60,680 nt of DNA from a virus (taxonomy: Duplodnaviria > Caudoviricetes): positions 1-60,680 of IMG/VR virus record IMGVR_UViG_3300037307_000478; one strand, written 5' to 3'. Of the stretch, positions 1 to 60,680 are shown piece after piece. The notes beneath the pieces were generated by a model. It saw nothing but the letters and a program-made list of their open reading frames with translations. It made no database searches and was not told the origin of the DNA. Position 1 is the first letter of the stretch. Every line of letters begins with the position of its first letter. The position numbers were made by a program, and so were the translations under genes.

Positions 1-149
1 TGTTACGTAGAGCAAATACTAAATCTTCTTTGCTTGCTACTTCGTTTACGTTGCCGTTTAAATTTTCGTTACCTATTTATTAATCGGATGATAACAACCG
101 ATGCCTGCATAACTATCAATCACTGATGGGTCTATATCCATTCACCCCC
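1..149 (-). ncRNA. ssrA: tmRNA, 5' portion (3' part lies outside the window)
   Basis: Minus strand begins GGGGGTGAATGGATATAGAC (tmRNA-like 5' end with G3), followed by GCA and a pk1-like pseudoknot (ATCGG/CCGAT, GTTATC/GGTAAC). Next comes TTAAAC|GGC AAC, a typical resume context giving the tag GNVNEVASKEDLVFALRN... A host-type promoter lies just upstream. Confidence 0.8.
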
Positions 150-159
150 ATTATTTTTA

Positions 160-191
160 CAAAGATATATATTATAATTTAAAACAACAAA
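160..191 (-). promoter_or_regulatory. Bacteroidota primary-sigma promoter for tmRNA
   Basis: Minus strand TTTG (191-188), 20 nt spacer, TATCTTTG (167-160); matches the -33/-7 consensus. Confidence 0.75.
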
Positions 192-202
192 AAGTTTAAT
201 TT

Positions 203-811
203 CTAACATATTTCAATCACATCTTCTTTTACTTCACCACCGAAATGAAAAACCATATATCCAAATCTATGTTGTTCGTCTGTTTTAACATAATACTTTT
301 TACCATCTATCGAAATAGTAAATACATCAGGTGCTCCATATTTAACATCTTTAAATTGGATTCTCAGTTTATCTTCAACTATTTTCCAAAGATGTTTAAA
401 AACTATATGTTCTATTTGACTTACACCATTGAAAGCTCTTTTATATTCTTCTCCTATTTTAAAAAGGATTTCATTGTTTATAATAAAGTCTATTTTTTCT
501 TCCCTTGCTTTAGTTTTATCATCTGAAAAACGAAGAAAGTCGATAGAAGTCCCATAGGATTTAAATTCATTTGTATATCTAATGGTATACACCATAATAT
601 TTCCTTTTTTACTATATGTATAGACTTTTCTTCCACCATTTTTTTCTGGAACTTGAGTAACAACATAATCAGTTACTTCTTTCAAAATAGATCTGCGAAT
701 TTTGTTTCGTTCTACACACTTTAAGTAAAGATCATGGATTTCTTCAATAGACCATTTTTTGGCCTTTCGTTTAAATTTTTTCTCAAACCATATATACTCA
801 TAGTTTAACAT
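203..811 (-). CDS. hypothetical protein, internal REEKIDFII motif
   Basis: 202 aa ORF directly downstream of a host-type promoter. Confidence 0.75.
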   Translation of the reverse strand: MLNYEYIWFEKKFKRKAKKWSIEEIHDLYLKCVERNKIRRSILKEVTDYVVTQVPEKNGGRKVYTYSKKGNIMVYTIRYTNEFKSYGTSIDFLRFSDDKTKAREEKIDFIINNEILFKIGEEYKRAFNGVSQIEHIVFKHLWKIVEDKLRIQFKDVKYGAPDVFTISIDGKKYYVKTDEQHRFGYMVFHFGGEVKEDVIEIC

Positions 812-815
812 TCTA

Positions 816-847
816 CAAAAATAATTAATATTTACAAGAATACCAAA
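816..847 (-). promoter_or_regulatory. Bacteroidota-type (early) promoter
   Basis: TTTG (847-844)-N20-TATTTTTG (823-816). Confidence 0.7.
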
Positions 848-848
848 T

Positions 849-856
849 AATATATA
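849..856 (+). promoter_or_regulatory. putative late promoter AATATATA
   Basis: The same octamer recurs shortly upstream of most structural genes. Confidence 0.6.
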
Positions 857-862
857 CTGTTA

Positions 863-1240
863 ATGAAGTACTTAAAAAGATTTAAAGAAATAACTGCCTA
901 CGATTATAATATTACAGACAATCCAGAATCATTATCTAAAAGAGATATTGATATGATTATTCAGAGTTGTGAAAAAAATAGTTGGAATTGGGAAAAAAGA
1001 ACAAGAGATTCTGAATTTCAAATTGAATTCTCAAAAAGCGATTATTGTTATACAATTAATATAGAAAGACAAAATGATGAATATTATCTAGTTCACATAT
1101 TTTTTGAAGATTATTTAAATCCACAAAAAGATGATGATAAGTATTTATTATTGGATGGTAATGACGATCTTAGATATTTCTTAGAAAATCTAGAAAAATT
1201 CTATAATCATAAAAGATTATTTAGCATTAAATCACTTTAA
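863..1240 (+). CDS. hypothetical protein, MKYLKRFKE leader, divergent DEW/CDQ-family domain
   Basis: NDEYYLV...LLDGNDDLRYFLE resembles the repeats in 5319..7979. Confidence 0.75.
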   Translation: MKYLKRFKEITAYDYNITDNPESLSKRDIDMIIQSCEKNSWNWEKRTRDSEFQIEFSKSDYCYTINIERQNDEYYLVHIFFEDYLNPQKDDDKYLLLDGNDDLRYFLENLEKFYNHKRLFSIKSL

Positions 1241-1668
1241 AAAGGAACATCTTCATCAAATGTTGGATTTGAAACATCCTCATCATAGTAGAATTTAGCG
1301 GTCAATAATGGATCGCCTTCTTTACTTTCCCACAAATCAAATTCAGAATCATATTGAATTAATATATCACTTTCAAATTTCTTTAAAAGATTCATTATTT
1401 TCATTATATTGGGAAATTTTTCAGTTTTATTTAGCACAAATTGAATATTAATACATCCCTCATCGTCAGTAAAGACATAATAATTTTCTATATTAGAATT
1501 TTTTATCATTTTTCTTAATGTAGATAATAAAGTTTCTAATATATCTTCCTGTCCAATTTCATCAATGTCGTCGATATTTGGAATATCACCAAAATCGTCA
1601 TCATTTTCAAACGGCTCGTCGATATCATTATTTTCTTTAATTATGTCTAAAAATTTCTTTAGTTTCAT
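1237..1668 (-). CDS. acidic protein with leader and SSB-like C-terminus (FDEDVPF)
   Basis: Starts MKLKKFLDIIKEN and ends PTFDEDVPF. Confidence 0.75.
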   Translation of the reverse strand: MKLKKFLDIIKENNDIDEPFENDDDFGDIPNIDDIDEIGQEDILETLLSTLRKMIKNSNIENYYVFTDDEGCINIQFVLNKTEKFPNIMKIMNLLKKFESDILIQYDSEFDLWESKEGDPLLTAKFYYDEDVSNPTFDEDVPF

Positions 1669-1669
1669 A

Positions 1670-3289
1670 TTAATATATTTGTATTTTTAAAATATTACCA
1701 TCAAATTTAACATCAGGACTGCATCTATGAATAAGTAAAAAAGATTCAATTGATGATAAATCTTCATAAGCATTACTTAACGACGAATCATCGAATTCTA
1801 TGGTGATTTCTATTTTACCTTCAACTCCCTTAACTAATACCTCATTGTAGTAAACCATATCTTTAATGTCTTTAATTAATAAAGACCATTTGTCGAGCAA
1901 TTCTTGATCAATTCCAATTTTTCTTTTTACAACTAAATTACTCCAATCTACTGCTACACAAGCTTTCGCTAATCTTTCCAAATAAGTTATATTTTGAACC
2001 TCATCGTGTGTGTGTTCATTAAAATATCCAACAGATATATTAGTACATTCAGGTATATAATCAATAAAATTAGCCGAATCAGTAAATACTCCGGTTGGAT
2101 CTAAATTCAATTTCAATCCGCTTTTATTTAATTCTTTACATAATGATTCTCCAAATTCATCTGAACAACAAGTTACACCCATTTGTTCTGTGATAACAGA
2201 ATAGTAATTTCTTCTATCAAAAGAAACAACTTTTTTAATATCTTTTAAAAATGGAAAAGAAGAAAAATCATCAGCTACTTTACCAGAACCTATTCCACCT
2301 CTTTCTTCACCAATAAAAAAGTAATAAACCCCCGGAACATTATGAGCCATCATATAAAGCATAATCGCTACACCAGATTTATCATCAGCTCCTAATATAG
2401 TTGTTCCATCAGTCATTAAAAGCTCCTGACCATCTTTCATATTAGAAACTATAATAACATCACTTTTATCTCTAGATGCGGTATCTAAATGAGATGTAAA
2501 CATAGTATCTGAATTTCCTATTATCTTGTAGTAGTTGCCATATTTATCTTTAGTAAGGTCATCTGGCATAAACTTCATCACTTCTTCTTCATGTCCATGT
2601 GGATATGTTTCAGTCACTAAAGAAATAAAAGTTGATCTTACATTTTTTGGATCATATTTAAACGGCGGGACTTCAACAACATTTTCGGGATTTATTTTAG
2701 CTCTATTTTTAATCTTATTATAATCTCTTACAAAGTCATAAATCTGTCCTTTATTATACTTAGAACCTAAGTATGTTCTAATAAATTCTCCAACTTTTAC
2801 TTGACCTTTTCTTCCATTATGATAAAATACATCTAGATAATAATCATCATCAGAAACATCAATCATTGATATACCCATTTTATTTTTAATGTCGGTATTA
2901 TCATCTAATTCAATTATAGACCAAGCTATTTCATTATCAATTTTATCCAGCATTATCCAGAAATCATCTGAGTATTTCATAGGCAATGATTCCATTTGTG
3001 ATAATCTTTTGGATGTGCTCATATCTCTACCTTTATTTTCTATGTTTTTAAAGACTTTTACAAAATCTTCCAAATCTTTTTCAGTATATTTATTTCCTAA
3101 AATAGTTTTTAATGTATTGACATTCACTTTTTCTTTTCCTAAAGTAACTATTTCTACATAATTTGGAGCATTTGAATATATTGCATTTAAATCATTTATT
3201 ATCTTATTTAATTTTTTGATTCCTAATTTTTCCATAGAATCAAAAATATCAAATGTTCCTTTTGTTAAATAAACTCCTACTGCTGCCAT
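1670..3289 (-). CDS. M28/M20-family zinc metallopeptidase with N-terminal extension
   Basis: Metal-ligand motifs SHLDT, LGADDKSG, GEERG, SFDRR, FTDS, NEHT. Confidence 0.85.
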   Translation of the reverse strand: MAAVGVYLTKGTFDIFDSMEKLGIKKLNKIINDLNAIYSNAPNYVEIVTLGKEKVNVNTLKTILGNKYTEKDLEDFVKVFKNIENKGRDMSTSKRLSQMESLPMKYSDDFWIMLDKIDNEIAWSIIELDDNTDIKNKMGISMIDVSDDDYYLDVFYHNGRKGQVKVGEFIRTYLGSKYNKGQIYDFVRDYNKIKNRAKINPENVVEVPPFKYDPKNVRSTFISLVTETYPHGHEEEVMKFMPDDLTKDKYGNYYKIIGNSDTMFTSHLDTASRDKSDVIIVSNMKDGQELLMTDGTTILGADDKSGVAIMLYMMAHNVPGVYYFFIGEERGGIGSGKVADDFSSFPFLKDIKKVVSFDRRNYYSVITEQMGVTCCSDEFGESLCKELNKSGLKLNLDPTGVFTDSANFIDYIPECTNISVGYFNEHTHDEVQNITYLERLAKACVAVDWSNLVVKRKIGIDQELLDKWSLLIKDIKDMVYYNEVLVKGVEGKIEITIEFDDSSLSNAYEDLSSIESFLLIHRCSPDVKFDGNILKIQIY

Positions 3290-3317
3290 CTATTATCCTA
3301 ATTTATTAAAGTATATA

Positions 3318-3707
3318 TTATTTTTTATTTACAATAATTTCATTTGCATTTTTATAATCAACCTTTACTTGACCTGGATTCATTCCTTTTTCTTTTTTAA
3401 CAAACTTTTTTTTACAATAAACCACCACAACTTTATCATCTTTAGATTTAGAATTTTTAGCGGTTATTTCTGCTGCTTGTTTAATTACATCTTCGGTTGG
3501 TAAATTATTTTTTACCTTTATTAAAACATGACTACCAGGAACTCCCTTTGCATGCATCCATATATCATCATCGGATGACATTTCAAATGTTATCATATCA
3601 TTTGCATTGGCATCTTTTCCTTGTATAACAACAAAATCACCTATTAAATATTTTTTAATATTTGGTTTGATTTTTTTAGACTCATTATATGTTTTTAGGT
3701 ATTTCAT
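3318..3707 (-). CDS. stand-alone NFACT-R (RqcH/Rqc2 RNA-binding, DUF814) domain protein
   Basis: GKDANAND, DIWMHAKGVPGSHV, AAEITAKNSK, KFVKK..PGQV; leader MKYLKTYNES. Confidence 0.85.
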   Translation of the reverse strand: MKYLKTYNESKKIKPNIKKYLIGDFVVIQGKDANANDMITFEMSSDDDIWMHAKGVPGSHVLIKVKNNLPTEDVIKQAAEITAKNSKSKDDKVVVVYCKKKFVKKEKGMNPGQVKVDYKNANEIIVNKK

Positions 3708-4093
3708 CTTGTATGTATATATTTAAATGTGAAATCTTGAATATCATATAATAAAATACTTTCATGACCATATATAATTATAATATCTTTAAATACTGAA
3801 TATCCATGAGTTTCATATACACCAGATATTACTGCAAATAGTTCTTCATTTTTAAAAACTAAAAAAAGGTCAGAACCATAATGATGACAAACTTTAATAT
3901 TTCTAAATGTTCTTACCCCCCATCCTTTTTGGAAGGATAAAATATCCTCAAGATTGAGATCCGATATTATTTCTTTTCTGTCATCTATATCAGTAATTTT
4001 TTCATCGTGTGAAATAAAATCTACATTTTTATCATGTATAATTTTATTCCATGTTAATGTTTCATCAGATTCATTATACTTCTTTATTTTCAT
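3704..4093 (-). CDS. hypothetical protein with MKIKKYNES leader
   Basis: Overlaps its neighbours within a late operon. Confidence 0.75.
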   Translation of the reverse strand: MKIKKYNESDETLTWNKIIHDKNVDFISHDEKITDIDDRKEIISDLNLEDILSFQKGWGVRTFRNIKVCHHYGSDLFLVFKNEELFAVISGVYETHGYSVFKDIIIIYGHESILLYDIQDFTFKYIHTR

Positions 4094-4496
4094 TTTTAAA
4101 TTTATTTTTTAATATATCATTTATACATTTAGTAACCCCAATGATATCATCACATTTATAATATGCATTCCAATCAAAAATATAATACCAATAATCTTCT
4201 CCTTTATCAATATTTAGTAGGAAAATATTTAAATCATATTTACGCCTTTCGACTGGTTCATAACTTATAGTTATTGATTCTGGAATTTTTTGGCCAGTTT
4301 TTGAATTAATTGAAGTTCCGATATGCAATTTTGGATAAATTTTTAACTTATTTATATCCTTAATATGTTTTTCTAAAAAACCTCTTTCATAAGGAGAATA
4401 TTGTTCTAATTTATTAGTAGCATTTTGATATTGATATTGATATATTCTTTTATATAATTCAGTTTCATTACCCTCAAACTTCTTTAAATATTTCAT
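4074..4496 (-). CDS. single DEW/CDQ-family domain protein
   Basis: MKYLKKFEG leader; EDYWYY..YYKCDDIIGVTKCI. Confidence 0.75.
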   Translation of the reverse strand: MKYLKKFEGNETELYKRIYQYQYQNATNKLEQYSPYERGFLEKHIKDINKLKIYPKLHIGTSINSKTGQKIPESITISYEPVERRKYDLNIFLLNIDKGEDYWYYIFDWNAYYKCDDIIGVTKCINDILKNKFKNENKEV

Positions 4497-5326
4497 AAGT
4501 GATTTTTTAAATTTTCAATAAGTCTATCAGCTCTGCTATATATTTCTTCTAATAATTCAATGTTAGCTGTATAATAATCGACCCCCTTATTTACATAAAA
4601 GGCTTCAATTAAATCATCAGGAACATTTATTCCGGAATATCTGCATTGATATACAATTGGTAAAATTGCTTGTTCAGGATTAAAATCTTCTTTTTGATAA
4701 GATGGTGGTAGAGGCTTATTGTTATAATCATTCGCTCCATCGTCACCATGTATGTAAAATCCTGCAAATTTTCCTTGAAGATGATTCTTCAGTAAATAAT
4801 CAAATTCTCCAGATTGCGCAAATTTACCAGTAATATCTGAATTTTTCAAATTTCCTTTTCCAAGAACTCTTTCGGCATCTCCCCTTGTTAGAGTTTGATT
4901 AGCACAAACTAATCTATCAAATAGAGATTTAACTTGTGATGTAACTGAATACCAATGTATAGGACTAAAAACTATAAAAGCATCTGATTCTTTTAACCTC
5001 GTATAAACATCTTCATCGTGCATCAAATCGGGTGCTTTATCACTATCTTTAGAATAACAATCACATTCCCAATGACAATGGTAACCTCCGGCGGTAGAAA
5101 TACATCCTTTACAAGGCTGAATCGTTGATTTTTTAGATAAATTAACAGATAAATCTATAACATCAAATTCAAAATCATTAGAATATTTATCCATCACATA
5201 TTCAATTATCTTATGAGTTTTACTTTCCATATTTGGACAAGTATCTTTATCCCTTGGAGATCCTTGAAAAAGGACTACCTTGGGACGATTATAATTTAAC
5301 TCCTCAAATAATTTTATTTTAATCAT
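4493..5326 (-). CDS. flavodoxin-fold NAD(P)H-dependent FMN reductase / iron-sulfur flavoprotein-like
   Basis: FQGSPR, PCKGC..CHWECDC, SPIHWYSVTSQVKSLFDRL, LQGK; probable start at MIKIKLFEE (5326). Confidence 0.85.
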   Translation of the reverse strand: MIKIKLFEELNYNRPKVVLFQGSPRDKDTCPNMESKTHKIIEYVMDKYSNDFEFDVIDLSVNLSKKSTIQPCKGCISTAGGYHCHWECDCYSKDSDKAPDLMHDEDVYTRLKESDAFIVFSPIHWYSVTSQVKSLFDRLVCANQTLTRGDAERVLGKGNLKNSDITGKFAQSGEFDYLLKNHLQGKFAGFYIHGDDGANDYNNKPLPPSYQKEDFNPEQAILPIVYQCRYSGINVPDDLIEAFYVNKGVDYYTANIELLEEIYSRADRLIENLKNHL

Positions 5327-7979
5327 AATACTCATCTAATTTTTCTAAACAAGATAATACTCCATCAATTTGGTCACATTTAAACATCCAATTATTTGTA
5401 TCTCTTACTAAAAACCATTCATCTTTTAGTTTTGTTATAATAATGATATCATCAACAATAATACTTTTTTGAGGGATTCCCCAAGAAGGAAAATCACTGC
5501 CGGGACCATAGATTTCATATTTTTTACCTCTAGATAATATTTCTATTTCTTTTTGTGTAAAGTCTTCAATATTAGGTTTCTCACTTTTATAATAATCGTC
5601 TTGTTGCCCATCCTCATCTGGGTCTGAATCATTCATCCACAACATCTCATCATATTCTACATCATCTATTTCCTCATAATATCCTTCTTTATGAAATGAC
5701 TCATTTAGGGAAGAAATTTTTTCTATTTGTATAATATAGAAATCGTCACGTAATGGACTTTCAAAATTTATTATATCATATCCATATTTTTGAATTGATT
5801 TTCTAAAAACATCATCAATGTAATAATGGAATGATATAGTTATATCATAATCCTCATTGATTCTAACTAAAATATCTAATCTTTGATTTCCAGATATAGA
5901 TTCAGTTATATCATATTCATATATTCCAAATTTTTTAATCTTTTCGCGATAGATATTTCCTTCACAATATTCTAATTCTAAACGATCAACGACTCTTATT
6001 TCAAATGCATCTTTAACATCTTCAAAAGTTTCTTTACTATGATATGACTCCTTTAGTGGCTTATTAAATGTCTTCAATAGTTCTAATAATCCTTCAATTT
6101 GATCACATTTATAAAATTTTGTTGTTTCTCCTATTTTACTAGCCACATCTCGAAGTTCAACAATATACCATTCATCCTCTATCTTATTAATATAGGCTTT
6201 TTGTTTCATAGAACTATTCTTCGATGTTTTCATCTCTTCGTCAGTTTTTAATATGGCTAAAGTGAAATTTGGCAAATCTGTAATATGCACAGATTCTTCT
6301 TCAACATAATAAGCATGAAAAACTTTTTTCTTACCATTACTGTAAGTTACCTCAATTGTATCACTACCCACAGATTCACAGAGATCAAATTGATCATAAA
6401 TTGTAAAATCACCATAAGAGGATTCTATATTAGCTGGAAAAGAATGCACTTCAACAAAATCATTTATTTTTGATATTTCATTTTCGGTGAAGCAATGTAT
6501 TTTATCTCCTCTTAGTAAATTAAAATATTCCCTATTGCTTAGAGATGTATAATATTCTTGTTTTTTATTCTCATATGTTTTTACATACATATCTTTTTTC
6601 CAATTACCATAAATATCTTTTAAAAATTTAATTACACTATCTATTTGATCGCATAAATAAAATTTCTTTCCTAATCCACCATGTTCTATAAGATACCATT
6701 CATCCTTTATTTTATTGATATATGTTTTTTTAGATATTTTATCCCACATACCTGTACTTTCTATCATAATACAAAAATCTTCTAATTCATCTAATAATAC
6801 ATCATCCTTGCCGCTTGATGATTGATATTTTTTTATTGATCCATCGGAATGATGTATTATGACTTCATTATAATCTATATCTATAAGCTTATTTAATTCA
6901 ATTCCTTTTTTAGTATTAAATTTATCAGATATTAAAAAACTATCATAAGATGTTTCTAGTAAAGCATTTATTTTAGTAAATTCAATTCTACCCAAACCAT
7001 CAAATACGGATTCAATTAATTTAGATTCATTTTTTGTAAAACAACAAAAAATATTACCACTTTTTAAGTGTTCTGCATATTTTTCTCTAGTTATTTCTTT
7101 ATAATATTCCTCAGTTACATAATCAATTGGTAATAATGTTTTCAAACAACTAATTACACCTTCTATTTGATCACATTCATAATAGTGTGGGTAATCGGTT
7201 AACAAAAACCACTCATCTTTAAAAGATTCAATTCTAATATATTTTCTTGTTGATTTTATATCTTTATAAGGCATCCAAAATCCAAGAGAAGATGAGTCAT
7301 CATCATTATTATAGTAATCTGAATCTTTAAGTCCGTAAGGTTTTAGAATAGATTTAATTTTATCTATATCTTTTTGTTTAATGTAACTAGATTTATCATT
7401 TCGGAATTTCGAACCTAAATCTCCTGGTTTTACATTTAAGAATCCTAAATCTAAGCTTTCATTTCTTTTAGGAATCACAATTTCTTCAAGAAATTTAATT
7501 AATCCATCTAATTGGTCGCACCTATAAAACTGTTCACCCATTCCATATTGATAGATATAAAACCAATCATCAGTACACTTGAAGATTTCAAAAAATACAA
7601 CATCTCTCCATTCATTTCTATATGGATCTCTTTTTGATGGCCTTAATTTACTTTTCGTTAATTGTAAAATACCATTGTGTAATATATTATCTCTTTCTTT
7701 ATTAATATTGGCAGGCCCGACATGATGTAGACCTTGTATATTTAACTTTTTAACTTCAAACGGAGTATATGATAAAGCCTCATCAATTTTAGAAACCTCA
7801 ATCTTAGAAAAGTTTTCTATTGAATCATAATTAAAATGTCCAGCAGCGGAAGCTATTTTTATTACAGGATGTGTCATAACATTAACTTCTTCTTCTGGTA
7901 GAAAAAATTTATTATAAAAATCACTACAACTTATTTTCTCATAATAATTTAAAGATTCAAATAGCTTTAAATATTTCAT
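5319..7979 (-). CDS. multi-repeat protein (five DEW...CDQ domains), putative polyprotein
   Basis: Five copies of K.xD[ED]W[FY]...[FY]xCDQ[IL][DE][GS]; MKYLKLFES leader. Confidence 0.8.
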   Translation of the reverse strand: MKYLKLFESLNYYEKISCSDFYNKFFLPEEEVNVMTHPVIKIASAAGHFNYDSIENFSKIEVSKIDEALSYTPFEVKKLNIQGLHHVGPANINKERDNILHNGILQLTKSKLRPSKRDPYRNEWRDVVFFEIFKCTDDWFYIYQYGMGEQFYRCDQLDGLIKFLEEIVIPKRNESLDLGFLNVKPGDLGSKFRNDKSSYIKQKDIDKIKSILKPYGLKDSDYYNNDDDSSSLGFWMPYKDIKSTRKYIRIESFKDEWFLLTDYPHYYECDQIEGVISCLKTLLPIDYVTEEYYKEITREKYAEHLKSGNIFCCFTKNESKLIESVFDGLGRIEFTKINALLETSYDSFLISDKFNTKKGIELNKLIDIDYNEVIIHHSDGSIKKYQSSSGKDDVLLDELEDFCIMIESTGMWDKISKKTYINKIKDEWYLIEHGGLGKKFYLCDQIDSVIKFLKDIYGNWKKDMYVKTYENKKQEYYTSLSNREYFNLLRGDKIHCFTENEISKINDFVEVHSFPANIESSYGDFTIYDQFDLCESVGSDTIEVTYSNGKKKVFHAYYVEEESVHITDLPNFTLAILKTDEEMKTSKNSSMKQKAYINKIEDEWYIVELRDVASKIGETTKFYKCDQIEGLLELLKTFNKPLKESYHSKETFEDVKDAFEIRVVDRLELEYCEGNIYREKIKKFGIYEYDITESISGNQRLDILVRINEDYDITISFHYYIDDVFRKSIQKYGYDIINFESPLRDDFYIIQIEKISSLNESFHKEGYYEEIDDVEYDEMLWMNDSDPDEDGQQDDYYKSEKPNIEDFTQKEIEILSRGKKYEIYGPGSDFPSWGIPQKSIIVDDIIIITKLKDEWFLVRDTNNWMFKCDQIDGVLSCLEKLDEYYD

Positions 7980-8314
7980 TTGTTTATAACTTTATTTAAA
8001 TATTGTAGTCCATAATACATATCTACAACTCTTAATTTAATTACCCCTTGAACTGCAGGAGAATTAAAACTTTGCCCCGGCTTTCTCAATAATGCAGTTA
8101 TCCATACATAATCACCTCTCTTAACTTCTTTTGTAGATAGATCGGTATTCACTGGCCATGCATTTCCTTCTTTCACTGGAATATCTTTAGGATCTAAAAA
8201 AATATCTAGTATTTCTTCTATTTGATATTCACCAGATAATTTATCCATATTTAATTCCAAATTAGAATTCTCTATATCTTTAGATAATTCGTCATATTTT
8301 TTTATTTTACTCAT
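7976..8314 (-). CDS. hypothetical protein, first gene of leader-bearing late operon
   Basis: MSKIKKYDE; late promoter at 8321-8328. Confidence 0.75.
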   Translation of the reverse strand: MSKIKKYDELSKDIENSNLELNMDKLSGEYQIEEILDIFLDPKDIPVKEGNAWPVNTDLSTKEVKRGDYVWITALLRKPGQSFNSPAVQGVIKLRVVDMYYGLQYLNKVINK

Positions 8315-8320
8315 AATAGA

Positions 8321-8360
8321 TATATATTAAATTAAACAAGGTATTATTTTTTAATATATA
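8321..8360. promoter_or_regulatory. divergent pair of late promoters
   Basis: TATATATT 8321-8328 (minus) and AATATATA 8353-8360 (plus). Confidence 0.6.
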
Positions 8361-8385
8361 ACCTAATAAGAAATTTTAAAAAATA

Positions 8386-9699
8386 ATGGGCAAATTGGTT
8401 AAATTAAATAATCTCACAGACGAACAAATATTATCAGAATTGTTTGATAATGAGATCATTGTATATGAGGATGTGCAAGGTAGTAAGATATGTGTAAATT
8501 GGAATGGAAGTGAATTTACTATTAGACCTAAAAATATAACAAATGATCCTATTAATGTAGTAGATTTAGCAATGCAAAACTATTACAATCATGCAATTAA
8601 TTATTTCAATTCACTAGACAATAGGGTAAAGGGACTTTTAAATAAGAGTTGGTATTATATTTTTGAATATTTTCCAGATAATCAACCAGCCAATATTGAA
8701 TATAATAGAGTTCCTAAAAATAATTTAGTTTTAACCTCCATCGTTAAAGGTGGAAAATATACATACACTTCTGAAGAGATTGAAGAATATGCTAGGTTAT
8801 TTAATGTTGATTCCATACCTGTTATTTTTAAGGGAAAGATAAGTGATAAGGCAGCTGAAGCAATAAAATATTTTTTAAATACATCTGAAAAAGACTTGGA
8901 TTATGTTTTTGGAGATAAATCTTTTGCTTTCTTTTTCTACAAGATTTTAAATCCACAATTAATCAATTCATTTTTAATGAATGATGATTTTCAAAAAAAT
9001 GTTGAAAAAATTATTATCAGAACGCAAAATGGCGAATCTTCATTTGAAATTTTAAATCCTCTTTATCAAAGAATCAGTAGTCAAAATTCTACAGAATTTG
9101 TTGAAATCTATAGCTTAATTTTAGTTAATTTCTTAAATTTTTGTCAATCAGTTGATTTTAAAGACATTAAAATTAAGGGAGAAAGAAGAGATGAATCATA
9201 TCTTTATTTGATATGTAAGTTATATAATATGTATATCTCCGAAGTTAAAGATGATATTTTAAATTTTGAATTTATAATACCAGATTTTTTTGATAAAGAT
9301 AAATTTAGAATTAATACTGAACTTATTCAAAATAAACTAACAAGAGAATATATTGAAGAAGATAGAAAATTAGAATATGTATTTAAAGTAATATTAGGTT
9401 CTTTTAATAAAAAAAGAAAGAAGCCAATTGGAGTTTTCACAGAAAGTACTCTGGAAATATTTAATCGTTTTGTTGATTTTATAGACAAAAAGATAGATGA
9501 ATATTTAAATAAAAAGAGTGAAGTAGAATTTGTTAAAAAAGGATTAGTAGATTTCTCGCAATTTTTTGACCTTAAAATAGATAAAGATGGGGAAGGAGAT
9601 GTTTATCCGAGCGTTTGGGATGAAATTCAATCTGGTGCTGAGAAAAAAAGCAAAAAAGGCAAATCTGAAAAGGGTGATAACAAAAATAAATTCATTTGA
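8386..9699 (+). CDS. ligase/nucleotidyltransferase-fold-like protein lacking the catalytic Lys
   Basis: IVYEDVQGS (cf. VTEKLDGS), IFEYF, IPVIFKG, VEKIIIR. Confidence 0.5.
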   Translation: MGKLVKLNNLTDEQILSELFDNEIIVYEDVQGSKICVNWNGSEFTIRPKNITNDPINVVDLAMQNYYNHAINYFNSLDNRVKGLLNKSWYYIFEYFPDNQPANIEYNRVPKNNLVLTSIVKGGKYTYTSEEIEEYARLFNVDSIPVIFKGKISDKAAEAIKYFLNTSEKDLDYVFGDKSFAFFFYKILNPQLINSFLMNDDFQKNVEKIIIRTQNGESSFEILNPLYQRISSQNSTEFVEIYSLILVNFLNFCQSVDFKDIKIKGERRDESYLYLICKLYNMYISEVKDDILNFEFIIPDFFDKDKFRINTELIQNKLTREYIEEDRKLEYVFKVILGSFNKKRKKPIGVFTESTLEIFNRFVDFIDKKIDEYLNKKSEVEFVKKGLVDFSQFFDLKIDKDGEGDVYPSVWDEIQSGAEKKSKKGKSEKGDNKNKFI

Positions 9700-9730
9700 T
9701 AAACTATTTTTTGACCATTAAATATAAAAT
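9700..9730 (+). promoter_or_regulatory. putative middle-class promoter AAAC-N18-TATAAA
   Basis: The same spacing recurs at several non-structural genes. Confidence 0.45.
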
Positions 9731-9732
9731 CT

Positions 9733-10953
9733 ATGAATCAAGTCATAGAGTATAAAGAAAAAAAGTACAAGGAAAAGATTAACAAGAAGAAGTATAGCCT
9801 TCAATTTTTACCAAAAATGTTAGAGAATATATCTAACCAAAAAATTGTCATATATAAAGGGCAAAAAATAAAATCTTCTTACTTAATAGACATCGTACAC
9901 AATTTAATTTTGAAATATTATTTTAAAAAGGATAACTCTTTTAATTTATCCGCAGTTATTTTAAAAGAAAAATATGGAAGTTGGTATAATTACTATATTG
10001 AATATCTAGTTGAAATGGGTGCTATACAATTAACCCGAAATTATCAAAAAGGAAAGAATGCCAGAATTTATAAATTAAGTGATAAAATACTTAAAGGTGA
10101 AATTAGTAGGTATAAAAATTCTGATAAATTTTTGCTAAAGAAATATGTTAATGCAATATCAATTGTAGATGAAAATCCGTCTAAATTAAAAAATGCAATA
10201 GACCCAGAAGTAAAGAAGAAATTAGTTGATGATTTGTTTTCTGTTCAGATTGATTATACAAAATCTATTTTCTTTCTAGATGCTACCAATCAGGATATTG
10301 ATGTTTATAATAAAAATAAATACAGTGTTGAATGTATAAGAGATAATCACATTTTTTACCATTTTGATGATTATGGAAGAATGCACACTAACTTTACTAT
10401 TTTGAAGTCTTTTATTAGAAAAAATTGCTTATTAATTGATAACGAAGAAACTGTGGAAATTGATATTAAAAATAGTCAACCTCTATTCCTTTCAAAATTA
10501 ATAGAAGAAAATGATATTTTTATAGTAGATGAAAATGAATTTAAGTTATTCAAAGCACTAACTATAAATGGTAATTTCTACCAATATTTAATTGATAATT
10601 CATATAAAAAGATAACTAAAAAAGAAATTAAAGAGGTTGTTTATAAAGTTTTATTTGGTAAAAATTATAAAAATAAATCTGATGATCTATTTAAAAGGTT
10701 GTTTCCTACTATATATGCATTTATAAAATCTTATAAAAAAGAAATGGGTAATTATAGACATCTTTCTTATAGCCTACAACGAGCTGAATCAAATTTAATA
10801 TTCAATAGGATAATTAAAAAAATAATGACTCTTTATCCTGAAATTAAAGTAGTTACAGTACATGATAGTATTATTTGTTCAAGAAAATATAAGGATATAG
10901 TTGAAATAATATTTAATACAATAATTAATGAAGAGTTTAATATCGATATTTAA
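9733..10953 (+). CDS. compact family-A polymerase palm-like protein
   Basis: GRMHT, EIDIKNSQP (motif A), K..VYKVLFG (motif B), LQRAES, VHDS (motif C); no exonuclease domain visible. Confidence 0.6.
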   Translation: MNQVIEYKEKKYKEKINKKKYSLQFLPKMLENISNQKIVIYKGQKIKSSYLIDIVHNLILKYYFKKDNSFNLSAVILKEKYGSWYNYYIEYLVEMGAIQLTRNYQKGKNARIYKLSDKILKGEISRYKNSDKFLLKKYVNAISIVDENPSKLKNAIDPEVKKKLVDDLFSVQIDYTKSIFFLDATNQDIDVYNKNKYSVECIRDNHIFYHFDDYGRMHTNFTILKSFIRKNCLLIDNEETVEIDIKNSQPLFLSKLIEENDIFIVDENEFKLFKALTINGNFYQYLIDNSYKKITKKEIKEVVYKVLFGKNYKNKSDDLFKRLFPTIYAFIKSYKKEMGNYRHLSYSLQRAESNLIFNRIIKKIMTLYPEIKVVTVHDSIICSRKYKDIVEIIFNTIINEEFNIDI

Positions 10954-10963
10954 TATATAGAAT

Positions 10964-11533
10964 ATGTTTAATTTAGAAGACAAAAATATATCATATATAC
11001 TTATATCACCTGAAAAAGAAAACAAATCTTTATTAGATAAAAAAAATGCGTGTGATAAGTTACAGACCATTTTATATTCTAAAGAATATACAATTATACC
11101 AGTTACAGGGTATTATCAAGGAAATTACGAAAGATCTTTTATTGCAGTAACTGCTGATGATAATGACACTATTAGAAAAGATGCGATATTTTTATTGGAT
11201 GAATTTGATCAAGAGTCAGTAATCGTAAAATATAAAGGAGAAACATCTCCAGTTAAAATATTAAATAATGGTTCTGAAAAATTATTATCCATCTCAATTT
11301 ATGGAGATGATGAGAATAAAAGCTACCTTTATAATGGAGTATCCTTTTCTTTTATGGAAAAAAAGAGATATAAATTTCTAAGCGATAAAAGTCAACTTCG
11401 TGTAGGAATGGTAGTTGAATTTCTTAATAATGATAGATGGATAGAGAAAGAAGTTGTTAATTTAGATTCGGAATATGATAAATTGTATAAGCTTTTAATT
11501 AAATACGGTAAATTAAGAACCGCAATTGACTAA
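10964..11533 (+). CDS. hypothetical protein
   Basis: 189 aa ORF; AATATATA at 10952-10959. Confidence 0.75.
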   Translation: MFNLEDKNISYILISPEKENKSLLDKKNACDKLQTILYSKEYTIIPVTGYYQGNYERSFIAVTADDNDTIRKDAIFLLDEFDQESVIVKYKGETSPVKILNNGSEKLLSISIYGDDENKSYLYNGVSFSFMEKKRYKFLSDKSQLRVGMVVEFLNNDRWIEKEVVNLDSEYDKLYKLLIKYGKLRTAID

Positions 11534-11548
11534 ATTAAAATAAAGAAT

Positions 11549-11671
11549 ATGAAAAAAATATTATTTGTATTATTGATGTTTTTATTGCAAAGTTGTGTTA
11601 CTACATACAGTCCTTATAAAGCTGCTAATACGGGTGGGAAAAAGTGTAGTAAACCTCATAGTGTAAGATAG
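11549..11671 (+). CDS. small lipoprotein (40 aa, not in ORF track)
   Basis: MKKILFVLLMFLLQS|CVTTYSPYKAANTGGKKCSKPHSVR: signal peptide with lipobox-like LQSC. Confidence 0.7.
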   Translation: MKKILFVLLMFLLQSCVTTYSPYKAANTGGKKCSKPHSVR

Positions 11672-11672
11672 A

Positions 11673-11981
11673 TTATTTTAATAGTGATTTTAATATATTC
11701 TCTCTTTTTACTCGAATATCATCAAAATCACAATAATCTTTATTTAAAAATTTATTAATAAATTTTTTAAATTTATTTGCATCATAATTTGACATAGTTT
11801 CTATTTGAAGCTTATTGCACTTTTCACAATACCTCATGTTTACTTCAATTGACAATTCCCCCTGTCTTTCTGCCCATTTTAATATATGATTATATAGATG
11901 TTTAAAATCTTCTTTTTTATGGGTAGCCAATATCCAACTTTTTACAGAAACAGTTTCCTTAAAATATTTCCATTTATGCAT
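11673..11981 (-). CDS. hypothetical protein, CxxC, C-terminal KRENILKSLL
   Basis: TAATTTTG -7 box at 12002-11995. Confidence 0.65.
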   Translation of the reverse strand: MHKWKYFKETVSVKSWILATHKKEDFKHLYNHILKWAERQGELSIEVNMRYCEKCNKLQIETMSNYDANKFKKFINKFLNKDYCDFDDIRVKRENILKSLLK

Positions 11982-11999
11982 ACATAATTTTTTACAAAA

Positions 12000-12752
12000 T
12001 TAAGTATATTTATTTAAAGACCCAATTTTTCCAATGGTTGCCTTTACATGAGCTTCAATTTTATCTTTAGGTAAGACCATTAGTTGGTTTAAAGTTTGTA
12101 TTGTTTTTTGATAATTTCTCATATCTAGTTTAGATCTATCGTGCCATAAATGAAAGCATTTATATGGCATTTCTCTATATGTAAGTCCCAATTGTTTAAC
12201 TTTGTGTGTTTGAAAATCATCTTCTCCACCCCATCCAATAAAGTAATTTTCAGCCCATCCGCCAATTTTTAATATTGATTCGGTCCTAAAAGCTACAATT
12301 CCTCCACAAAGATTTATTTTTTGATTATCAGTTTCACCTCTCCCTGGTCTATTTATATTCTTCATTACGTGTAATGGCATAATACTTTCTTCAGGAGTTA
12401 AATCCAAAACTGAAGAATATGGACTGATAACATCAAATGCATTTATTTGATTAATAGCATCTACAAATTCAGATGGGTCCATAATCAAATCAGAATCACC
12501 AAATACAATAACTGGATTTATGGTGTGTTTTATTGCAATATTAAAAGCCCAAGATCTATTATAAGGACCATCGTTCTGCACAAATATATGTTTCCCGTGT
12601 AAATTTAAATTTGATATTTTTGAATATTTATCTTGTTCGATAATTATAATATCTATATTATTAAAGTTTCTAAGCCATTCCAATACTACTTTTAAATTCA
12701 TAATTCTATCTGCGGTGTGCCTATAGCCAATCACATAAGTTAATCTCATCAT
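12000..12752 (-). CDS. GT-A fold glycosyltransferase (GT2/GT7-like)
   Basis: YNRSWAFN, GDSD (DxD), NLCGG, GWGGEDD, HLWH. Confidence 0.85.
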   Translation of the reverse strand: MMRLTYVIGYRHTADRIMNLKVVLEWLRNFNNIDIIIIEQDKYSKISNLNLHGKHIFVQNDGPYNRSWAFNIAIKHTINPVIVFGDSDLIMDPSEFVDAINQINAFDVISPYSSVLDLTPEESIMPLHVMKNINRPGRGETDNQKINLCGGIVAFRTESILKIGGWAENYFIGWGGEDDFQTHKVKQLGLTYREMPYKCFHLWHDRSKLDMRNYQKTIQTLNQLMVLPKDKIEAHVKATIGKIGSLNKYT

Positions 12753-12796
12753 ACTATGATATAATTTTTGATTTATATGAGATTTTAGTTAAATTG

Positions 12797-12828
12797 TTTG
12801 GTAGATATTAAAAAAGTTCGTATATTTG
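12797..12828 (+). promoter_or_regulatory. Bacteroidota-type (early) promoter
   Basis: TTTG 12797-12800, N20, TATATTTG 12821-12828. Confidence 0.75.
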
Positions 12829-12855
12829 TGTAGAATAGATAAATTATAGAGAAAA

Positions 12856-13968
12856 ATGAAGATAAAAAAGAAGTTTTTACAACTTACCAAAATGACTTAT
12901 CCATATGGAACTGAAGTTTTCTTAGAAAGGTGTTTACCCGAAGGTGTGAATAAAGATCCTCATGGAAACTATTTTATTTCTGTGGGTGACAGTTATACAA
13001 CGATGTTTACGTGTCACCTTGACACATCGTGCAAATTGATGGATAAAGTAACACATAAATTTGACAGAAATATGATATCTACTGATGGAACAACTATTCT
13101 TGGGGCCGATGATAAGGCAGGAATGGTAGTTTTATTATACATGATTGAAAATAAGATACCAGGTCTTTATTACTTTTTTATTGGAGAAGAAGTAGGATGT
13201 ATTGGTTCTTCGGATTTGTCTAATGATATGGAAAAGGAAATATATCATATTGAACAACTTAAAAATATAAATAAAGTTGTTTCCTTTGATAGAAGAGGGA
13301 CTACATCTGTAATTACTGATCAGTTTTATGGAACTTGTTGTTCAGATGAATTTGCAAATGAACTTTGTTCACAATTAAATAAGGCTAATCACGGATTAAA
13401 GATGGTTAAGGATGATACTGGAGTCTTGACCGATTCGGCACAATTTATGGGAATTGTTGCAGAATGTACAAATATCTCTGTTGGATACTATGATGAACAT
13501 ACTTATAGGGAAAGACAAGATATAGACCATCTTTATAGATTGTGTCATTCTGTGTGTAGGGTAGATTGGGAAAATCTTCCTGTTAAAAGAGAACCATCTA
13601 AGTATGATTATTATACAGGGTGGGGAGATTGTGATTCTATTTATGATAGAAGTCCAAACTTAAAAGAAGATAAGCCAATAGATTCTGAATACTCCGAAGA
13701 CTATTATACTTTTTCTGTAAAAGATGGAAAGAGACAAAAAGTGTACATAGCAAAGACTTGGATTTTTCATGAAACGCTATTAATTCAAAAAGCACTTAAA
13801 AAACAAGGTGTAAATGCTGTTGAAATAAATTGGGATGGAACTACCTGTTGGATATTAGAAGAAGGATCACACGTTAATGAATATCTTGGTAATCGGAGTG
13901 ATTTAAATGAGTTTATCAATGATTTTGATAGAATTCCTGTGGCCCACTTAAAATATAGCTTATCCTAA
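12856..13968 (+). CDS. M28/M20-family metallopeptidase (paralogue of 1670..3289)
   Basis: CHLDT, LGADDKAG, GEEVG, SFDRR, LTDS, DEHT. Confidence 0.85.
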   Translation: MKIKKKFLQLTKMTYPYGTEVFLERCLPEGVNKDPHGNYFISVGDSYTTMFTCHLDTSCKLMDKVTHKFDRNMISTDGTTILGADDKAGMVVLLYMIENKIPGLYYFFIGEEVGCIGSSDLSNDMEKEIYHIEQLKNINKVVSFDRRGTTSVITDQFYGTCCSDEFANELCSQLNKANHGLKMVKDDTGVLTDSAQFMGIVAECTNISVGYYDEHTYRERQDIDHLYRLCHSVCRVDWENLPVKREPSKYDYYTGWGDCDSIYDRSPNLKEDKPIDSEYSEDYYTFSVKDGKRQKVYIAKTWIFHETLLIQKALKKQGVNAVEINWDGTTCWILEEGSHVNEYLGNRSDLNEFINDFDRIPVAHLKYSLS

Positions 13969-14109
13969 AGGATTTAAGTATTCTTTTTTATTAACTATTT
14001 CTAATAACTGGTTGGGAGACAAATTATTTTGATTCCAACCTTTTTTCTTGCAGTATTCTGCAATAAATTTTTCTCTTAAAATCACTATTTTAGACTTTTT
14101 TGACTTCAT
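13960..14109 (-). CDS. small hypothetical protein (49 aa, not in ORF track)
   Basis: MKSKSLKIVILREKFIAEYCKKKGWNQNNLSPNQLLEIVNKKEYLNPLG; late motif TATATATT just upstream. Confidence 0.6.
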   Translation of the reverse strand: MKSKKSKIVILREKFIAEYCKKKGWNQNNLSPNQLLEIVNKKEYLNPLG

Positions 14110-14126
14110 AATTTTTATATATTAAA

Positions 14127-14158
14127 TTTGGTGATTTCCATTATTTTTCGTATCTTTG
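14127..14158 (+). promoter_or_regulatory. Bacteroidota-type (early) promoter
   Basis: TTTG 14127-14130, N20, TATCTTTG 14151-14158. Confidence 0.75.
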
Positions 14159-14179
14159 TATATAAATCATTGATAAACA

Positions 14180-14695
14180 ATGTTATTTAAAGTAAAAGGC
14201 ATATTAGATTTTACACCAGAAGATGTTACTAGAAAACATAAAAATCAATCTTCTTGGAAACGTGTCGCTCTGATTAAAACAGATTGTGACATAGCGAGTT
14301 ATTATGCTTGGTTTTTAAAAACAAGGTTTAATCTTAAACTAAATCCACCATTAAGGGGAACACACATAACTTTCATTTCAGATAGACTTGAAAGAACAGT
14401 TTTTGATGAAGCATCTAGGATTTTCAATGGTAAAGAAATTACCTTTTACTATGAAAATATGCCGAGGTCTAATGGCAAACACTGGTGGTTGAGAGTTTGG
14501 TCTTCCGAAGCAGAAGATATCAGACAAGCACTTGGTCTTGAAAGACATCCTTATTTTGGAATGCACTTAACACTTGGTATAGCGAATGAAAAGAATATAG
14601 ACCACTCTAAATATATTTTAGAATGTTGTAAAAAATTTGAACTATTAAGTTCTGAACCAAGAAAACAAATTGAAGAATATAAAATTTTTGAATAA
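14180..14695 (+). CDS. 2H phosphoesterase (putative 2',3'-cyclic phosphodiesterase)
   Basis: Two HxT motifs, GTHITF and GMHLTLG; directly upstream of an RNA ligase. Confidence 0.75.
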   Translation: MLFKVKGILDFTPEDVTRKHKNQSSWKRVALIKTDCDIASYYAWFLKTRFNLKLNPPLRGTHITFISDRLERTVFDEASRIFNGKEITFYYENMPRSNGKHWWLRVWSSEAEDIRQALGLERHPYFGMHLTLGIANEKNIDHSKYILECCKKFELLSSEPRKQIEEYKIFE

Positions 14696-14696
14696 T

Positions 14697-15707
14697 ATGG
14701 AAAGAAAATTAGCAAGCATTAGAAAAATCTCAAACTTAGAACCTATCGAGGGTGCTGATAAAATTGAATTGGCAACTGTTGATGGTTGGAAAGTTGTTGT
14801 CGCAAAAGATGTGTCTCACAAAGTTGGAGACCTTGTAGTTTATTGTGAGGTGGACTCTTTCCTTCCAATAAAAGAAGAATTTGAATTTCTTAGAAAGTCT
14901 TCTTACAAAAAAATGGGTGATAAAGAAGGATTCCGTCTTAAAACTATTAAACTTCGTGGTCAAGTATCACAAGGGTTAATTTTACCTTTAAGAGAACTTT
15001 CTTTAGCTAATAAAGAACTTCTTAAAGAAGGAATGGATGTGACAAAAGAATTGGATATCATTAAGTATGATCCACCGATTCCTGCAGAATTGGCTGGTAA
15101 AGTAAAAGGATTCTTCCCTTCATTTATCCCAAAAACAGATGAAGAAAGAGCTCAAAATCTTACTGACAAATACGAAGGATTCAAGGACAATACTTTCTAT
15201 GTTACTGAAAAATTAGATGGTAGTTCATCAACATTCTACTTTAAAGACGGTGTTTTCGGTGTATGTTCAAGAAATCTTGAATTAACTGAAACAGAAGATA
15301 ACACTTTCTGGAAAGTAGCTCGTGAAATGAACCTTGAAGAAAAAATGAAAAATGTGGGGTTTAATTTTTCTCTACAAGGAGAGCTAATCGGTGAGGGTAT
15401 TCAAGGAAACCCATATAAGATTAAAGGTCATACGGTTCGATTTTTTAATCTTTTTGACATAGACTTACAAGTTTATCATTCATTGACAAACTTTGAAAAT
15501 TTAGTCAAAGAAATGGGTTTGGAAACTGTTCCTGTACTTGACAGGCACTTCAAACTTCCGGATACAGTAGAAGAACTGTTGAAATACGCTGAAGCTAAAT
15601 CAGTATTAAATCCTGATTTTGACAGAGAAGGTGTTGTCATCAGAAGCCTTGATAGAAAAATTTCATTCAAGGCAATTTCTAACAAATTCTTATTGAATGA
15701 AAAATGA
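14697..15707 (+). CDS. RNA ligase, DRB0094/Rnl5-like with N-terminal OB domain
   Basis: MERKLASI..GADKIE, KLRGQVSQG, PKTDEER, TEKLDGSS, QGELIG, REGVV, FKAISNKFL. Confidence 0.9.
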   Translation: MERKLASIRKISNLEPIEGADKIELATVDGWKVVVAKDVSHKVGDLVVYCEVDSFLPIKEEFEFLRKSSYKKMGDKEGFRLKTIKLRGQVSQGLILPLRELSLANKELLKEGMDVTKELDIIKYDPPIPAELAGKVKGFFPSFIPKTDEERAQNLTDKYEGFKDNTFYVTEKLDGSSSTFYFKDGVFGVCSRNLELTETEDNTFWKVAREMNLEEKMKNVGFNFSLQGELIGEGIQGNPYKIKGHTVRFFNLFDIDLQVYHSLTNFENLVKEMGLETVPVLDRHFKLPDTVEELLKYAEAKSVLNPDFDREGVVIRSLDRKISFKAISNKFLLNEK

Positions 15708-15904
15708 TAAAGTGTGTAGATAAAGGCATGTTTACTTGTATAGGAAGAAACGGGGCTCCTAAAAGAAGATTTGATACTTCTGAACAGGTAATAAGTGCGG
15801 CCAAGATAATAAATAATAAAAATAAAGATTCAAAAACAAAATTAGTTGGATATAAATGCTCACATTGTCATGGGTATCATTTAACAACACATCTTAAAAA
15901 ATAA
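15704..15904 (+). CDS. small protein with YxCxxCxxxHLT zinc motif
   Basis: GYKCSHCHGYHLT; ATGA overlap with the ligase. Confidence 0.65.
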   Translation: MIKCVDKGMFTCIGRNGAPKRRFDTSEQVISAAKIINNKNKDSKTKLVGYKCSHCHGYHLTTHLKK

Positions 15905-15906
15905 AC

Positions 15907-15946
15907 AAAAAGATTTAGTTAGTATAAAATAACTAAATCTTTTTTT
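15907..15946 (+). terminator. intrinsic terminator whose loop contains a -10-like box
   Basis: AAAAAGATTTAGTTA / TAACTAAATCTTTTT inverted repeat followed by a T-tract. Confidence 0.6.
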
Positions 15947-16723
15947 ATGCCTGAAATTGTAGAATGTAAAATAATGTCCAATTTTATTAATCATCACACA
16001 AAGGACAAAACATTTACTAAAATATTTAGTGTTGAAAAGGGAAATATTCCAAATGAATATTTATCAGATGAATTTTTTACACTCACTTCCGAATCATACG
16101 GAAAGGAATTACTATTAACTCTTAATTTTAAAGATAAACAATTACCTATCTATGTATTTATGGGTATGAATGGTAATTGGAAATACCTTCCTACTAAAGA
16201 TTGGAATCAAACTAAATATGTCAGATTAAGATTAGACACTACCGATGGCAAATCTTTAATTTTGTATGGCGGATATATGGGGCCAAAGTACAAAATTGGT
16301 CAAAAGTTTACAGGCGCTAAAAGAGGTCCAGATCCAATGAAAGATTTCAACTTATTTAAAAACAATGTTTTGCAGAATTTAGACAAAAAAGATTTTGATA
16401 AACCAATTTATGAAGTTTTATTAAATCAGAAATACTTTAATGGAATTGGTAACTATTTACGTTCTACAATATTATATTATTTAGACGAAAATCCATTTCA
16501 AAGTGGTAGGGATATGATTAAAAATAATCCTGAAATATTAGAATTGTGTAAAGATATACCCTTAAAATCATATCAATTAAATGGTGGACAATTAAGAGAT
16601 TGGAAAAATCCTTTTGATACAGAGTCAAAGGAATTTATCGAATGGGTTTATTATCAAAAAGGCAAATCTATCAAAGATTCTAATAATAGAACATTTTGGT
16701 ATCATCCTAAATGGTCTATTTAA
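15947..16723 (+). CDS. nei: Fpg/Nei DNA glycosylase, NEIL1-like (zincless finger)
   Basis: N-terminal PE, GKEL, MGMNG, H2TH LLNQKYFNGIGNYLRS, C-terminal DSNNRTFWY with no Cys4 finger. Confidence 0.85.
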   Translation: MPEIVECKIMSNFINHHTKDKTFTKIFSVEKGNIPNEYLSDEFFTLTSESYGKELLLTLNFKDKQLPIYVFMGMNGNWKYLPTKDWNQTKYVRLRLDTTDGKSLILYGGYMGPKYKIGQKFTGAKRGPDPMKDFNLFKNNVLQNLDKKDFDKPIYEVLLNQKYFNGIGNYLRSTILYYLDENPFQSGRDMIKNNPEILELCKDIPLKSYQLNGGQLRDWKNPFDTESKEFIEWVYYQKGKSIKDSNNRTFWYHPKWSI

Positions 16724-16859
16724 CTTTTTTAGAAATAAAGAACAGTAATATACTAACTACACCTAATGATAAAGATAATGAACTAATTCCATTAGTAGAA
16801 ATCAATATTATTGATGATATTAAAGAGGTCAATGATAATGTTAAGAATAGATTTTTCAT
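16716..16859 (-). CDS. small two-TM membrane protein (47 aa, not in ORF track)
   Basis: MKNLFLTLSLTSLISSIILISTNGISSLSLSLGVVSILLFFISKKVK; late motif upstream. Confidence 0.55.
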   Translation of the reverse strand: MKNLFLTLSLTSLISSIILISTNGISSLSLSLGVVSILLFFISKKVK

Positions 16860-16904
16860 AACTTATATATTTAAAATGAATATAATAAAAAAGTAATATT
16901 TAAA

Positions 16905-18071
16905 ATGAATAACATTGATAAGCAATATCAGAATCTTTTAAAAGATATTTTAGAAAATGGATATGAAAAATCAGATAGAACTGGAACAGGAACATTATCT
17001 GTATTTGGTAGACAAATAAAACACAAAATGTCGGAAGGGTTTCCTCTTTTGACAACTAAAAAAATGTACACTAAGGGAATAATAACTGAATTAATATGGT
17101 TTTTGAGAGGAAACACTAATATAAAATACCTAATTGAAAACAATTGTCACATCTGGGATGGAGATGCTTGGGCAAATTACTCTAAAAAAGTTATTGCTAA
17201 TAATCTACATTTAATGCTGGCTTCTAATTTGCCAGTAACAAAAGAAGAATTTATTAGTAGAGTTCAAAGTGATGAAGAATTTAAAAACCAATGGGGTGAA
17301 TTAGGACCAGTGTACGGTAAGCAATGGAGAGATTGGGGTGGTAGAAGTGAGATAGTTTTAACTAATGAAAGAGACGAAAATGGATATTTAAAATATAAAA
17401 AAGTACATCACAATGGTATCGACCAAATTAAAAACTCAATTGAGTTACTTAAAAAGGATCCTGATTCGAGAAGAAATATAGTTTCTGCTTGGAATGTTGG
17501 TGAAATGGGTGAAATGGTTTTACCACCATGTCATAATTTTTTTCAATTCTATACTAGAGAATTAACAAAATCAGAACGTGCTGGTATACAAATTAAAACC
17601 AATGATTATCAGTCTTATTATACAGATGATGAAATGGATAAAAACAATATTCCAAAAAGAGCAATATCTTTAATGTGGAATCAACGAAGTGTCGATACTT
17701 TTTTAGGATTACCATTTAACATCGCATCTTATGCATTTTTATTGGAAATAGTTGCCAAAATTGTAAATATGGTACCTGATGAATTGATAGGAACTTTAGG
17801 TGACACACACCTATATTTAAACCATATTGATCAGGCGAAAACACAAATAGAAAGAGATCCATATGAATTGCCATCATTTAAATTTAGTGATAAATTTTTG
17901 GAGATTGTTGATAAGTATAATGGCACATTTACATCAAAATTAACTGGTAACACACCAGATTATGGATATTATAAAGAAATAAACAGTGTTTTTAACTCAC
18001 TAACACAATCGGATTTTATACTCAGTGATTACAATTCACACCCAACTATAAAGGGTGAATTATCCAACTAA
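16905..18071 (+). CDS. thyA: thymidylate synthase with insertions
   Basis: DRTGTGT, FPLLTTKK, LGPVYGKQWR, LPPCH, QRSVDTFLGLPFNIASY, GDTHLY. Confidence 0.97.
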   Translation: MNNIDKQYQNLLKDILENGYEKSDRTGTGTLSVFGRQIKHKMSEGFPLLTTKKMYTKGIITELIWFLRGNTNIKYLIENNCHIWDGDAWANYSKKVIANNLHLMLASNLPVTKEEFISRVQSDEEFKNQWGELGPVYGKQWRDWGGRSEIVLTNERDENGYLKYKKVHHNGIDQIKNSIELLKKDPDSRRNIVSAWNVGEMGEMVLPPCHNFFQFYTRELTKSERAGIQIKTNDYQSYYTDDEMDKNNIPKRAISLMWNQRSVDTFLGLPFNIASYAFLLEIVAKIVNMVPDELIGTLGDTHLYLNHIDQAKTQIERDPYELPSFKFSDKFLEIVDKYNGTFTSKLTGNTPDYGYYKEINSVFNSLTQSDFILSDYNSHPTIKGELSN

Positions 18072-18072
18072 T

Positions 18073-18110
18073 AAAAAAAGTCACATATTTCTATGTGACT
18101 TTTTCTTTTT
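18073..18110. terminator. bidirectional intrinsic terminator
   Basis: AAAAAGTCACATA-tttc-TATGTGACTTTTT between convergent thyA and sheath genes. Confidence 0.85.
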
Positions 18111-18124
18111 TTATTATTCAATCA

Positions 18125-21100
18125 TTATGGGATTATAAAACCACCACTTTGAATTGCTCCAGTTCTTAAGATTGTAATGTTATTTACAATTATACCCATA
18201 CCCTTAATTGGTTCAACATAGGTATCAAGAACACCGATTTGATTATCTATTACTTCAGGTGGATTATTTTCGTCATCACACTTATTAAAGTAATTATATA
18301 AACCATTTCTACTTACATAAGTTTCACAGATAACATCAGCTCTCAACTTGATTTCAGCTCTTGTTTCAGGTGTGTTAAATTTCCATTGGAAGTCTAACAA
18401 CATTCTTGACAATTCTCTTTCAAGTTCGATTAATACTTCTCTTACATGGATGTAAGAAAGAGCTGACTTGTATAGAGTTTGAGCGGTATTTTCAGTTTCG
18501 ATAACGAATCCTCTATTACGCTTGAACACAATTGGGTTCATTTGAGCCTGATTTAAGTTTTCAATGTCTACATAAGAGAAGTCCATTTCAACATTATCAA
18601 ATCCGGTTACTTTACCATTTGTAACACCCGCAGCTATAGTCCAAGGAACTATTGAAGTGATATTCGAATTGTGTTTTCTCAAATATGTTGTAGCTACGAA
18701 CATTGCAGGTGGCACTTCAAGTATTCTATCATTATCATTTATCTGTAGATATGGGCAGAAGTAACCAACCGTAGTAGAACCTCTACCATCTCCGAATGAG
18801 TAGTAGAAATTAGGATTACTTTCAGGATTTGCTCCTTTAGCAATGTAACCTGTATCTAAAACTCCAGATTCGTTTGTGAATGATGGATTAGTTGAGTTTT
18901 TAAACTGCTTCATTGAAGGCATATTTATGAATCCTAAACAATCCAGTCTATCACCACAAATATCAACTAATTGTTGTTTTGATCTTTCGGTTAAACCTAA
19001 GCCAAACGAATCTATTAAATATCTGAAGTCAATTGCTTCTTTATTTACTAAAGCGTTGAAGATAGGTGTTCCTTTAGCAACTAAATTTAATATTTCATTT
19101 TGTCTTTCTTCAGTTCCATCAGGAATTGAAGCTTGTCTGATTTTAAAGCCACCTAGAGTTATAGCTTTGTAACTATTGAAGTAATCTTTTACTTGAGTAT
19201 ATCTAGTAGTTTGATAATCAGGAGAAGTTGTAGTACCTAAGTTAACAACATTGATTCTAGCATCACAAGAAATTTCTACTAAGCTAGTATCAGCAGCGTA
19301 TGCTTTCTTTCCTAAGATTCTAGTTAGTTTCTTAGGTGTTTCACCTGGTTGTAATAGGCTATTATCAACATATGCTTCTAAGAAATCACCAACTTTAATT
19401 ACTGAGTATCTTTCAGCGTCAACTAATATTTTGTTATTTGAGCTGACATATCCAGCTGGATAAACAACTTCAACTGTTTGCTTATAGTTTACTTTGTTAG
19501 AATAAACATCCATTGAATATTTGTTAAGAGCTAATTCAGCATTAGTCAATGCTAAAGCAGTACCACTTGAGTTAACCAATGTAACATTTAATGATTCAGT
19601 GATATCAATAAACATACTTAAATAATGTTTAAGATCTTGATCGTAAATTGAAGTTATATTTAATAAACTTTCATCTACAACTGTTTCTTCTAATCTGAAA
19701 GCATATACACCATCAGTACCATCTCCAATACCAGCAGTTGCTCCATTAACTTGAATTGAGTTAGCTTCGTTTAAACCATCTGCAATTGTTAAAACAGTAT
19801 TATTTAACAATGAGTTAGGTAATAACATTTTATCACCAGCTGTTGTTATTGATGGCCAAGCTCCAGCGGCAGCACTTCCAGATGTAGTTGTTAATACTAT
19901 ATAAGGTTGCTGATCATAAGTAAGGAAATCAACATTGAATTCATCACCAGCTTCTCTATCTACATAGTTAGTATAGAAGTAATCGCCATTATTTATAGTT
20001 CCGTTTAGGAAGTTTAAGTAAAAGTCAGAATACTTAGCAGCTACACCTTCTGTTGAAGTCCACACTGTATCCTTAGTAACAATTGTATTTTTTCCTAAGA
20101 TAAATTCGTTATCTAAAGTATACATTACTAATAATCCATTTGCTAAATGAGGATATAATGATAAATCATCAAAAGTTAATGTAAATGCCTTATTTTCTAA
20201 ATCACTTGTGATTATACTAGAAACTGTAACATTTTCTAAAGATAGTTTTTCGAAAGTAGATGCGTCTACTATCATAGTCATTCTATCTTTATTTGGTGAA
20301 CTTAATAAATTAACTAAGTGATTGAAATACTTAATCTTTCTATATTGTAAATAGTTGCTTGTATCTGCAGAATCATCAGTATTTAAGAACTCAACTACTA
20401 AATTATCTCCGTCAACTGTGCAAGTATAATCGGTATTATGTACAAATTCAACATAAGCAGTTCCATCTACAGAAACATGATTTCTTACTAAATTACTAAA
20501 TGTGCCGTTTGAATTTAAGTCTACAGTAAAGTAAGTTAATACAATATCAGATGCATTTACACTTGGATTTACACCAGGTGTTGTTCCAAGTATTGCTCTT
20601 ATTTCACCAGTTGATCTTAAAACTACAGCTACTGTGTAATTAACAGTAGTATTTGTTGAAGGGAAACTAGCTGTTGCTATATTAAATGTTGCAGGACCCG
20701 AAACATCAACTTTAACGCCTCCTATTATAGCGTAAGCTCCAGTTCCTAATGTGTAGCTAAAGGTAAATCCGCTAGCTCCTGATGTATAAGAAGCTAATGA
20801 TACGTTATAAACATAACCTTCACCGTTTGTAGCTCTTCTACCATGGTCATCACCAACAACAACACTTCTGAATGCTGAATAGGTACCAACGAGTGCTGAA
20901 ACATTACCAACACTATCTAATCTAACTTCACCATAATTAACTATTTCATTTATAGTTCCTTTGTATGATAAGAAATCTATACTAGAAATTTCAGTTCCTA
21001 CTAAAGTATTACCTAATAAATCTAACATTCCAACAGGATAATCAGTTTCAACAAGGTCAATATTGAAAGCACAGAATAAACCACTTTTATCAGTATCTTT

Positions 21101-21940
21101 GTTTATAACACTTTCAATAAAAATATTTCTACCATTACCATCTCTAAAATATGGTATCAATGATAAACCTTCATAATAACCTAGTAAATTAATATTTCTA
21201 TCGTTGGCAAATTCTCTAACCATAGACTTTTTAAGACCATCACTGTCAAAATATCTAGACCATCTTGGATCAACTGACAATACAGAATAATTAGACCAAT
21301 CACCGCCAACAACTATAACATCTACCATATAGTCAGATGCGTAGTCATTAACATTCAAATATGGGGGAACTTTTTCTGCAGTACCATACCATTCTATCAA
21401 TGTTCTGTCAAATCCAGTTAAGTCTGTTTTGAATATGAATACGCTTATAGGTCTATCAGATACATTTGTGAAATTAATAACAGTATCATTATATGCACTA
21501 TCATCTCTAGTCATATCAATGAACTCATCGGTCTCTCTTTTCCAGAAACCAGTTGTGTTAAATAATTTTCTATATGAATCATAAAGTAAGTCTCCATTTA
21601 ATTTACTTGAAGCTGCAGATAATTGTCTATACTGAACTTGGTCTAAAGTATCATCTGTAGCCAAAAGATTAAGAGCGTATACCGGAGTTGACTCTAATAT
21701 TTTTGATATGGTTCTGTGAAAATATGAACCTTTTCTTTCTAAACCTCTATCAATAGGTCCAAAAATGCTCTCTAAGTCATTTAAATTAGTTAATCTAATA
21801 GGATTGTTAACTGGACCTTTTTTGGAAAAACCAATAACCATTGTATCTACACCCTCAGTTGTAGGGCTAGTGATTATTGATTGATCAAATTCTTCTACGA
21901 AGATACCCGGTCTTTTGTATTTACCAATTTGAATTGCCAT
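18125..21940 (-). CDS. contractile tail sheath protein (gp18-like) with large insertion
   Basis: RPGIFVEEFD, GFSKKGPVN; C-terminal VPPA..PWTIAAG..NPIV..SALSYIHVR..CDDENNPPEVID..YVEP. Confidence 0.93.
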   Translation of the reverse strand: MAIQIGKYKRPGIFVEEFDQSIITSPTTEGVDTMVIGFSKKGPVNNPIRLTNLNDLESIFGPIDRGLERKGSYFHRTISKILESTPVYALNLLATDDTLDQVQYRQLSAASSKLNGDLLYDSYRKLFNTTGFWKRETDEFIDMTRDDSAYNDTVINFTNVSDRPISVFIFKTDLTGFDRTLIEWYGTAEKVPPYLNVNDYASDYMVDVIVVGGDWSNYSVLSVDPRWSRYFDSDGLKKSMVREFANDRNINLLGYYEGLSLIPYFRDGNGRNIFIESVINKDTDKSGLFCAFNIDLVETDYPVGMLDLLGNTLVGTEISSIDFLSYKGTINEIVNYGEVRLDSVGNVSALVGTYSAFRSVVVGDDHGRRATNGEGYVYNVSLASYTSGASGFTFSYTLGTGAYAIIGGVKVDVSGPATFNIATASFPSTNTTVNYTVAVVLRSTGEIRAILGTTPGVNPSVNASDIVLTYFTVDLNSNGTFSNLVRNHVSVDGTAYVEFVHNTDYTCTVDGDNLVVEFLNTDDSADTSNYLQYRKIKYFNHLVNLLSSPNKDRMTMIVDASTFEKLSLENVTVSSIITSDLENKAFTLTFDDLSLYPHLANGLLVMYTLDNEFILGKNTIVTKDTVWTSTEGVAAKYSDFYLNFLNGTINNGDYFYTNYVDREAGDEFNVDFLTYDQQPYIVLTTTSGSAAAGAWPSITTAGDKMLLPNSLLNNTVLTIADGLNEANSIQVNGATAGIGDGTDGVYAFRLEETVVDESLLNITSIYDQDLKHYLSMFIDITESLNVTLVNSSGTALALTNAELALNKYSMDVYSNKVNYKQTVEVVYPAGYVSSNNKILVDAERYSVIKVGDFLEAYVDNSLLQPGETPKKLTRILGKKAYAADTSLVEISCDARINVVNLGTTTSPDYQTTRYTQVKDYFNSYKAITLGGFKIRQASIPDGTEERQNEILNLVAKGTPIFNALVNKEAIDFRYLIDSFGLGLTERSKQQLVDICGDRLDCLGFINMPSMKQFKNSTNPSFTNESGVLDTGYIAKGANPESNPNFYYSFGDGRGSTTVGYFCPYLQINDNDRILEVPPAMFVATTYLRKHNSNITSIVPWTIAAGVTNGKVTGFDNVEMDFSYVDIENLNQAQMNPIVFKRNRGFVIETENTAQTLYKSALSYIHVREVLIELERELSRMLLDFQWKFNTPETRAEIKLRADVICETYVSRNGLYNYFNKCDDENNPPEVIDNQIGVLDTYVEPIKGMGIIVNNITILRTGAIQSGGFIIP

Positions 21941-22002
21941 ATTATGTTTTTTTATTTTTTATTACATTATATATTATATTTTAAAATCAGATTTTTTCTA
22001 TT

Positions 22003-22569
22003 TTACTTCATCTTTATAAAATAATCTATTCTTTTTTTATTATCTGTAAAAGATGACTTCATTTCCTTTAGTTTTTTCTCAGTGCTTCTCTCCAAGGAAA
22101 CTATTTCGTTTTTAATTTTAGATAATCTAGACTTTAAATCATTTATCTTACTTGTGGTATAGTTTATATCTTGTTGTAGAGATACTTTTGCTTCAGGATT
22201 TTCTGATATTTGTCCCTTTCTATCTGATATTAATTGATCTTGATCAGAAATTTCTTTTTCTATATTTTTTAGCTCTCTCTTTTTTTCAGCAGCTTGTGCA
22301 TATAATCCAAGTAGAGGATTTAAAAATTTTATTTTCTTTTTGTCTGTAGTATTTTGTTCAATAAATTTTTGTGCTGATAATTTAGAGATTAAATCTTTTT
22401 CATCTTTATAAATTATATAGATATTATCTAATGTAACCTTCTTAGTTAAAAACTCTTTAATATAATTTTCCATATCATTAGCATACAATTTTTGTGATGC
22501 CAATTCTGCTGGATCATTTTGATATACATTATATAACTCATTTACAAAAGATTTATATGTTCTTATCAT
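22003..22569 (-). CDS. coiled-coil protein with MIRTYKSFVNE leader
   Basis: The leader closely resembles the T4 internal-protein targeting sequence. Confidence 0.75.
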   Translation of the reverse strand: MIRTYKSFVNELYNVYQNDPAELASQKLYANDMENYIKEFLTKKVTLDNIYIIYKDEKDLISKLSAQKFIEQNTTDKKKIKFLNPLLGLYAQAAEKKRELKNIEKEISDQDQLISDRKGQISENPEAKVSLQQDINYTTSKINDLKSRLSKIKNEIVSLERSTEKKLKEMKSSFTDNKKRIDYFIKMK

Positions 22570-25328
22570 TTTGTCTTCTTAAATTCTTCTACTAACTTAC
22601 CAGAATCTTTGATTTTTCTATCTTTTTTGCTTTTTATAGAAATTTTGTCATAATCAAATTTTAATGGTGTTGATTTTGTTGGTTTTCCGTTCTTATTTAT
22701 ACCTGGTACTACTAAAAATTCTATTTTTTCTATCTTTTTTGTTCTAGAAACTATTTTAGAATAGTCGCCATTATCGACTGATATTAGATCGGTAGCTTTA
22801 TATTTAAAATTTTCACCTTTACTAAATCTATTTTCTCCTTCTCTTAAATCAACTCCGCCGACGTAAACAGTTAAATCTTCACTATATGTGAAATTTTTAT
22901 TTTCATCTTTTAATAAAGAATCATCATATTTTTCACCTTTAGCATTCTTCATTGATTTGAATGAATCTGTTATAATTGATTCTTTAGGATCTCCTTTCTT
23001 ATATTCTTGAAATCTAAAAATTAAATAGTTTGTATTATTTTTATCATCTTTCTTTATAAAATTAGGCCACATTATCATGGAAGTTCCATCATAGAAACTA
23101 ACCTTCATTATTTTATCATTTTGAATATTCTTAATTCCGGGCATAAATGGAACTTGATCAGTAAAATAAGGCTTATCTATTTCACCCTTATCTTCTTCAG
23201 ATACCAATTCTATTTGATTTCCATCACCATTCTTTATATCTTTTCTATCACCAGCATCTTTGGTTCCAAAATATTTTTCCATTAATTCATAACTTCTCTT
23301 TTTGAAAGAAGCTCCTTCGCTATTTAGCATATCATTAATAAAATTAAATAGTGTTTTTCCAGATCCTGGCTTTTTCTCCATAGGTGTATTAGTACTAGTT
23401 TCAGCTTCAGATATAAATTTACCATTTGCTAAAACAGTTCTATATTTTTTATCTTCTAATATTTTTCTAACTCCCTCTTGCCATTTATCATATACAAATC
23501 TTGCAGCCCATGGGCCATAACCAGGACCATTTTCTCCTCTCCATTCTGGTGTTGATCTTCCACTACTTCCGATATATTCATATTCCCTCATAGTTTTTAA
23601 TGATATTCTGCCATTTGGTCTTCCTGATGGTATATAATCTGTAGCGTATAGATCATAAGCCCTTCCAAAAATATTAACTATAGCAATAATTGGATCCTTT
23701 TTATCAGGGGTTATCTCATAAGGCATTTTTTCTAATTCTTCATTCAAATCTTTAGCTTTCTTTTCATCTACCTTCCATTCTTTTTCTTCACCTTTTCTAA
23801 AGAATTTAAACCATGACTTTTTGACTCTATCTTCTTCTGTTGCTTCTGATGTAGATTGTGGATCTATATCATCTGCTTCTTCTTTTAGTAATATAAAATC
23901 TGAATATTTAACTAAAACAGATTCTTTTTTAATAGAAGGATAAGATTTAACTATATTATCAATAGATGTTATGAAGGACTTTAAATGATTTCCAACACCA
24001 CCAGCATCGCCGCCTTCTTTTTTATAGGAAGCGCCATATGAACCCAATAGTCCCATATCTTCTTTAAATGCCATTACAGTTCTTCCGAATAATGATATAG
24101 ATTTAGCAACATCCGAAATACTAACTGTTTGTTGTTCAGATATTAATTCACTTAGAGAAATAGGTTTACCAACAGTATTATAATTTATTGCTACTTGTCT
24201 TCCTATCTCCATTATTGATTTTTTATTTTCTTTAATTTTATCTACACCAGTAGTATTAATCAAAGATTCTAAGTAAGGAATGTATTTAGATATACCTGAT
24301 TTATTCCAAGCATTTACAACTTTATTCCAAGCTCTTTTTGCATCAACTTCCTGTTCTCTTAAATTAGCATCAATTTCCTCTGTGATAAATTCAACAGATT
24401 CTCTTGCGTGCATTTTTTGTAACTCTTCTTTAGCTCTTTTATCTGCTTGCATATCATACTGTGAGGTTTGCCCTGTTACTGTTGTTGATTTATCACCAGA
24501 CTTCATCTTTAATTTGGCCTCATATTTTTTAATTTCGCTGTTATAAAAATTAACTCTTTCTTTATTATTACTATTGGTATAGACAGAAACAGCTTTTTTA
24601 GCCATCTCTATTTTTTTCTTAATTTCGTCTATAGTATTTGTTCTTTGTTGTTTGTATTTATTTTCATCAAAAAATGTTTCTGTTTTTTCACCGTCTCCTT
24701 TAACTCCGGACTGAAATTTAACTGGATTATTTTTAATATCAATATTCAATTTAATTATGGTAGAAATTAAAATTTTTGAATTATTAAAAAATATAATAGC
24801 TGGATCATTCTTAGAACCTTGATCTTCTGAATCACTCGATTCACCATCAGATTCCTCATCGGTGTCTTTATCAGTGCGTTCAATTTCTAATAAATCTTCC
24901 TTGAATTTTCTTAATTTTTCTAAAAGTTGTTCTTTATTTTCTATTTCTGACTTTTCAACTTCAGAAATGGTTGTGTCAATAAGCCCTTCTAATGTATTAG
25001 TTCCTAATAAAACATTTAATTTTTCTTGTATATCTTTATCACTTTCGACTTCTTTATATAACTCTTCAAGAATCATTTTATATTTAACTTCATTAATTCT
25101 TTTATTGATATCATCAGATGCATAATATTCTACTAAAGAATCAAGTTCTTCTTTTAATCTTTTAATTACATTATTAACTTTAGTATACTTATATCCAATC
25201 TTCATTTTTCTAATGGTTGAATTAATAAGTCTTCCAAGTAAAGAGCCGCCCCATGTTATATCATTCTCAAAAGCTTCATTTAATAAAATTTCAGATTTAT
25301 ATAATTGGGTATTTTTTATATACTTCAT
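22566..25328 (-). CDS. large putative internal head protein
   Basis: 920 aa; MKYIK..LLNEA start; many I/L-x-E sites (ITEE, ISEQ, LKEE, ISEA); internal LVKYSDFILLKEE. Confidence 0.65.
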   Translation of the reverse strand: MKYIKNTQLYKSEILLNEAFENDITWGGSLLGRLINSTIRKMKIGYKYTKVNNVIKRLKEELDSLVEYYASDDINKRINEVKYKMILEELYKEVESDKDIQEKLNVLLGTNTLEGLIDTTISEVEKSEIENKEQLLEKLRKFKEDLLEIERTDKDTDEESDGESSDSEDQGSKNDPAIIFFNNSKILISTIIKLNIDIKNNPVKFQSGVKGDGEKTETFFDENKYKQQRTNTIDEIKKKIEMAKKAVSVYTNSNNKERVNFYNSEIKKYEAKLKMKSGDKSTTVTGQTSQYDMQADKRAKEELQKMHARESVEFITEEIDANLREQEVDAKRAWNKVVNAWNKSGISKYIPYLESLINTTGVDKIKENKKSIMEIGRQVAINYNTVGKPISLSELISEQQTVSISDVAKSISLFGRTVMAFKEDMGLLGSYGASYKKEGGDAGGVGNHLKSFITSIDNIVKSYPSIKKESVLVKYSDFILLKEEADDIDPQSTSEATEEDRVKKSWFKFFRKGEEKEWKVDEKKAKDLNEELEKMPYEITPDKKDPIIAIVNIFGRAYDLYATDYIPSGRPNGRISLKTMREYEYIGSSGRSTPEWRGENGPGYGPWAARFVYDKWQEGVRKILEDKKYRTVLANGKFISEAETSTNTPMEKKPGSGKTLFNFINDMLNSEGASFKKRSYELMEKYFGTKDAGDRKDIKNGDGNQIELVSEEDKGEIDKPYFTDQVPFMPGIKNIQNDKIMKVSFYDGTSMIMWPNFIKKDDKNNTNYLIFRFQEYKKGDPKESIITDSFKSMKNAKGEKYDDSLLKDENKNFTYSEDLTVYVGGVDLREGENRFSKGENFKYKATDLISVDNGDYSKIVSRTKKIEKIEFLVVPGINKNGKPTKSTPLKFDYDKISIKSKKDRKIKDSGKLVEEFKKTK

Positions 25329-25421
25329 AGTGATAACTTAATATATTTGATTTATATATTAAAAATATTTAGTCGGATTTTAATCATTTCTATTTTAATA
25401 TATAAAAGAAAATCTTTAAAG

Positions 25422-25871
25422 ATGATTCATATCAAAAATTTTGACTCATTTAAAGAATCTGTTTTGAGTGATTTAAAATCTAAAATTGGTTCTAGCTTAA
25501 GCAAAATTGGTAGATATAGTAATGAGCAAACTACTTCTAAATTAAGAAAATATAAAATTTCATATAAAAAGAAGTCTGATTTTCATTATGAATTCCTTCA
25601 TAATAAAAGAATTATTGCAGAATTATATCAAAAAGGTGAACACTTGGGTAGTCCACTATTTAAGTTAGATATTTATTTATATAATTCAGAATGTCCATCA
25701 GAAAACGAAAATATAGAAAAGAATTTTAAAGGACAGAATGAACAACCTTATAATAAAATATCTAAAGCATATTATAATACTGAAAATGCTATCGATGATT
25801 TAGTTAGATTTTGGTCAACAAAAACTAATTCTGGAAAAGAATTAAATAATGATTTAAAAATTAAATTATAA
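25422..25871 (+). CDS. hypothetical protein with MIHIKNFDSFKES leader
   Basis: Start reassigned to 25422, after AATATATA at 25397-25404. Confidence 0.7.
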   Translation: MIHIKNFDSFKESVLSDLKSKIGSSLSKIGRYSNEQTTSKLRKYKISYKKKSDFHYEFLHNKRIIAELYQKGEHLGSPLFKLDIYLYNSECPSENENIEKNFKGQNEQPYNKISKAYYNTENAIDDLVRFWSTKTNSGKELNNDLKIKL

Positions 25872-25943
25872 AAAATCCACTAAAAATAAATATTTAGATT
25901 TTTTACATTTTTAAATCAAAGAATATATAAGTTACATTATTTT

Positions 25944-26243
25944 ATGAGATTTGAACAGCTAGTTTACGAAGAAAAAACATTTAAGGATCCTAAAAAAATA
26001 CATCAAATATTATCCAAAGAAGGATTCTATTGGCTGCTTGACTCTGAAATCGAAGATGCTTCAATCGAAATTATTAAAAATACATTAATATGGCATTCTG
26101 GAAATTTTTATTCCGGCAATTGGCATTATGGCATCTGGAAAAATGGAAATTTTTACGGAATGTGGGAAAATGGAATTTTTGAAAATGGGAATTTTAAAGG
26201 TAAGTTTATAAGTGGTATAATACCTCCTTCCGTGAAAATATAA
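25944..26243 (+). CDS. small protein with five-residue G-x-[WF]-x-x repeats
   Basis: GNFYS GNWHY GIWKN GNFYG MWEN GIFEN GNFK. Confidence 0.7.
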   Translation: MRFEQLVYEEKTFKDPKKIHQILSKEGFYWLLDSEIEDASIEIIKNTLIWHSGNFYSGNWHYGIWKNGNFYGMWENGIFENGNFKGKFISGIIPPSVKI

Positions 26244-26253
26244 AAAATAATTC

Positions 26254-26703
26254 ATGGAGATGAAAAGAAGAAGAACATTAGACACAACAATGATTTACAA
26301 TGGAAAATCAGTTATCATTACTAAAGAAAATAACCAAGAATTATTTTTCGAGATTCAAAATAATATAACAACAGATTTAGCGGAAGCAGTTTCAATTATG
26401 ATGAAGTTGGGTGTTAAAGATGAAAATGTTTGGAAAATCGAAATAGAAAATAATAAAATCATAGACCCCGAAAAAACATTATATTGGCTAAGTGGTGGTG
26501 ATAAAGAGTGGTTAACAATGGAAAACTACAATGCCCCATGGTTTACTTGCCATACAGATTTTTGTGAAAAATACTCTAAAGTTGTAATAGATATTATTAA
26601 TAATTCTAAAACTCTTGGAGATATAAGAGACAAATTTAATAAAAGTCTAAATTTATCAATACTTTATAACTTTGCTTTAAGTAAAGGATTTATTAAACTT
26701 TAA
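26254..26703 (+). CDS. hypothetical protein
   Basis: 149 aa ORF in operon. Confidence 0.7.
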   Translation: MEMKRRRTLDTTMIYNGKSVIITKENNQELFFEIQNNITTDLAEAVSIMMKLGVKDENVWKIEIENNKIIDPEKTLYWLSGGDKEWLTMENYNAPWFTCHTDFCEKYSKVVIDIINNSKTLGDIRDKFNKSLNLSILYNFALSKGFIKL

Positions 26704-26721
26704 TTTTTTAATATATAATTC

Positions 26722-26937
26722 ATGGAAGATATTAAAAGGTCAGTTTGTAAAAATCCATGGTGTAAAGCTACTTTTGAGTATAAAGAAGAATTTGCTCCAA
26801 ATTTTTGTAAAAAATGTGAAAGTTTTGATAAGGAATTATCAGGAGGAGTAACATGGACTGAAAAAAATTATGAAGGTAGTAGATACGATGGTATGCCACA
26901 TATGACATCTATTAAAGTAAATAAATTTTCAAAATGA
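26722..26937 (+). CDS. small zinc-binding protein
   Basis: CKNPWC...CKKC; late motif upstream. Confidence 0.7.
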   Translation: MEDIKRSVCKNPWCKATFEYKEEFAPNFCKKCESFDKELSGGVTWTEKNYEGSRYDGMPHMTSIKVNKFSK

Positions 26938-27788
26938 AAATAGCTCATTTTTTTGACATAGATACATTAATTGATTTAAGTGGAAATATTTGGATTATCG
27001 ATAAAAATAATCCAAATATTCCTATTTTAAAAATTTCTAAATCCGATTTTAATTTGATAAAAAGTGGTATCTATAAATCACAAGGAAATAAGATAGATTA
27101 TAATGGTCAAATATTTTGGCTTCCTAACGATATATTTAACAAATTAAAAGTAAAATTAAAGCTGAATGATGTTAGTTTAGGAAATATAGGTATATCACTA
27201 CAAGAATTTTTAAATAAAGATATAATTGATAATATTAAATTTGATTTAAATTTAGAAATTATAGAGAAATTAAAAAACAAAACTGATGATATCTATGTAG
27301 TTTGCTCTAAACAAACAATGAATGTTTATCAAAAAACTATTAATAAAGTAAACGAAAAATTGAAAGAAGAGGGAATTTTAATTAAAAAGTTTTACTTTAT
27401 TAACGAGTCATTCTATGATCAGGATGATGATTCTAATAGATTTAAGAAAATAAGGTTATTATTACAACATTTAGTTGGATATAAAACTCAAGTTAATAAG
27501 TTTATTAATGAAGAAATTAAAAGATATGATGAGATTTACTTTTATGATAATCAAAATGATACTTTAAAAATTGAGAATGAATCCAATATTATACTAAAAA
27601 GATTAATTGATTCATCTGAGGATGGAATTAAATCAGTTATAAAAGAAGATTTAGAAGAATATAAACCTGTTTTAATTGTTAACTTCATAACTGATAATAC
27701 AAGTAATCGTATTATAAGTAAAAAGGTTAAAATAGAGTATTCAAGGCTAATAAGAACATTTGAGTCATTTATTTCAAAATATCTGTAA
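26934..27788 (+). CDS. HAD-superfamily-like protein (degenerate)
   Basis: HFFDIDTL, VCSK, YFYDN; C-terminal RLIRTFESF. Confidence 0.55.
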   Translation: MKIAHFFDIDTLIDLSGNIWIIDKNNPNIPILKISKSDFNLIKSGIYKSQGNKIDYNGQIFWLPNDIFNKLKVKLKLNDVSLGNIGISLQEFLNKDIIDNIKFDLNLEIIEKLKNKTDDIYVVCSKQTMNVYQKTINKVNEKLKEEGILIKKFYFINESFYDQDDDSNRFKKIRLLLQHLVGYKTQVNKFINEEIKRYDEIYFYDNQNDTLKIENESNIILKRLIDSSEDGIKSVIKEDLEEYKPVLIVNFITDNTSNRIISKKVKIEYSRLIRTFESFISKYL

Positions 27789-28149
27789 GACATTTAATTA
27801 ACCCATCATATTGATCACATTTGTAAAAATGCTCATCTTGAAATCTACTTTTTGTATTTTTTACATAATACCATTCGTCTTTAGTAATACAAATATGTAT
27901 AGTGCTTATTATTTTCCTAAGTGTCAAATAATCACCATCACTACTTCTATAAATAAAAATTGATTTCTCATCTTTGGGGATATGTTCAACAATTTCAAAT
28001 CTAAGTGTTTTTAAAAATTCTTCTATTCCTTGAACAAATTTATAATCGACATATTCATTTTTAATGGTATTATTCCTCCACTCAATCACATCAATTTCAT
28101 AGTATAAATTATCATTAGACTCAGATATAAATTGATAAAAACCTTTCAT
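27769..28149 (-). CDS. single DEW/CDQ-family domain protein
   Basis: MKGFYQFISES leader; KDEWYYV..FYKCDQYDGLIKCL. Confidence 0.8.
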   Translation of the reverse strand: MKGFYQFISESNDNLYYEIDVIEWRNNTIKNEYVDYKFVQGIEEFLKTLRFEIVEHIPKDEKSIFIYRSSDGDYLTLRKIISTIHICITKDEWYYVKNTKSRFQDEHFYKCDQYDGLIKCLTDILK

Positions 28150-28150
28150 C

Positions 28151-28762
28151 TTATTCTTTATTTTTTAGATATTTATCTATCATGTCATTCAAACTTCTAC
28201 TATCCATTATTTTTGTCTTTTCTTTAGTCTCTTCTTCAGATTCTTCTACTGAATTGTTTTCGGTGGCTATTTCATTTAAACCTAAGTCTTTTCTAATTTC
28301 TTTATAGAATTTTTCTAATTCAGTTCTTTGAGTAGATGAAAATTTTGAGTTTTCTCTTATTTGTCCAATTGTTTGGTTAACAACTTCATGCATTCTGGCT
28401 GAATTATCACCATTATCAACTTGTCGTAATTGTGTCAAGAAGTTTTTTCTTGTCATTTTAGATAAAAAAATAGTCTCTGCATAAATGGACGCATCTTCTT
28501 TCATCTTATTTCTAATATAAGGATGTTCCGCAACCTTTTTAGCATCACCTAAATATAGATCAACTAAACTTTCTAAAAGGTCCATTGCTTGATCAGTAGC
28601 TTCTGTTAAATCAGTATCATAATCATATATTTCTATCTCTCCTAAATCGGGTAGATCATCTCGTTTAGCTAGATATTTTGTTATATCAATGTCCTTACTT
28701 TCTTCTTGAATTCTTTCAAATTCATTTTGTAACTCATTTAGTTTTTTCTCTTTCTGACTCAT
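28151..28762 (-). CDS. terS: terminase small subunit (gp16-like)
   Basis: Helical protein with SARMHEVVNQTIGQI, resembling the PR..EV motif of T4-like gp16; head-to-head with TerL. Confidence 0.6.
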   Translation of the reverse strand: MSQKEKKLNELQNEFERIQEESKDIDITKYLAKRDDLPDLGEIEIYDYDTDLTEATDQAMDLLESLVDLYLGDAKKVAEHPYIRNKMKEDASIYAETIFLSKMTRKNFLTQLRQVDNGDNSARMHEVVNQTIGQIRENSKFSSTQRTELEKFYKEIRKDLGLNEIATENNSVEESEEETKEKTKIMDSRSLNDMIDKYLKNKE

Positions 28763-28779
28763 GAGGTATTAAAATTTAC

Positions 28780-28789
28780 AATATATATA
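28780..28789. promoter_or_regulatory. bidirectional late promoter between terS and terL
   Basis: AATATATATA in a 45-bp gap. Confidence 0.55.
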
Positions 28790-28807
28790 AAAAAACATAG
28801 TTTCTTT

Positions 28808-30961
28808 ATGCCCATAGCAAAACAAAAGGAGACAGAAGAAAAGAAATTTATATTTGATTCGAAATCAGTTGAAGAAATAACAGCTAAGATAAATGATGGA
28901 TATGTAATTAAAAGATTTCAAAATCCATGGTTTAAAAATGAAGTTGGAGTTAGAAGGAGCGGTATAACATTTGCTTTAACGGATGATGAGATACAGGAAT
29001 ACATTAAGTGTAAATTAGATATACATTACTTTGCAGAAAAATATTGTAAAATTAAAACCGAAGATGGTAGCATTGGATCAATGACATTAAGAGACTATCA
29101 AAAAGATATATTAGATCTTTATCACAATAATCGTTTTAGTATATTAATGGGTTCAAGACAAATTGGTAAAACCGTTTCTGCGGCTATAACAATGCTTCAC
29201 TTCATTACATTCAATAATGACAAGAACATAATGATTGTTGCTAACGTAGCTAATACTGCAATTGAAATTATTGATAAAATAAAATCTATTTATGTTCTCT
29301 TACCTTTCTTTTTAAAAGTTGGTATTAAAAACTGGAACCAAAGATCTATTATATTTGAAAATGGTTGTAGAATTAAGAGTTCTGCGAGAACAAAAACTCC
29401 AGCAATTGGTTTTACTATTGACTTCTTATACATGGATGAATTTGCGCATATTCCTGCAAATATCATTGAGTCATATTATACAGCCGCTTTCCCAGTTGTC
29501 TCCGCGGTCAATAACTCCAGAATTGTTATTACTTCAACACCAAATGGGATGAACCTATTCTATAAATTATTAACAGATGCTGAACGCCCAGATGGAGATC
29601 CTCTGAAGAATAACTATAAGGCGATGCGTGTTTATTGGTATCAAGTTCCAGGTAGATTCGTAACTTATTATAGATTGAATAATCATAGATTATTTGAACA
29701 TAATATGACTAAAGATGAAATATTTGAACAAGTAACAGAATTCTTTAGTGATATTACAAAAGTAGAAATGAAATATCACACAGATGTTCAAAAGGATGTA
29801 ATTTATGTCTATAATAATGATGTTTGTAGCGAGGATATTTCTAAATCATTTAGGTTTATTGATAAAAACGGATTAGAAGTTCCTATACAGTCTGTTGCGG
29901 AAGTAACTACTTGGAAAGAAGAGGCGATGAAAGATATAGGCGGAGAAGATGCATTTAATCAAGAATATGGTCTTAGGTTTGTAAACTCTAGTAGATCTTT
30001 ATTATCAGAAAGTATTATTGAACATTTGATGGGTAATAAAAGGAATTTTGTTTTTGAACAAATTTATGAATTTGATAGAAAATTAAAATTTTCCTACAAT
30101 GATTTAAAGTGGATAGATGATGATTCAATATTTGCACCAATACAAAGAAAATCAGTCAGTGGTGTAATGGCAATTGATATTTCAGAAGGATTGGGATTAG
30201 ATTATTCGGTCATTAATATTTTTAAGATAGCGCCTAAACCCGATGAAATAATAGAAATGCAGAAGCATACATATACTAATATAAGTGATTTCTTTAATTT
30301 GGTACAAATAGCAATGTTTAGATCTAATTTAATTTCTGTAAAACAATTAGCTGAGTTATTTTATTTATTAGCATTTGAATATTTTGAAAGTGATAATTTT
30401 AAAGTAGCTTTAGAAATAAATACTTATGGTAATGAATTTTTAGCTCATTTGCCACACGTTTTTGATGGAAATAACAACTATGGTAGTAATATATTCTTTA
30501 GGTATAAACATAGAGCTGATGCCGAAGAAGAGAAAGTTGGATTAAAAATAGGAGATAATAAAAATTTATTTGTAAAAGAATATCAAGATGCTATGGATAA
30601 AAAGAAGTTTATAATTTCCAATGAAGATAATATTAGAGAAATAACTACCTTCGTTAAACATATAACTCCTTCAGGAAATGTTAGATATGCGTCTGATATT
30701 GGAAATGATGATACTGTCATGACATTAATTGATTTATCATCAATCTTTAATAGATATGATTACAGACAAATGTGTGAAGATTATGCCATTACTACATTGC
30801 CTAAAGATAAATTAAATTATTTTAATTCTATATTAAAAGAAGTAGATTATAAAGAAGGGGCAGATTATTCTACAGTTATTAATATAAACAGACAAAGAAG
30901 ACTGATGAATCAATATAAAATGATGAATCAGGGAAATGGATGGTTTGGAAAATATAATTAA
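28808..30961 (+). CDS. terL: terminase large subunit (gp17-like)
   Basis: LRDYQ, SRQIGKT (Walker A), LYMDEFAH (Walker B), TSTPNG, FNQEY, DISEGLGLDYS, NDDTVM. Confidence 0.96.
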   Translation: MPIAKQKETEEKKFIFDSKSVEEITAKINDGYVIKRFQNPWFKNEVGVRRSGITFALTDDEIQEYIKCKLDIHYFAEKYCKIKTEDGSIGSMTLRDYQKDILDLYHNNRFSILMGSRQIGKTVSAAITMLHFITFNNDKNIMIVANVANTAIEIIDKIKSIYVLLPFFLKVGIKNWNQRSIIFENGCRIKSSARTKTPAIGFTIDFLYMDEFAHIPANIIESYYTAAFPVVSAVNNSRIVITSTPNGMNLFYKLLTDAERPDGDPLKNNYKAMRVYWYQVPGRFVTYYRLNNHRLFEHNMTKDEIFEQVTEFFSDITKVEMKYHTDVQKDVIYVYNNDVCSEDISKSFRFIDKNGLEVPIQSVAEVTTWKEEAMKDIGGEDAFNQEYGLRFVNSSRSLLSESIIEHLMGNKRNFVFEQIYEFDRKLKFSYNDLKWIDDDSIFAPIQRKSVSGVMAIDISEGLGLDYSVINIFKIAPKPDEIIEMQKHTYTNISDFFNLVQIAMFRSNLISVKQLAELFYLLAFEYFESDNFKVALEINTYGNEFLAHLPHVFDGNNNYGSNIFFRYKHRADAEEEKVGLKIGDNKNLFVKEYQDAMDKKKFIISNEDNIREITTFVKHITPSGNVRYASDIGNDDTVMTLIDLSSIFNRYDYRQMCEDYAITTLPKDKLNYFNSILKEVDYKEGADYSTVININRQRRLMNQYKMMNQGNGWFGKYN

Positions 30962-31179
30962 TAATGCCAATTATTCAATAATTCTTGAATTGTGTCATCA
31001 AACTCACAAAGTATCTCTAAATCTATATTACCATGAGGAAATGGTTCTTCATTAATAATTTTATTTTTCAAATCTTCTAGATTTTTTAAAAATTTTTCTT
31101 TTATTACAGGTATATACTTTTGCCTATCAAGCATTTCTTTTTTAGAGTAAAAGTTACTAGGATTTGGATTGTCAATCAT
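30958..31179 (-). CDS. hypothetical protein
   Basis: Overlaps the clpS stop; 73 aa. Confidence 0.6.
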   Translation of the reverse strand: MIDNPNPSNFYSKKEMLDRQKYIPVIKEKFLKNLEDLKNKIINEEPFPHGNIDLEILCEFDDTIQELLNNWHY

Positions 31180-31457
31180 GATAGTTCCATTGTAACTGAT
31201 AAATTAGCAGATTTTAACTTTTCGTACATTTCAGCAATTGTTTCTTTATCTCCTCTTTTAACATCACACTTTCCAACAAAATGCACTATATGGGCACATT
31301 GTGAAGCTTGTTCGTACTCGTGTTTACATACTTTTATAAGGCATTCTATAACCCAATCAAAGGTATTATAATCATCGTTATGTAAAATGAGTACATAAGG
31401 TTGTCCTAATTTTTCTTTATATGATGATTCAACTTTTTCTTTTGTTATCGTTGCCAT
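31176..31457 (-). CDS. clpS: ClpS N-degron adaptor
   Basis: LILHNDDYNTFDWVIECL..A..VHFVGKCDVK.G. Confidence 0.9.
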   Translation of the reverse strand: MATITKEKVESSYKEKLGQPYVLILHNDDYNTFDWVIECLIKVCKHEYEQASQCAHIVHFVGKCDVKRGDKETIAEMYEKLKSANLSVTMELS

Positions 31458-31488
31458 AATATTATTTATTTTTAGATTTGTATATATT

Positions 31489-31710
31489 TTATTTTTTAAT
31501 CTTCATTTTTTTATATCCTAATACTTCTTCAATAAAGTAAGTTGCCTCTACTAATTCTAAGGCATCTTTGGACATAAATTCCGTGGCGCACGCAGAACAT
31601 TCTTCTGATTTAAGATCAACTTTTGTTCTATGATGTCCATATTTTCTTCCACATCCAGGACATGAAATTTCCTCTATAGGAATTAAGTATTCTTTATCTA
31701 TATTATACAT
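31489..31710 (-). CDS. small zinc-ribbon protein
   Basis: CPGC...CSAC. Confidence 0.65.
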   Translation of the reverse strand: MYNIDKEYLIPIEEISCPGCGRKYGHHRTKVDLKSEECSACATEFMSKDALELVEATYFIEEVLGYKKMKIKK

Positions 31711-32014
31711 TAGTTATAGTTTCAATTTTTTCGTCTCTATTATCAATTTTAATTTTTTCTAAATATAAAAATGCAAATCGACAAGACATATTAAATGTAT
31801 TGCCGCTATGTGAATCACTCAAATCTGGAACTTTTAGCAATTGATCTGATGCACTTAATTCATAAAATTCCTTTATTGATTCTTTGGATAAACAAGCTTT
31901 AGCTATTTTTACACCTTCTTGTAGGCAAAAAATATTATAATCGTACCCAAATCCCTCATTTAATACTTCTTTTCCTATTCTATCTTCAAAAAATTCTAAA
32001 TCATCTTTACTCAT
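31703..32014 (-). CDS. hypothetical protein, C-terminal NRDEKIETI
   Basis: Part of an overlapping operon. Confidence 0.7.
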   Translation of the reverse strand: MSKDDLEFFEDRIGKEVLNEGFGYDYNIFCLQEGVKIAKACLSKESIKEFYELSASDQLLKVPDLSDSHSGNTFNMSCRFAFLYLEKIKIDNRDEKIETITNV

Positions 32015-32490
32015 AGTAATTGTTTTTTATTTATTACATCAATTATTGTTACTTTAATTTTTTGGTATTTACCCCATTCAACAAATTTATCTAAATGTTC
32101 ATGTCTATCATCATACATGATAAATTCTTCTGCTTTAGGATTTTTCAATATTATTTGTTCAAATAAATATTTTTTAAAATTAAATGTTTCGCCTCCGGTA
32201 TTACAAAATAAATCACATTTAATATCATGTAAATCCAAAACTTTTTGAACATGATTTTCTAATCTTTTTAAACGACCAGTTGCAATAAATACATAATTAT
32301 CGGGATCAGATTGATAATCTAAAAAATGGTTATATACCCATTGATTAACTGGTGGGTAAAATATTTTTGTATTTAAAGATTCGGGGTTTCCCCACCAACC
32401 TCTTCCTTGCCAATCGAGTCCAGTAGTTTCTGGAGTTGGAGTGTGAATTAAAGTTCCATCAAAGTCAAAACATATTAGTTTTTCGAACAT
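32011..32490 (-). CDS. HAD phosphatase (RNA-repair-associated type)
   Basis: FDFDGTL, ATGR, FKK, YDDR; TATATTTG -7 box at 32530-32523. Confidence 0.8.
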   Translation of the reverse strand: MFEKLICFDFDGTLIHTPTPETTGLDWQGRGWWGNPESLNTKIFYPPVNQWVYNHFLDYQSDPDNYVFIATGRLKRLENHVQKVLDLHDIKCDLFCNTGGETFNFKKYLFEQIILKNPKAEEFIMYDDRHEHLDKFVEWGKYQKIKVTIIDVINKKQLL

Positions 32491-32562
32491 AAAAGGTATA
32501 ATTTATTTTTAGATATATAGAACAAATATACATAAAGTTTTTAAAAATTATAAATTTTTTTT

Positions 32563-33186
32563 ATGGCAAAAAAAAGGAAATCTACTGAGCAAATTATAGA
32601 ACATCCAATTGTTGAGAATCCAGTAGAAGAAACAGTAGAAAAAGTAGATGAATGGATATGGAACGATGCTTCTAATTCTTATATTCCTAGAACTGCAGAG
32701 CAAATAGTTACTGAAAAGGTTTATGTTCCAATTAAAGAAAGAATTATAAATTTTATAAAACCTCTTTCTATCTTTAAGGGAATAAATCCTATATTCTATT
32801 TAATTTTTGTTATATTGCTTGGATTAGTAATATATTTTACTATTTTTTCGTCTTCAGATATAAGAAAAGAAAATAGAGAATTAAGAGAGGAAGTTAAGAA
32901 TATTCAAGAAGAAAGAGATGCTCTTAAAGATTCCATTAATGTTCTTAAAGAAGAATATCAAAAATATGAAGATTCTTTATCTCAAAAATATGCAGAATTA
33001 GAATTTATAAATGAAAGATTGAAACAAATAGAAAATAGTGTAAATAAATCTAATAGTGCATTAAATGAAACAAGAAAAAGTGTTAGTGTAATTAGAAATC
33101 AAATTACAAATAAAGAAAAAAATCCATCAAATAGGACTGGTGATACTCTATTAAACTCATTAAGTAGAAGACTAAATAAAAATTAA
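32563..33186 (+). CDS. single-TM coiled-coil protein (i-spanin-like topology)
   Basis: TM IFYLIFVILLGLVIYFTIF followed by a long heptad coil. Confidence 0.6.
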   Translation: MAKKRKSTEQIIEHPIVENPVEETVEKVDEWIWNDASNSYIPRTAEQIVTEKVYVPIKERIINFIKPLSIFKGINPIFYLIFVILLGLVIYFTIFSSSDIRKENRELREEVKNIQEERDALKDSINVLKEEYQKYEDSLSQKYAELEFINERLKQIENSVNKSNSALNETRKSVSVIRNQITNKEKNPSNRTGDTLLNSLSRRLNKN

Positions 33187-33191
33187 AATAT

Positions 33192-33680
33192 ATGAAAAAA
33201 CTATTATTACTGTTAACTTTAACATTATCATCTTTTTTTGTATTTTCACAAAAAACAGATATTCCTGAATTTCCACAGTATTATATTGTAAATGGTGATA
33301 CATTAGGTATTATTATATCATTAGAACAGGCCCAAAAAATTGATAACGATTATGATATGTTGGACTTATTAAGAAATTATAAAGTGGCTGTTGATAAACT
33401 GGATTCTGCATATATATTCGTAATAGATAATATGAAGCAGCAAGTAGCTGTTCTAAATTTAAAAATATCACAATTAGAAGGTATAATAAAATTAAAAGAT
33501 TCGCAAATTGATAATTTAAAAGAGCAAATTGATAAATATCGCAGAGATAGTGAATTAGCGAATGCTCAACTAAAAGCTAAAGATGAAATAATTGATAATT
33601 ATAAAAAGGAAAAAAAATCAGCATTTTTGAAAACATTTGCTTTAGTTATAGGAGTTGGTGTATTATTCTTATTAAAATGA
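33192..33680 (+). CDS. exported coiled-coil protein with C-terminal TM
   Basis: Signal peptide MKKLLLLLTLTLSSFFVFS|Q; C-terminal TFALVIGVGVLFLL. Confidence 0.65.
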   Translation: MKKLLLLLTLTLSSFFVFSQKTDIPEFPQYYIVNGDTLGIIISLEQAQKIDNDYDMLDLLRNYKVAVDKLDSAYIFVIDNMKQQVAVLNLKISQLEGIIKLKDSQIDNLKEQIDKYRRDSELANAQLKAKDEIIDNYKKEKKSAFLKTFALVIGVGVLFLLK

Positions 33681-33744
33681 TAAAAAGTGATTTTTTTATT
33701 ATAATATATATGTAAAGAAATATTCAAAAAAAGAATTATTAAAA

Positions 33745-34377
33745 ATGAAACATATAAGAAAATTTGAATCTTATTCAATGAAAAGAAAGCTTACAGAAGC
33801 TATCAAAGAAAGTGTTATGATTGTTGATGATATCTATAAAGTAAATGTTACTGCAGAGATACCACAATCTTTATTAAACGCTTACATAAAGAAAACTAAA
33901 GATAGTTTGGATAAAAATGTTAGACAATTTTATTCTGATGTTCAATTAGCTGAAGAAATAACAAAATATGTTTTACAACAAGGATTAAATATTGACAAAT
34001 TAGAGCCTTCCGCTTTATTTGGTGGTGGTCCTCAATCACAAGCTCAAGGTGGTCAAGCACAAGTTCAAGTTCAAGCAGATGCTCAGGCACAGCCTCAAGG
34101 TCAAATGCAGGCACAGCCTCAAGGTCAAATGCAGGCACAGCCTCAAGGTCAAATGCAGGCACAACCTCAAGGTCAAATGCAAGCACAGCCTCAAGGTCAA
34201 ATGCAAGCACAACCTCAAGGTCAAATGCAAGCACAGCCTCAAGGTCAAATGCAGGCACAACCTCAAGCACAACCTCAAGCACAACCTCAAGCACAACCTC
34301 AAGGTCAAGGAGAGTTTGAAGAAGTAGAAGAAGAGGAAGAAAAAGAAGAAGGTGAAGAAGAAAATTTACCACTATAA
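33745..34377 (+). CDS. putative prohead core/internal protein with Gln-rich repeats and acidic tail
   Basis: MKHIRKFES leader, LTEAIKES, (QAQPQGQM)7, poly-Glu tail; has its own late promoter and terminator. Confidence 0.7.
   Translation: MKHIRKFESYSMKRKLTEAIKESVMIVDDIYKVNVTAEIPQSLLNAYIKKTKDSLDKNVRQFYSDVQLAEEITKYVLQQGLNIDKLEPSALFGGGPQSQAQGGQAQVQVQADAQAQPQGQMQAQPQGQMQAQPQGQMQAQPQGQMQAQPQGQMQAQPQGQMQAQPQGQMQAQPQAQPQAQPQAQPQGQGEFEEVEEEEEKEEGEEENLPL
34084..34299 (+). repeat. coding tandem repeat: 7 x 24 bp then 4 x 12 bp
   Basis: CARGCACARCCTCAAGGTCAAATG units. Confidence 0.95.
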
Positions 34378-34400
34378 CCCTTAAATAAATAATATAAATC

Positions 34401-34430
34401 AAAGCACTATATTTTTATAGTGCTTTTTTT
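34401..34430 (+). terminator. intrinsic terminator
   Basis: AAAGCACTATA/TATAGTGCTTT followed by a T-tract. Confidence 0.8.
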
Positions 34431-34442
34431 ATATATACATAT

Positions 34443-35057
34443 ATGAGACACATTAAACTTTTTGAGAATTTTAATAACGGAACATTAATAATAATTGATG
34501 TTCAAAAATCATTTAAAAAATTTTTTACTGATAACTATTTAAAAGAGTTGAATAAATATGCTAGTACTTTTAATAGGGTATATCAAATATGGGATAATCA
34601 TGTAGAGGGGAAGAACGTAGACAAAGATTATTTATATGATGATGATCCTGATAAACCCAACAATAATGATCTTTATACGTTTCCGAATCAAGTAGAATCT
34701 ATTGAAAAAAGATATAATTATGATGTTGATGCTGATTTTTATAAGAAAATATTAGATAAAAAAACCTATAATGATATTAAACAAAGAGAAAGTCAAAATT
34801 CTTTAAAAAGAGGAGATATGTTTTTAACAAATGAGGGTACAGCGATTATTTATATAGGGAATAATCATCGATATTTTCACGTTCCAATTAAATTATATGA
34901 GTTGTTTGTTAATTTAAAGGGGAAAGAAGTTACTATGGTGGGTGGATCTGATCAGGAATGTTTTCTAGACATCGAAACAACTGCGAGATCAATGGGAGTT
35001 AAAGTTAATAGAAATTTTAAATATATATATTCTGCTACGCATTGCCCTATCCGATAA
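34443..35057 (+). CDS. isochorismatase/cysteine-hydrolase family protein
   Basis: LIIIDVQ, IEK, VTMVGGSDQEC (D-K-C triad); leader MRHIKLFEN. Confidence 0.75.
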   Translation: MRHIKLFENFNNGTLIIIDVQKSFKKFFTDNYLKELNKYASTFNRVYQIWDNHVEGKNVDKDYLYDDDPDKPNNNDLYTFPNQVESIEKRYNYDVDADFYKKILDKKTYNDIKQRESQNSLKRGDMFLTNEGTAIIYIGNNHRYFHVPIKLYELFVNLKGKEVTMVGGSDQECFLDIETTARSMGVKVNRNFKYIYSATHCPIR

Positions 35058-35130
35058 ACCTATTACCCTTAGATAGATTTTGATAAGCCCATAATGGTTG
35101 CAAATTTGTATAATGATTGAGATTATAATA
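35047..35130 (-). pseudogene. C-terminal relic of an HNH endonuclease
   Basis: Minus frame YYNLNHYTNLQPLWAYQNLSKGNRFIG*; no ATG, in-frame stop shortly upstream. Confidence 0.7.
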
Positions 35131-35181
35131 TGAAAATAAATATATATACTGGAACAATTTGTTCAAAAATAATGATTAAAC

Positions 35182-35463
35182 ATGAAATATTTAAAATTTT
35201 ACGAATCTTATAAGTCAGATATTCATCCTATTGAATATGAAGTAAAAAAATGGGAAGACTATTTATCTAACGAATATGAAATAAAAGAATATAGTGGATA
35301 TAAAATTATTCTTATTGATGATAAAATTTTCTACCTTAATGGACCATTCGCTAGAAAAAATAACACTGTTCAAAAAATTTTTAATGATATATCATATAAG
35401 ATAGAGGATATTCATAAACCAAGCTTAAGAAAAGCAATAAAAAATTGGTTAAATCGAATGTAG
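35182..35463 (+). CDS. hypothetical protein with MKYLKFYES leader
   Basis: AATATATA at 35139-35146. Confidence 0.7.
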   Translation: MKYLKFYESYKSDIHPIEYEVKKWEDYLSNEYEIKEYSGYKIILIDDKIFYLNGPFARKNNTVQKIFNDISYKIEDIHKPSLRKAIKNWLNRM

Positions 35464-35814
35464 CCCCTGTCCGTCGTTAGAAGATTCTATACTGACGACC
35501 TTTATCATATTTTTATTATCACCTTTTTTCTTATACAATTCGTTAAACCCCTTAGCTAGTCCTCTTTTGAAAACTTCTGTGAAATAAGCAAATGTATTAT
35601 CACTTTTTTCTTCATTAAAGTTGTACCAGTTAGCGAACATATCTAATAGACCACTTTGATAACAATCCATTTTGTCGTCATTGCTCCAATATCTCATTTT
35701 TTTGATTGTTCTTTTGGCTAGAATTTCTAGCATTAATTTAGATTTGTTAGTTAATTTTCCTTGAGCTTTTGAAACTACGATTTCAACGTAGAGGTCCCTA
35801 TTGTGAAGATACAT
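35449..35814 (-). CDS. late-transcription sigma factor (T4 gp55-like), minimal
   Basis: YLHNRDL, RYWSNDDKMD, NFNEEKSDNTFAYFTEV (cf. gp55 NFD..K..NP.AYFTQ). Confidence 0.8.
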   Translation of the reverse strand: MYLHNRDLYVEIVVSKAQGKLTNKSKLMLEILAKRTIKKMRYWSNDDKMDCYQSGLLDMFANWYNFNEEKSDNTFAYFTEVFKRGLAKGFNELYKKKGDNKNMIKVVSIESSNDGQGLHSI

Positions 35815-35888
35815 TTACATAAGATTATTTTTTAAAGATTAATTATAAAATTATATATTATATAATAATTAAGTTTAATAAAAAGCAT

Positions 35889-35917
35889 AAAAAACCCTCA
35901 ATAAATGAGGGTCTTTT
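35889..35917 (-). terminator. intrinsic terminator
   Basis: AAAAAACCCTCA-ataaa-TGAGGGT. Confidence 0.75.
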
Positions 35918-35932
35918 AACAATTTTTACAAA

Positions 35933-37216
35933 TTAAGCTTTTACTCTTTCTTTATATTTTAATTCTTTAACACTTTGTAAATCTGACTCTAAAGATTCTT
36001 TTCTTTTTTCTAGATTTTCTAAAGCTACTGTTAAAACATTAGATTCCCCAATATATTCTATTGAAGTTTTTACTTTACTAATATTAAATTTAACATCTTC
36101 TAATTTTAATGTAATTTCTCTTTCTTTATCTTCTAATTTCTTTTTAACAACCAATTCTTCGTCTAATTTATTTTCAAAAAAATAAGTTAAGTCATAATTA
36201 AGTTCATTTCTAACCTCATTAACTAATTCTATAGCTGAGTCATATTTAAAGAACGAATTGCCATATCTTTCATCACATCTATATAAGAAAGTTGCATTTT
36301 TATAATTAAATGCAAAAACCTCTAAATAAGGATTAACTAAATTAGAAACTCTTTTAACAACATCAAGTTCTACAAATTTGTCCAAATTATTAGAAGTTTC
36401 TAAAATAATAGGATAGAAATTTTTATTAACTATAGGAATGATAGGAGAACTAAATAAACTTTCTAAAGTAGTTTCTTTGTTTAATTCATCATCATTAATA
36501 AACATAACACCCTTTTCAGCAACCGATAATCCAACGGTTAAATTTTCAGAAACTCTAAAATCAACTCTATCAGCAGAGATAGAAGAGAACCTCATAGCTG
36601 TTTCTAATGTTCTTAAAACTTTTAATTTATCAGAATCAGTAACATGAGTTTCTAATAGTGTTTTTTCTATATTATTTTCAGAAAGTAAGAACCAAGAATC
36701 TTTTACTAAACAAAGATATCCATCTTCAACCTGTTCTACAATTGTATAGATAGATTCACCTTTACCACCAGAAAGTAAATTAGCTTTTTGTTCAGGAGAT
36801 TTAGTTAAATTATGAACAAACATTTTAATTTCAGGAACCCAATCATAAATAGCTAATTCATTAAGGACTTTAGAAAGTCTGTCCTGATCGCTTTCTAAAT
36901 TTATTGTTTGTAATAAAACATTTATAGGTTGTCTGTAAAGCTCACCTTGATTTTTACTATTTAAAACATTATATAAATGTTTTAATTCATAAAGAAGTTG
37001 ATATTCTTTCATATCAACATTTAATGATTCTAGAAAAGACTTTATTTCCTTGTCAAAGGTAAAAGATCTTAATCTTTCATTTAAAGAAGTAATAATTTGC
37101 TTCTCTGAAACTTCATTGCATAAGTCTATATAAGATTCAATGATCATTGATACTTCTTCCTGGTCTATGCTTAAGTTCTTTCTGAAATTAAATAATTCTA
37201 ATTTAATATTCTTCAT
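35933..37216 (-). CDS. hypothetical, probably virion protein
   Basis: 427 aa; late promoter with A/T-tract element; C-terminal coiled coil. Confidence 0.7.
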   Translation of the reverse strand: MKNIKLELFNFRKNLSIDQEEVSMIIESYIDLCNEVSEKQIITSLNERLRSFTFDKEIKSFLESLNVDMKEYQLLYELKHLYNVLNSKNQGELYRQPINVLLQTINLESDQDRLSKVLNELAIYDWVPEIKMFVHNLTKSPEQKANLLSGGKGESIYTIVEQVEDGYLCLVKDSWFLLSENNIEKTLLETHVTDSDKLKVLRTLETAMRFSSISADRVDFRVSENLTVGLSVAEKGVMFINDDELNKETTLESLFSSPIIPIVNKNFYPIILETSNNLDKFVELDVVKRVSNLVNPYLEVFAFNYKNATFLYRCDERYGNSFFKYDSAIELVNEVRNELNYDLTYFFENKLDEELVVKKKLEDKEREITLKLEDVKFNISKVKTSIEYIGESNVLTVALENLEKRKESLESDLQSVKELKYKERVKA

Positions 37217-37279
37217 AGTAATGATGTTTTTTATTTTTTATCTTAATCTATATATAATAAAATAAAAATGACTTTTTTC

Positions 37280-38035
37280 TTATTTCGGTTTATCAATCTT
37301 GTCACTATTGGCGGAGGTTGCATCTCCACTATATCTACCTTGAAACAACTGATTATACCATTTAGTTTTCTTAGGTTCAATAAAAAATTCCTTATTTTCA
37401 TCGCTGAAATTTCTCATAGCAGGATAATAAGTGTGAACTTCAAATGATACCGTCAATTTTATTGTATTGTCAGATGTCAAATTTTTCTCTCTATTTATTT
37501 CAACTTGATTACTATCTGGTAAAATCATAACTGCATCTATATTTAGAAAATTATGTTCAAAATACATAAATCGATATAGCCACAATGTATTAATTATAGC
37601 TTGACTACACTTAAAGGAATCGATTTCACTGGATAATAATATTGATAGGTCATATTTTACTGAAATGGGCACTGCTCTTATTTTGGTTAACATTTTTTTA
37701 ATTTCTGTATTACTCTCTATAACCATTCTCAACCACACATTAGGGTTGGCCATTTCATCACTTTTAATATCAAATCCTGTCATAGTTAAATGCCCTCTAG
37801 GAATAACATCGGTATTCAGTTCAACATATCTATTATCTGATACAACATCATCAGCAAATGAATCTAATAAAAATCTTTCATCCCCTGTTAGTGAATAATA
37901 AAATGGAACCTTTACTTCTCTATCTCCTGATGAAAACTTATTAACCCATCTAACTTCTCCTTCTAATGTGTCTAAAACACACACCGTTAAATCTCTAAAA
38001 AAAACATCTTCAAAATTGAATCTTTCACCTATCAT
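37280..38035 (-). CDS. tail completion/sheath stabiliser (gp15-like)
   Basis: VKVPFYY..ERFL, IPRG, AVPISVKYDLSI. Confidence 0.75.
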   Translation of the reverse strand: MIGERFNFEDVFFRDLTVCVLDTLEGEVRWVNKFSSGDREVKVPFYYSLTGDERFLLDSFADDVVSDNRYVELNTDVIPRGHLTMTGFDIKSDEMANPNVWLRMVIESNTEIKKMLTKIRAVPISVKYDLSILLSSEIDSFKCSQAIINTLWLYRFMYFEHNFLNIDAVMILPDSNQVEINREKNLTSDNTIKLTVSFEVHTYYPAMRNFSDENKEFFIEPKKTKWYNQLFQGRYSGDATSANSDKIDKPK

Positions 38036-38052
38036 AGATTGTATATATTAAA

Positions 38053-38556
38053 TTATTGTTTCTTGTCAGGATTATAATTGTCTCTTTTGTCTAAAAATTT
38101 AAGATCATTCGGCGATATATTAACTCCATCTATATGGTTAAGAAAATTACAAATATCTTTTATGGTGTCGTCCTCAAACGCGAAAGTGTCATTTTCATCT
38201 GGATTAAACCTAGAGTGATATGATGTATATTCAATTACTTTAACTTTATTTGGGGGTTCAATACTAAATTCTGAAACTAAGAAATCTCCATAAGAAATAT
38301 CGACGGTAAATTTCAGGTTCCCGTTTTTATTTACAAAATATAAATCAATTTCAAATTCATCAGGTTGGCCAAAAATATTTTTATTAGCCACATAATCAAT
38401 TTGTACCATATCCGCGTGCAACATCACATTTTCACGATGAAATTTTCTACTTTCCCCATTTTTTATAATAATTATTTCTGCAGGTAGATATTTCTCCCAT
38501 TCATTTGTATAGAAGGAAAATTGTTTAAATGATTCAAATTTTTTTATGTAATTCAT
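38053..38556 (-). CDS. hypothetical protein with MNYIKKFES leader
   Basis: Late operon. Confidence 0.75.
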   Translation of the reverse strand: MNYIKKFESFKQFSFYTNEWEKYLPAEIIIIKNGESRKFHRENVMLHADMVQIDYVANKNIFGQPDEFEIDLYFVNKNGNLKFTVDISYGDFLVSEFSIEPPNKVKVIEYTSYHSRFNPDENDTFAFEDDTIKDICNFLNHIDGVNISPNDLKFLDKRDNYNPDKKQ

Positions 38557-38882
38557 ATACTAATATAGAATTGTATCTTATTGCCTCTTTCTTTTATTTT
38601 ATAAAAAGAATCTTTTAATTTCCATCTTTTATTAACACGATTAATATCATTCAAAAATTCAATTATATTATCTATTTTATTAATAACTTCAAATCTAATG
38701 GTGTATGCACCCTTTCTGGTAACATTTCCATATGATACATAATCACCTCTCTGTATAATCGATGGTGAATTAACTACTTTAAAATTATATTTGCCTTCTA
38801 ATTCGATAAGATAATAATCGAGTATTTCATCCGCTTTAGATTTCCTTTCAGCACCTTCATTGAATTTTTTTATGTGATTCAT
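38553..38882 (-). CDS. hypothetical protein with MNHIKKFNE leader
   Basis: Start reassigned to 38882, just after TATATATT at 38888-38895. Confidence 0.7.
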   Translation of the reverse strand: MNHIKKFNEGAERKSKADEILDYYLIELEGKYNFKVVNSPSIIQRGDYVSYGNVTRKGAYTIRFEVINKIDNIIEFLNDINRVNKRWKLKDSFYKIKERGNKIQFYISI

Positions 38883-38928
38883 GAAATTATATATTAAAAC
38901 TTTCATTTATCATTTTATTATAATTGTT

Positions 38929-39102
38929 ATGATTTATTACTATAAAGGAAAGCCATATAAAATATTTGCGGAATCCAAGATGAAAATTAGTAACCTTTGG
39001 ATAGATGTTATCATCTATGAAACATTATATGATAATAAGGATGGTAAATATTGGGTTAGAGAAAAGGGACAATTTTATGAATTATTTAAAACTGAAGAAT
39101 GA
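38929..39102 (+). CDS. DUF1653-like small protein
   Basis: YYYKGKPY..VIIYETLY..YWVR..F; start reassigned to 38929. Confidence 0.65.
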   Translation: MIYYYKGKPYKIFAESKMKISNLWIDVIIYETLYDNKDGKYWVREKGQFYELFKTEE

Positions 39103-40076
39103 ATTATTTATTACTAAGTGAAAAATGGAGACCAAAGACTATGGAAGATATTATACTTCTTCCTAGAATTAGAAAAATTTTTGAAAACGGAATTACACAA
39201 AATGTGATTTTATATGGGCACTATGGGACAGGAAAAACTACACTTGCTAGAATATTAATTGGTAAATATTCTAAAGATAAACCATTTCTTGAGATAAATA
39301 GCTCATTTTATACTTCTATAGATGTACTTAGAACTAAAATAGATGATTTTTGTTCTAAAGTTTACATGGGTTTAGATTTTGATACTGAAATCAAATATGA
39401 CTCTATTAAGTATGTTTTTTTAGATGAATTTGAAAGAACTTCCACTCAATATCAAGATGCTTTAAAGGCTTATATTGAAGAGTATTCTGCTAAAAATGTA
39501 AGATTTATTTTTAACACCAATCATATCAATAAGATTTCGGATGGAATAAAGTCTAGATTGATGACTGTAAACTTTGACTGTCAGGGCGCGGAAGAAGAAA
39601 AATTTTTAAAAACTTCTTTTTATAAAAGAATAATGGATGTGATTGTTCCATCAGAAAAAATTGAGATTAAGAAAGAAGAACTTGTTAAGATAATTAATAA
39701 GGGGTTTCCTGATTTCAGGTCTATTATGAATGAGCTTCAACATTTTAAAGAAAATGGCCAACTATCTAGCGGCGCTTCTAATATAAACTCAAAATTAAGA
39801 AATGATTTATATCAAATTATTTATGATAAATCCAAAACTTATGAAGATATTTATCACTTTTTAATGCAAAACTTTGGACCTGAAAAAATAGACGAAATGA
39901 TGAGTTTATTTGGATCAGAATTTATTAAATGGTCTTTTAATGAGAGAAGAGAAAACATAGATAAATTATTTAAAGTAAATTATATTATTGCTGAAAATTA
40001 TAAACTATTAGAAACATCAACTGATCCTATAATTATAGGAATGACAGTTATTGGTAAAATAAGAGACCTATTTTAA
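39099..40076 (+). CDS. clamp loader AAA+ subunit (gp44/RFC-like)
   Basis: EKWRPKT, GHYGTGKTT, FLDEFE, IKSRL, FPDFR. Confidence 0.92.
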   Translation: MNYLLLSEKWRPKTMEDIILLPRIRKIFENGITQNVILYGHYGTGKTTLARILIGKYSKDKPFLEINSSFYTSIDVLRTKIDDFCSKVYMGLDFDTEIKYDSIKYVFLDEFERTSTQYQDALKAYIEEYSAKNVRFIFNTNHINKISDGIKSRLMTVNFDCQGAEEEKFLKTSFYKRIMDVIVPSEKIEIKKEELVKIINKGFPDFRSIMNELQHFKENGQLSSGASNINSKLRNDLYQIIYDKSKTYEDIYHFLMQNFGPEKIDEMMSLFGSEFIKWSFNERRENIDKLFKVNYIIAENYKLLETSTDPIIIGMTVIGKIRDLF

Positions 40077-40477
40077 TGAATTATTTATTATCAAATACTA
40101 ATGATTGGAATTGGAGAATTATTGATATCAATTTTATAAAATCTAAAATTGAAAATAAATTAAGTAGTTTGGGATGTCTGTATGGAGAATTAGAACCAGA
40201 GAATACTTTAGATATTTCATTTACTAGGGTCTCTCATGTTATAAAAAATGTCACATTTCATAATGGTGAAATTTACGGTGATGTGACATTTCTTAATAAT
40301 ATGAGAGGTAAATTAGCAAAAAAATGTGTTGAGGAACTAGATTATTATTTTCAAGCTAGAACATTTTATGATAACAATGGTGTAAATATTATTACATGGG
40401 ATATTGTAAATTATGCCCCATTTAGACGAGAACTAAGGGATAGTAAGATAGATGAAATACTTAATCAATCTTCATAA
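40076..40477 (+). CDS. inactive paralogue of prohead protease, C-terminal RDSKIDEIL
   Basis: Aligns by eye with the 45814 protease, but GEFDHP becomes GELEP and VSSRA becomes FQART. Confidence 0.65.
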   Translation: MNYLLSNTNDWNWRIIDINFIKSKIENKLSSLGCLYGELEPENTLDISFTRVSHVIKNVTFHNGEIYGDVTFLNNMRGKLAKKCVEELDYYFQARTFYDNNGVNIITWDIVNYAPFRRELRDSKIDEILNQSS

Positions 40478-41040
40478 ACATTTGAATTTTCGTGATCTAT
40501 AAGTATAGTAACATCATATTTATCTTCACTTCTTTTAATTTCATAATTATAAATATTACAATTTTCGGGAAGTCTTTTTTTAACAGAGGTCCACACTCTG
40601 TTAAATAGTGTATGTATATTTGATTCATCAACATCCATAATTAAAATTTGAAAGAAAAGCTTATCGTTTATATTTTTTTTAGTTATTTCAACTTTATTAT
40701 CTAAATCTAAAAATAAGTCTTCGATAATTTCATTATTTGGGATATCTACAGTAACCATATCTTCAATTTCGTAATAGAAACTCATAAACTTATCATAATC
40801 TCGATATCCTGGCTTCATCCATCTGAATATTTCAATCAAGGATTTTCTTATTCTATTTATATCTAGGGTTCCCTCAAAGTAATCTGGATCATCGTCGTCA
40901 TTATCAGCCGCATGTGTTCTAATCATATATTCAAAGTCATAAAACTTAGAATCATATTCATATTCATTAAGATACTTTAATATGACCTCAGCCATATTAT
41001 TAACATTGATTTTTGACTCAAAGAATTTATATATTTTCAT
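40465..41040 (-). CDS. hypothetical protein with MKIYKFFES leader
   Basis: TATATATA at 41047-41054. Confidence 0.75.
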   Translation of the reverse strand: MKIYKFFESKINVNNMAEVILKYLNEYEYDSKFYDFEYMIRTHAADNDDDDPDYFEGTLDINRIRKSLIEIFRWMKPGYRDYDKFMSFYYEIEDMVTVDIPNNEIIEDLFLDLDNKVEITKKNINDKLFFQILIMDVDESNIHTLFNRVWTSVKKRLPENCNIYNYEIKRSEDKYDVTILIDHENSNVYED

Positions 41041-41072
41041 ATGATGTATATATAAATTTTATATATAGATTT

Positions 41073-41468
41073 ATGTCAATAGATTTTAAAGATTTTTATA
41101 TTAGATACAAAGGACATCCTAAATACGTTAGTGGTGAGATAATAGAAGATGATGTTATAAATGTCATTATTCAAAAATATGAGATGTTACTATTCACCAA
41201 TAAGGGTGAAGTATTAGGAGAGCCAAATTTAGGGGCAGATTTATTGTTACTTTTATATCAAACCAAAGTTTCATCATCTTATGTTGAAGAGATGATAAGA
41301 GACCAAATTTCTAGGTATATACCAGAATTAGATTCTATGAATTATCAATTGGAAGTTGCATTTGAGCAAGATATTGAAAATTATCAGGATATTATGTTTA
41401 TTTATTTTAAGCTTGCTGATTATGAAGTATTTGCGCAAATAAGTGACCAACTTACTAGTGGATTTTAA
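41073..41468 (+). CDS. baseplate wedge gp25-like protein
   Basis: LLFTNKGEVLGEPNLGADL..I..YIP; start reassigned to 41073. Confidence 0.75.
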   Translation: MSIDFKDFYIRYKGHPKYVSGEIIEDDVINVIIQKYEMLLFTNKGEVLGEPNLGADLLLLLYQTKVSSSYVEEMIRDQISRYIPELDSMNYQLEVAFEQDIENYQDIMFIYFKLADYEVFAQISDQLTSGF

Positions 41469-41514
41469 TTAAACTTTAATATTTTAAAATTGTAAAATAG
41501 TATAATAGATTTTT

Positions 41515-41811
41515 ATGAAAACTATACTTTTACAATTTTGGGAAGAATCAGAAAGAGGATGGGGAGTAAAACCAGATGGAGCCTCATTGCATATTAATAT
41601 AGAAACTCTTAGAAATTATATAAAAGACATTTATTCGAATAGAGATGAAAATCATATTCCACAAGAGTATGATAGAATAGTTGGTAATCCAATAGAAGTT
41701 AAAGTTACAGATTCTATTTATGAAATTGTTTCTATATCAAAAACGATGAGAATTCCGCAATATCAATTAAATAACCTAATAAAATTAAAAGATATTATTG
41801 TAAATGAATAA
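41515..41811 (+). CDS. hypothetical protein
   Basis: WEESERGWG.PDG motif; middle-type promoter at 41470-41498. Confidence 0.7.
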   Translation: MKTILLQFWEESERGWGVKPDGASLHINIETLRNYIKDIYSNRDENHIPQEYDRIVGNPIEVKVTDSIYEIVSISKTMRIPQYQLNNLIKLKDIIVNE

Positions 41812-42172
41812 TTATATACACTTATTATCTCTACTTTTTATATGGTCTGAAATACATCACATATTATTTAAAAGTAGATTGTATTTAAGGTTTAATGAAA
41901 GAACAGAATCAATTCCTAAGATAGATATATTTTACTATATTGTTAAAATAATGTATATAATTTATCTTTTCTTTGGATTGTTTTCACAATATTATATTTA
42001 TTTTGCAATGATAATAATGATATCATTATTAAAATTTCCTATATTTTACATAGCTTCTAAAACAAAGTCAAATATTAAATTAAGTTTTTCATATGATGTA
42101 TTATCAAGTATTTCTTGTATAATTATATTATTACAAGTGCTATATCTTATTTTCCTAGGTGATCTTCTGTAA
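41804..42172 (+). CDS. multi-TM membrane protein
   Basis: Three to four hydrophobic segments. Confidence 0.65.
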   Translation: MNNYIHLLSLLFIWSEIHHILFKSRLYLRFNERTESIPKIDIFYYIVKIMYIIYLFFGLFSQYYIYFAMIIMISLLKFPIFYIASKTKSNIKLSFSYDVLSSISCIIILLQVLYLIFLGDLL

Positions 42173-42653
42173 TTATTATAAATTCAAATCCCTTTCTTTG
42201 ACAATATTCTATCATATATTTCCATTTAGAAAGATTTTTATTCCACATTTTTAATGAATATTCAAAATTTTTTAATTGTTTAGCTGTTGGATTATTAGGT
42301 AGTTTAGGTTCAGAAGTTTCACTTGATGGCTTAACTTCTGCTACGACTCTTGAAATACTACCATCGGCTCTCAATAATTCATAATAAAAATCAGGATAGT
42401 AACTATGTTCAGATGTTACAAATTCATTTAATGAAGAACTCCATTCAGTTTTTTCGTAAGGTATTCTTAAATGTTCAGACCCCCAAGTAATTATATTCTC
42501 ATTGTTATCTAAGTATATCATCATTTTGTGTTCTAATCCTGATCTATAATAAACACCTCCATGTGAGTTTGATTTGATTAATTTTTCTTTATTTTTTGGA
42601 ATAAAAAGACCTTGCTTATATTTACCTTGAGATCTTGGAGCACTATTTATCAT
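42147..42653 (-). CDS. head completion nuclease (gp4-like, TnsA fold)
   Basis: YKQG.F.P.N, YRSGLE, WGSE, YYPDF, EVKP, FIIITE. Confidence 0.9.
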   Translation of the reverse strand: MINSAPRSQGKYKQGLFIPKNKEKLIKSNSHGGVYYRSGLEHKMMIYLDNNENIITWGSEHLRIPYEKTEWSSSLNEFVTSEHSYYPDFYYELLRADGSISRVVAEVKPSSETSEPKLPNNPTAKQLKNFEYSLKMWNKNLSKWKYMIEYCQRKGFEFIIITEDHLGK

Positions 42654-42669
42654 ACTAAAAACAATTTTA

Positions 42670-42681
42670 TAATATATATTA
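42670..42681. promoter_or_regulatory. palindromic bidirectional late promoter
   Basis: TAATATATATTA is a perfect palindrome containing AATATATA on both strands. Confidence 0.65.
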
Positions 42682-42698
42682 CTAAAACATTCTTTGTA

Positions 42699-43388
42699 AT
42701 GGGAGAACTTTTAGAAAGAGTTAAATTGTCTAATTTAGTTTACGGAAACGGAATTATTGAAAATTTTAAAAATAATTCTTTGTTTTTCTATGAATCCTAT
42801 GCCAAATCAGATAAACTAATAATGAATATACCCAGAGGAAAAATGCAAATTGGTGGATTTTACTTCTTACACTATAAAGATGATTCAAACTGGATGTCAT
42901 TTTCTCCAATATTTACAGTAGATTTTAAGAAATTTTCTAATATGATAATCATAAATGCAGTTAATTTCAACTTTATACCATTGGAAGTAAGAGTTTCAAT
43001 TTTTGATAAATTTATTACTAAAGATGATTTTGAGAAAGACAATTTACTAGAAGTCAATTATGAAGGTATGTATAGAGAATTATTAAAATATGGATTTGAA
43101 TATGCAATAGTTGAATATAATTTATCACAGGTGGAAATAGTACATAAAATAAATTTAGAAATTGTTCCTAGGTTTCTCTATGCTCAACACCCTATAAACA
43201 AATACGATCCTAAAAAATTATATGAAATATGGTCTGCCAAATTATCATATAGAGAACAGAGACATCAAGAAATGTCTTCGGCTTTAATTAAGGATTTTTA
43301 CCAGGCGTCTGATGATATATTGGAAAATTATGATATTTTAAAGAAACACATATTAAGGATTCAAAAAAGTCTTGATAAATATGGATAA
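42699..43388 (+). CDS. DNA end protector (gp2-like)
   Basis: IGGFYFLHY..PIF..AVNFNFIPLEVR; adjacent to gp4; start reassigned to 42699. Confidence 0.6.
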   Translation: MGELLERVKLSNLVYGNGIIENFKNNSLFFYESYAKSDKLIMNIPRGKMQIGGFYFLHYKDDSNWMSFSPIFTVDFKKFSNMIIINAVNFNFIPLEVRVSIFDKFITKDDFEKDNLLEVNYEGMYRELLKYGFEYAIVEYNLSQVEIVHKINLEIVPRFLYAQHPINKYDPKKLYEIWSAKLSYREQRHQEMSSALIKDFYQASDDILENYDILKKHILRIQKSLDKYG

Positions 43389-43461
43389 TAAACTTATTTT
43401 AATATTAATCTATAAACAGTATATACTTTTTTAATATATATGAAAAAATTACTAATTTTAG

Positions 43462-45180
43462 ATGGCCTCATATAATCCGATGAATCAACAATCATCATTG
43501 GGAATTTCCTCAGCAGTTGAAAATAAAGGTTTATTTAGTAAAATATTAAGAAATCTTAGTTCATGGGGAATGAAATATGATGATATGATAATTCGTAATA
43601 CAGTGGGCGTGGGTATTAACGAAGATCCGTATTCATTGAAAGGAAACTCAATGTATGATTTCTTTTCTCAAAGAGCAGTTGCTCAGGTTTTAAACAAAAA
43701 ATCAATACCTTATCTTGACAGAGCTTACTCCGACAAAAGAAGAATTTTAAGAGAATATTCAATCAAAGATGAAATTAGAGATTTCATTTCTTCAGTTGCT
43801 GACGAGTCAATTATTTATAATGATGAAAAGGATTTTTGTTCACCCAAGCCTTTATCAAATGATTATTCACAAGATGTTAAAGATAAATATCAAGAATATT
43901 TCGAGAAAATTTATAATAAATTTGGTTTTTCTGATGGTATTACTGCTTGGAATATGATGAAAGATTTCTTAATTGATGGATATGTGGCTTTAGAAATAGT
44001 ATGGGATGACCAAAAAAAGAACATTATCTATTTTAATAGATTAAGACCGGAAACATTAGTTCCAGCATATGAGCCAACAATTGGTAACTTATGGATACAA
44101 TATCCGGAAGATCCTCAATTGAGAAGAATTTTTTTAGATTCACAAATTGTATTCGTATCATATTCTACCCAACACGATTATTCAGAAACTTCTTATGTAG
44201 AGGGGTTAATAAAACCTTATAATCAGTTAAAAATTATCGAACAAACAAGAATAATGTTCAACGTAATTAATGCTACTGTATATCAGAAGTTTACCATTCC
44301 TATTAAAGGTTTGCCAAGACAAAGAGCTGAAGAACAAGTAGGTCAATTAATTGCAGATTATTCGGAAGAAGTGGAATGGGATGATACATTAGGAACATTA
44401 ACAATAAATGGTACAAAACATCTACCATATAATAAACAAATATGGTTTCCTGAAGGTGAAGCGGGTACCCCTAATATGGAGTTAGTTTCTCCTGAGGGTC
44501 ATAACCTGAATGAAAGTGATATACTTACATGGTTTTATAATGCATTGAAAAGAGCATCTAAAATTCCATTTTCAAGATTTGAAAAAGAAAATGGAGGTGG
44601 AAATATCTTTTCAGATGCTTCTGAGATGACAAGAGATGAAGTTAAATTTTCAAATTTTATCGGAAGATTGCGAGCAATTTTTAAAGAATTAATTGTAAAG
44701 CCGTTAAAACTACAGATGTGTATGGAGTTTCCAGAATTGAAGGATGATGAAATATTCTTAAATCAAATTGATATAAACTTTAATTCTAATCAAATTTTTG
44801 AAGAATGGAAGAAATTAGCCAATATGGAGAAAAGATCTTCAATTTTATCATCATTGTTAGGAATACAAACTGCTGATGGTAATCCTTATTTCCATATTGA
44901 ATACTTGATAGATAAGATTATGAAATTGACTCCTGAGGAGAAAGAGGAAAATAAAGCATATTGGATAAAATCTAAATTTGGAGGAGCGACTGCTGAAGGA
45001 GGTGAACCAGGTATGGGAGGCGAACCAGGTATGGGTGAGATGGAAGGACAACCTGGTATGGGTCCTGAAATGCCAGAAGAAGGTGGTGGTGGACCTGAAT
45101 TACCACCAGCTCAAGGAGGAGGTGGTGAGGGCGGCGAGACACCTCCAGCTGAAGAAGGTGGCGGAGAATTTGAATTTTAA
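43462..45180 (+). CDS. portal protein (gp20-like)
   Basis: FLIDG, IKPYNQLKIIE, GLPRQRAEE, LKRASKIPFSR, TRDEVKFSNFI.RLR; low-complexity Gly/Glu tail. Confidence 0.95.
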   Translation: MASYNPMNQQSSLGISSAVENKGLFSKILRNLSSWGMKYDDMIIRNTVGVGINEDPYSLKGNSMYDFFSQRAVAQVLNKKSIPYLDRAYSDKRRILREYSIKDEIRDFISSVADESIIYNDEKDFCSPKPLSNDYSQDVKDKYQEYFEKIYNKFGFSDGITAWNMMKDFLIDGYVALEIVWDDQKKNIIYFNRLRPETLVPAYEPTIGNLWIQYPEDPQLRRIFLDSQIVFVSYSTQHDYSETSYVEGLIKPYNQLKIIEQTRIMFNVINATVYQKFTIPIKGLPRQRAEEQVGQLIADYSEEVEWDDTLGTLTINGTKHLPYNKQIWFPEGEAGTPNMELVSPEGHNLNESDILTWFYNALKRASKIPFSRFEKENGGGNIFSDASEMTRDEVKFSNFIGRLRAIFKELIVKPLKLQMCMEFPELKDDEIFLNQIDINFNSNQIFEEWKKLANMEKRSSILSSLLGIQTADGNPYFHIEYLIDKIMKLTPEEKEENKAYWIKSKFGGATAEGGEPGMGGEPGMGEMEGQPGMGPEMPEEGGGGPELPPAQGGGGEGGETPPAEEGGGEFEF

Positions 45181-45183
45181 AAT

Positions 45184-45220
45184 AAAAAAAGTGAAGTTTT
45201 TAACTTCACTTTTTCTTTTT
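45184..45220. terminator. bidirectional terminator
   Basis: AAAAAGTGAAGTT/AACTTCACTTTTT. Confidence 0.8.
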
Positions 45221-45607
45221 AGATAAGATATCTTCTGATTTTGATGGATTATCCACTCCCCATTTATCCATCATTGTTCTATATATCTTTTTTCGTATTT
45301 CTTTATTCTGTATTGGATAATCAACACCATAATTTAAATTTAATGTGCGTTTTCTTTTGTGTTCTGAACATTTTCTACAAAAATATTCTCCCCATTTATT
45401 TCCATATTTAATGTAATTTTTAAATATTACAGTTTTGACAGTACCACAATTATCACATTGACAATCTATTTTTTGATGACTACCAGTAGATAATAACTCA
45501 ATAGGGATGTTTAATTTTTCTCCTATTGAGACATCATATCCTAGTTCCTCATAATATAAGTAATTGTTTTCATTTATTCTTATGGACACATCTCTGGTTA
45601 ATATCAT
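45206..45607 (-). CDS. homing-endonuclease-type DNA-binding protein without nuclease domain
   Basis: CDNC...CRKC zinc finger; KRTLNLNYGVDYP / RTMMDKWGVDNP repeats. Confidence 0.6.
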   Translation of the reverse strand: MILTRDVSIRINENNYLYYEELGYDVSIGEKLNIPIELLSTGSHQKIDCQCDNCGTVKTVIFKNYIKYGNKWGEYFCRKCSEHKRKRTLNLNYGVDYPIQNKEIRKKIYRTMMDKWGVDNPSKSEDILSKKKK

Positions 45608-45813
45608 AATGGAAAATATATGAGAAATAAGAAAAGAAGTTTTAATTTATTTATTTGTGATAAAATTTTAAAATTTTCAAGCTTTATTTTTCATTTCTAC
45701 AATTCTTATATAATCTACAAATATCAAAGTTTTCATTAGGTCTATAAAAAATCCACCTTTAAAAAATAATGGTTTTTCAAGGGTATATATAATATACAAA
45801 ATAAAAATTATAG

Positions 45814-47901
45814 ATGAAACCTGTACTAATTGTAGAAAACAATACAAGCCCACTATCAAGGAACGAAAATGTTCAAAATTCAAAGAACTATGTTTTAGGT
45901 GGAATTTTTACTGAGTTTGGTATTAAAAATCGCAATGAAAGAATTTATACTGCTGATAAATTTATTCCTTGTTTAGATGAGCTTAATGAGAGAATTAAAA
46001 CAATGGGAGTAGTTTATGGTGAATTTGATCACCCAGATGTATTTGATACATCTCTTTCAAGAGCATCACATATTATTGAGAAAACTTACTTTGTTAAGGA
46101 ATCAAATAGAGTTGATGGTCAAATTAGATTATTAAACACATATTGGGGTAAAGAAGCAAAAGCTTTAGTTGATGACGGATGTCCTCTTTTTGTATCATCA
46201 AGAGCAGCTGGTATCACTGAATCTGATGGAACAGTAACACTTAAAAAGTTATTTACTTATGATATTGTTGCTGATCCTGGTTTTGCTTCTGCCAAGTTAT
46301 CATCTATAAACGAGTCATTCGGTTATACAAATAACACCAACTTTAGGATATATGAAATGTCCGACGAGTCAAAAATTAATGATCTATTTAACATGAACAA
46401 AAATGAATTTGTTACCAAAGATCAGTTGACTGACTATTCTAAGTATATCATCAACGAAATTGCGTCTACTAAGAAAGAAGTTAAGTCGGCTCTTAAAGCT
46501 GGTAACTTAAATCCAAAAAAGTTAGAGGAACTCTTAGAATATTACGAAGAGTTAAATAAAACTAACCAACAAATTGTTAAGTATTTAGATTACTTAGCAG
46601 AAAAAGTTCAAGTAGTAGTAAATGAGAACAAATCATTGAAGACAACTACTGACAAATTAATTAATCATAATGATTATTTAGCAGAAAATCTTGAAAAAGC
46701 TATTAATTATTCTGAGTACTTAGCAGAAAACTTAGATAAGAACATTACTTATTCTGAGTACTTAGCAGAAAACTTAGATAAGAATATTTCTTACTCTGAG
46801 TATTTAGCCGAGAATTTAGATAAGAATATTGCTTACTCTGAGTATTTAGCCGAGAATTTAGATAAGAATATTGCTTATGCTGAATACATCGCAGAAAACT
46901 TAGATAAAAATATTTCTTACTCTGAATATTTAGCTGAGAATTTAGATAATACTATTGCTTATTCTGAGTACTTAGCTGAGCATGTAGAAGGTAATATAGC
47001 CTATTCTGAATACATTGCTGAACATTTAGATGATAATATTGCTTATGCTGAATACATTGCCGAAAATTTAGATAAAACTGTTTCATACGCTGGTATGATA
47101 TCAGAAAAATTAAATGGTGGTAAGGTATTTGAAAATGCAAATGAAACTTTCCCTACACTTGAAGATGCTGGTTTTGAAATGTTACCAGAATTTGAAGAAG
47201 AGGTTGAAGAAGAAGAAATTCCTGAAGAGGAATTTGAACTTTTACCACAAGAAGAAGTTGTAGGTGAAGAAGAAGAATCTGTAGAAGAATCTGTAGAAGA
47301 ATCTACTGAAGAAGTTGTTGAAGAAGCTATCGAATCTACTGAAGAAGTTGTTTCTGAAGAAGAAGAGGCTTATGAAGCAAACACTGATACTGAATTGTCT
47401 CGCCAAATAGATAAATTAATCGAAGAAGCTAAAAAACGTAAAGTTTCTGAGTCAAATGACTTACACTTCTTAAGATTCTTAAACAAGTCTCAAGTTGATA
47501 GTTTTTATGAATTATCACAAGAAGAACAAGAACAAGTTAAGCTTTACATAAACGAAAAAAGTTACTACACAAGTTCTGATGTTTTAAGATTAATTGGAGA
47601 AGCTCTTTCTATTAAGAATGAGTCGCTTGAAGAAAGATTAATCAGATTGATGCCTGAAAACATTAAGCCAATCTGGGGTCAATTAAATGAGAGCTCTAAA
47701 AAGTCTATACTTTCTCAAGCTAGACTTTATCCAGAATTAGACACCGAATCAAAAGTTGAACATTTCTGGTTGACTAGAAATCTCAAAAAGAATGAATCAG
47801 TTTCTAAGAAACTTGTTTCTCACGAAAGTATGATTCAAGAAGATAAGTTATCTGAAAAAGAAGTTAACGCAATCTTAGAAAGATTCATGAGTTTGAAGTA
47901 A
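45814..47901 (+). CDS. prohead protease (gp21-like) fused to scaffold/core (gp22-like)
   Basis: KNRNERIY, GEFDHP, VSSRAAG, YDIVADPGF, then coiled-coil repeats and an acidic region. Confidence 0.92.
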   Translation: MKPVLIVENNTSPLSRNENVQNSKNYVLGGIFTEFGIKNRNERIYTADKFIPCLDELNERIKTMGVVYGEFDHPDVFDTSLSRASHIIEKTYFVKESNRVDGQIRLLNTYWGKEAKALVDDGCPLFVSSRAAGITESDGTVTLKKLFTYDIVADPGFASAKLSSINESFGYTNNTNFRIYEMSDESKINDLFNMNKNEFVTKDQLTDYSKYIINEIASTKKEVKSALKAGNLNPKKLEELLEYYEELNKTNQQIVKYLDYLAEKVQVVVNENKSLKTTTDKLINHNDYLAENLEKAINYSEYLAENLDKNITYSEYLAENLDKNISYSEYLAENLDKNIAYSEYLAENLDKNIAYAEYIAENLDKNISYSEYLAENLDNTIAYSEYLAEHVEGNIAYSEYIAEHLDDNIAYAEYIAENLDKTVSYAGMISEKLNGGKVFENANETFPTLEDAGFEMLPEFEEEVEEEEIPEEEFELLPQEEVVGEEEESVEESVEESTEEVVEEAIESTEEVVSEEEEAYEANTDTELSRQIDKLIEEAKKRKVSESNDLHFLRFLNKSQVDSFYELSQEEQEQVKLYINEKSYYTSSDVLRLIGEALSIKNESLEERLIRLMPENIKPIWGQLNESSKKSILSQARLYPELDTESKVEHFWLTRNLKKNESVSKKLVSHESMIQEDKLSEKEVNAILERFMSLK
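46666..47115 (+). repeat. coding repeat, about 11 x 42 bp (YSEYLAENLDKNIx)
   Basis: 14-aa double-heptad units in the scaffold region. Confidence 0.92.
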
Positions 47902-47921
47902 TTCAGACAAAAAAAATTAAA

Positions 47922-47935
47922 TCTACGAAAGTAGA
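47922..47935 (+). promoter_or_regulatory. GNRA tetraloop hairpin upstream of MCP
   Basis: TCTAC-GAAA-GTAGA flanked by A-tracts. Confidence 0.5.
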
Positions 47936-47957
47936 CCAAAAAAATTAAAAAAAAATT

Positions 47958-49625
47958 ATGTCACACATTAGAATAGACAAACAAAAAGCCTTCAAAAAGT
48001 GGGCTCCTGTCTTAGAAAACATGGGTGTTAGCAGCGAAGAAAGACTTGATTGGATGTCAGAATATGCTGAATATCACTCTATCAATGAAAATGCTTACCT
48101 TAATGCTGGTGTTGCTGGTATGGGCGCAATAACTGCTCCTCAACCTTCTACTTTAGCTGGTAGCACAATCGGTACTAACTGGTCTTCAAACGGTGGTACT
48201 CTTGGTTCTGGCGATTTAGGTCAAAACCTTTTACCTGTAGCTATGAAAATTGCTGCTCAAACTATCGGTCTTGACCTTGTAGCTGTTAAACCAACTCCTG
48301 GTCCAAAAATCGACTTGTTATACATCGACTTCCAGTATGATGATACTAACTTAGACGAAGCAAGACCTCAAGTTTTCAAAGTTAATGCTACTAACTTAGT
48401 TGATATTAAGGCTGGTTTAACTGCAGCTTTAGTTGCAGCTAGCATTACTGAAACTGTAGGTGGTTTAGCTGGTGGTAGACTTTGGAATAACATCTCTAAC
48501 GGTGTTACTACTACTACAGAGCCTGCTTCTAAAACTAACCAAGTTGAATTCTTAGGTTTCTCTCGTATTGATGGATTCCCAATGTTCAGAGCTTACAGAC
48601 AATACAATGCTGTATCTAATTTCTCTGGTGCTGTTCCTGTAGCTCCTTATACATTTGATGCTACTAAAAATACTTTCTCACCAACTGCTTCTATGGTAGA
48701 CCAAATCGATGCGATTGCTGGTGTTACTGCAAGTGGTGTTTCAGTTGAATTAGTATCTGCTCTTGAAGACCATATTCCTGGTTTCGTAACTAACTGGGCT
48801 TCATCTGGTTCAGGCGCTGTTGGTTCTTATCCAATGTCTCGTCAAGCTGATGACAACACATATGCTGGTGTTATTGGTCCTAAAGTTTCTTCTAAAACTG
48901 TTGCAGTTGGTACTATTGAAGTATCTTCAGCTCTTAGAAGAACTGAAATTGAAGATATCAAAGCTAACACTGGTATGGACATCGTACAAAAGATGGAATC
49001 TATCCTTGTTAACGAATTGTCTCAGACTATTTCTAAGCAAATCGTTGCTAAGATCTTCGAATTAGGTGCATTAAACAGAACTTCTGCTCCTACAAACGGC
49101 GGTAATTCTATCTTCGACTTAAATACTAACTATGTTGTATCTGGTCCTGGTGGTGAAACTACTCACGCTGTTCAAAGAAAGTTAATCACTAAAGTGGTTC
49201 ACGCTTCTAACTATATCGCTACTGAAGGTCGTGTTGGTCCTGCTCAATTCGCAGTTACTAACGGAGGTCTTGCTGCAGCTTTCATGGATATTGCTGGTTA
49301 CACTGTTAACCCAGTTAAATCTAAATTAAATGGTTCTGGTCAATTATATCCAGTAGGTCAAATCGGAGATATCACTATCTACGTAGATCCTTACATGAAG
49401 TATAATGACAACAGAATTGTTCTTGGTAGAAAGAACAATCCTGATCAGCCTGGTGTTGTATTTGTTCCATACTTAATGGCTCAATCTATCAGCATCATCT
49501 CTGAAGCTACCTTCGCTCCAAGAATGTTATTACGTTCTAGATATGCAGTAGCTGAAGTAGGTTGGTTCCCACAAAAGCAGTACATGCAACTTAATGTTAC
49601 TGACGCTAGTGGTTATCTTAACTAA
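47958..49625 (+). CDS. major capsid protein (gp23-like)
   Basis: KKWAPVLE, DLVAVKP, ILVNELSQTI, IYVDPY, FVPY, FAPRMLLRSRYA; codon usage of a highly expressed gene. Confidence 0.95.
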   Translation: MSHIRIDKQKAFKKWAPVLENMGVSSEERLDWMSEYAEYHSINENAYLNAGVAGMGAITAPQPSTLAGSTIGTNWSSNGGTLGSGDLGQNLLPVAMKIAAQTIGLDLVAVKPTPGPKIDLLYIDFQYDDTNLDEARPQVFKVNATNLVDIKAGLTAALVAASITETVGGLAGGRLWNNISNGVTTTTEPASKTNQVEFLGFSRIDGFPMFRAYRQYNAVSNFSGAVPVAPYTFDATKNTFSPTASMVDQIDAIAGVTASGVSVELVSALEDHIPGFVTNWASSGSGAVGSYPMSRQADDNTYAGVIGPKVSSKTVAVGTIEVSSALRRTEIEDIKANTGMDIVQKMESILVNELSQTISKQIVAKIFELGALNRTSAPTNGGNSIFDLNTNYVVSGPGGETTHAVQRKLITKVVHASNYIATEGRVGPAQFAVTNGGLAAAFMDIAGYTVNPVKSKLNGSGQLYPVGQIGDITIYVDPYMKYNDNRIVLGRKNNPDQPGVVFVPYLMAQSISIISEATFAPRMLLRSRYAVAEVGWFPQKQYMQLNVTDASGYLN

Positions 49626-49644
49626 TCTAGTTTAGGTAAAAAAT

Positions 49645-49673
49645 AAAAAACCCTCTCAATTGAGAGGGTTTTT
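49645..49673. terminator. bidirectional terminator
   Basis: AAAAAACCCTCTCAATTGAGAGGGTTTTT. Confidence 0.88.
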
Positions 49674-49676
49674 CTT

Positions 49677-50804
49677 TTACTTTTCATATGTGTTATCATA
49701 AATTTTAACAATTTCATTATATTCTTGTAATACTCCATTTTTCACTTTTTCATTATTATCATAATTTTGAGAAATTATATAATCTCTTATCAGATCTTTA
49801 TATTCTAATTTTATATGTGTAGATTCTTTATCGTCATCTACATTTTCATTTATTATTTTGTCTATTTTAACGTCACTATCATCATTTTCATTATTTATAT
49901 CATCAATATATTCTACTGATGCAAAATTTCCAGTTTCTAAAATAACCTCTAACTTTCTTCTTAATTTTCTATTACCAACCAATAATGAATTTGATATGTA
50001 TAAATCAATATAATCCTTAGTAGATACATCATCTAATAAATCAATATGTTCTTCTTTTAAAATATAAATCTTTTTAAAATTAGGTGAAATATTATTGGGT
50101 ATGAATCTTTCTTTTTCTGTATTTGTATCTAATATATAAACTCCTTTTTGATTATTTATATCATTTCTATCCATTTCAAAAATAGATCCAACAAAAGTAA
50201 AATTCTTATTAACTTGTTGAATATGTATATGTCCGGAATAAACATATTTATATCCAATAAAATCTTCTACGTTTATTTTATCTAAATTCTTATGTGCTAC
50301 TGAATTTAAATGCATTTTAGCCCCATTCAAATCTGAATGGCAGAATAGATAGTCACATCCGGTATACTTTTTAAGAATTTCTACTTGGTCTTTTCTTTTT
50401 TCTACCCATGGAAGCATTAATATATTCTTATTATTAAATTGTATTTTTTTAGCTTCTTCATAAACAAATACATTTGGAATATATTTATATAATTTCACTG
50501 TATTTACATCATTTGTGCTTTTTGTATATAAATCATGATTTCCTATTATTAAATGAGTTTCTGTTATTTCTGATAATTTTTCTAACATATATTGAGCATA
50601 ATTTAAAATATTAATTGGCACTACATTTCTATTATCAAATAAATCTCCTAATAATACAATTATATCTTTGTTAGAAATTTCTTTTTTTGCTAGGGGGAGT
50701 AAAAATTTTTCAAAATATTCTTGTGTAACTTTAAACCATTTATCTACATTATTTGGATATCCTAATCCTAAGTGTACATCTCCAATGAGTAGTATTTTTG
50801 ACAT
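49677..50804 (-). CDS. recombination endonuclease subunit (gp47/Mre11/SbcD-like)
   Basis: GDVHLG, LGDLFD, GNHD, FCH, SGHIH. Confidence 0.92.
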   Translation of the reverse strand: MSKILLIGDVHLGLGYPNNVDKWFKVTQEYFEKFLLPLAKKEISNKDIIVLLGDLFDNRNVVPINILNYAQYMLEKLSEITETHLIIGNHDLYTKSTNDVNTVKLYKYIPNVFVYEEAKKIQFNNKNILMLPWVEKRKDQVEILKKYTGCDYLFCHSDLNGAKMHLNSVAHKNLDKINVEDFIGYKYVYSGHIHIQQVNKNFTFVGSIFEMDRNDINNQKGVYILDTNTEKERFIPNNISPNFKKIYILKEEHIDLLDDVSTKDYIDLYISNSLLVGNRKLRRKLEVILETGNFASVEYIDDINNENDDSDVKIDKIINENVDDDKESTHIKLEYKDLIRDYIISQNYDNNEKVKNGVLQEYNEIVKIYDNTYEK

Positions 50805-51002
50805 TATTACATATAATTATTTTTTGTAGTTATTATATTTAATATATACTTAGTAGTTTTAATAATTTCAAAATGGAAAAAAATTGATTTTGAAATAAAA
50901 TATATACATTATCTAGTAAAAGATAAAAAGCTAGAGACAATAAAATAAATAATATATAAGAATATAACTTAAACAAGTTAAAATAAAAATAATATAAAGA
51001 AA

Positions 51003-51617
51003 ATGCCCTTACCACATTTTACTCAACTTTTAATGACTGGTTCACCTGGTGGTCCTGGTACTAAGCCGCAGGAACCTGTTTATACAAATTTATTTGAGAT
51101 AACTTTCATTCTACCTACAATTTTACAAGCACAAGGTAGAGACCCATTATTGATGCTTCAACAAGCTTCAACAGTTAACTTAGATTTAACTAAGGATATT
51201 GATATCAAGGATCAAAGATTCAAATACTCAACTAGAGCATTTGTTACAGTTCCTAACCAAACACACCATGAATTTGATGTTAAGTTTAATGTCAATGTTA
51301 ATGATCAAGGATCTATGGAAACATGGAATGTGTTAAAAGCTTGGTATGACTTAGTTTGGAATGCACAAAATGGTACTTTACACTATAAGAGTGATATTAT
51401 TGGTACTATGGTTGTTAACCAACACGATAGAAAGGGTGTTATCATAAGAAGAGTAACCTTCCAGAATGTTCAAATTAGAGGCGTTGATGGTATATCATTA
51501 GATTGGTCAAACAATGACATTTGGAGTGCAAGTGCTCGTTTTGTAGCTGATTACTGGATTGATGAATACATTGATGGTAACTTTACAATTCAGCCGCCAT
51601 TGGCTCCTGGATATTAA
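51003..51617 (+). CDS. tail tube protein (gp19-like)
   Basis: EPVYTNLFE, LKAWYDLVWN..G..YK, F.ADYW; several upstream late motifs. Confidence 0.82.
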   Translation: MPLPHFTQLLMTGSPGGPGTKPQEPVYTNLFEITFILPTILQAQGRDPLLMLQQASTVNLDLTKDIDIKDQRFKYSTRAFVTVPNQTHHEFDVKFNVNVNDQGSMETWNVLKAWYDLVWNAQNGTLHYKSDIIGTMVVNQHDRKGVIIRRVTFQNVQIRGVDGISLDWSNNDIWSASARFVADYWIDEYIDGNFTIQPPLAPGY

Positions 51618-51636
51618 TAAGTTAGATAATAATTTT

Positions 51637-51666
51637 AAAAAGGTGAAGTTTTACTTCACCTTTTTT
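51637..51666 (+). terminator. intrinsic terminator
   Basis: AAAAAGGTGAAGT/ACTTCACCTTTTTT. Confidence 0.85.
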
Positions 51667-51731
51667 AATGCACTATATTAATATATACATTTAAATTTTT
51701 CGTTTAATCACAAAATTACTACCTTTGCAAA

Positions 51732-52376
51732 ATGTCTAAATATAACAGAACATATCATTTGCCGTGGTCACCTGGATCTACTTCCGATGATAAAATATCA
51801 CAAGATGTATCATCGTTGATAGGTATTGATATTGTTATTACCGAAAAGTTAGACGGAGAGAACACCGGAATGACTAAAGATGGTGTCTATGCTAGGTCAC
51901 ATGCGGCGTTTACTACATCTGCCTGGTCAAGAGAAGTAAGAATGATACATCAAAGAATTAAAAATGATTTATCTGATGGTGTTTTTTTATTTGGTGAAAA
52001 TATGGAAGGAATTCACTCAATTGATTACACCAATTTAACATCATATTTCTATATTTTTGGTGTTAGAGATAATAATATATGGATTCCTTGGGAATCTGTA
52101 GAAGAATATGCATTTCTATTAGATTTACCGACCGCGCCAGTTTTGTTTAAAGGAATTGTTAATTCTGAAAAGGAATTAAAAGATTTAACCGAATCTTTGG
52201 TTAAACAGGAATCAAAATTAGGAGGAACTATTGAAGGTGTTGTTGTAAGGAACGCGGATATGTTTCATAATGATGATTTCGCTGAGAACATATATAAATA
52301 TGTCAGAAAAAATCATGTGCAGACGGACTCACACTGGACTAGAAATTGGGTTAAATCGAAAATCATTTACAAATAG
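51732..52376 (+). CDS. minimal RNA ligase (nucleotidyltransferase domain only)
   Basis: KYNRTYHLPWS, TEKLDGEN, FGEN, EGVVVR, KYVR..HVQ..HW; TACCTTTG -7 box at 51720-51727. Confidence 0.85.
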   Translation: MSKYNRTYHLPWSPGSTSDDKISQDVSSLIGIDIVITEKLDGENTGMTKDGVYARSHAAFTTSAWSREVRMIHQRIKNDLSDGVFLFGENMEGIHSIDYTNLTSYFYIFGVRDNNIWIPWESVEEYAFLLDLPTAPVLFKGIVNSEKELKDLTESLVKQESKLGGTIEGVVVRNADMFHNDDFAENIYKYVRKNHVQTDSHWTRNWVKSKIIYK

Positions 52377-53325
52377 GAAATTTTTCTTTTTTTCTATCCA
52401 ATTGAATATCTGACTCATCATATATCAATTTATAAAATCTATTTATTAATTCTTTTTTTCCAAAATATATTGCAAAACCACTATTTCTTTTATTAACTTT
52501 AGTTTCTATCTCATTTTTTGAAAGAAAATCTACTAATGATATCATAAAATTTTCAGATGCAGTGAATATAGTAACTGTAAATGATTTTCTTTTATCTACT
52601 TTTGATATACATCCATCCCCATCAAAATATCCTCTTACAAAGTGTCTTACTAAATTTTCGTCAATTTTTGGAAACTCAATAGTGAAAGTTTTATTTGGTA
52701 ATAAACCATGTGCCGATAAATTTTCACACAATTTTTTTGATGAAATTGAAAATTTTACTTGATTATCCCTATTAACTTGTTTAACAACTTTTATAGGATG
52801 TTCTGATTTCATTTCTAATTTTATTTTTTCTAATAAGCATTTATCTTTATTGTGTAGTTTTATTATCATTTCAGTTTTCTTTTTACTTATACATCCGTCT
52901 GCATATAAGAATCCTAAGATATAAGCTTTATTCGGACTATTAATAAAATCAAAATAGTTTTCATCAAAATTATAAATTCTATTAGAACAAGATAATGAAC
53001 AAAATCTAGCCCTACCTCTATTTATTTCTGCTTTATTATGACATATGAATTCCTTACCACATCTTTCACAGATTCTTTTATGAAATACTATCCTATTTTT
53101 GTTTGAGCAATTTTTTGAACAAAATAAATTTTTTGTCTTACTTGTCTTTATAAATTTTTTGCCACAAAAATTACAATTGACATACTCTTTATTTTTTGAT
53201 TTTAGATACTTACCAACACATGCTGTTCCACAAAACTCTTTATTTTTATCTCTACTTCTCTTTATAAGTATTGTTCCACCACAATTTTTACATCTATTAT
53301 CAGATAAATATGGATAATTACTCAT
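52363..53325 (-). mobile_element. free-standing LAGLIDADG homing endonuclease with N-terminal Zn-finger repeats
   Basis: AYILGFLYADGC and FVRGYFDGDGC; three CxxC..FCxxxC units. Confidence 0.88.
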
Positions 53326-53435
53326 GCCATTGAATATATTTTTATATATGTTTTATTCTATATATTAATTTTGATATCCGAATATTAAACTATTGACACT
53401 TATTTGTATAAAAATACTAAAATTTTTGTACACAA

Positions 53436-55316
53436 ATGATTAAGCTTACAATATTAACTAGAGTAACAAGATTAAATAATCTAAAAAAAATAAGAGATTC
53501 AATATTTACGACTGATAAATTTAATATTACATGGCGGGTAATGTTTGATACGACAGTATTAAAAGATATTGATGCGGAAATATTATCATCAATTCAAGAA
53601 AAAGGTGGAATAATATATTTTATAAACGGAATGCCTGGAGATTTTGGTCATCAAATGTTAAATAAAGCTATTGATGATACTCCAGATGGATTTTTATATA
53701 TCTTAGATGATGATAATATCATACATGAAAATTTTTATGATAATTTATATGATGCTATAATAAATAATTTAGATAAAAGAGGATTTGCATTTAATCAAAA
53801 AATAGGTGGTAAAGATTTTACTGGATTAGATATTAGATTAGCATTACCTGAAAATATGAGGATAAGTGGTGTTGATTCAGCACAATATGTACTTAGAAAG
53901 GATTTAATAGGTGATATTAGATTAATTCCTATGAATTATATAGCAGATTCAATTTTCGTAGAAGCGGTTTATATGAAAAATCCAAATGACTTTTATTTTA
54001 TCGATAAGGTAATGTGTTATTATAACGAATTACAATCAAAAAAAGGAGCTAGAGTTCCTAAAATATTATATATTGGTGAGGGCAAACCTGATTTAAAGTC
54101 TATAAAAAGAGCATGGTGGGAATCTGATGATTTAGAAGTACAATATAGGGAAGATGATCATAAATTAAATGAAGATATAAGAATATTTAATCCTGATTTT
54201 ATTGTTAGTGTAGGCGATGATAATAAATATCAAAATTTGATAAACTCACCATTAGACATTAAAAAAAGATGGATTAATTTAAAAACACTTATTAATGATG
54301 CCGGTGAACTTGTATATAACTCCTCTATGAATTATATGCTTGACAATGATGGAAAAGATCTGGTATCATTTTTTACTCCGATTTATAATACCGGGGATAA
54401 ACTTCAAAGATTATATGAGTCTATTTCAAAACAAACATACACAAATTGGGAATGGGTTGTAGTAAATGACTCAAGTGATGGTGGGAAAACTTTAAAACTT
54501 GCTGAAAAAATAGCAGAATCTGATCATAGAGTAAAAGTTTATGACTTTAGGGAAAAAAGTAAAGGTATAATTGGGGAATCTAAATACAGATGTGCGGTTT
54601 TATGTCGTGGTGATATATTAATCGAAATAGACCACGATGACTATATCTTACCTGATAGTGCTAAAGTAGTGGTGGATGCTTTTAAGAAATATCCTGATGC
54701 AGGATTTGCTTATACAGATTGTGTTGAAATATTAGAAGATTGGTCAACAACATTAACATACCCACCAGGATTTTGCTTTGGGTACGGAAAATATAGAAAG
54801 GAAAAAGAAATGGGTATTGTGATGAATGTAAATATTTCACCGAATATTAATCCAAAAACCATTAGACATATTGTGGGTGTTCCGAATCACATAAGAGCAT
54901 GGAAAAGAGATGTTTATTTTAAAATTGGGGGTCATAATCGTAGACTTTCAATTGCTGATGATTATGAAGTATTAATTAGAACATTTTTAGAAACTAAATT
55001 TGTTAGAATACTTAAAAATTGTTATTTACAATTTATTTATCGTTCAGATATGGCATCTAATACACATGAATTGTCTCGAGCTGATATACAAAGGAGGGTA
55101 AGAAGCATAATGGATTATTATAACTTTGACATTTATAAAAGGTTTAAAGAACTTGGTGTTGAAGACTGGGCTTATTTAAACAATAGGTCGCAGCCATTGA
55201 ATGTTCCAAGTAGATTTGGAGAGGAAGAAGGAAAAGTTAATTATGATTATTACCCTGATGGAATTGAGAATGAAGATGCTCCAAATAATAATATTATTTT
55301 TGAGGAAAATTCATAA
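53436..55316 (+). CDS. double GT2 glycosyltransferase fusion
   Basis: Domain 1 ILDDDN, YIAD; domain 2 FTPIYN, VNDSSD, IDHDD, ADDYE. Confidence 0.85.
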   Translation: MIKLTILTRVTRLNNLKKIRDSIFTTDKFNITWRVMFDTTVLKDIDAEILSSIQEKGGIIYFINGMPGDFGHQMLNKAIDDTPDGFLYILDDDNIIHENFYDNLYDAIINNLDKRGFAFNQKIGGKDFTGLDIRLALPENMRISGVDSAQYVLRKDLIGDIRLIPMNYIADSIFVEAVYMKNPNDFYFIDKVMCYYNELQSKKGARVPKILYIGEGKPDLKSIKRAWWESDDLEVQYREDDHKLNEDIRIFNPDFIVSVGDDNKYQNLINSPLDIKKRWINLKTLINDAGELVYNSSMNYMLDNDGKDLVSFFTPIYNTGDKLQRLYESISKQTYTNWEWVVVNDSSDGGKTLKLAEKIAESDHRVKVYDFREKSKGIIGESKYRCAVLCRGDILIEIDHDDYILPDSAKVVVDAFKKYPDAGFAYTDCVEILEDWSTTLTYPPGFCFGYGKYRKEKEMGIVMNVNISPNINPKTIRHIVGVPNHIRAWKRDVYFKIGGHNRRLSIADDYEVLIRTFLETKFVRILKNCYLQFIYRSDMASNTHELSRADIQRRVRSIMDYYNFDIYKRFKELGVEDWAYLNNRSQPLNVPSRFGEEEGKVNYDYYPDGIENEDAPNNNIIFEENS

Positions 55317-55348
55317 AAAATCAGTATCTTTGTAGAAATTCTAAAAGT

Positions 55349-55765
55349 ATGACTGATAAAGAATTAATTAAAATTATTGGAGATTCGGTTAAAAATATCA
55401 AAGCAGATGGTTTTAAAATAAATACTGTTTATCATGAAACTAAAACAGGTTTTAAAATAGAAATTGTTGTAGATGATGTTAAAAAAATTAAATTATCTGA
55501 AAATTCAAACTTAAGAATATCTAAAAGTTATGGATTTACTCAGAATATAGTTGGAATGGAATTTGAATCTACTGTAAGAGGAATTAAAAAGAATTTTAAA
55601 ATAACCGGATTTAAACCACAAAATAGAAAGTATCCAATAATTGCCTTTGAAACACAAAGCGGAAGTGGATATAAATTTCCCATTGAGGAAGTAAAAAGAA
55701 AATTAGGGGGTGATAAAATAATTAATAGAAATGCCAATCTTGAAAAACTATTTGAAAATGAGTAA
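55349..55765 (+). CDS. hypothetical protein, C-terminal NRNANLEKL
   Basis: GFKPQNRKYPII motif; TATCTTTG box at 55325-55332. Confidence 0.75.
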   Translation: MTDKELIKIIGDSVKNIKADGFKINTVYHETKTGFKIEIVVDDVKKIKLSENSNLRISKSYGFTQNIVGMEFESTVRGIKKNFKITGFKPQNRKYPIIAFETQSGSGYKFPIEEVKRKLGGDKIINRNANLEKLFENE

Positions 55766-56126
55766 AAAAACAACAAAACTGTCTTACACACTACTAGGAT
55801 TTTTAATGATATTTTTTATCTTAGCAACATATTTTTCCTATGACTTTTATAGAAAATCAACAAATGTTGAATCTCCTAAAACTGTCCGTTCTAATGATAT
55901 ATTGAGTATTGATTCTATTAAAAAAATATCAGTAGAAGATACTGTTAAGTATTTCAATATAAAAATTGACATACTTAAAAATCAAATTTCAGAAAAAGAT
56001 ACTTTAATAAAAAAATATCAAAATGATATTCAAAAGGTCTTAAAAATAAAAGATTCTATTTCATTTCGTTTAGAATCAACTAGAATGAAGTTGCGAGAAG
56101 CTAATAATCGTGACACAATAAAATAA
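55758..56126 (+). CDS. N-terminal TM coiled-coil protein
   Basis: Start reassigned to MSKK at 55758. Confidence 0.65.
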   Translation: MSKKTTKLSYTLLGFLMIFFILATYFSYDFYRKSTNVESPKTVRSNDILSIDSIKKISVEDTVKYFNIKIDILKNQISEKDTLIKKYQNDIQKVLKIKDSISFRLESTRMKLREANNRDTIK

Positions 56127-56137
56127 AATAAAATAAA

Positions 56138-56302
56138 ATGGCCAAATTAATTCAAACTATTATTGCGATGGGTCTTTGGTATTTAATAGGATCTTTTGTC
56201 GGTGGATCTTTTCATCCATTTGACTGGCATTGGGCTTGGAGATTAATATTAATATTATTGATGATAGTTACAGTAGGACAAATATTAGATGGTAAAGATT
56301 AA
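56138..56302 (+). CDS. small two-TM membrane protein (54 aa, not in ORF track)
   Basis: MAKLIQTIIAMGLWYLIGSFVGGSFHPFDWHWAWRLILILLMIVTVGQILDGKD. Confidence 0.65.
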   Translation: MAKLIQTIIAMGLWYLIGSFVGGSFHPFDWHWAWRLILILLMIVTVGQILDGKD

Positions 56303-56314
56303 TATATAATCTTA

Positions 56315-57742
56315 ATGAAAATATTAAAATACAGTCAATTCTCTGATAAAAAATTATTAGAAGAGGTTTCTTCTAAACTTAAGGGTAGGAATCTATTTCC
56401 TGAAAAAACTATGCATGCTAAAAAATATTTGGAAAGTATAACTATTCCGGAAACAACATATTTACCATCATATGAAGACTGTCTTGAAATGTGTTCTAAA
56501 GAAGATTCTCCTTTTTATGAATCCAAAATGCAATTAGATGGATTTAATATATCTGTTTTTAATTATAGATTAGCTCAATATAAAGACTTTGTTACGCCAC
56601 TTCCTAATAAGCCTCAGGTTAAGGCATATGAAATGAGAGGATTAACTTTTATATTTAATAATGATGGTAGTCTTTATAAAAGATACATATTGCTTGAAAA
56701 ATTCTTTAACTTAAATCAAGTTCCGGAATCAATGTATTCTATTGTAAAAAATTATAAAATAAAATTTGTTAATGAAAAAGAGGATGGTTCTATAGCTTCA
56801 TTTATAAAATTACCAAATGGTAAAATTTACGGCAAATCTAAAATGTCTTTTGAAAATGATCAGGCTATAGGTATTACTAATATTTATAAGTCTAATAAAG
56901 ATGTCAATGGATTCGTTAATTGGTGTATGAATAATGATATTACTCCCATCTTTGAGTATGTTGCACCACATAATAGAATTGTTTTGAGATACTCGAAGGA
57001 AGAATTAATTCTTTTGAGATTAAGAGATAATAAAACTGGAAAACATATTGATATTAAAGATCATTTAGATAAATTGGGTTCTATTAAAATTGCTCCTTTT
57101 AAAGATGATTTTAAAGATTTGGATTCATTGATTGAGTTAACTGCAACTGAAATTGATAAGGAAGGTTATGTTATTCAAGCAGAAGATGAAAATGGCAAAG
57201 ATTTTTTCTTTAAATTGAAAACTCCATGGTACTGTGAAAGGCATGGATTATTAACTGAAGATTTATATAAAGAAAATATAATTATTGGTTATATTTTAGA
57301 TGATAAAATTGATGACATTTTGGGTCAAATTCCGGAAGAAGAAGTTGAAGCTAGAGAGAGAATTCTTAAAATAGTTGATATTATTAAAAGATCAATATCT
57401 AAAAAAATACACAGTATTGACGAACTTTATAAAAAATTTGTTGAAATGGGTAAAAATAAAAGAGACTTTGCTCTAAAATATCGTAGAGATAAAGACTTCC
57501 CATTTGTTATGGAATTATCTAAATTGGATGATCTAAAATCTTTACCAAGAGAGGAAATATTAACCAAATATGACAGTTATGAAAGATATGAATCAACTAT
57601 TAATAGACTTGATAAATATGAATTAATTAAGCAATGGTTAAAAGATAGAACTAAGAGACTTCAAATGGCTAGAGATTTTATAAGGGAGGAAGATCCCAAA
57701 TTTGAATTTAGAAATAAAATAGAAAATGAGGATGATAATTAA
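56315..57742 (+). CDS. T4 Rnl1/RnlA-like RNA ligase with N-terminal leader
   Basis: EMRGL, LEKFFN, EKEDGS, FEYVAPHNRIV, EGYV, KLKTPWY..H; AATATATA at 56301-56308. Confidence 0.9.
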   Translation: MKILKYSQFSDKKLLEEVSSKLKGRNLFPEKTMHAKKYLESITIPETTYLPSYEDCLEMCSKEDSPFYESKMQLDGFNISVFNYRLAQYKDFVTPLPNKPQVKAYEMRGLTFIFNNDGSLYKRYILLEKFFNLNQVPESMYSIVKNYKIKFVNEKEDGSIASFIKLPNGKIYGKSKMSFENDQAIGITNIYKSNKDVNGFVNWCMNNDITPIFEYVAPHNRIVLRYSKEELILLRLRDNKTGKHIDIKDHLDKLGSIKIAPFKDDFKDLDSLIELTATEIDKEGYVIQAEDENGKDFFFKLKTPWYCERHGLLTEDLYKENIIIGYILDDKIDDILGQIPEEEVEARERILKIVDIIKRSISKKIHSIDELYKKFVEMGKNKRDFALKYRRDKDFPFVMELSKLDDLKSLPREEILTKYDSYERYESTINRLDKYELIKQWLKDRTKRLQMARDFIREEDPKFEFRNKIENEDDN

Positions 57743-58056
57743 TCCTCATTTTTTGTTTCTTCTTCTTTTACAAGCCATCTACTAAAATCCATATCATCTA
57801 TTCTATTATACATTTCTTTATAAGGAACTACTTGTTTAATAATATTACTAATTAATTTAGGATATTCATCATCTTCTGTTATTTTATATCCCAATTTTTC
57901 TTCTAATTCTTCAGATACAGTTAAAACTAATTTATCATCTGTGTAGAAATAAGTAGCTTCATAGTATTCATTATCATAGACAATAGATAATAAAACCATT
58001 ATTCCGGTTTCTAATTTGCCTAAATATTCTAATATAGAGGGTTGAAATTTATCCAT
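57739..58056 (-). CDS. hypothetical protein
   Basis: Part of an overlapping operon. Confidence 0.7.
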   Translation of the reverse strand: MDKFQPSILEYLGKLETGIMVLLSIVYDNEYYEATYFYTDDKLVLTVSEELEEKLGYKITEDDEYPKLISNIIKQVVPYKEMYNRIDDMDFSRWLVKEEETKNED

Positions 58057-58261
58057 TTATTAAATCTGATATTTTATCATCTCTATCTTCTTGATTTTTA
58101 TTTTTTAATAATCCAGTTTTTATTAAAGTATTAAAAATACTTTTTTCATTTACTGTTCCCATTAAAAGGGTTCTATAAAAATCAATAATAGTATTACAAT
58201 ATTCTCTATCTCCAATATTAAGAAGTTGATTCATATCTAAATAATAATCATCTAACTTCAT
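58049..58261 (-). CDS. hypothetical protein, C-terminal DRDDKISDL
   Basis: Part of an overlapping operon. Confidence 0.7.
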   Translation of the reverse strand: MKLDDYYLDMNQLLNIGDREYCNTIIDFYRTLLMGTVNEKSIFNTLIKTGLLKNKNQEDRDDKISDLING

Positions 58262-58518
58262 AAAAGTATTTCAAATTTTTTTATTTTATCATCGGTATCA
58301 GTGAAGATTATTTTAACCTTTTCTATTTTTTTAAATTCTTTAGCTTCTCCAGTTAATTCGGTAACCATAACATCTTTTTTATAAATGATATCAATTGCTG
58401 GTGTTTCTCCTAAAAATTTTTTCATGTCTTGTGATATTTGGTGAATAGACCAATTATCAGTTTTAAAATCTATACCAGATAGATATTTTTTTATTGCGTC
58501 TAATTTTAAAGAATCCAT
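58258..58518 (-). CDS. hypothetical protein
   Basis: Part of an overlapping operon. Confidence 0.7.
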   Translation of the reverse strand: MDSLKLDAIKKYLSGIDFKTDNWSIHQISQDMKKFLGETPAIDIIYKKDVMVTELTGEAKEFKKIEKVKIIFTDTDDKIKKFEILL

Positions 58519-58519
58519 T

Positions 58520-58867
58520 TTACTTTTTAATTTTTTTTATACCACCTCTATCAATAATATAAGTGTTATATTTTTCTATTAACTCTAAGTTGTCGTGTGT
58601 CAGTTTACATAACCTATTAAAATCAATAATACACTTTTCTGATAAATCAAACCACTCTCCATCTACTTTGTACTTAATAAAATGTTTATGTAAATTTTTT
58701 TCTATTTTAGTCCCCCATTTTGATTCAAAATAAGATACCACTTCGAAACTGGATGCATTTCCTGTTTTAAATTCCTTTATTCTATCGTGAATATTCCTTC
58801 TGGTATATCCTATCTTATATAATTTTTTATTATTTATTTCAGAGGACACTAAATATACTTTATACAT
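58520..58867 (-). CDS. GIY-YIG-like T5orf172 family nuclease
   Basis: VYLV..YKIGYT..RIKEFKTGN..EKNLHKHF..GEWF. Confidence 0.85.
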   Translation of the reverse strand: MYKVYLVSSEINNKKLYKIGYTRRNIHDRIKEFKTGNASSFEVVSYFESKWGTKIEKNLHKHFIKYKVDGEWFDLSEKCIIDFNRLCKLTHDNLELIEKYNTYIIDRGGIKKIKK

Positions 58868-58946
58868 AAGATTATATATTAATAGTATTATGATACATAT
58901 TTAGAAAATAAGAAATTAATATATAGAAATAAAGTTTATTTAAAAT

Positions 58947-60680
58947 ATGGGTCCAAAATTAATTACTGAATTTCCTATACTTGTAGCTGCCCCACCAAAT
59001 TGGTTAATTGCTGTTGGAGATCCAACTTCGGGTGTATTATATCAAACTCCAATTGGTTCTTTATTAAGCGGACCTCAAGGTACTCAGGGATTACAAGGAT
59101 TTCAAGGTGCTTCTGGAATTGGATTACAAGGTGTTCAAGGTATAGGGGGAAATCAAGGTCCCACTGGCCCCGCAGGTGGTCCACAAGGAGTTGATGGTCT
59201 TCAGGGATTTCAAGGGGTAACTGGCCCCGCAGGTGGACCGCAAGGATTTCAAGGAAATCAAGGTAGGCAAGGAGATATGGGATTCGAGGGGTTCCAGGGT
59301 AGACAAGGTAATATAGGATTAACAGGATTTCAAGGAAATCAAGGAAGAGGATCTCAAGGTTTTCAAGGTTTCCAAGGCTTGACAGGATTTCAAGGCAATC
59401 AAGGTTTCGGATCACAAGGTAATCAAGGATTAGCAGGCATTCAAGGAAATCAAGGTATTCAAGGATTAATTGGATTAACAGGATTTCAAGGACTTCAAGG
59501 TATGTCTGGGGAAGCCGCGGCAATGGGAGCGACTGGTAATCAGGGATTTCAAGGCATTGAAGGCTTACAAGGTTATCAAGGTGTTCAGGGTATACCAGGA
59601 GCTTATGATGCTATAGGTGCCACTGGATATCAAGGTAATCAGGGACTTGATGGTGTCCAAGGTAATCAGGGACTTGATGGTGTCCAAGGTAATCAGGGAC
59701 TTGATGGATATCAAGGTCTTCAGGGATGGCAGGGTAATCAAGGATTGGGCAATACTGGTAGTCAAGGATATCAAGGATTCCAAGGTTTAGAAGGATCAGG
59801 TAGTCAGGGAAATCAGGGTCGTCAAGGTCTTGCCGGAGCATTGGGTGGCAATGTATTTAATTATCAGATGACCAAGATATTAACAGCTAGTGGTCAAAAC
59901 CCAACTAGTGGAGTTTTTTCTGTTACTGATGGAGTGGCATCAGATCCAACAATAGAAAGTTCTTTTTTCTATACAGACGTTATTATAATTAAGATAAATA
60001 CAACAGATAAAAATGGTATAAATAGATTAGCATATTTTGATTATTTGGGTATTGGTTCTGTGATATCATTTAAAAAGCCTCAATCAACTGAAGAATGGTA
60101 CTATGAAATAACTGGTAAAACAGAGAATTTAATAGGATTTTATACACTAAATGTAGTAAGTTTAGGTGGCTCTAATGATAACGATTTTGATATAGGTCAA
60201 GATTATACCGATTATTATGTTTCTTTTGATGCTATCGGACAAAGTGTAGAAGGAGGAACTGGTAGTCAGGGGTTCCAAGGTAGTCAGGGATGGCAAGGTT
60301 TAATTGGTTTAACTGGTGGGCAGGGTAATCAAGGTTGGCAAGGATCTGGTGGGCAGGGTAATCAAGGGTGGCAGGGTAATCAAGGTATTGAAGGTACTCA
60401 AGGTAATCAAGGATCCGGTGGACAAGGTAATCAAGGATGGCAAGGCATTGGCAATCAAGGTAATCAAGGTATTGATGGTACCCAAGGTAATCAAGGATGG
60501 CAGGGTTATGGTGAACAGGGTAATCAAGGATATCAAGGTTTAACTGGTAGTCAAGGTAATCAGGGCTTCCAAGGTTTAGGTTTAACAGGTAGTCAGGGTA
60601 ATCAAGGTAATGTTGGTAATCAGGGCTTCCAAGGTTTAGGTTTAACAGGTGGCCAGGGTAATCAGGGCTTCCAAGGTTTT
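58947..60680 (+). CDS. collagen-like (G-x-Q) fibre protein, 3'-truncated by window (>578 aa)
   Basis: MGPKLITEFP... frame stays open to the window end; G-X-Y blocks flank a ~130 aa globular domain; AATATATA upstream. Absent from the ORF track because no stop falls inside the window. Confidence 0.9.
   Translation, partial: MGPKLITEFPILVAAPPNWLIAVGDPTSGVLYQTPIGSLLSGPQGTQGLQGFQGASGIGLQGVQGIGGNQGPTGPAGGPQGVDGLQGFQGVTGPAGGPQGFQGNQGRQGDMGFEGFQGRQGNIGLTGFQGNQGRGSQGFQGFQGLTGFQGNQGFGSQGNQGLAGIQGNQGIQGLIGLTGFQGLQGMSGEAAAMGATGNQGFQGIEGLQGYQGVQGIPGAYDAIGATGYQGNQGLDGVQGNQGLDGVQGNQGLDGYQGLQGWQGNQGLGNTGSQGYQGFQGLEGSGSQGNQGRQGLAGALGGNVFNYQMTKILTASGQNPTSGVFSVTDGVASDPTIESSFFYTDVIIIKINTTDKNGINRLAYFDYLGIGSVISFKKPQSTEEWYYEITGKTENLIGFYTLNVVSLGGSNDNDFDIGQDYTDYYVSFDAIGQSVEGGTGSQGFQGSQGWQGLIGLTGGQGNQGWQGSGGQGNQGWQGNQGIEGTQGNQGSGGQGNQGWQGIGNQGNQGIDGTQGNQGWQGYGEQGNQGYQGLTGSQGNQGFQGLGLTGSQGNQGNVGNQGFQGLGLTGGQGNQGFQGF
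59631..59711 (+). repeat. 3 x 27 bp coding repeat (QGNQGLDGV)
   Basis: CAAGGTAATCAGGGACTTGATGGTGTC units. Confidence 0.9.

Follow-up and report, generated by a model that had tools for sequence, protein, structure and literature searches.

The internal proteins of phage T4 are basic, and its capsid protein gp23 is cut after FGSFLTE. In the T4 record, ipII and ipIII open with MKTYQEFIAE and gp22 with MLKEQLIAE. T4 gp61.1, which is not known to be a head protein, opens with MKTFKEFIKE, so a start resembling the capsid-targeting sequence (CTS) is by itself no proof of packaging. PMC9026906 assigns targeting to residues 4 and 7 of the T4 CTS and processing to residues 8 and 10. The window, the whole 60,680-nt stretch of phage DNA analysed here, represents ∼11% of a megaphage genome whose relatives are 'uncultured phage' records of 462–735 kb, and Bacteroidota host-type promoters are present in it. 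Roughly one in five of its genes opens with a common ten-residue tag, which by analogy with T4 is probably a CTS that has been greatly expanded in this megaphage lineage. The T4-type head module of the window and its late sigma factor are as follows:

43462..45180, plus strand: T4 gp20-type portal protein (Pfam Portal_T4, 1.8e-61; phrog_213)
45814..47901, plus strand: prohead protease (gp21 / S77 family) fused to scaffold (phrog_207, 1.5e-30)
46303..46317, plus strand: [L/I/V]-N-E-S junction, residues 164–168, directly after the protease domain; predicted self-cleavage site
46666..47106, plus strand: scaffold repeats, ∼10 of 14 residues each, Y-S-E-Y-[IL]-A-E-N-L-D-K-N-I-x, with a T4-type [IL]-A-E site in each
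47958..49625, plus strand: T4 gp23-type major capsid protein (Pfam Gp23, 8.7e-26)
35449..35814, minus strand: gp55-like late sigma factor (phrog_234, 2.1e-06)

The Peptidase_S77 match of the protease-scaffold (9.9e-06) falls slightly short of the Pfam cut-off, and the PTm1 homologue is annotated 'prohead core scaffolding protein and protease'. We propose that the tag docks on this protein and is cut by it. Residues N166, E167 and S168 of its junction are invariant (45/45 sequences), and a KYLDYLAEK segment lies beside the YSEY[IL]AE/N repeats. There are 20 conserved E-[SGN] junctions in the protein, mostly with I/L/V at P3, and NES occurs four times (0.2 expected); many tags close with NES as well. 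Residues 40–45 of the capsid protein (nt 48075–48092) form a conserved H-S-I-N-E-N in an alignment of 70 N-termini, and HSINE/N is the predicted propeptide cut site.

The initial annotation described a single leader at 19 starts. All 19 are ATG codons that begin the peptides it quoted (the higher coordinate is the start of a minus-strand gene; at 5326, 25422 and 38882 an earlier ATG/TTG is present in the same ORF), but we found two tag types: type A, MK[YH][LI][KR]x[FY][EN][ES], and type B, M-x(1-4)-[FY]xx[FY][ILV]xE. Thirteen starts are strict type A, one is type A shortened by one residue (4093), two are T4-like type B (22569, 28149), two are type-B-like (1668, 56315; the orthologues of both genes have clearer tags) and one is doubtful (25328). 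The late motif named in the list is [AT]ATATATA.

863..1240, plus strand: MKYLKRFKE, type A, 125 aa, orphan; late motif ends 14 nt before the ATG
1237..1668, minus strand: MKLKKFLDIIKEN, type-B-like, then an acidic D/E-rich tract, 143 aa; conserved head-module family
3318..3707, minus strand: MKYLKTYNES, type A, 129 aa, NFACT-R domain (Pfam NFACT-R_1, 7.6e-15, residues 24–116)
3704..4093, minus strand: MKIKKYNES, type A minus one residue, 129 aa
4074..4496, minus strand: MKYLKKFEG, type A, 140 aa
4493..5326, minus strand: MIKIKLFEE, type A, 277 aa, FMN reductase-like (Pfam FMN_red, 1.3e-13, domain from residue 15)
5319..7979, minus strand: MKYLKLFES, type A, 886 aa; no family found
7976..8314, minus strand: MSKIKKYDE, type A, 112 aa; first of a six-gene tagged run (8314 to 3318)
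22003..22569, minus strand: MIRTYKSFVNE, type B / T4-like, 188 aa
22566..25328, minus strand: MKYIKNTQLYKSEILLNE, 920 aa, doubtful member; outside both patterns, yet joins the de novo cluster
25422..25871, plus strand: MIHIKNFDSFKES, type A, 149 aa; late motif 25 nt upstream
27769..28149, minus strand: MKGFYQFISES, type B / T4-like, 126 aa
33745..34377, plus strand: MKHIRKFES, type A, 210 aa; tagged orthologue in LR745206
34443..35057, plus strand: MRHIKLFEN, type A, 204 aa, possible isochorismatase-like hydrolase
35182..35463, plus strand: MKYLKFYES, type A, 93 aa
38053..38556, minus strand: MNYIKKFES, type A, 167 aa
38553..38882, minus strand: MNHIKKFNE, type A, 109 aa; late motif ends 13 nt before the ATG
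40465..41040, minus strand: MKIYKFFES, type A, 191 aa
56315..57742, plus strand: MKILKYSQFSD, RNA ligase, Rnl1-type (Pfam RNA_lig_T4_1, 2.2e-22, from residue 106)

A tail sheath gene adjoins the 22566..25328 gene.

The enrichment of the motif lies far above both shuffled and positional controls. The pattern ^M..[ILY][KR].[FY].{0,2}[ED] matches 13 of 71 curated ATG starts (73 genes less two with non-ATG starts; three curated starts were picked with the motif in mind) and 2 of 1059 other ATGs in the window (1/331 internal in-frame Met and 1/728 other ATGs; Fisher 7.5e-15). Shuffling each N-terminus 5000 times gave a mean of 0.21 matches and a maximum of 3. When starts were chosen blind to the motif (the most upstream ATG in each ORF of 60 codons or more), 11/88 matched as compared to 4/856. 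With no motif supplied, a BLOSUM graph of the N-termini has 28 edges, as compared to 3 for internal-Met control segments, and its largest component comprises 14 N-termini, all among the 19. The tagged proteins are unrelated, as had been claimed: 82 of them, from the window and its relative LR745206, fall into 71 BLAST clusters after trimming 14 residues. The tag codons differ synonymously in the window and match genome-wide codon usage in the relative; therefore it is the peptide on which conservation acts. The tag is thus a real feature of unrelated proteins, selected as a peptide.

The type A search pattern left positions 2 and 3 free; K occupies the former in 50/69 and Y/H the latter in 62/69 tags. 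Position 4 is L/I and position 7 is F/Y, with Glu next at 8–9, and F/Y-x-E-S ends the tag in 15/69. The type B pattern ([FY]xx[FY][ILVM]xE) occurs at 19/1048 candidate starts and 10/9350 other ATGs of LR745206, and at 22/630 and 11/5164, respectively, in the first 400 kb of LR756501. The two types are interchangeable and substitute for each other inside one orthologous family, NFACT-R: 36 NFACT-R orthologues bear type A or type-B-like tags of 8–13 residues with a fixed E-[SG]-KK junction, and the tag Glu (E9) is the sole invariant residue within the first 29 (29/29 sequences). In the family of the 1237..1668 gene, 33 relatives open with MKLKKY..[FL].E or similar, followed by D/E/Y-rich tracts. 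The RNA ligase has a weak tag in the window; its LR745206 orthologue opens with MKLFKYIEFINE, a clear type B. The cysteine hydrolase of the initial annotation (34443) has weak fold matches (best Foldseek E 0.12) and no Pfam hit.

The tag is an appendage outside the folded domain: residues 1–10 are unmodelled (pLDDT <50) in the AlphaFold2 models of two families, NFACT-R and 34443 (first strand of the latter at 14–18; mean pLDDT of the two families 89.8 and 83.9), and Pfam domains start later, position 1 of the FMN_red profile aligning to residue 15. Close homologues of the FMN reductase-like gene (5326) use the same start Met. Only 8 of the best 120 homologues in this family have the tag; the other 112 are without the F..E motif, yet their N-terminal extension (MxIRKLGDKKPK) is just 4 residues shorter. 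Some tags may therefore have arisen by slight alteration of an ancestral N-terminus.

In the complete 634 kb relative LR745206, 91 of 892 ORFs are tagged. Nearly all are mutually unrelated; they are clustered, acidic, soluble and mostly orphans. Tagged genes are adjacent in 24 pairs (9.2 expected; equalled in 0/5000 permutations), hydrophobic segments occur in 2/91 tagged and 71/801 other proteins, and the median pI is 4.9 for tagged and 5.5 for other proteins. A scan of 89 tagged proteins found 14 Pfam families only, with one member each, including Acb1 / 2H-phosphoesterase, SMODS-associated NUDIX, NUDIX and DHH. Others are an RNA ligase, PPK2, an exonuclease and a Toprim protein, which are not an obvious fit as injected cargo. 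Tagged genes are accessory, with a homologue in the relative for 5/13 tagged and 43/60 other window genes (p 0.049).

Four megaphage records contain 64, 71, 34 and 14 copies of the tag DNA pattern; LR756501, Lak-A1 and PTm1, all of similar G+C, contain none. PTm1 has no common N-terminus (26 BLOSUM edges, 25 in the control). PTm1 and Lak-A1 resemble the tagged phage in composition and host phylum and have capsid genes related to that of the window, yet are without the tag. Cellular genomes (596 Gb) contain only 29 matching stretches, 15 of them in one MAG, a contig of which carries a capsid gene sharing 74% identity with that of the window; viral contigs contain at least 120. Because the tag is absent from PTm1 and Lak-A1 and nearly absent from cellular genomes, neither composition nor host explains it.

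Under the CTS reading, tagged proteins would be made late. The tag (8–13 residues with hydrophobic/aromatic residues three apart, then Glu) would mimic one scaffold repeat unit and dock its protein on the scaffold core during prohead assembly. The gp21-family protease would cut the scaffold at [IL]-A-E sites and the tag after its Glu, and the freed cargo would leave the head with the DNA at infection. We infer docking, cleavage, packaging and injection. The capsid-cargo interpretation of the initial annotation is supported in part: every computational check it proposed came out favourable, including those of motif, promoter and domain start, while several details were corrected. Against the CTS reading, no precedent is known for ∼90 cargo species per genome.

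There is a small chance that the tag is instead a recognition peptide for another phage or host machine (a chaperone, stability or turnover, another phage-made structure) that marks soluble late accessory proteins. The phage encodes a ClpS adaptor (31176–31457; Pfam ClpS, 1.3e-17) and therefore intervenes in N-terminal recognition and proteolysis, the tagged proteins are acidic and enzymatically diverse, and related phages of the same head type manage without the tag. About half of type A tags place Glu at position 8 and vary at P3 (K/T/S/R/L); this departs from the canonical [LI]-x-E protease context and counts against capsid targeting, as do the acidity of the tagged proteins and the lack of the tag in PTm1 and Lak-A1. 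ClpS, however, recognises free N-terminal L/F/Y/W, and the tags start M-K. Another machine would also leave unexplained the presence of tagged families inside the head gene module and the likeness of the tag to scaffold repeats, head-protein E-S/N junctions and the T4 CTS at its functionally mapped positions.

The tag is associated with the phage-specific TAATATATA promoter, as had been proposed: in LR745206 it precedes 48/91 tagged and 174/801 other ORFs (odds ratio 4, p 2e-9), and the gp55-like sigma factor is a candidate reader of this motif. All 19 window genes were said to lie downstream of the late motif, which holds in the operon sense only; [AT]ATATATA lies within 70 nt of 12/19 starts, and the other seven abut or overlap a same-strand upstream gene (gaps −20 to +1). 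In the window, the motif is also found ahead of the sheath, portal, protease, terminase, gp15-like, head-closure and fibre genes. The asserted contrast with host-type promoters is small in the window (1/19 tagged, 9/54 others, p 0.44). Among tagged LR745206 genes with their own motif, 30/48 have it ending 4–9 nt before the ATG, often only 4–6 nt, which suggests near-leaderless mRNAs. It is nonetheless quite improbable that the conserved start is a translation requirement of late, A+T-rich messages and the peptide has no later role. No Shine-Dalgarno sequences were seen and A/T-rich codons abound in the tag, but synonymous codons at conserved residues follow genome usage (AAA, 36 observed and 36.9 expected), ∼73 untagged genes share the short promoter spacing, some tagged genes lie inside operons without their own promoter, PTm1 and Lak-A1 do without the tag, and the strongest constraints are the aromatic at position 7 and the invariant Glu. 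A functionless passenger, left by a mobile promoter-plus-start cassette spread by recombination, is highly improbable: promoter and tag co-occur, tagged genes cluster in variable regions and tandem arrays, and T4-type phages shuffle regulatory cassettes, but the 34443 family keeps type A in 109/120 homologues (64–100% identity) despite variable linker length, the NFACT-R Glu is invariant, DNA conservation stops at codons, and the promoter motif is missing within 60 nt of 43/91 tagged LR745206 ORFs.

If the CTS reading is true, injection by these huge phages may deliver dozens of ready-made proteins as well as DNA. The tagged proteins are acidic, unlike the basic internal proteins of T4. The analogy with T4 drawn by the initial annotation is strengthened by the gp21-family protease, gp20, gp23, gp55-like factor and T4-like type B tags in the window and its relatives. 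The T4 CTS itself fits the type B pattern, and type A has L/I and F/Y at positions 4 and 7, respectively, which are the T4 targeting residues according to PMC9026906. The scaffold repeats of this phage resemble its own tag, which ends in Glu-Ser/Asn junctions like those conserved in its protease-scaffold and capsid proteins.

The window is a linear viral record of 60,680 bases (11% complete by the CheckV estimate) with a G+C content of 24–32%. At the DNA level its head genes are 72–74% identical to those of two 'uncultured phage' records, LR745206 (634,780 bp) and LR756502 (642,428 bp). The capsid protein shares 54% identity with its counterparts in LR756504 and LR756501 (735,411 bp), 36% with that of LR756500, and 29–30% with those of Tenacibaculum phage PTm1 and the Prevotella Lak phages. 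Judging by size, the 'uncultured phage' relatives appear to be 'Mahaphage' genomes, described in PMC7162821 as huge genomes with Bacteroidetes as predicted hosts.

All 19 starts at which the initial annotation had seen a shared N-terminal peptide (the tag) are in the sequence as it described them. The pattern ^M..[ILY][KR].[FY].{0,2}[ED] occurs at 13 of 71 curated ATG starts vs 2 of 1059 other window ATGs followed by 12 open codons (Fisher 7.5e-15); three window starts had been set with the motif in view, and without motif-guided start choice the counts are 11/88 vs 4/856. The enrichment holds against shuffled N-termini, since 5000 shuffles gave a mean of 0.21 matches and never more than 3, with 13 observed. 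Comparing N-termini without any motif (BLOSUM62, 10-residue windows, small shifts allowed) yielded 28 similar pairs vs 3 among internal Met-led segments. The largest cluster contains 14 of the 19 starts; N-termini that are truly signal-like group apart from it. Copies of the tag in the window differ from one another by synonymous codons. Within the ORF 1237-1668, an internal in-frame Met at 1395 (-) begins MNLLKKFESDIL; it is the sole internal window Met matching the tag pattern and may either serve as a second start or match by chance.

We read LR745206 in full (ORFs of at least 60 codons, n = 892). The pattern is present at the first ATG of 61 ORFs and at a Met within 30 residues in 8 more, vs 6 of 3173 Mets further in. 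These tags have the consensus M-K-[YH]-[LI]-[KR]-x-[FY]-[EN]-[ES] (type A). At positions 2 and 3, which the pattern leaves unconstrained, K is found in 50/69 and Y or H in 62/69 tags, and information content is at background beyond position 10. The conserved residues are encoded by synonymous codons in their genome-wide proportions. A degenerate DNA pattern encoding the first seven tag residues was counted per phage record and gave 64 matches in LR745206, 71 in LR756502, 34 in LR756504, 14 in LR756500, and none in LR756501, Lak-A1 or PTm1; the reversed pattern, as a control, gave 0–3. LR756501 has another start instead, e.g. MIKTFDEFINES and MVKRYKQFINEG. This type B form, searched as ^M.{1,4}[FY]..[FY][ILVM].E, occurs at 22/630 candidate starts vs 11/5164 other ATGs in the first 400 kb of LR756501, and at 19/1048 vs 10/9350 in LR745206. 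Two window genes, at 22569 and 28149, are of type B. With both types and alternative starts allowed, 91 of the 892 LR745206 ORFs are tagged. Across ~80 head loci from IMG/VR (1.36 Mb), type A is found at 47/1919 candidate starts vs 25/19,389 other ATGs. The observation is confirmed and covers a whole megaphage lineage. LR756502 has tandem arrays of small genes at 10.3–15.6 kb and 21.7–25.1 kb, spaced ~400–550 bp apart and all starting MKHLK.[FY] or MKYLK.[FY]; families of tagged proteins seem to have expanded there.

PTm1 has a Bacteroidota host, the same type of head module as the window, and 29.6% G+C across the 45 kb that we read. Pattern searches found no tag in it, and the motif-free test of its whole genome gave 26 pairs vs 25 in the control; a PTm1-specific tag, M[KR]KLY..ISEN (on 2 genes), was likewise unsupported by that test. 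One genome from each of 185,579 prokaryote species was scanned with a 27-base degenerate pattern encoding M-K-[YH]-L-K-x-F-N-E. There were 29 matching stretches, 15 of them in one MAG, several with four or five matches each. This MAG, titled Candidatus Muiribacterium halophilum, has tandem arrays of tagged genes and a contig whose capsid gene is 74% identical to the window's, indicating that it contains a megaphage of the window's lineage. The megaphage was either binned along or hints at the host. In viral contigs the same pattern matched at least 120 stretches, among the matches listed mostly on contigs of 20–500 kb. A composition artefact is ruled out by the shuffles, by PTm1 and the other records without matches, by the motif-free test and by the scan of cellular genomes.

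The claim that the tagged proteins are otherwise unrelated was borne out. Clustering placed 82 tagged proteins in 71 clusters, which rules out a paralogous family as the source of the shared start. Only three window tagged proteins match Pfam (NFACT-R, FMN reductase and an Rnl1-type RNA ligase), and in each the domain starts after the tag. Three families were followed as to whether the tag is a separable module, NFACT-R and two others:

3318-3707, tagged NFACT-R protein; AlphaFold2 mean pLDDT 89.8, residues 1–10 below 50, fold from near residue 17
4493-5326, FMN-reductase-like protein
34443-35057, tagged protein labelled 'cysteine hydrolase'; AlphaFold2 mean pLDDT 83.9, residues 1–10 below 50, first strand at 14–18

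For NFACT-R, 29 of 36 relatives were aligned after duplicates and one short copy were dropped. Orthologues carry either a type A tag (MKYLKYFES, MKHLKQFES) or a type-B-like tag (MIKKFNSFNES, MRLKKYKQFNES). The tags range from 8 to 13 residues and meet the mature part at a constant E-[SG]-K-K junction; the sole invariant residue among the first 29 is the E. For the other two families the 120 best homologues each came from metagenomic contigs, many very long, and not from named cells. The 34443-35057 family has type A in 109 of these 120 (64–100% identical) and near-variants in the other 11, followed by a linker of variable length; D19, K89 and C173 are invariant (51 sequences). Its 'cysteine hydrolase' label is a weak lead, since a fold search gave no matches at E ≤0.001 and the best, isochorismatase-family enzymes, had E 0.12–0.55 and TM ≤0.52. 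Sequence searches of solved structures gave no match to this or the FMN-reductase-like protein, and the ESM Atlas gave no usable match to an 886-aa tagged protein (TM ≤0.19 by query). In the FMN-reductase family the tag is on 8 of the 120 best homologues and looks like a modified ancestral N-terminus. The other 112, some on 300–770 kb contigs, start M[KI][IV]RKLGDKKPKV, four residues shorter; this common start may act as an N-terminal signal in another lineage or just belong to the family.

Tagged genes lie next to each other. LR745206 has 24 adjacent tagged pairs vs 9.2 expected (reached in 0/5000 permutations) and the window 11 vs 4.7 (1/5000), with one run of six (8314 to 3318) and one of three (33745 to 35463). 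The tagged genes are accessory: an LR745206 homologue is present for 5/13 strict window members vs 43/60 other genes (p 0.049). In LR745206 their products are more acidic (median pI 4.9 vs 5.5, p 8e-7), and a hydrophobic segment occurs in 2/91 tagged vs 71/801 other ORFs (p 0.025). A Sec, Tat or lipoprotein signal peptide, which would need at least 10 hydrophobic core residues behind a basic N-terminus plus a cleavage site or lipobox, is excluded by this scarcity and by residues 8–20, which are rich in E, N, S and D. Of the tagged LR745206 ORFs, 89 were scanned against Pfam (2/91 spanned slice boundaries), and 14 families were matched by one member each: PPK2, SMODS-associated NUDIX, NUDIX, RNA ligase, M15 peptidase, 2'-5' RNA ligase-like / Acb1, RNase T, DNA polymerase B exonuclease domain, DHH, Toprim, HTH and three others.

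In its 60 kb the window encodes three distinct RNA ligases:

14670-15707 (+), RNA ligase (phrog_968)
51732-52376 (+), RNA ligase (phrog_24030/34045)
56315-57742 (+), RNA ligase (Pfam RNA_lig_T4_1), the only one with a tag-like start

A collagen-repeat protein at 58947-60680 (+) runs past the window end (Pfam Collagen 1.4e-37; tail fibre PHROGs).

Many window genes are preceded by [AT]ATATATA, the phage-specific promoter motif (also written TAATATATA). Some have TAnnTTTG instead, the host-type motif, which we take to be the Bacteroidota -7 element; no Shine-Dalgarno sequences were seen before window genes. [AT]ATATATA is also found upstream of the sheath, portal, protease, terminase, gp15-like, head-closure and collagen-like fibre genes, and is absent upstream of the window's clamp loader, SbcD and thymidylate synthase genes, a distribution consistent with a putative late class. 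All tagged genes had been placed downstream of this motif and none under host-type promoters. In the window this is a tendency: 12/19 tagged vs 20/54 other genes have [AT]ATATATA (p 0.06), the other 7 tagged genes have none of their own and all abut an upstream same-strand gene, and the host-type motif precedes 1/19 vs 9/54 (p 0.44). In LR745206, [AT]ATATATA lies within 60 nt upstream of 48/91 tagged vs 174/801 other ORFs (odds ratio 4.0, p 2e-9), and TAnnTTTG upstream of 5/91 vs 100/801 (p 0.057). The end of [AT]ATATATA falls at two preferred distances from the ATG, 4–6 nt and 20–26 nt, in the window's upstream regions and genome-wide in LR745206; the 4–6 nt class would imply nearly leaderless late mRNAs.

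The window encodes a T4-like head machinery and a putative late sigma factor:

35449-35814, gp55-like late sigma factor
43462-45180, gp20-type portal (Portal_T4 1.8e-61)
45814-47901 (+), 695-residue protease-scaffold; first ~340 residues phrog_207 'head maturation protease' (1.5e-30)
47958-49625, gp23-type capsid protein (Gp23 8.7e-26)

Residues 25–139 of the protease-scaffold match gp21/S77 (Peptidase_S77 9.9e-06, 25.6 bits, below the cut-off of 27), and its PTm1 homologue is annotated as a scaffold-protease fusion. The C-terminal part contains about ten 14-residue repeats, Y-S-E-Y-[IL]-A-E-N-L-D-K-N-I-x, with K-Y-L-D-Y-L-A-E-K ahead of them. Among 45 aligned sequences (of 66 distinct full-length IMG/VR relatives), the repeat residues Y, E, Y, A, E, D and I are invariant or close to it, and the same applies to N166-E167-S168 just past the protease domain. 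There are twenty conserved E-[S/G/N] junctions, most with I, L or V at P3. NES, also the end of many tags, occurs four times in this protein vs 0.2 expected from the proteome (Poisson 5e-5). The N-terminal region of the capsid protein aligns to T4 gp23 (KKWAPVLEN vs NKWKPLLEG), and its H-S-I-N-E-N at residues 40–45 is kept in 70 sequences, with a variable stretch after it. Two tagged families, NFACT-R and an acid-tailed protein, are encoded inside the head gene module, directly 3' of the capsid gene in relatives.

The scaffold repeat (YSEYIAE), the T4 capsid targeting sequence or CTS (YQEFIAE), the T4 gp22 start (EQLIAE), the T4 gp23 cut site (FGSFLTE) and type B tags ([FY]xxF[ILV]xE) have one common form, and type A KYLKxFNE can be aligned with scaffold KYLDYLAE. 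From this shared form we infer that the tag may imitate a scaffold unit and carry the scaffold's own cut site. A complex prediction for scaffold residues 181–695 with the tagged NFACT-R protein, using alignments, returned 'no answer' (score 0.00) and carries no weight either way.

The window has several other genes of note:

1670-3289 (-), 'peptidase' (phrog_4191, 4.6e-72), part of a conserved block 3' of the capsid gene in relatives
12856-13968 (+), its paralogue (phrog_4191, 1.8e-70)
40076-40477 (+), 133-aa protein paralogous to the prohead protease domain (27% identity over 97 residues)
45206-45607 (-), small gene (DUF7487, 7.7e-09) between the portal and protease genes, in the same place in LR745206

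The 133-aa paralogue has YGELEPEN and YFQART in place of the protease GEFDHPD and FVSSRAAG, the motifs with the catalytic His and Ser, and so is probably inactive; a separate orthologue was not found in LR745206. LR745206 has three more genes between portal and protease, so the head module is interrupted.

We conclude that the shared N-terminus is best read as a T4-like capsid-addressing tag, a reading that is probably right. Against it stand the acidity of the candidate cargo, which is also far more diverse than anything described, and the Lak and PTm1 phages, which do without the tag. The main remaining alternative, that the tag is read by some machine other than the prohead, is unlikely. 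The window does encode a ClpS adaptor at 31176-31457 (-) (Pfam ClpS 1.3e-17, above cut-off; 69% identical to an LR745206 gene) that may interfere with N-degron proteolysis; we set it aside as the tag reader because the tags begin M-K. Returning to the capsid-addressing tag, a fuller reading is possible and, taken jointly, falls just short of probable. The largest known phages would package about a tenth of their proteome, as 60–90 distinct, mostly orphan, soluble, acidic proteins that include enzymes degrading immune-signalling nucleotides. A ten-residue tag imitating one scaffold repeat would let them co-assemble into the core and be freed by the cuts that dismantle the scaffold, so that proteins for takeover and counter-defence, made in advance, would enter the cell with the DNA. 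In that case a simple sequence pattern would reveal the injected proteome of uncultured megaphages and hint at the binding partner of the T4 CTS.

To our knowledge, no megaphage of the window's clade has been cultured. A packaging marker read from sequence would turn hundreds of orphan genes into candidate injected takeover or counter-defence factors and would provide metaproteomics with specific targets. The resemblance of the tag to the scaffold repeat suggests a testable answer to the old T4 question of what the CTS docks to, and natural tags this short, able to bring arbitrary proteins into large capsids, would be useful tools. A full-text literature search and term checks within the article texts of PMC7162821, PMC7824862 and PMC12619734 turned up no report of tag expansion. 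The concept of a capsid-addressing tag is already T4's. New relative to the literature searched are the scale (~10% of ORFs), the second consensus, the occurrence in the largest known phages and the apparent imitation of the scaffold repeat.

In T4, ipII and ipIII start MKTYQEFIAE and gp61.1 starts MKTFKEFIKE, and these are the only type B matches among 566 candidate starts, as compared to 91/892 tagged ORFs in LR745206. The hypothetical gp61.1 (NC_000866 18966-19130 (-), 54 aa, gene 61 cluster) nearly copies the IPII/IPIII CTS at its start, which shows that a CTS-like start occurs on a protein not known to us as packaged. Like the CTS of IPII and IPIII, which the prohead protease gp21 removes, the megaphage tag is a short N-terminal sequence shared by proteins with no other relation, with hydrophobic or aromatic residues three apart and then Glu; type B has the same pattern as the T4 peptide. 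The homologous gp20, gp21 and gp23 head machinery is in the same genome, and in both systems the genes are in variable regions, with late expression in T4 and putatively late expression in the megaphages. According to PMC9026906, a review on how T4 heads assemble, the first ten residues of IPIII are enough for incorporation in the T4 head, residues 4 and 7 serve targeting and residues 8 and 10 processing, and the CTS may be a general route by which T4-like phages bring various proteins into heads. At these targeting positions type A has L/I at 4 and F/Y at 7 and type B has [FY]xx[FY]; both positions are partly set by our search patterns, and the motif-free cluster has them too. T4 core proteins gp22, gp67 and gp68 are cut at [LI]-x-E, an ending that type B has by definition and that type A replaces with [FY]-N-E or x-[FY]-E. 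In roughly half of the type A tags the Glu is residue 8 and P3 varies, a departure from the T4 rule. The megaphages also differ from T4 in this second, shorter consensus, with Glu right after F/Y or one residue on, in the acidic candidate cargo that includes enzymes, and in a protease fused to a scaffold with 14-residue repeats. The acid-tailed tagged family of the head module is reminiscent of T4 gp67, whose C-terminal tail is acidic, and gp22 starts MLKEQLIAE. The 1237-1668 family resembles the T4 core proteins in its tag, acidic tract and head module location, a likeness without demonstrated sequence homology, the megaphage scaffold being fused to the protease.

In the SPN3US/phiKZ group of giant phages, the cleavage motif is S/A/G-x-E. 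Their propeptides are mostly >100 residues and have no one shared short consensus, whereas the megaphage tag has 8–13 residues and is nearly identical over dozens of proteins. A long propeptide of this type (at least ~100 residues) is excluded by the tag length and by a folded domain that begins at ~14–17. Encapsulin cargo-loading peptides resemble the tag in that a short terminal peptide brings diverse enzymes into an HK97-fold shell. They are usually C-terminal, bind the shell protein and are not removed by a protease, and no virion is involved. The parallel in SPN3US/phiKZ is that many head-internal proteins are cut after Glu by a gp21-related protease and that prohead targeting has been proposed for the propeptides, as stated in the sections of PMC5694885 consulted.
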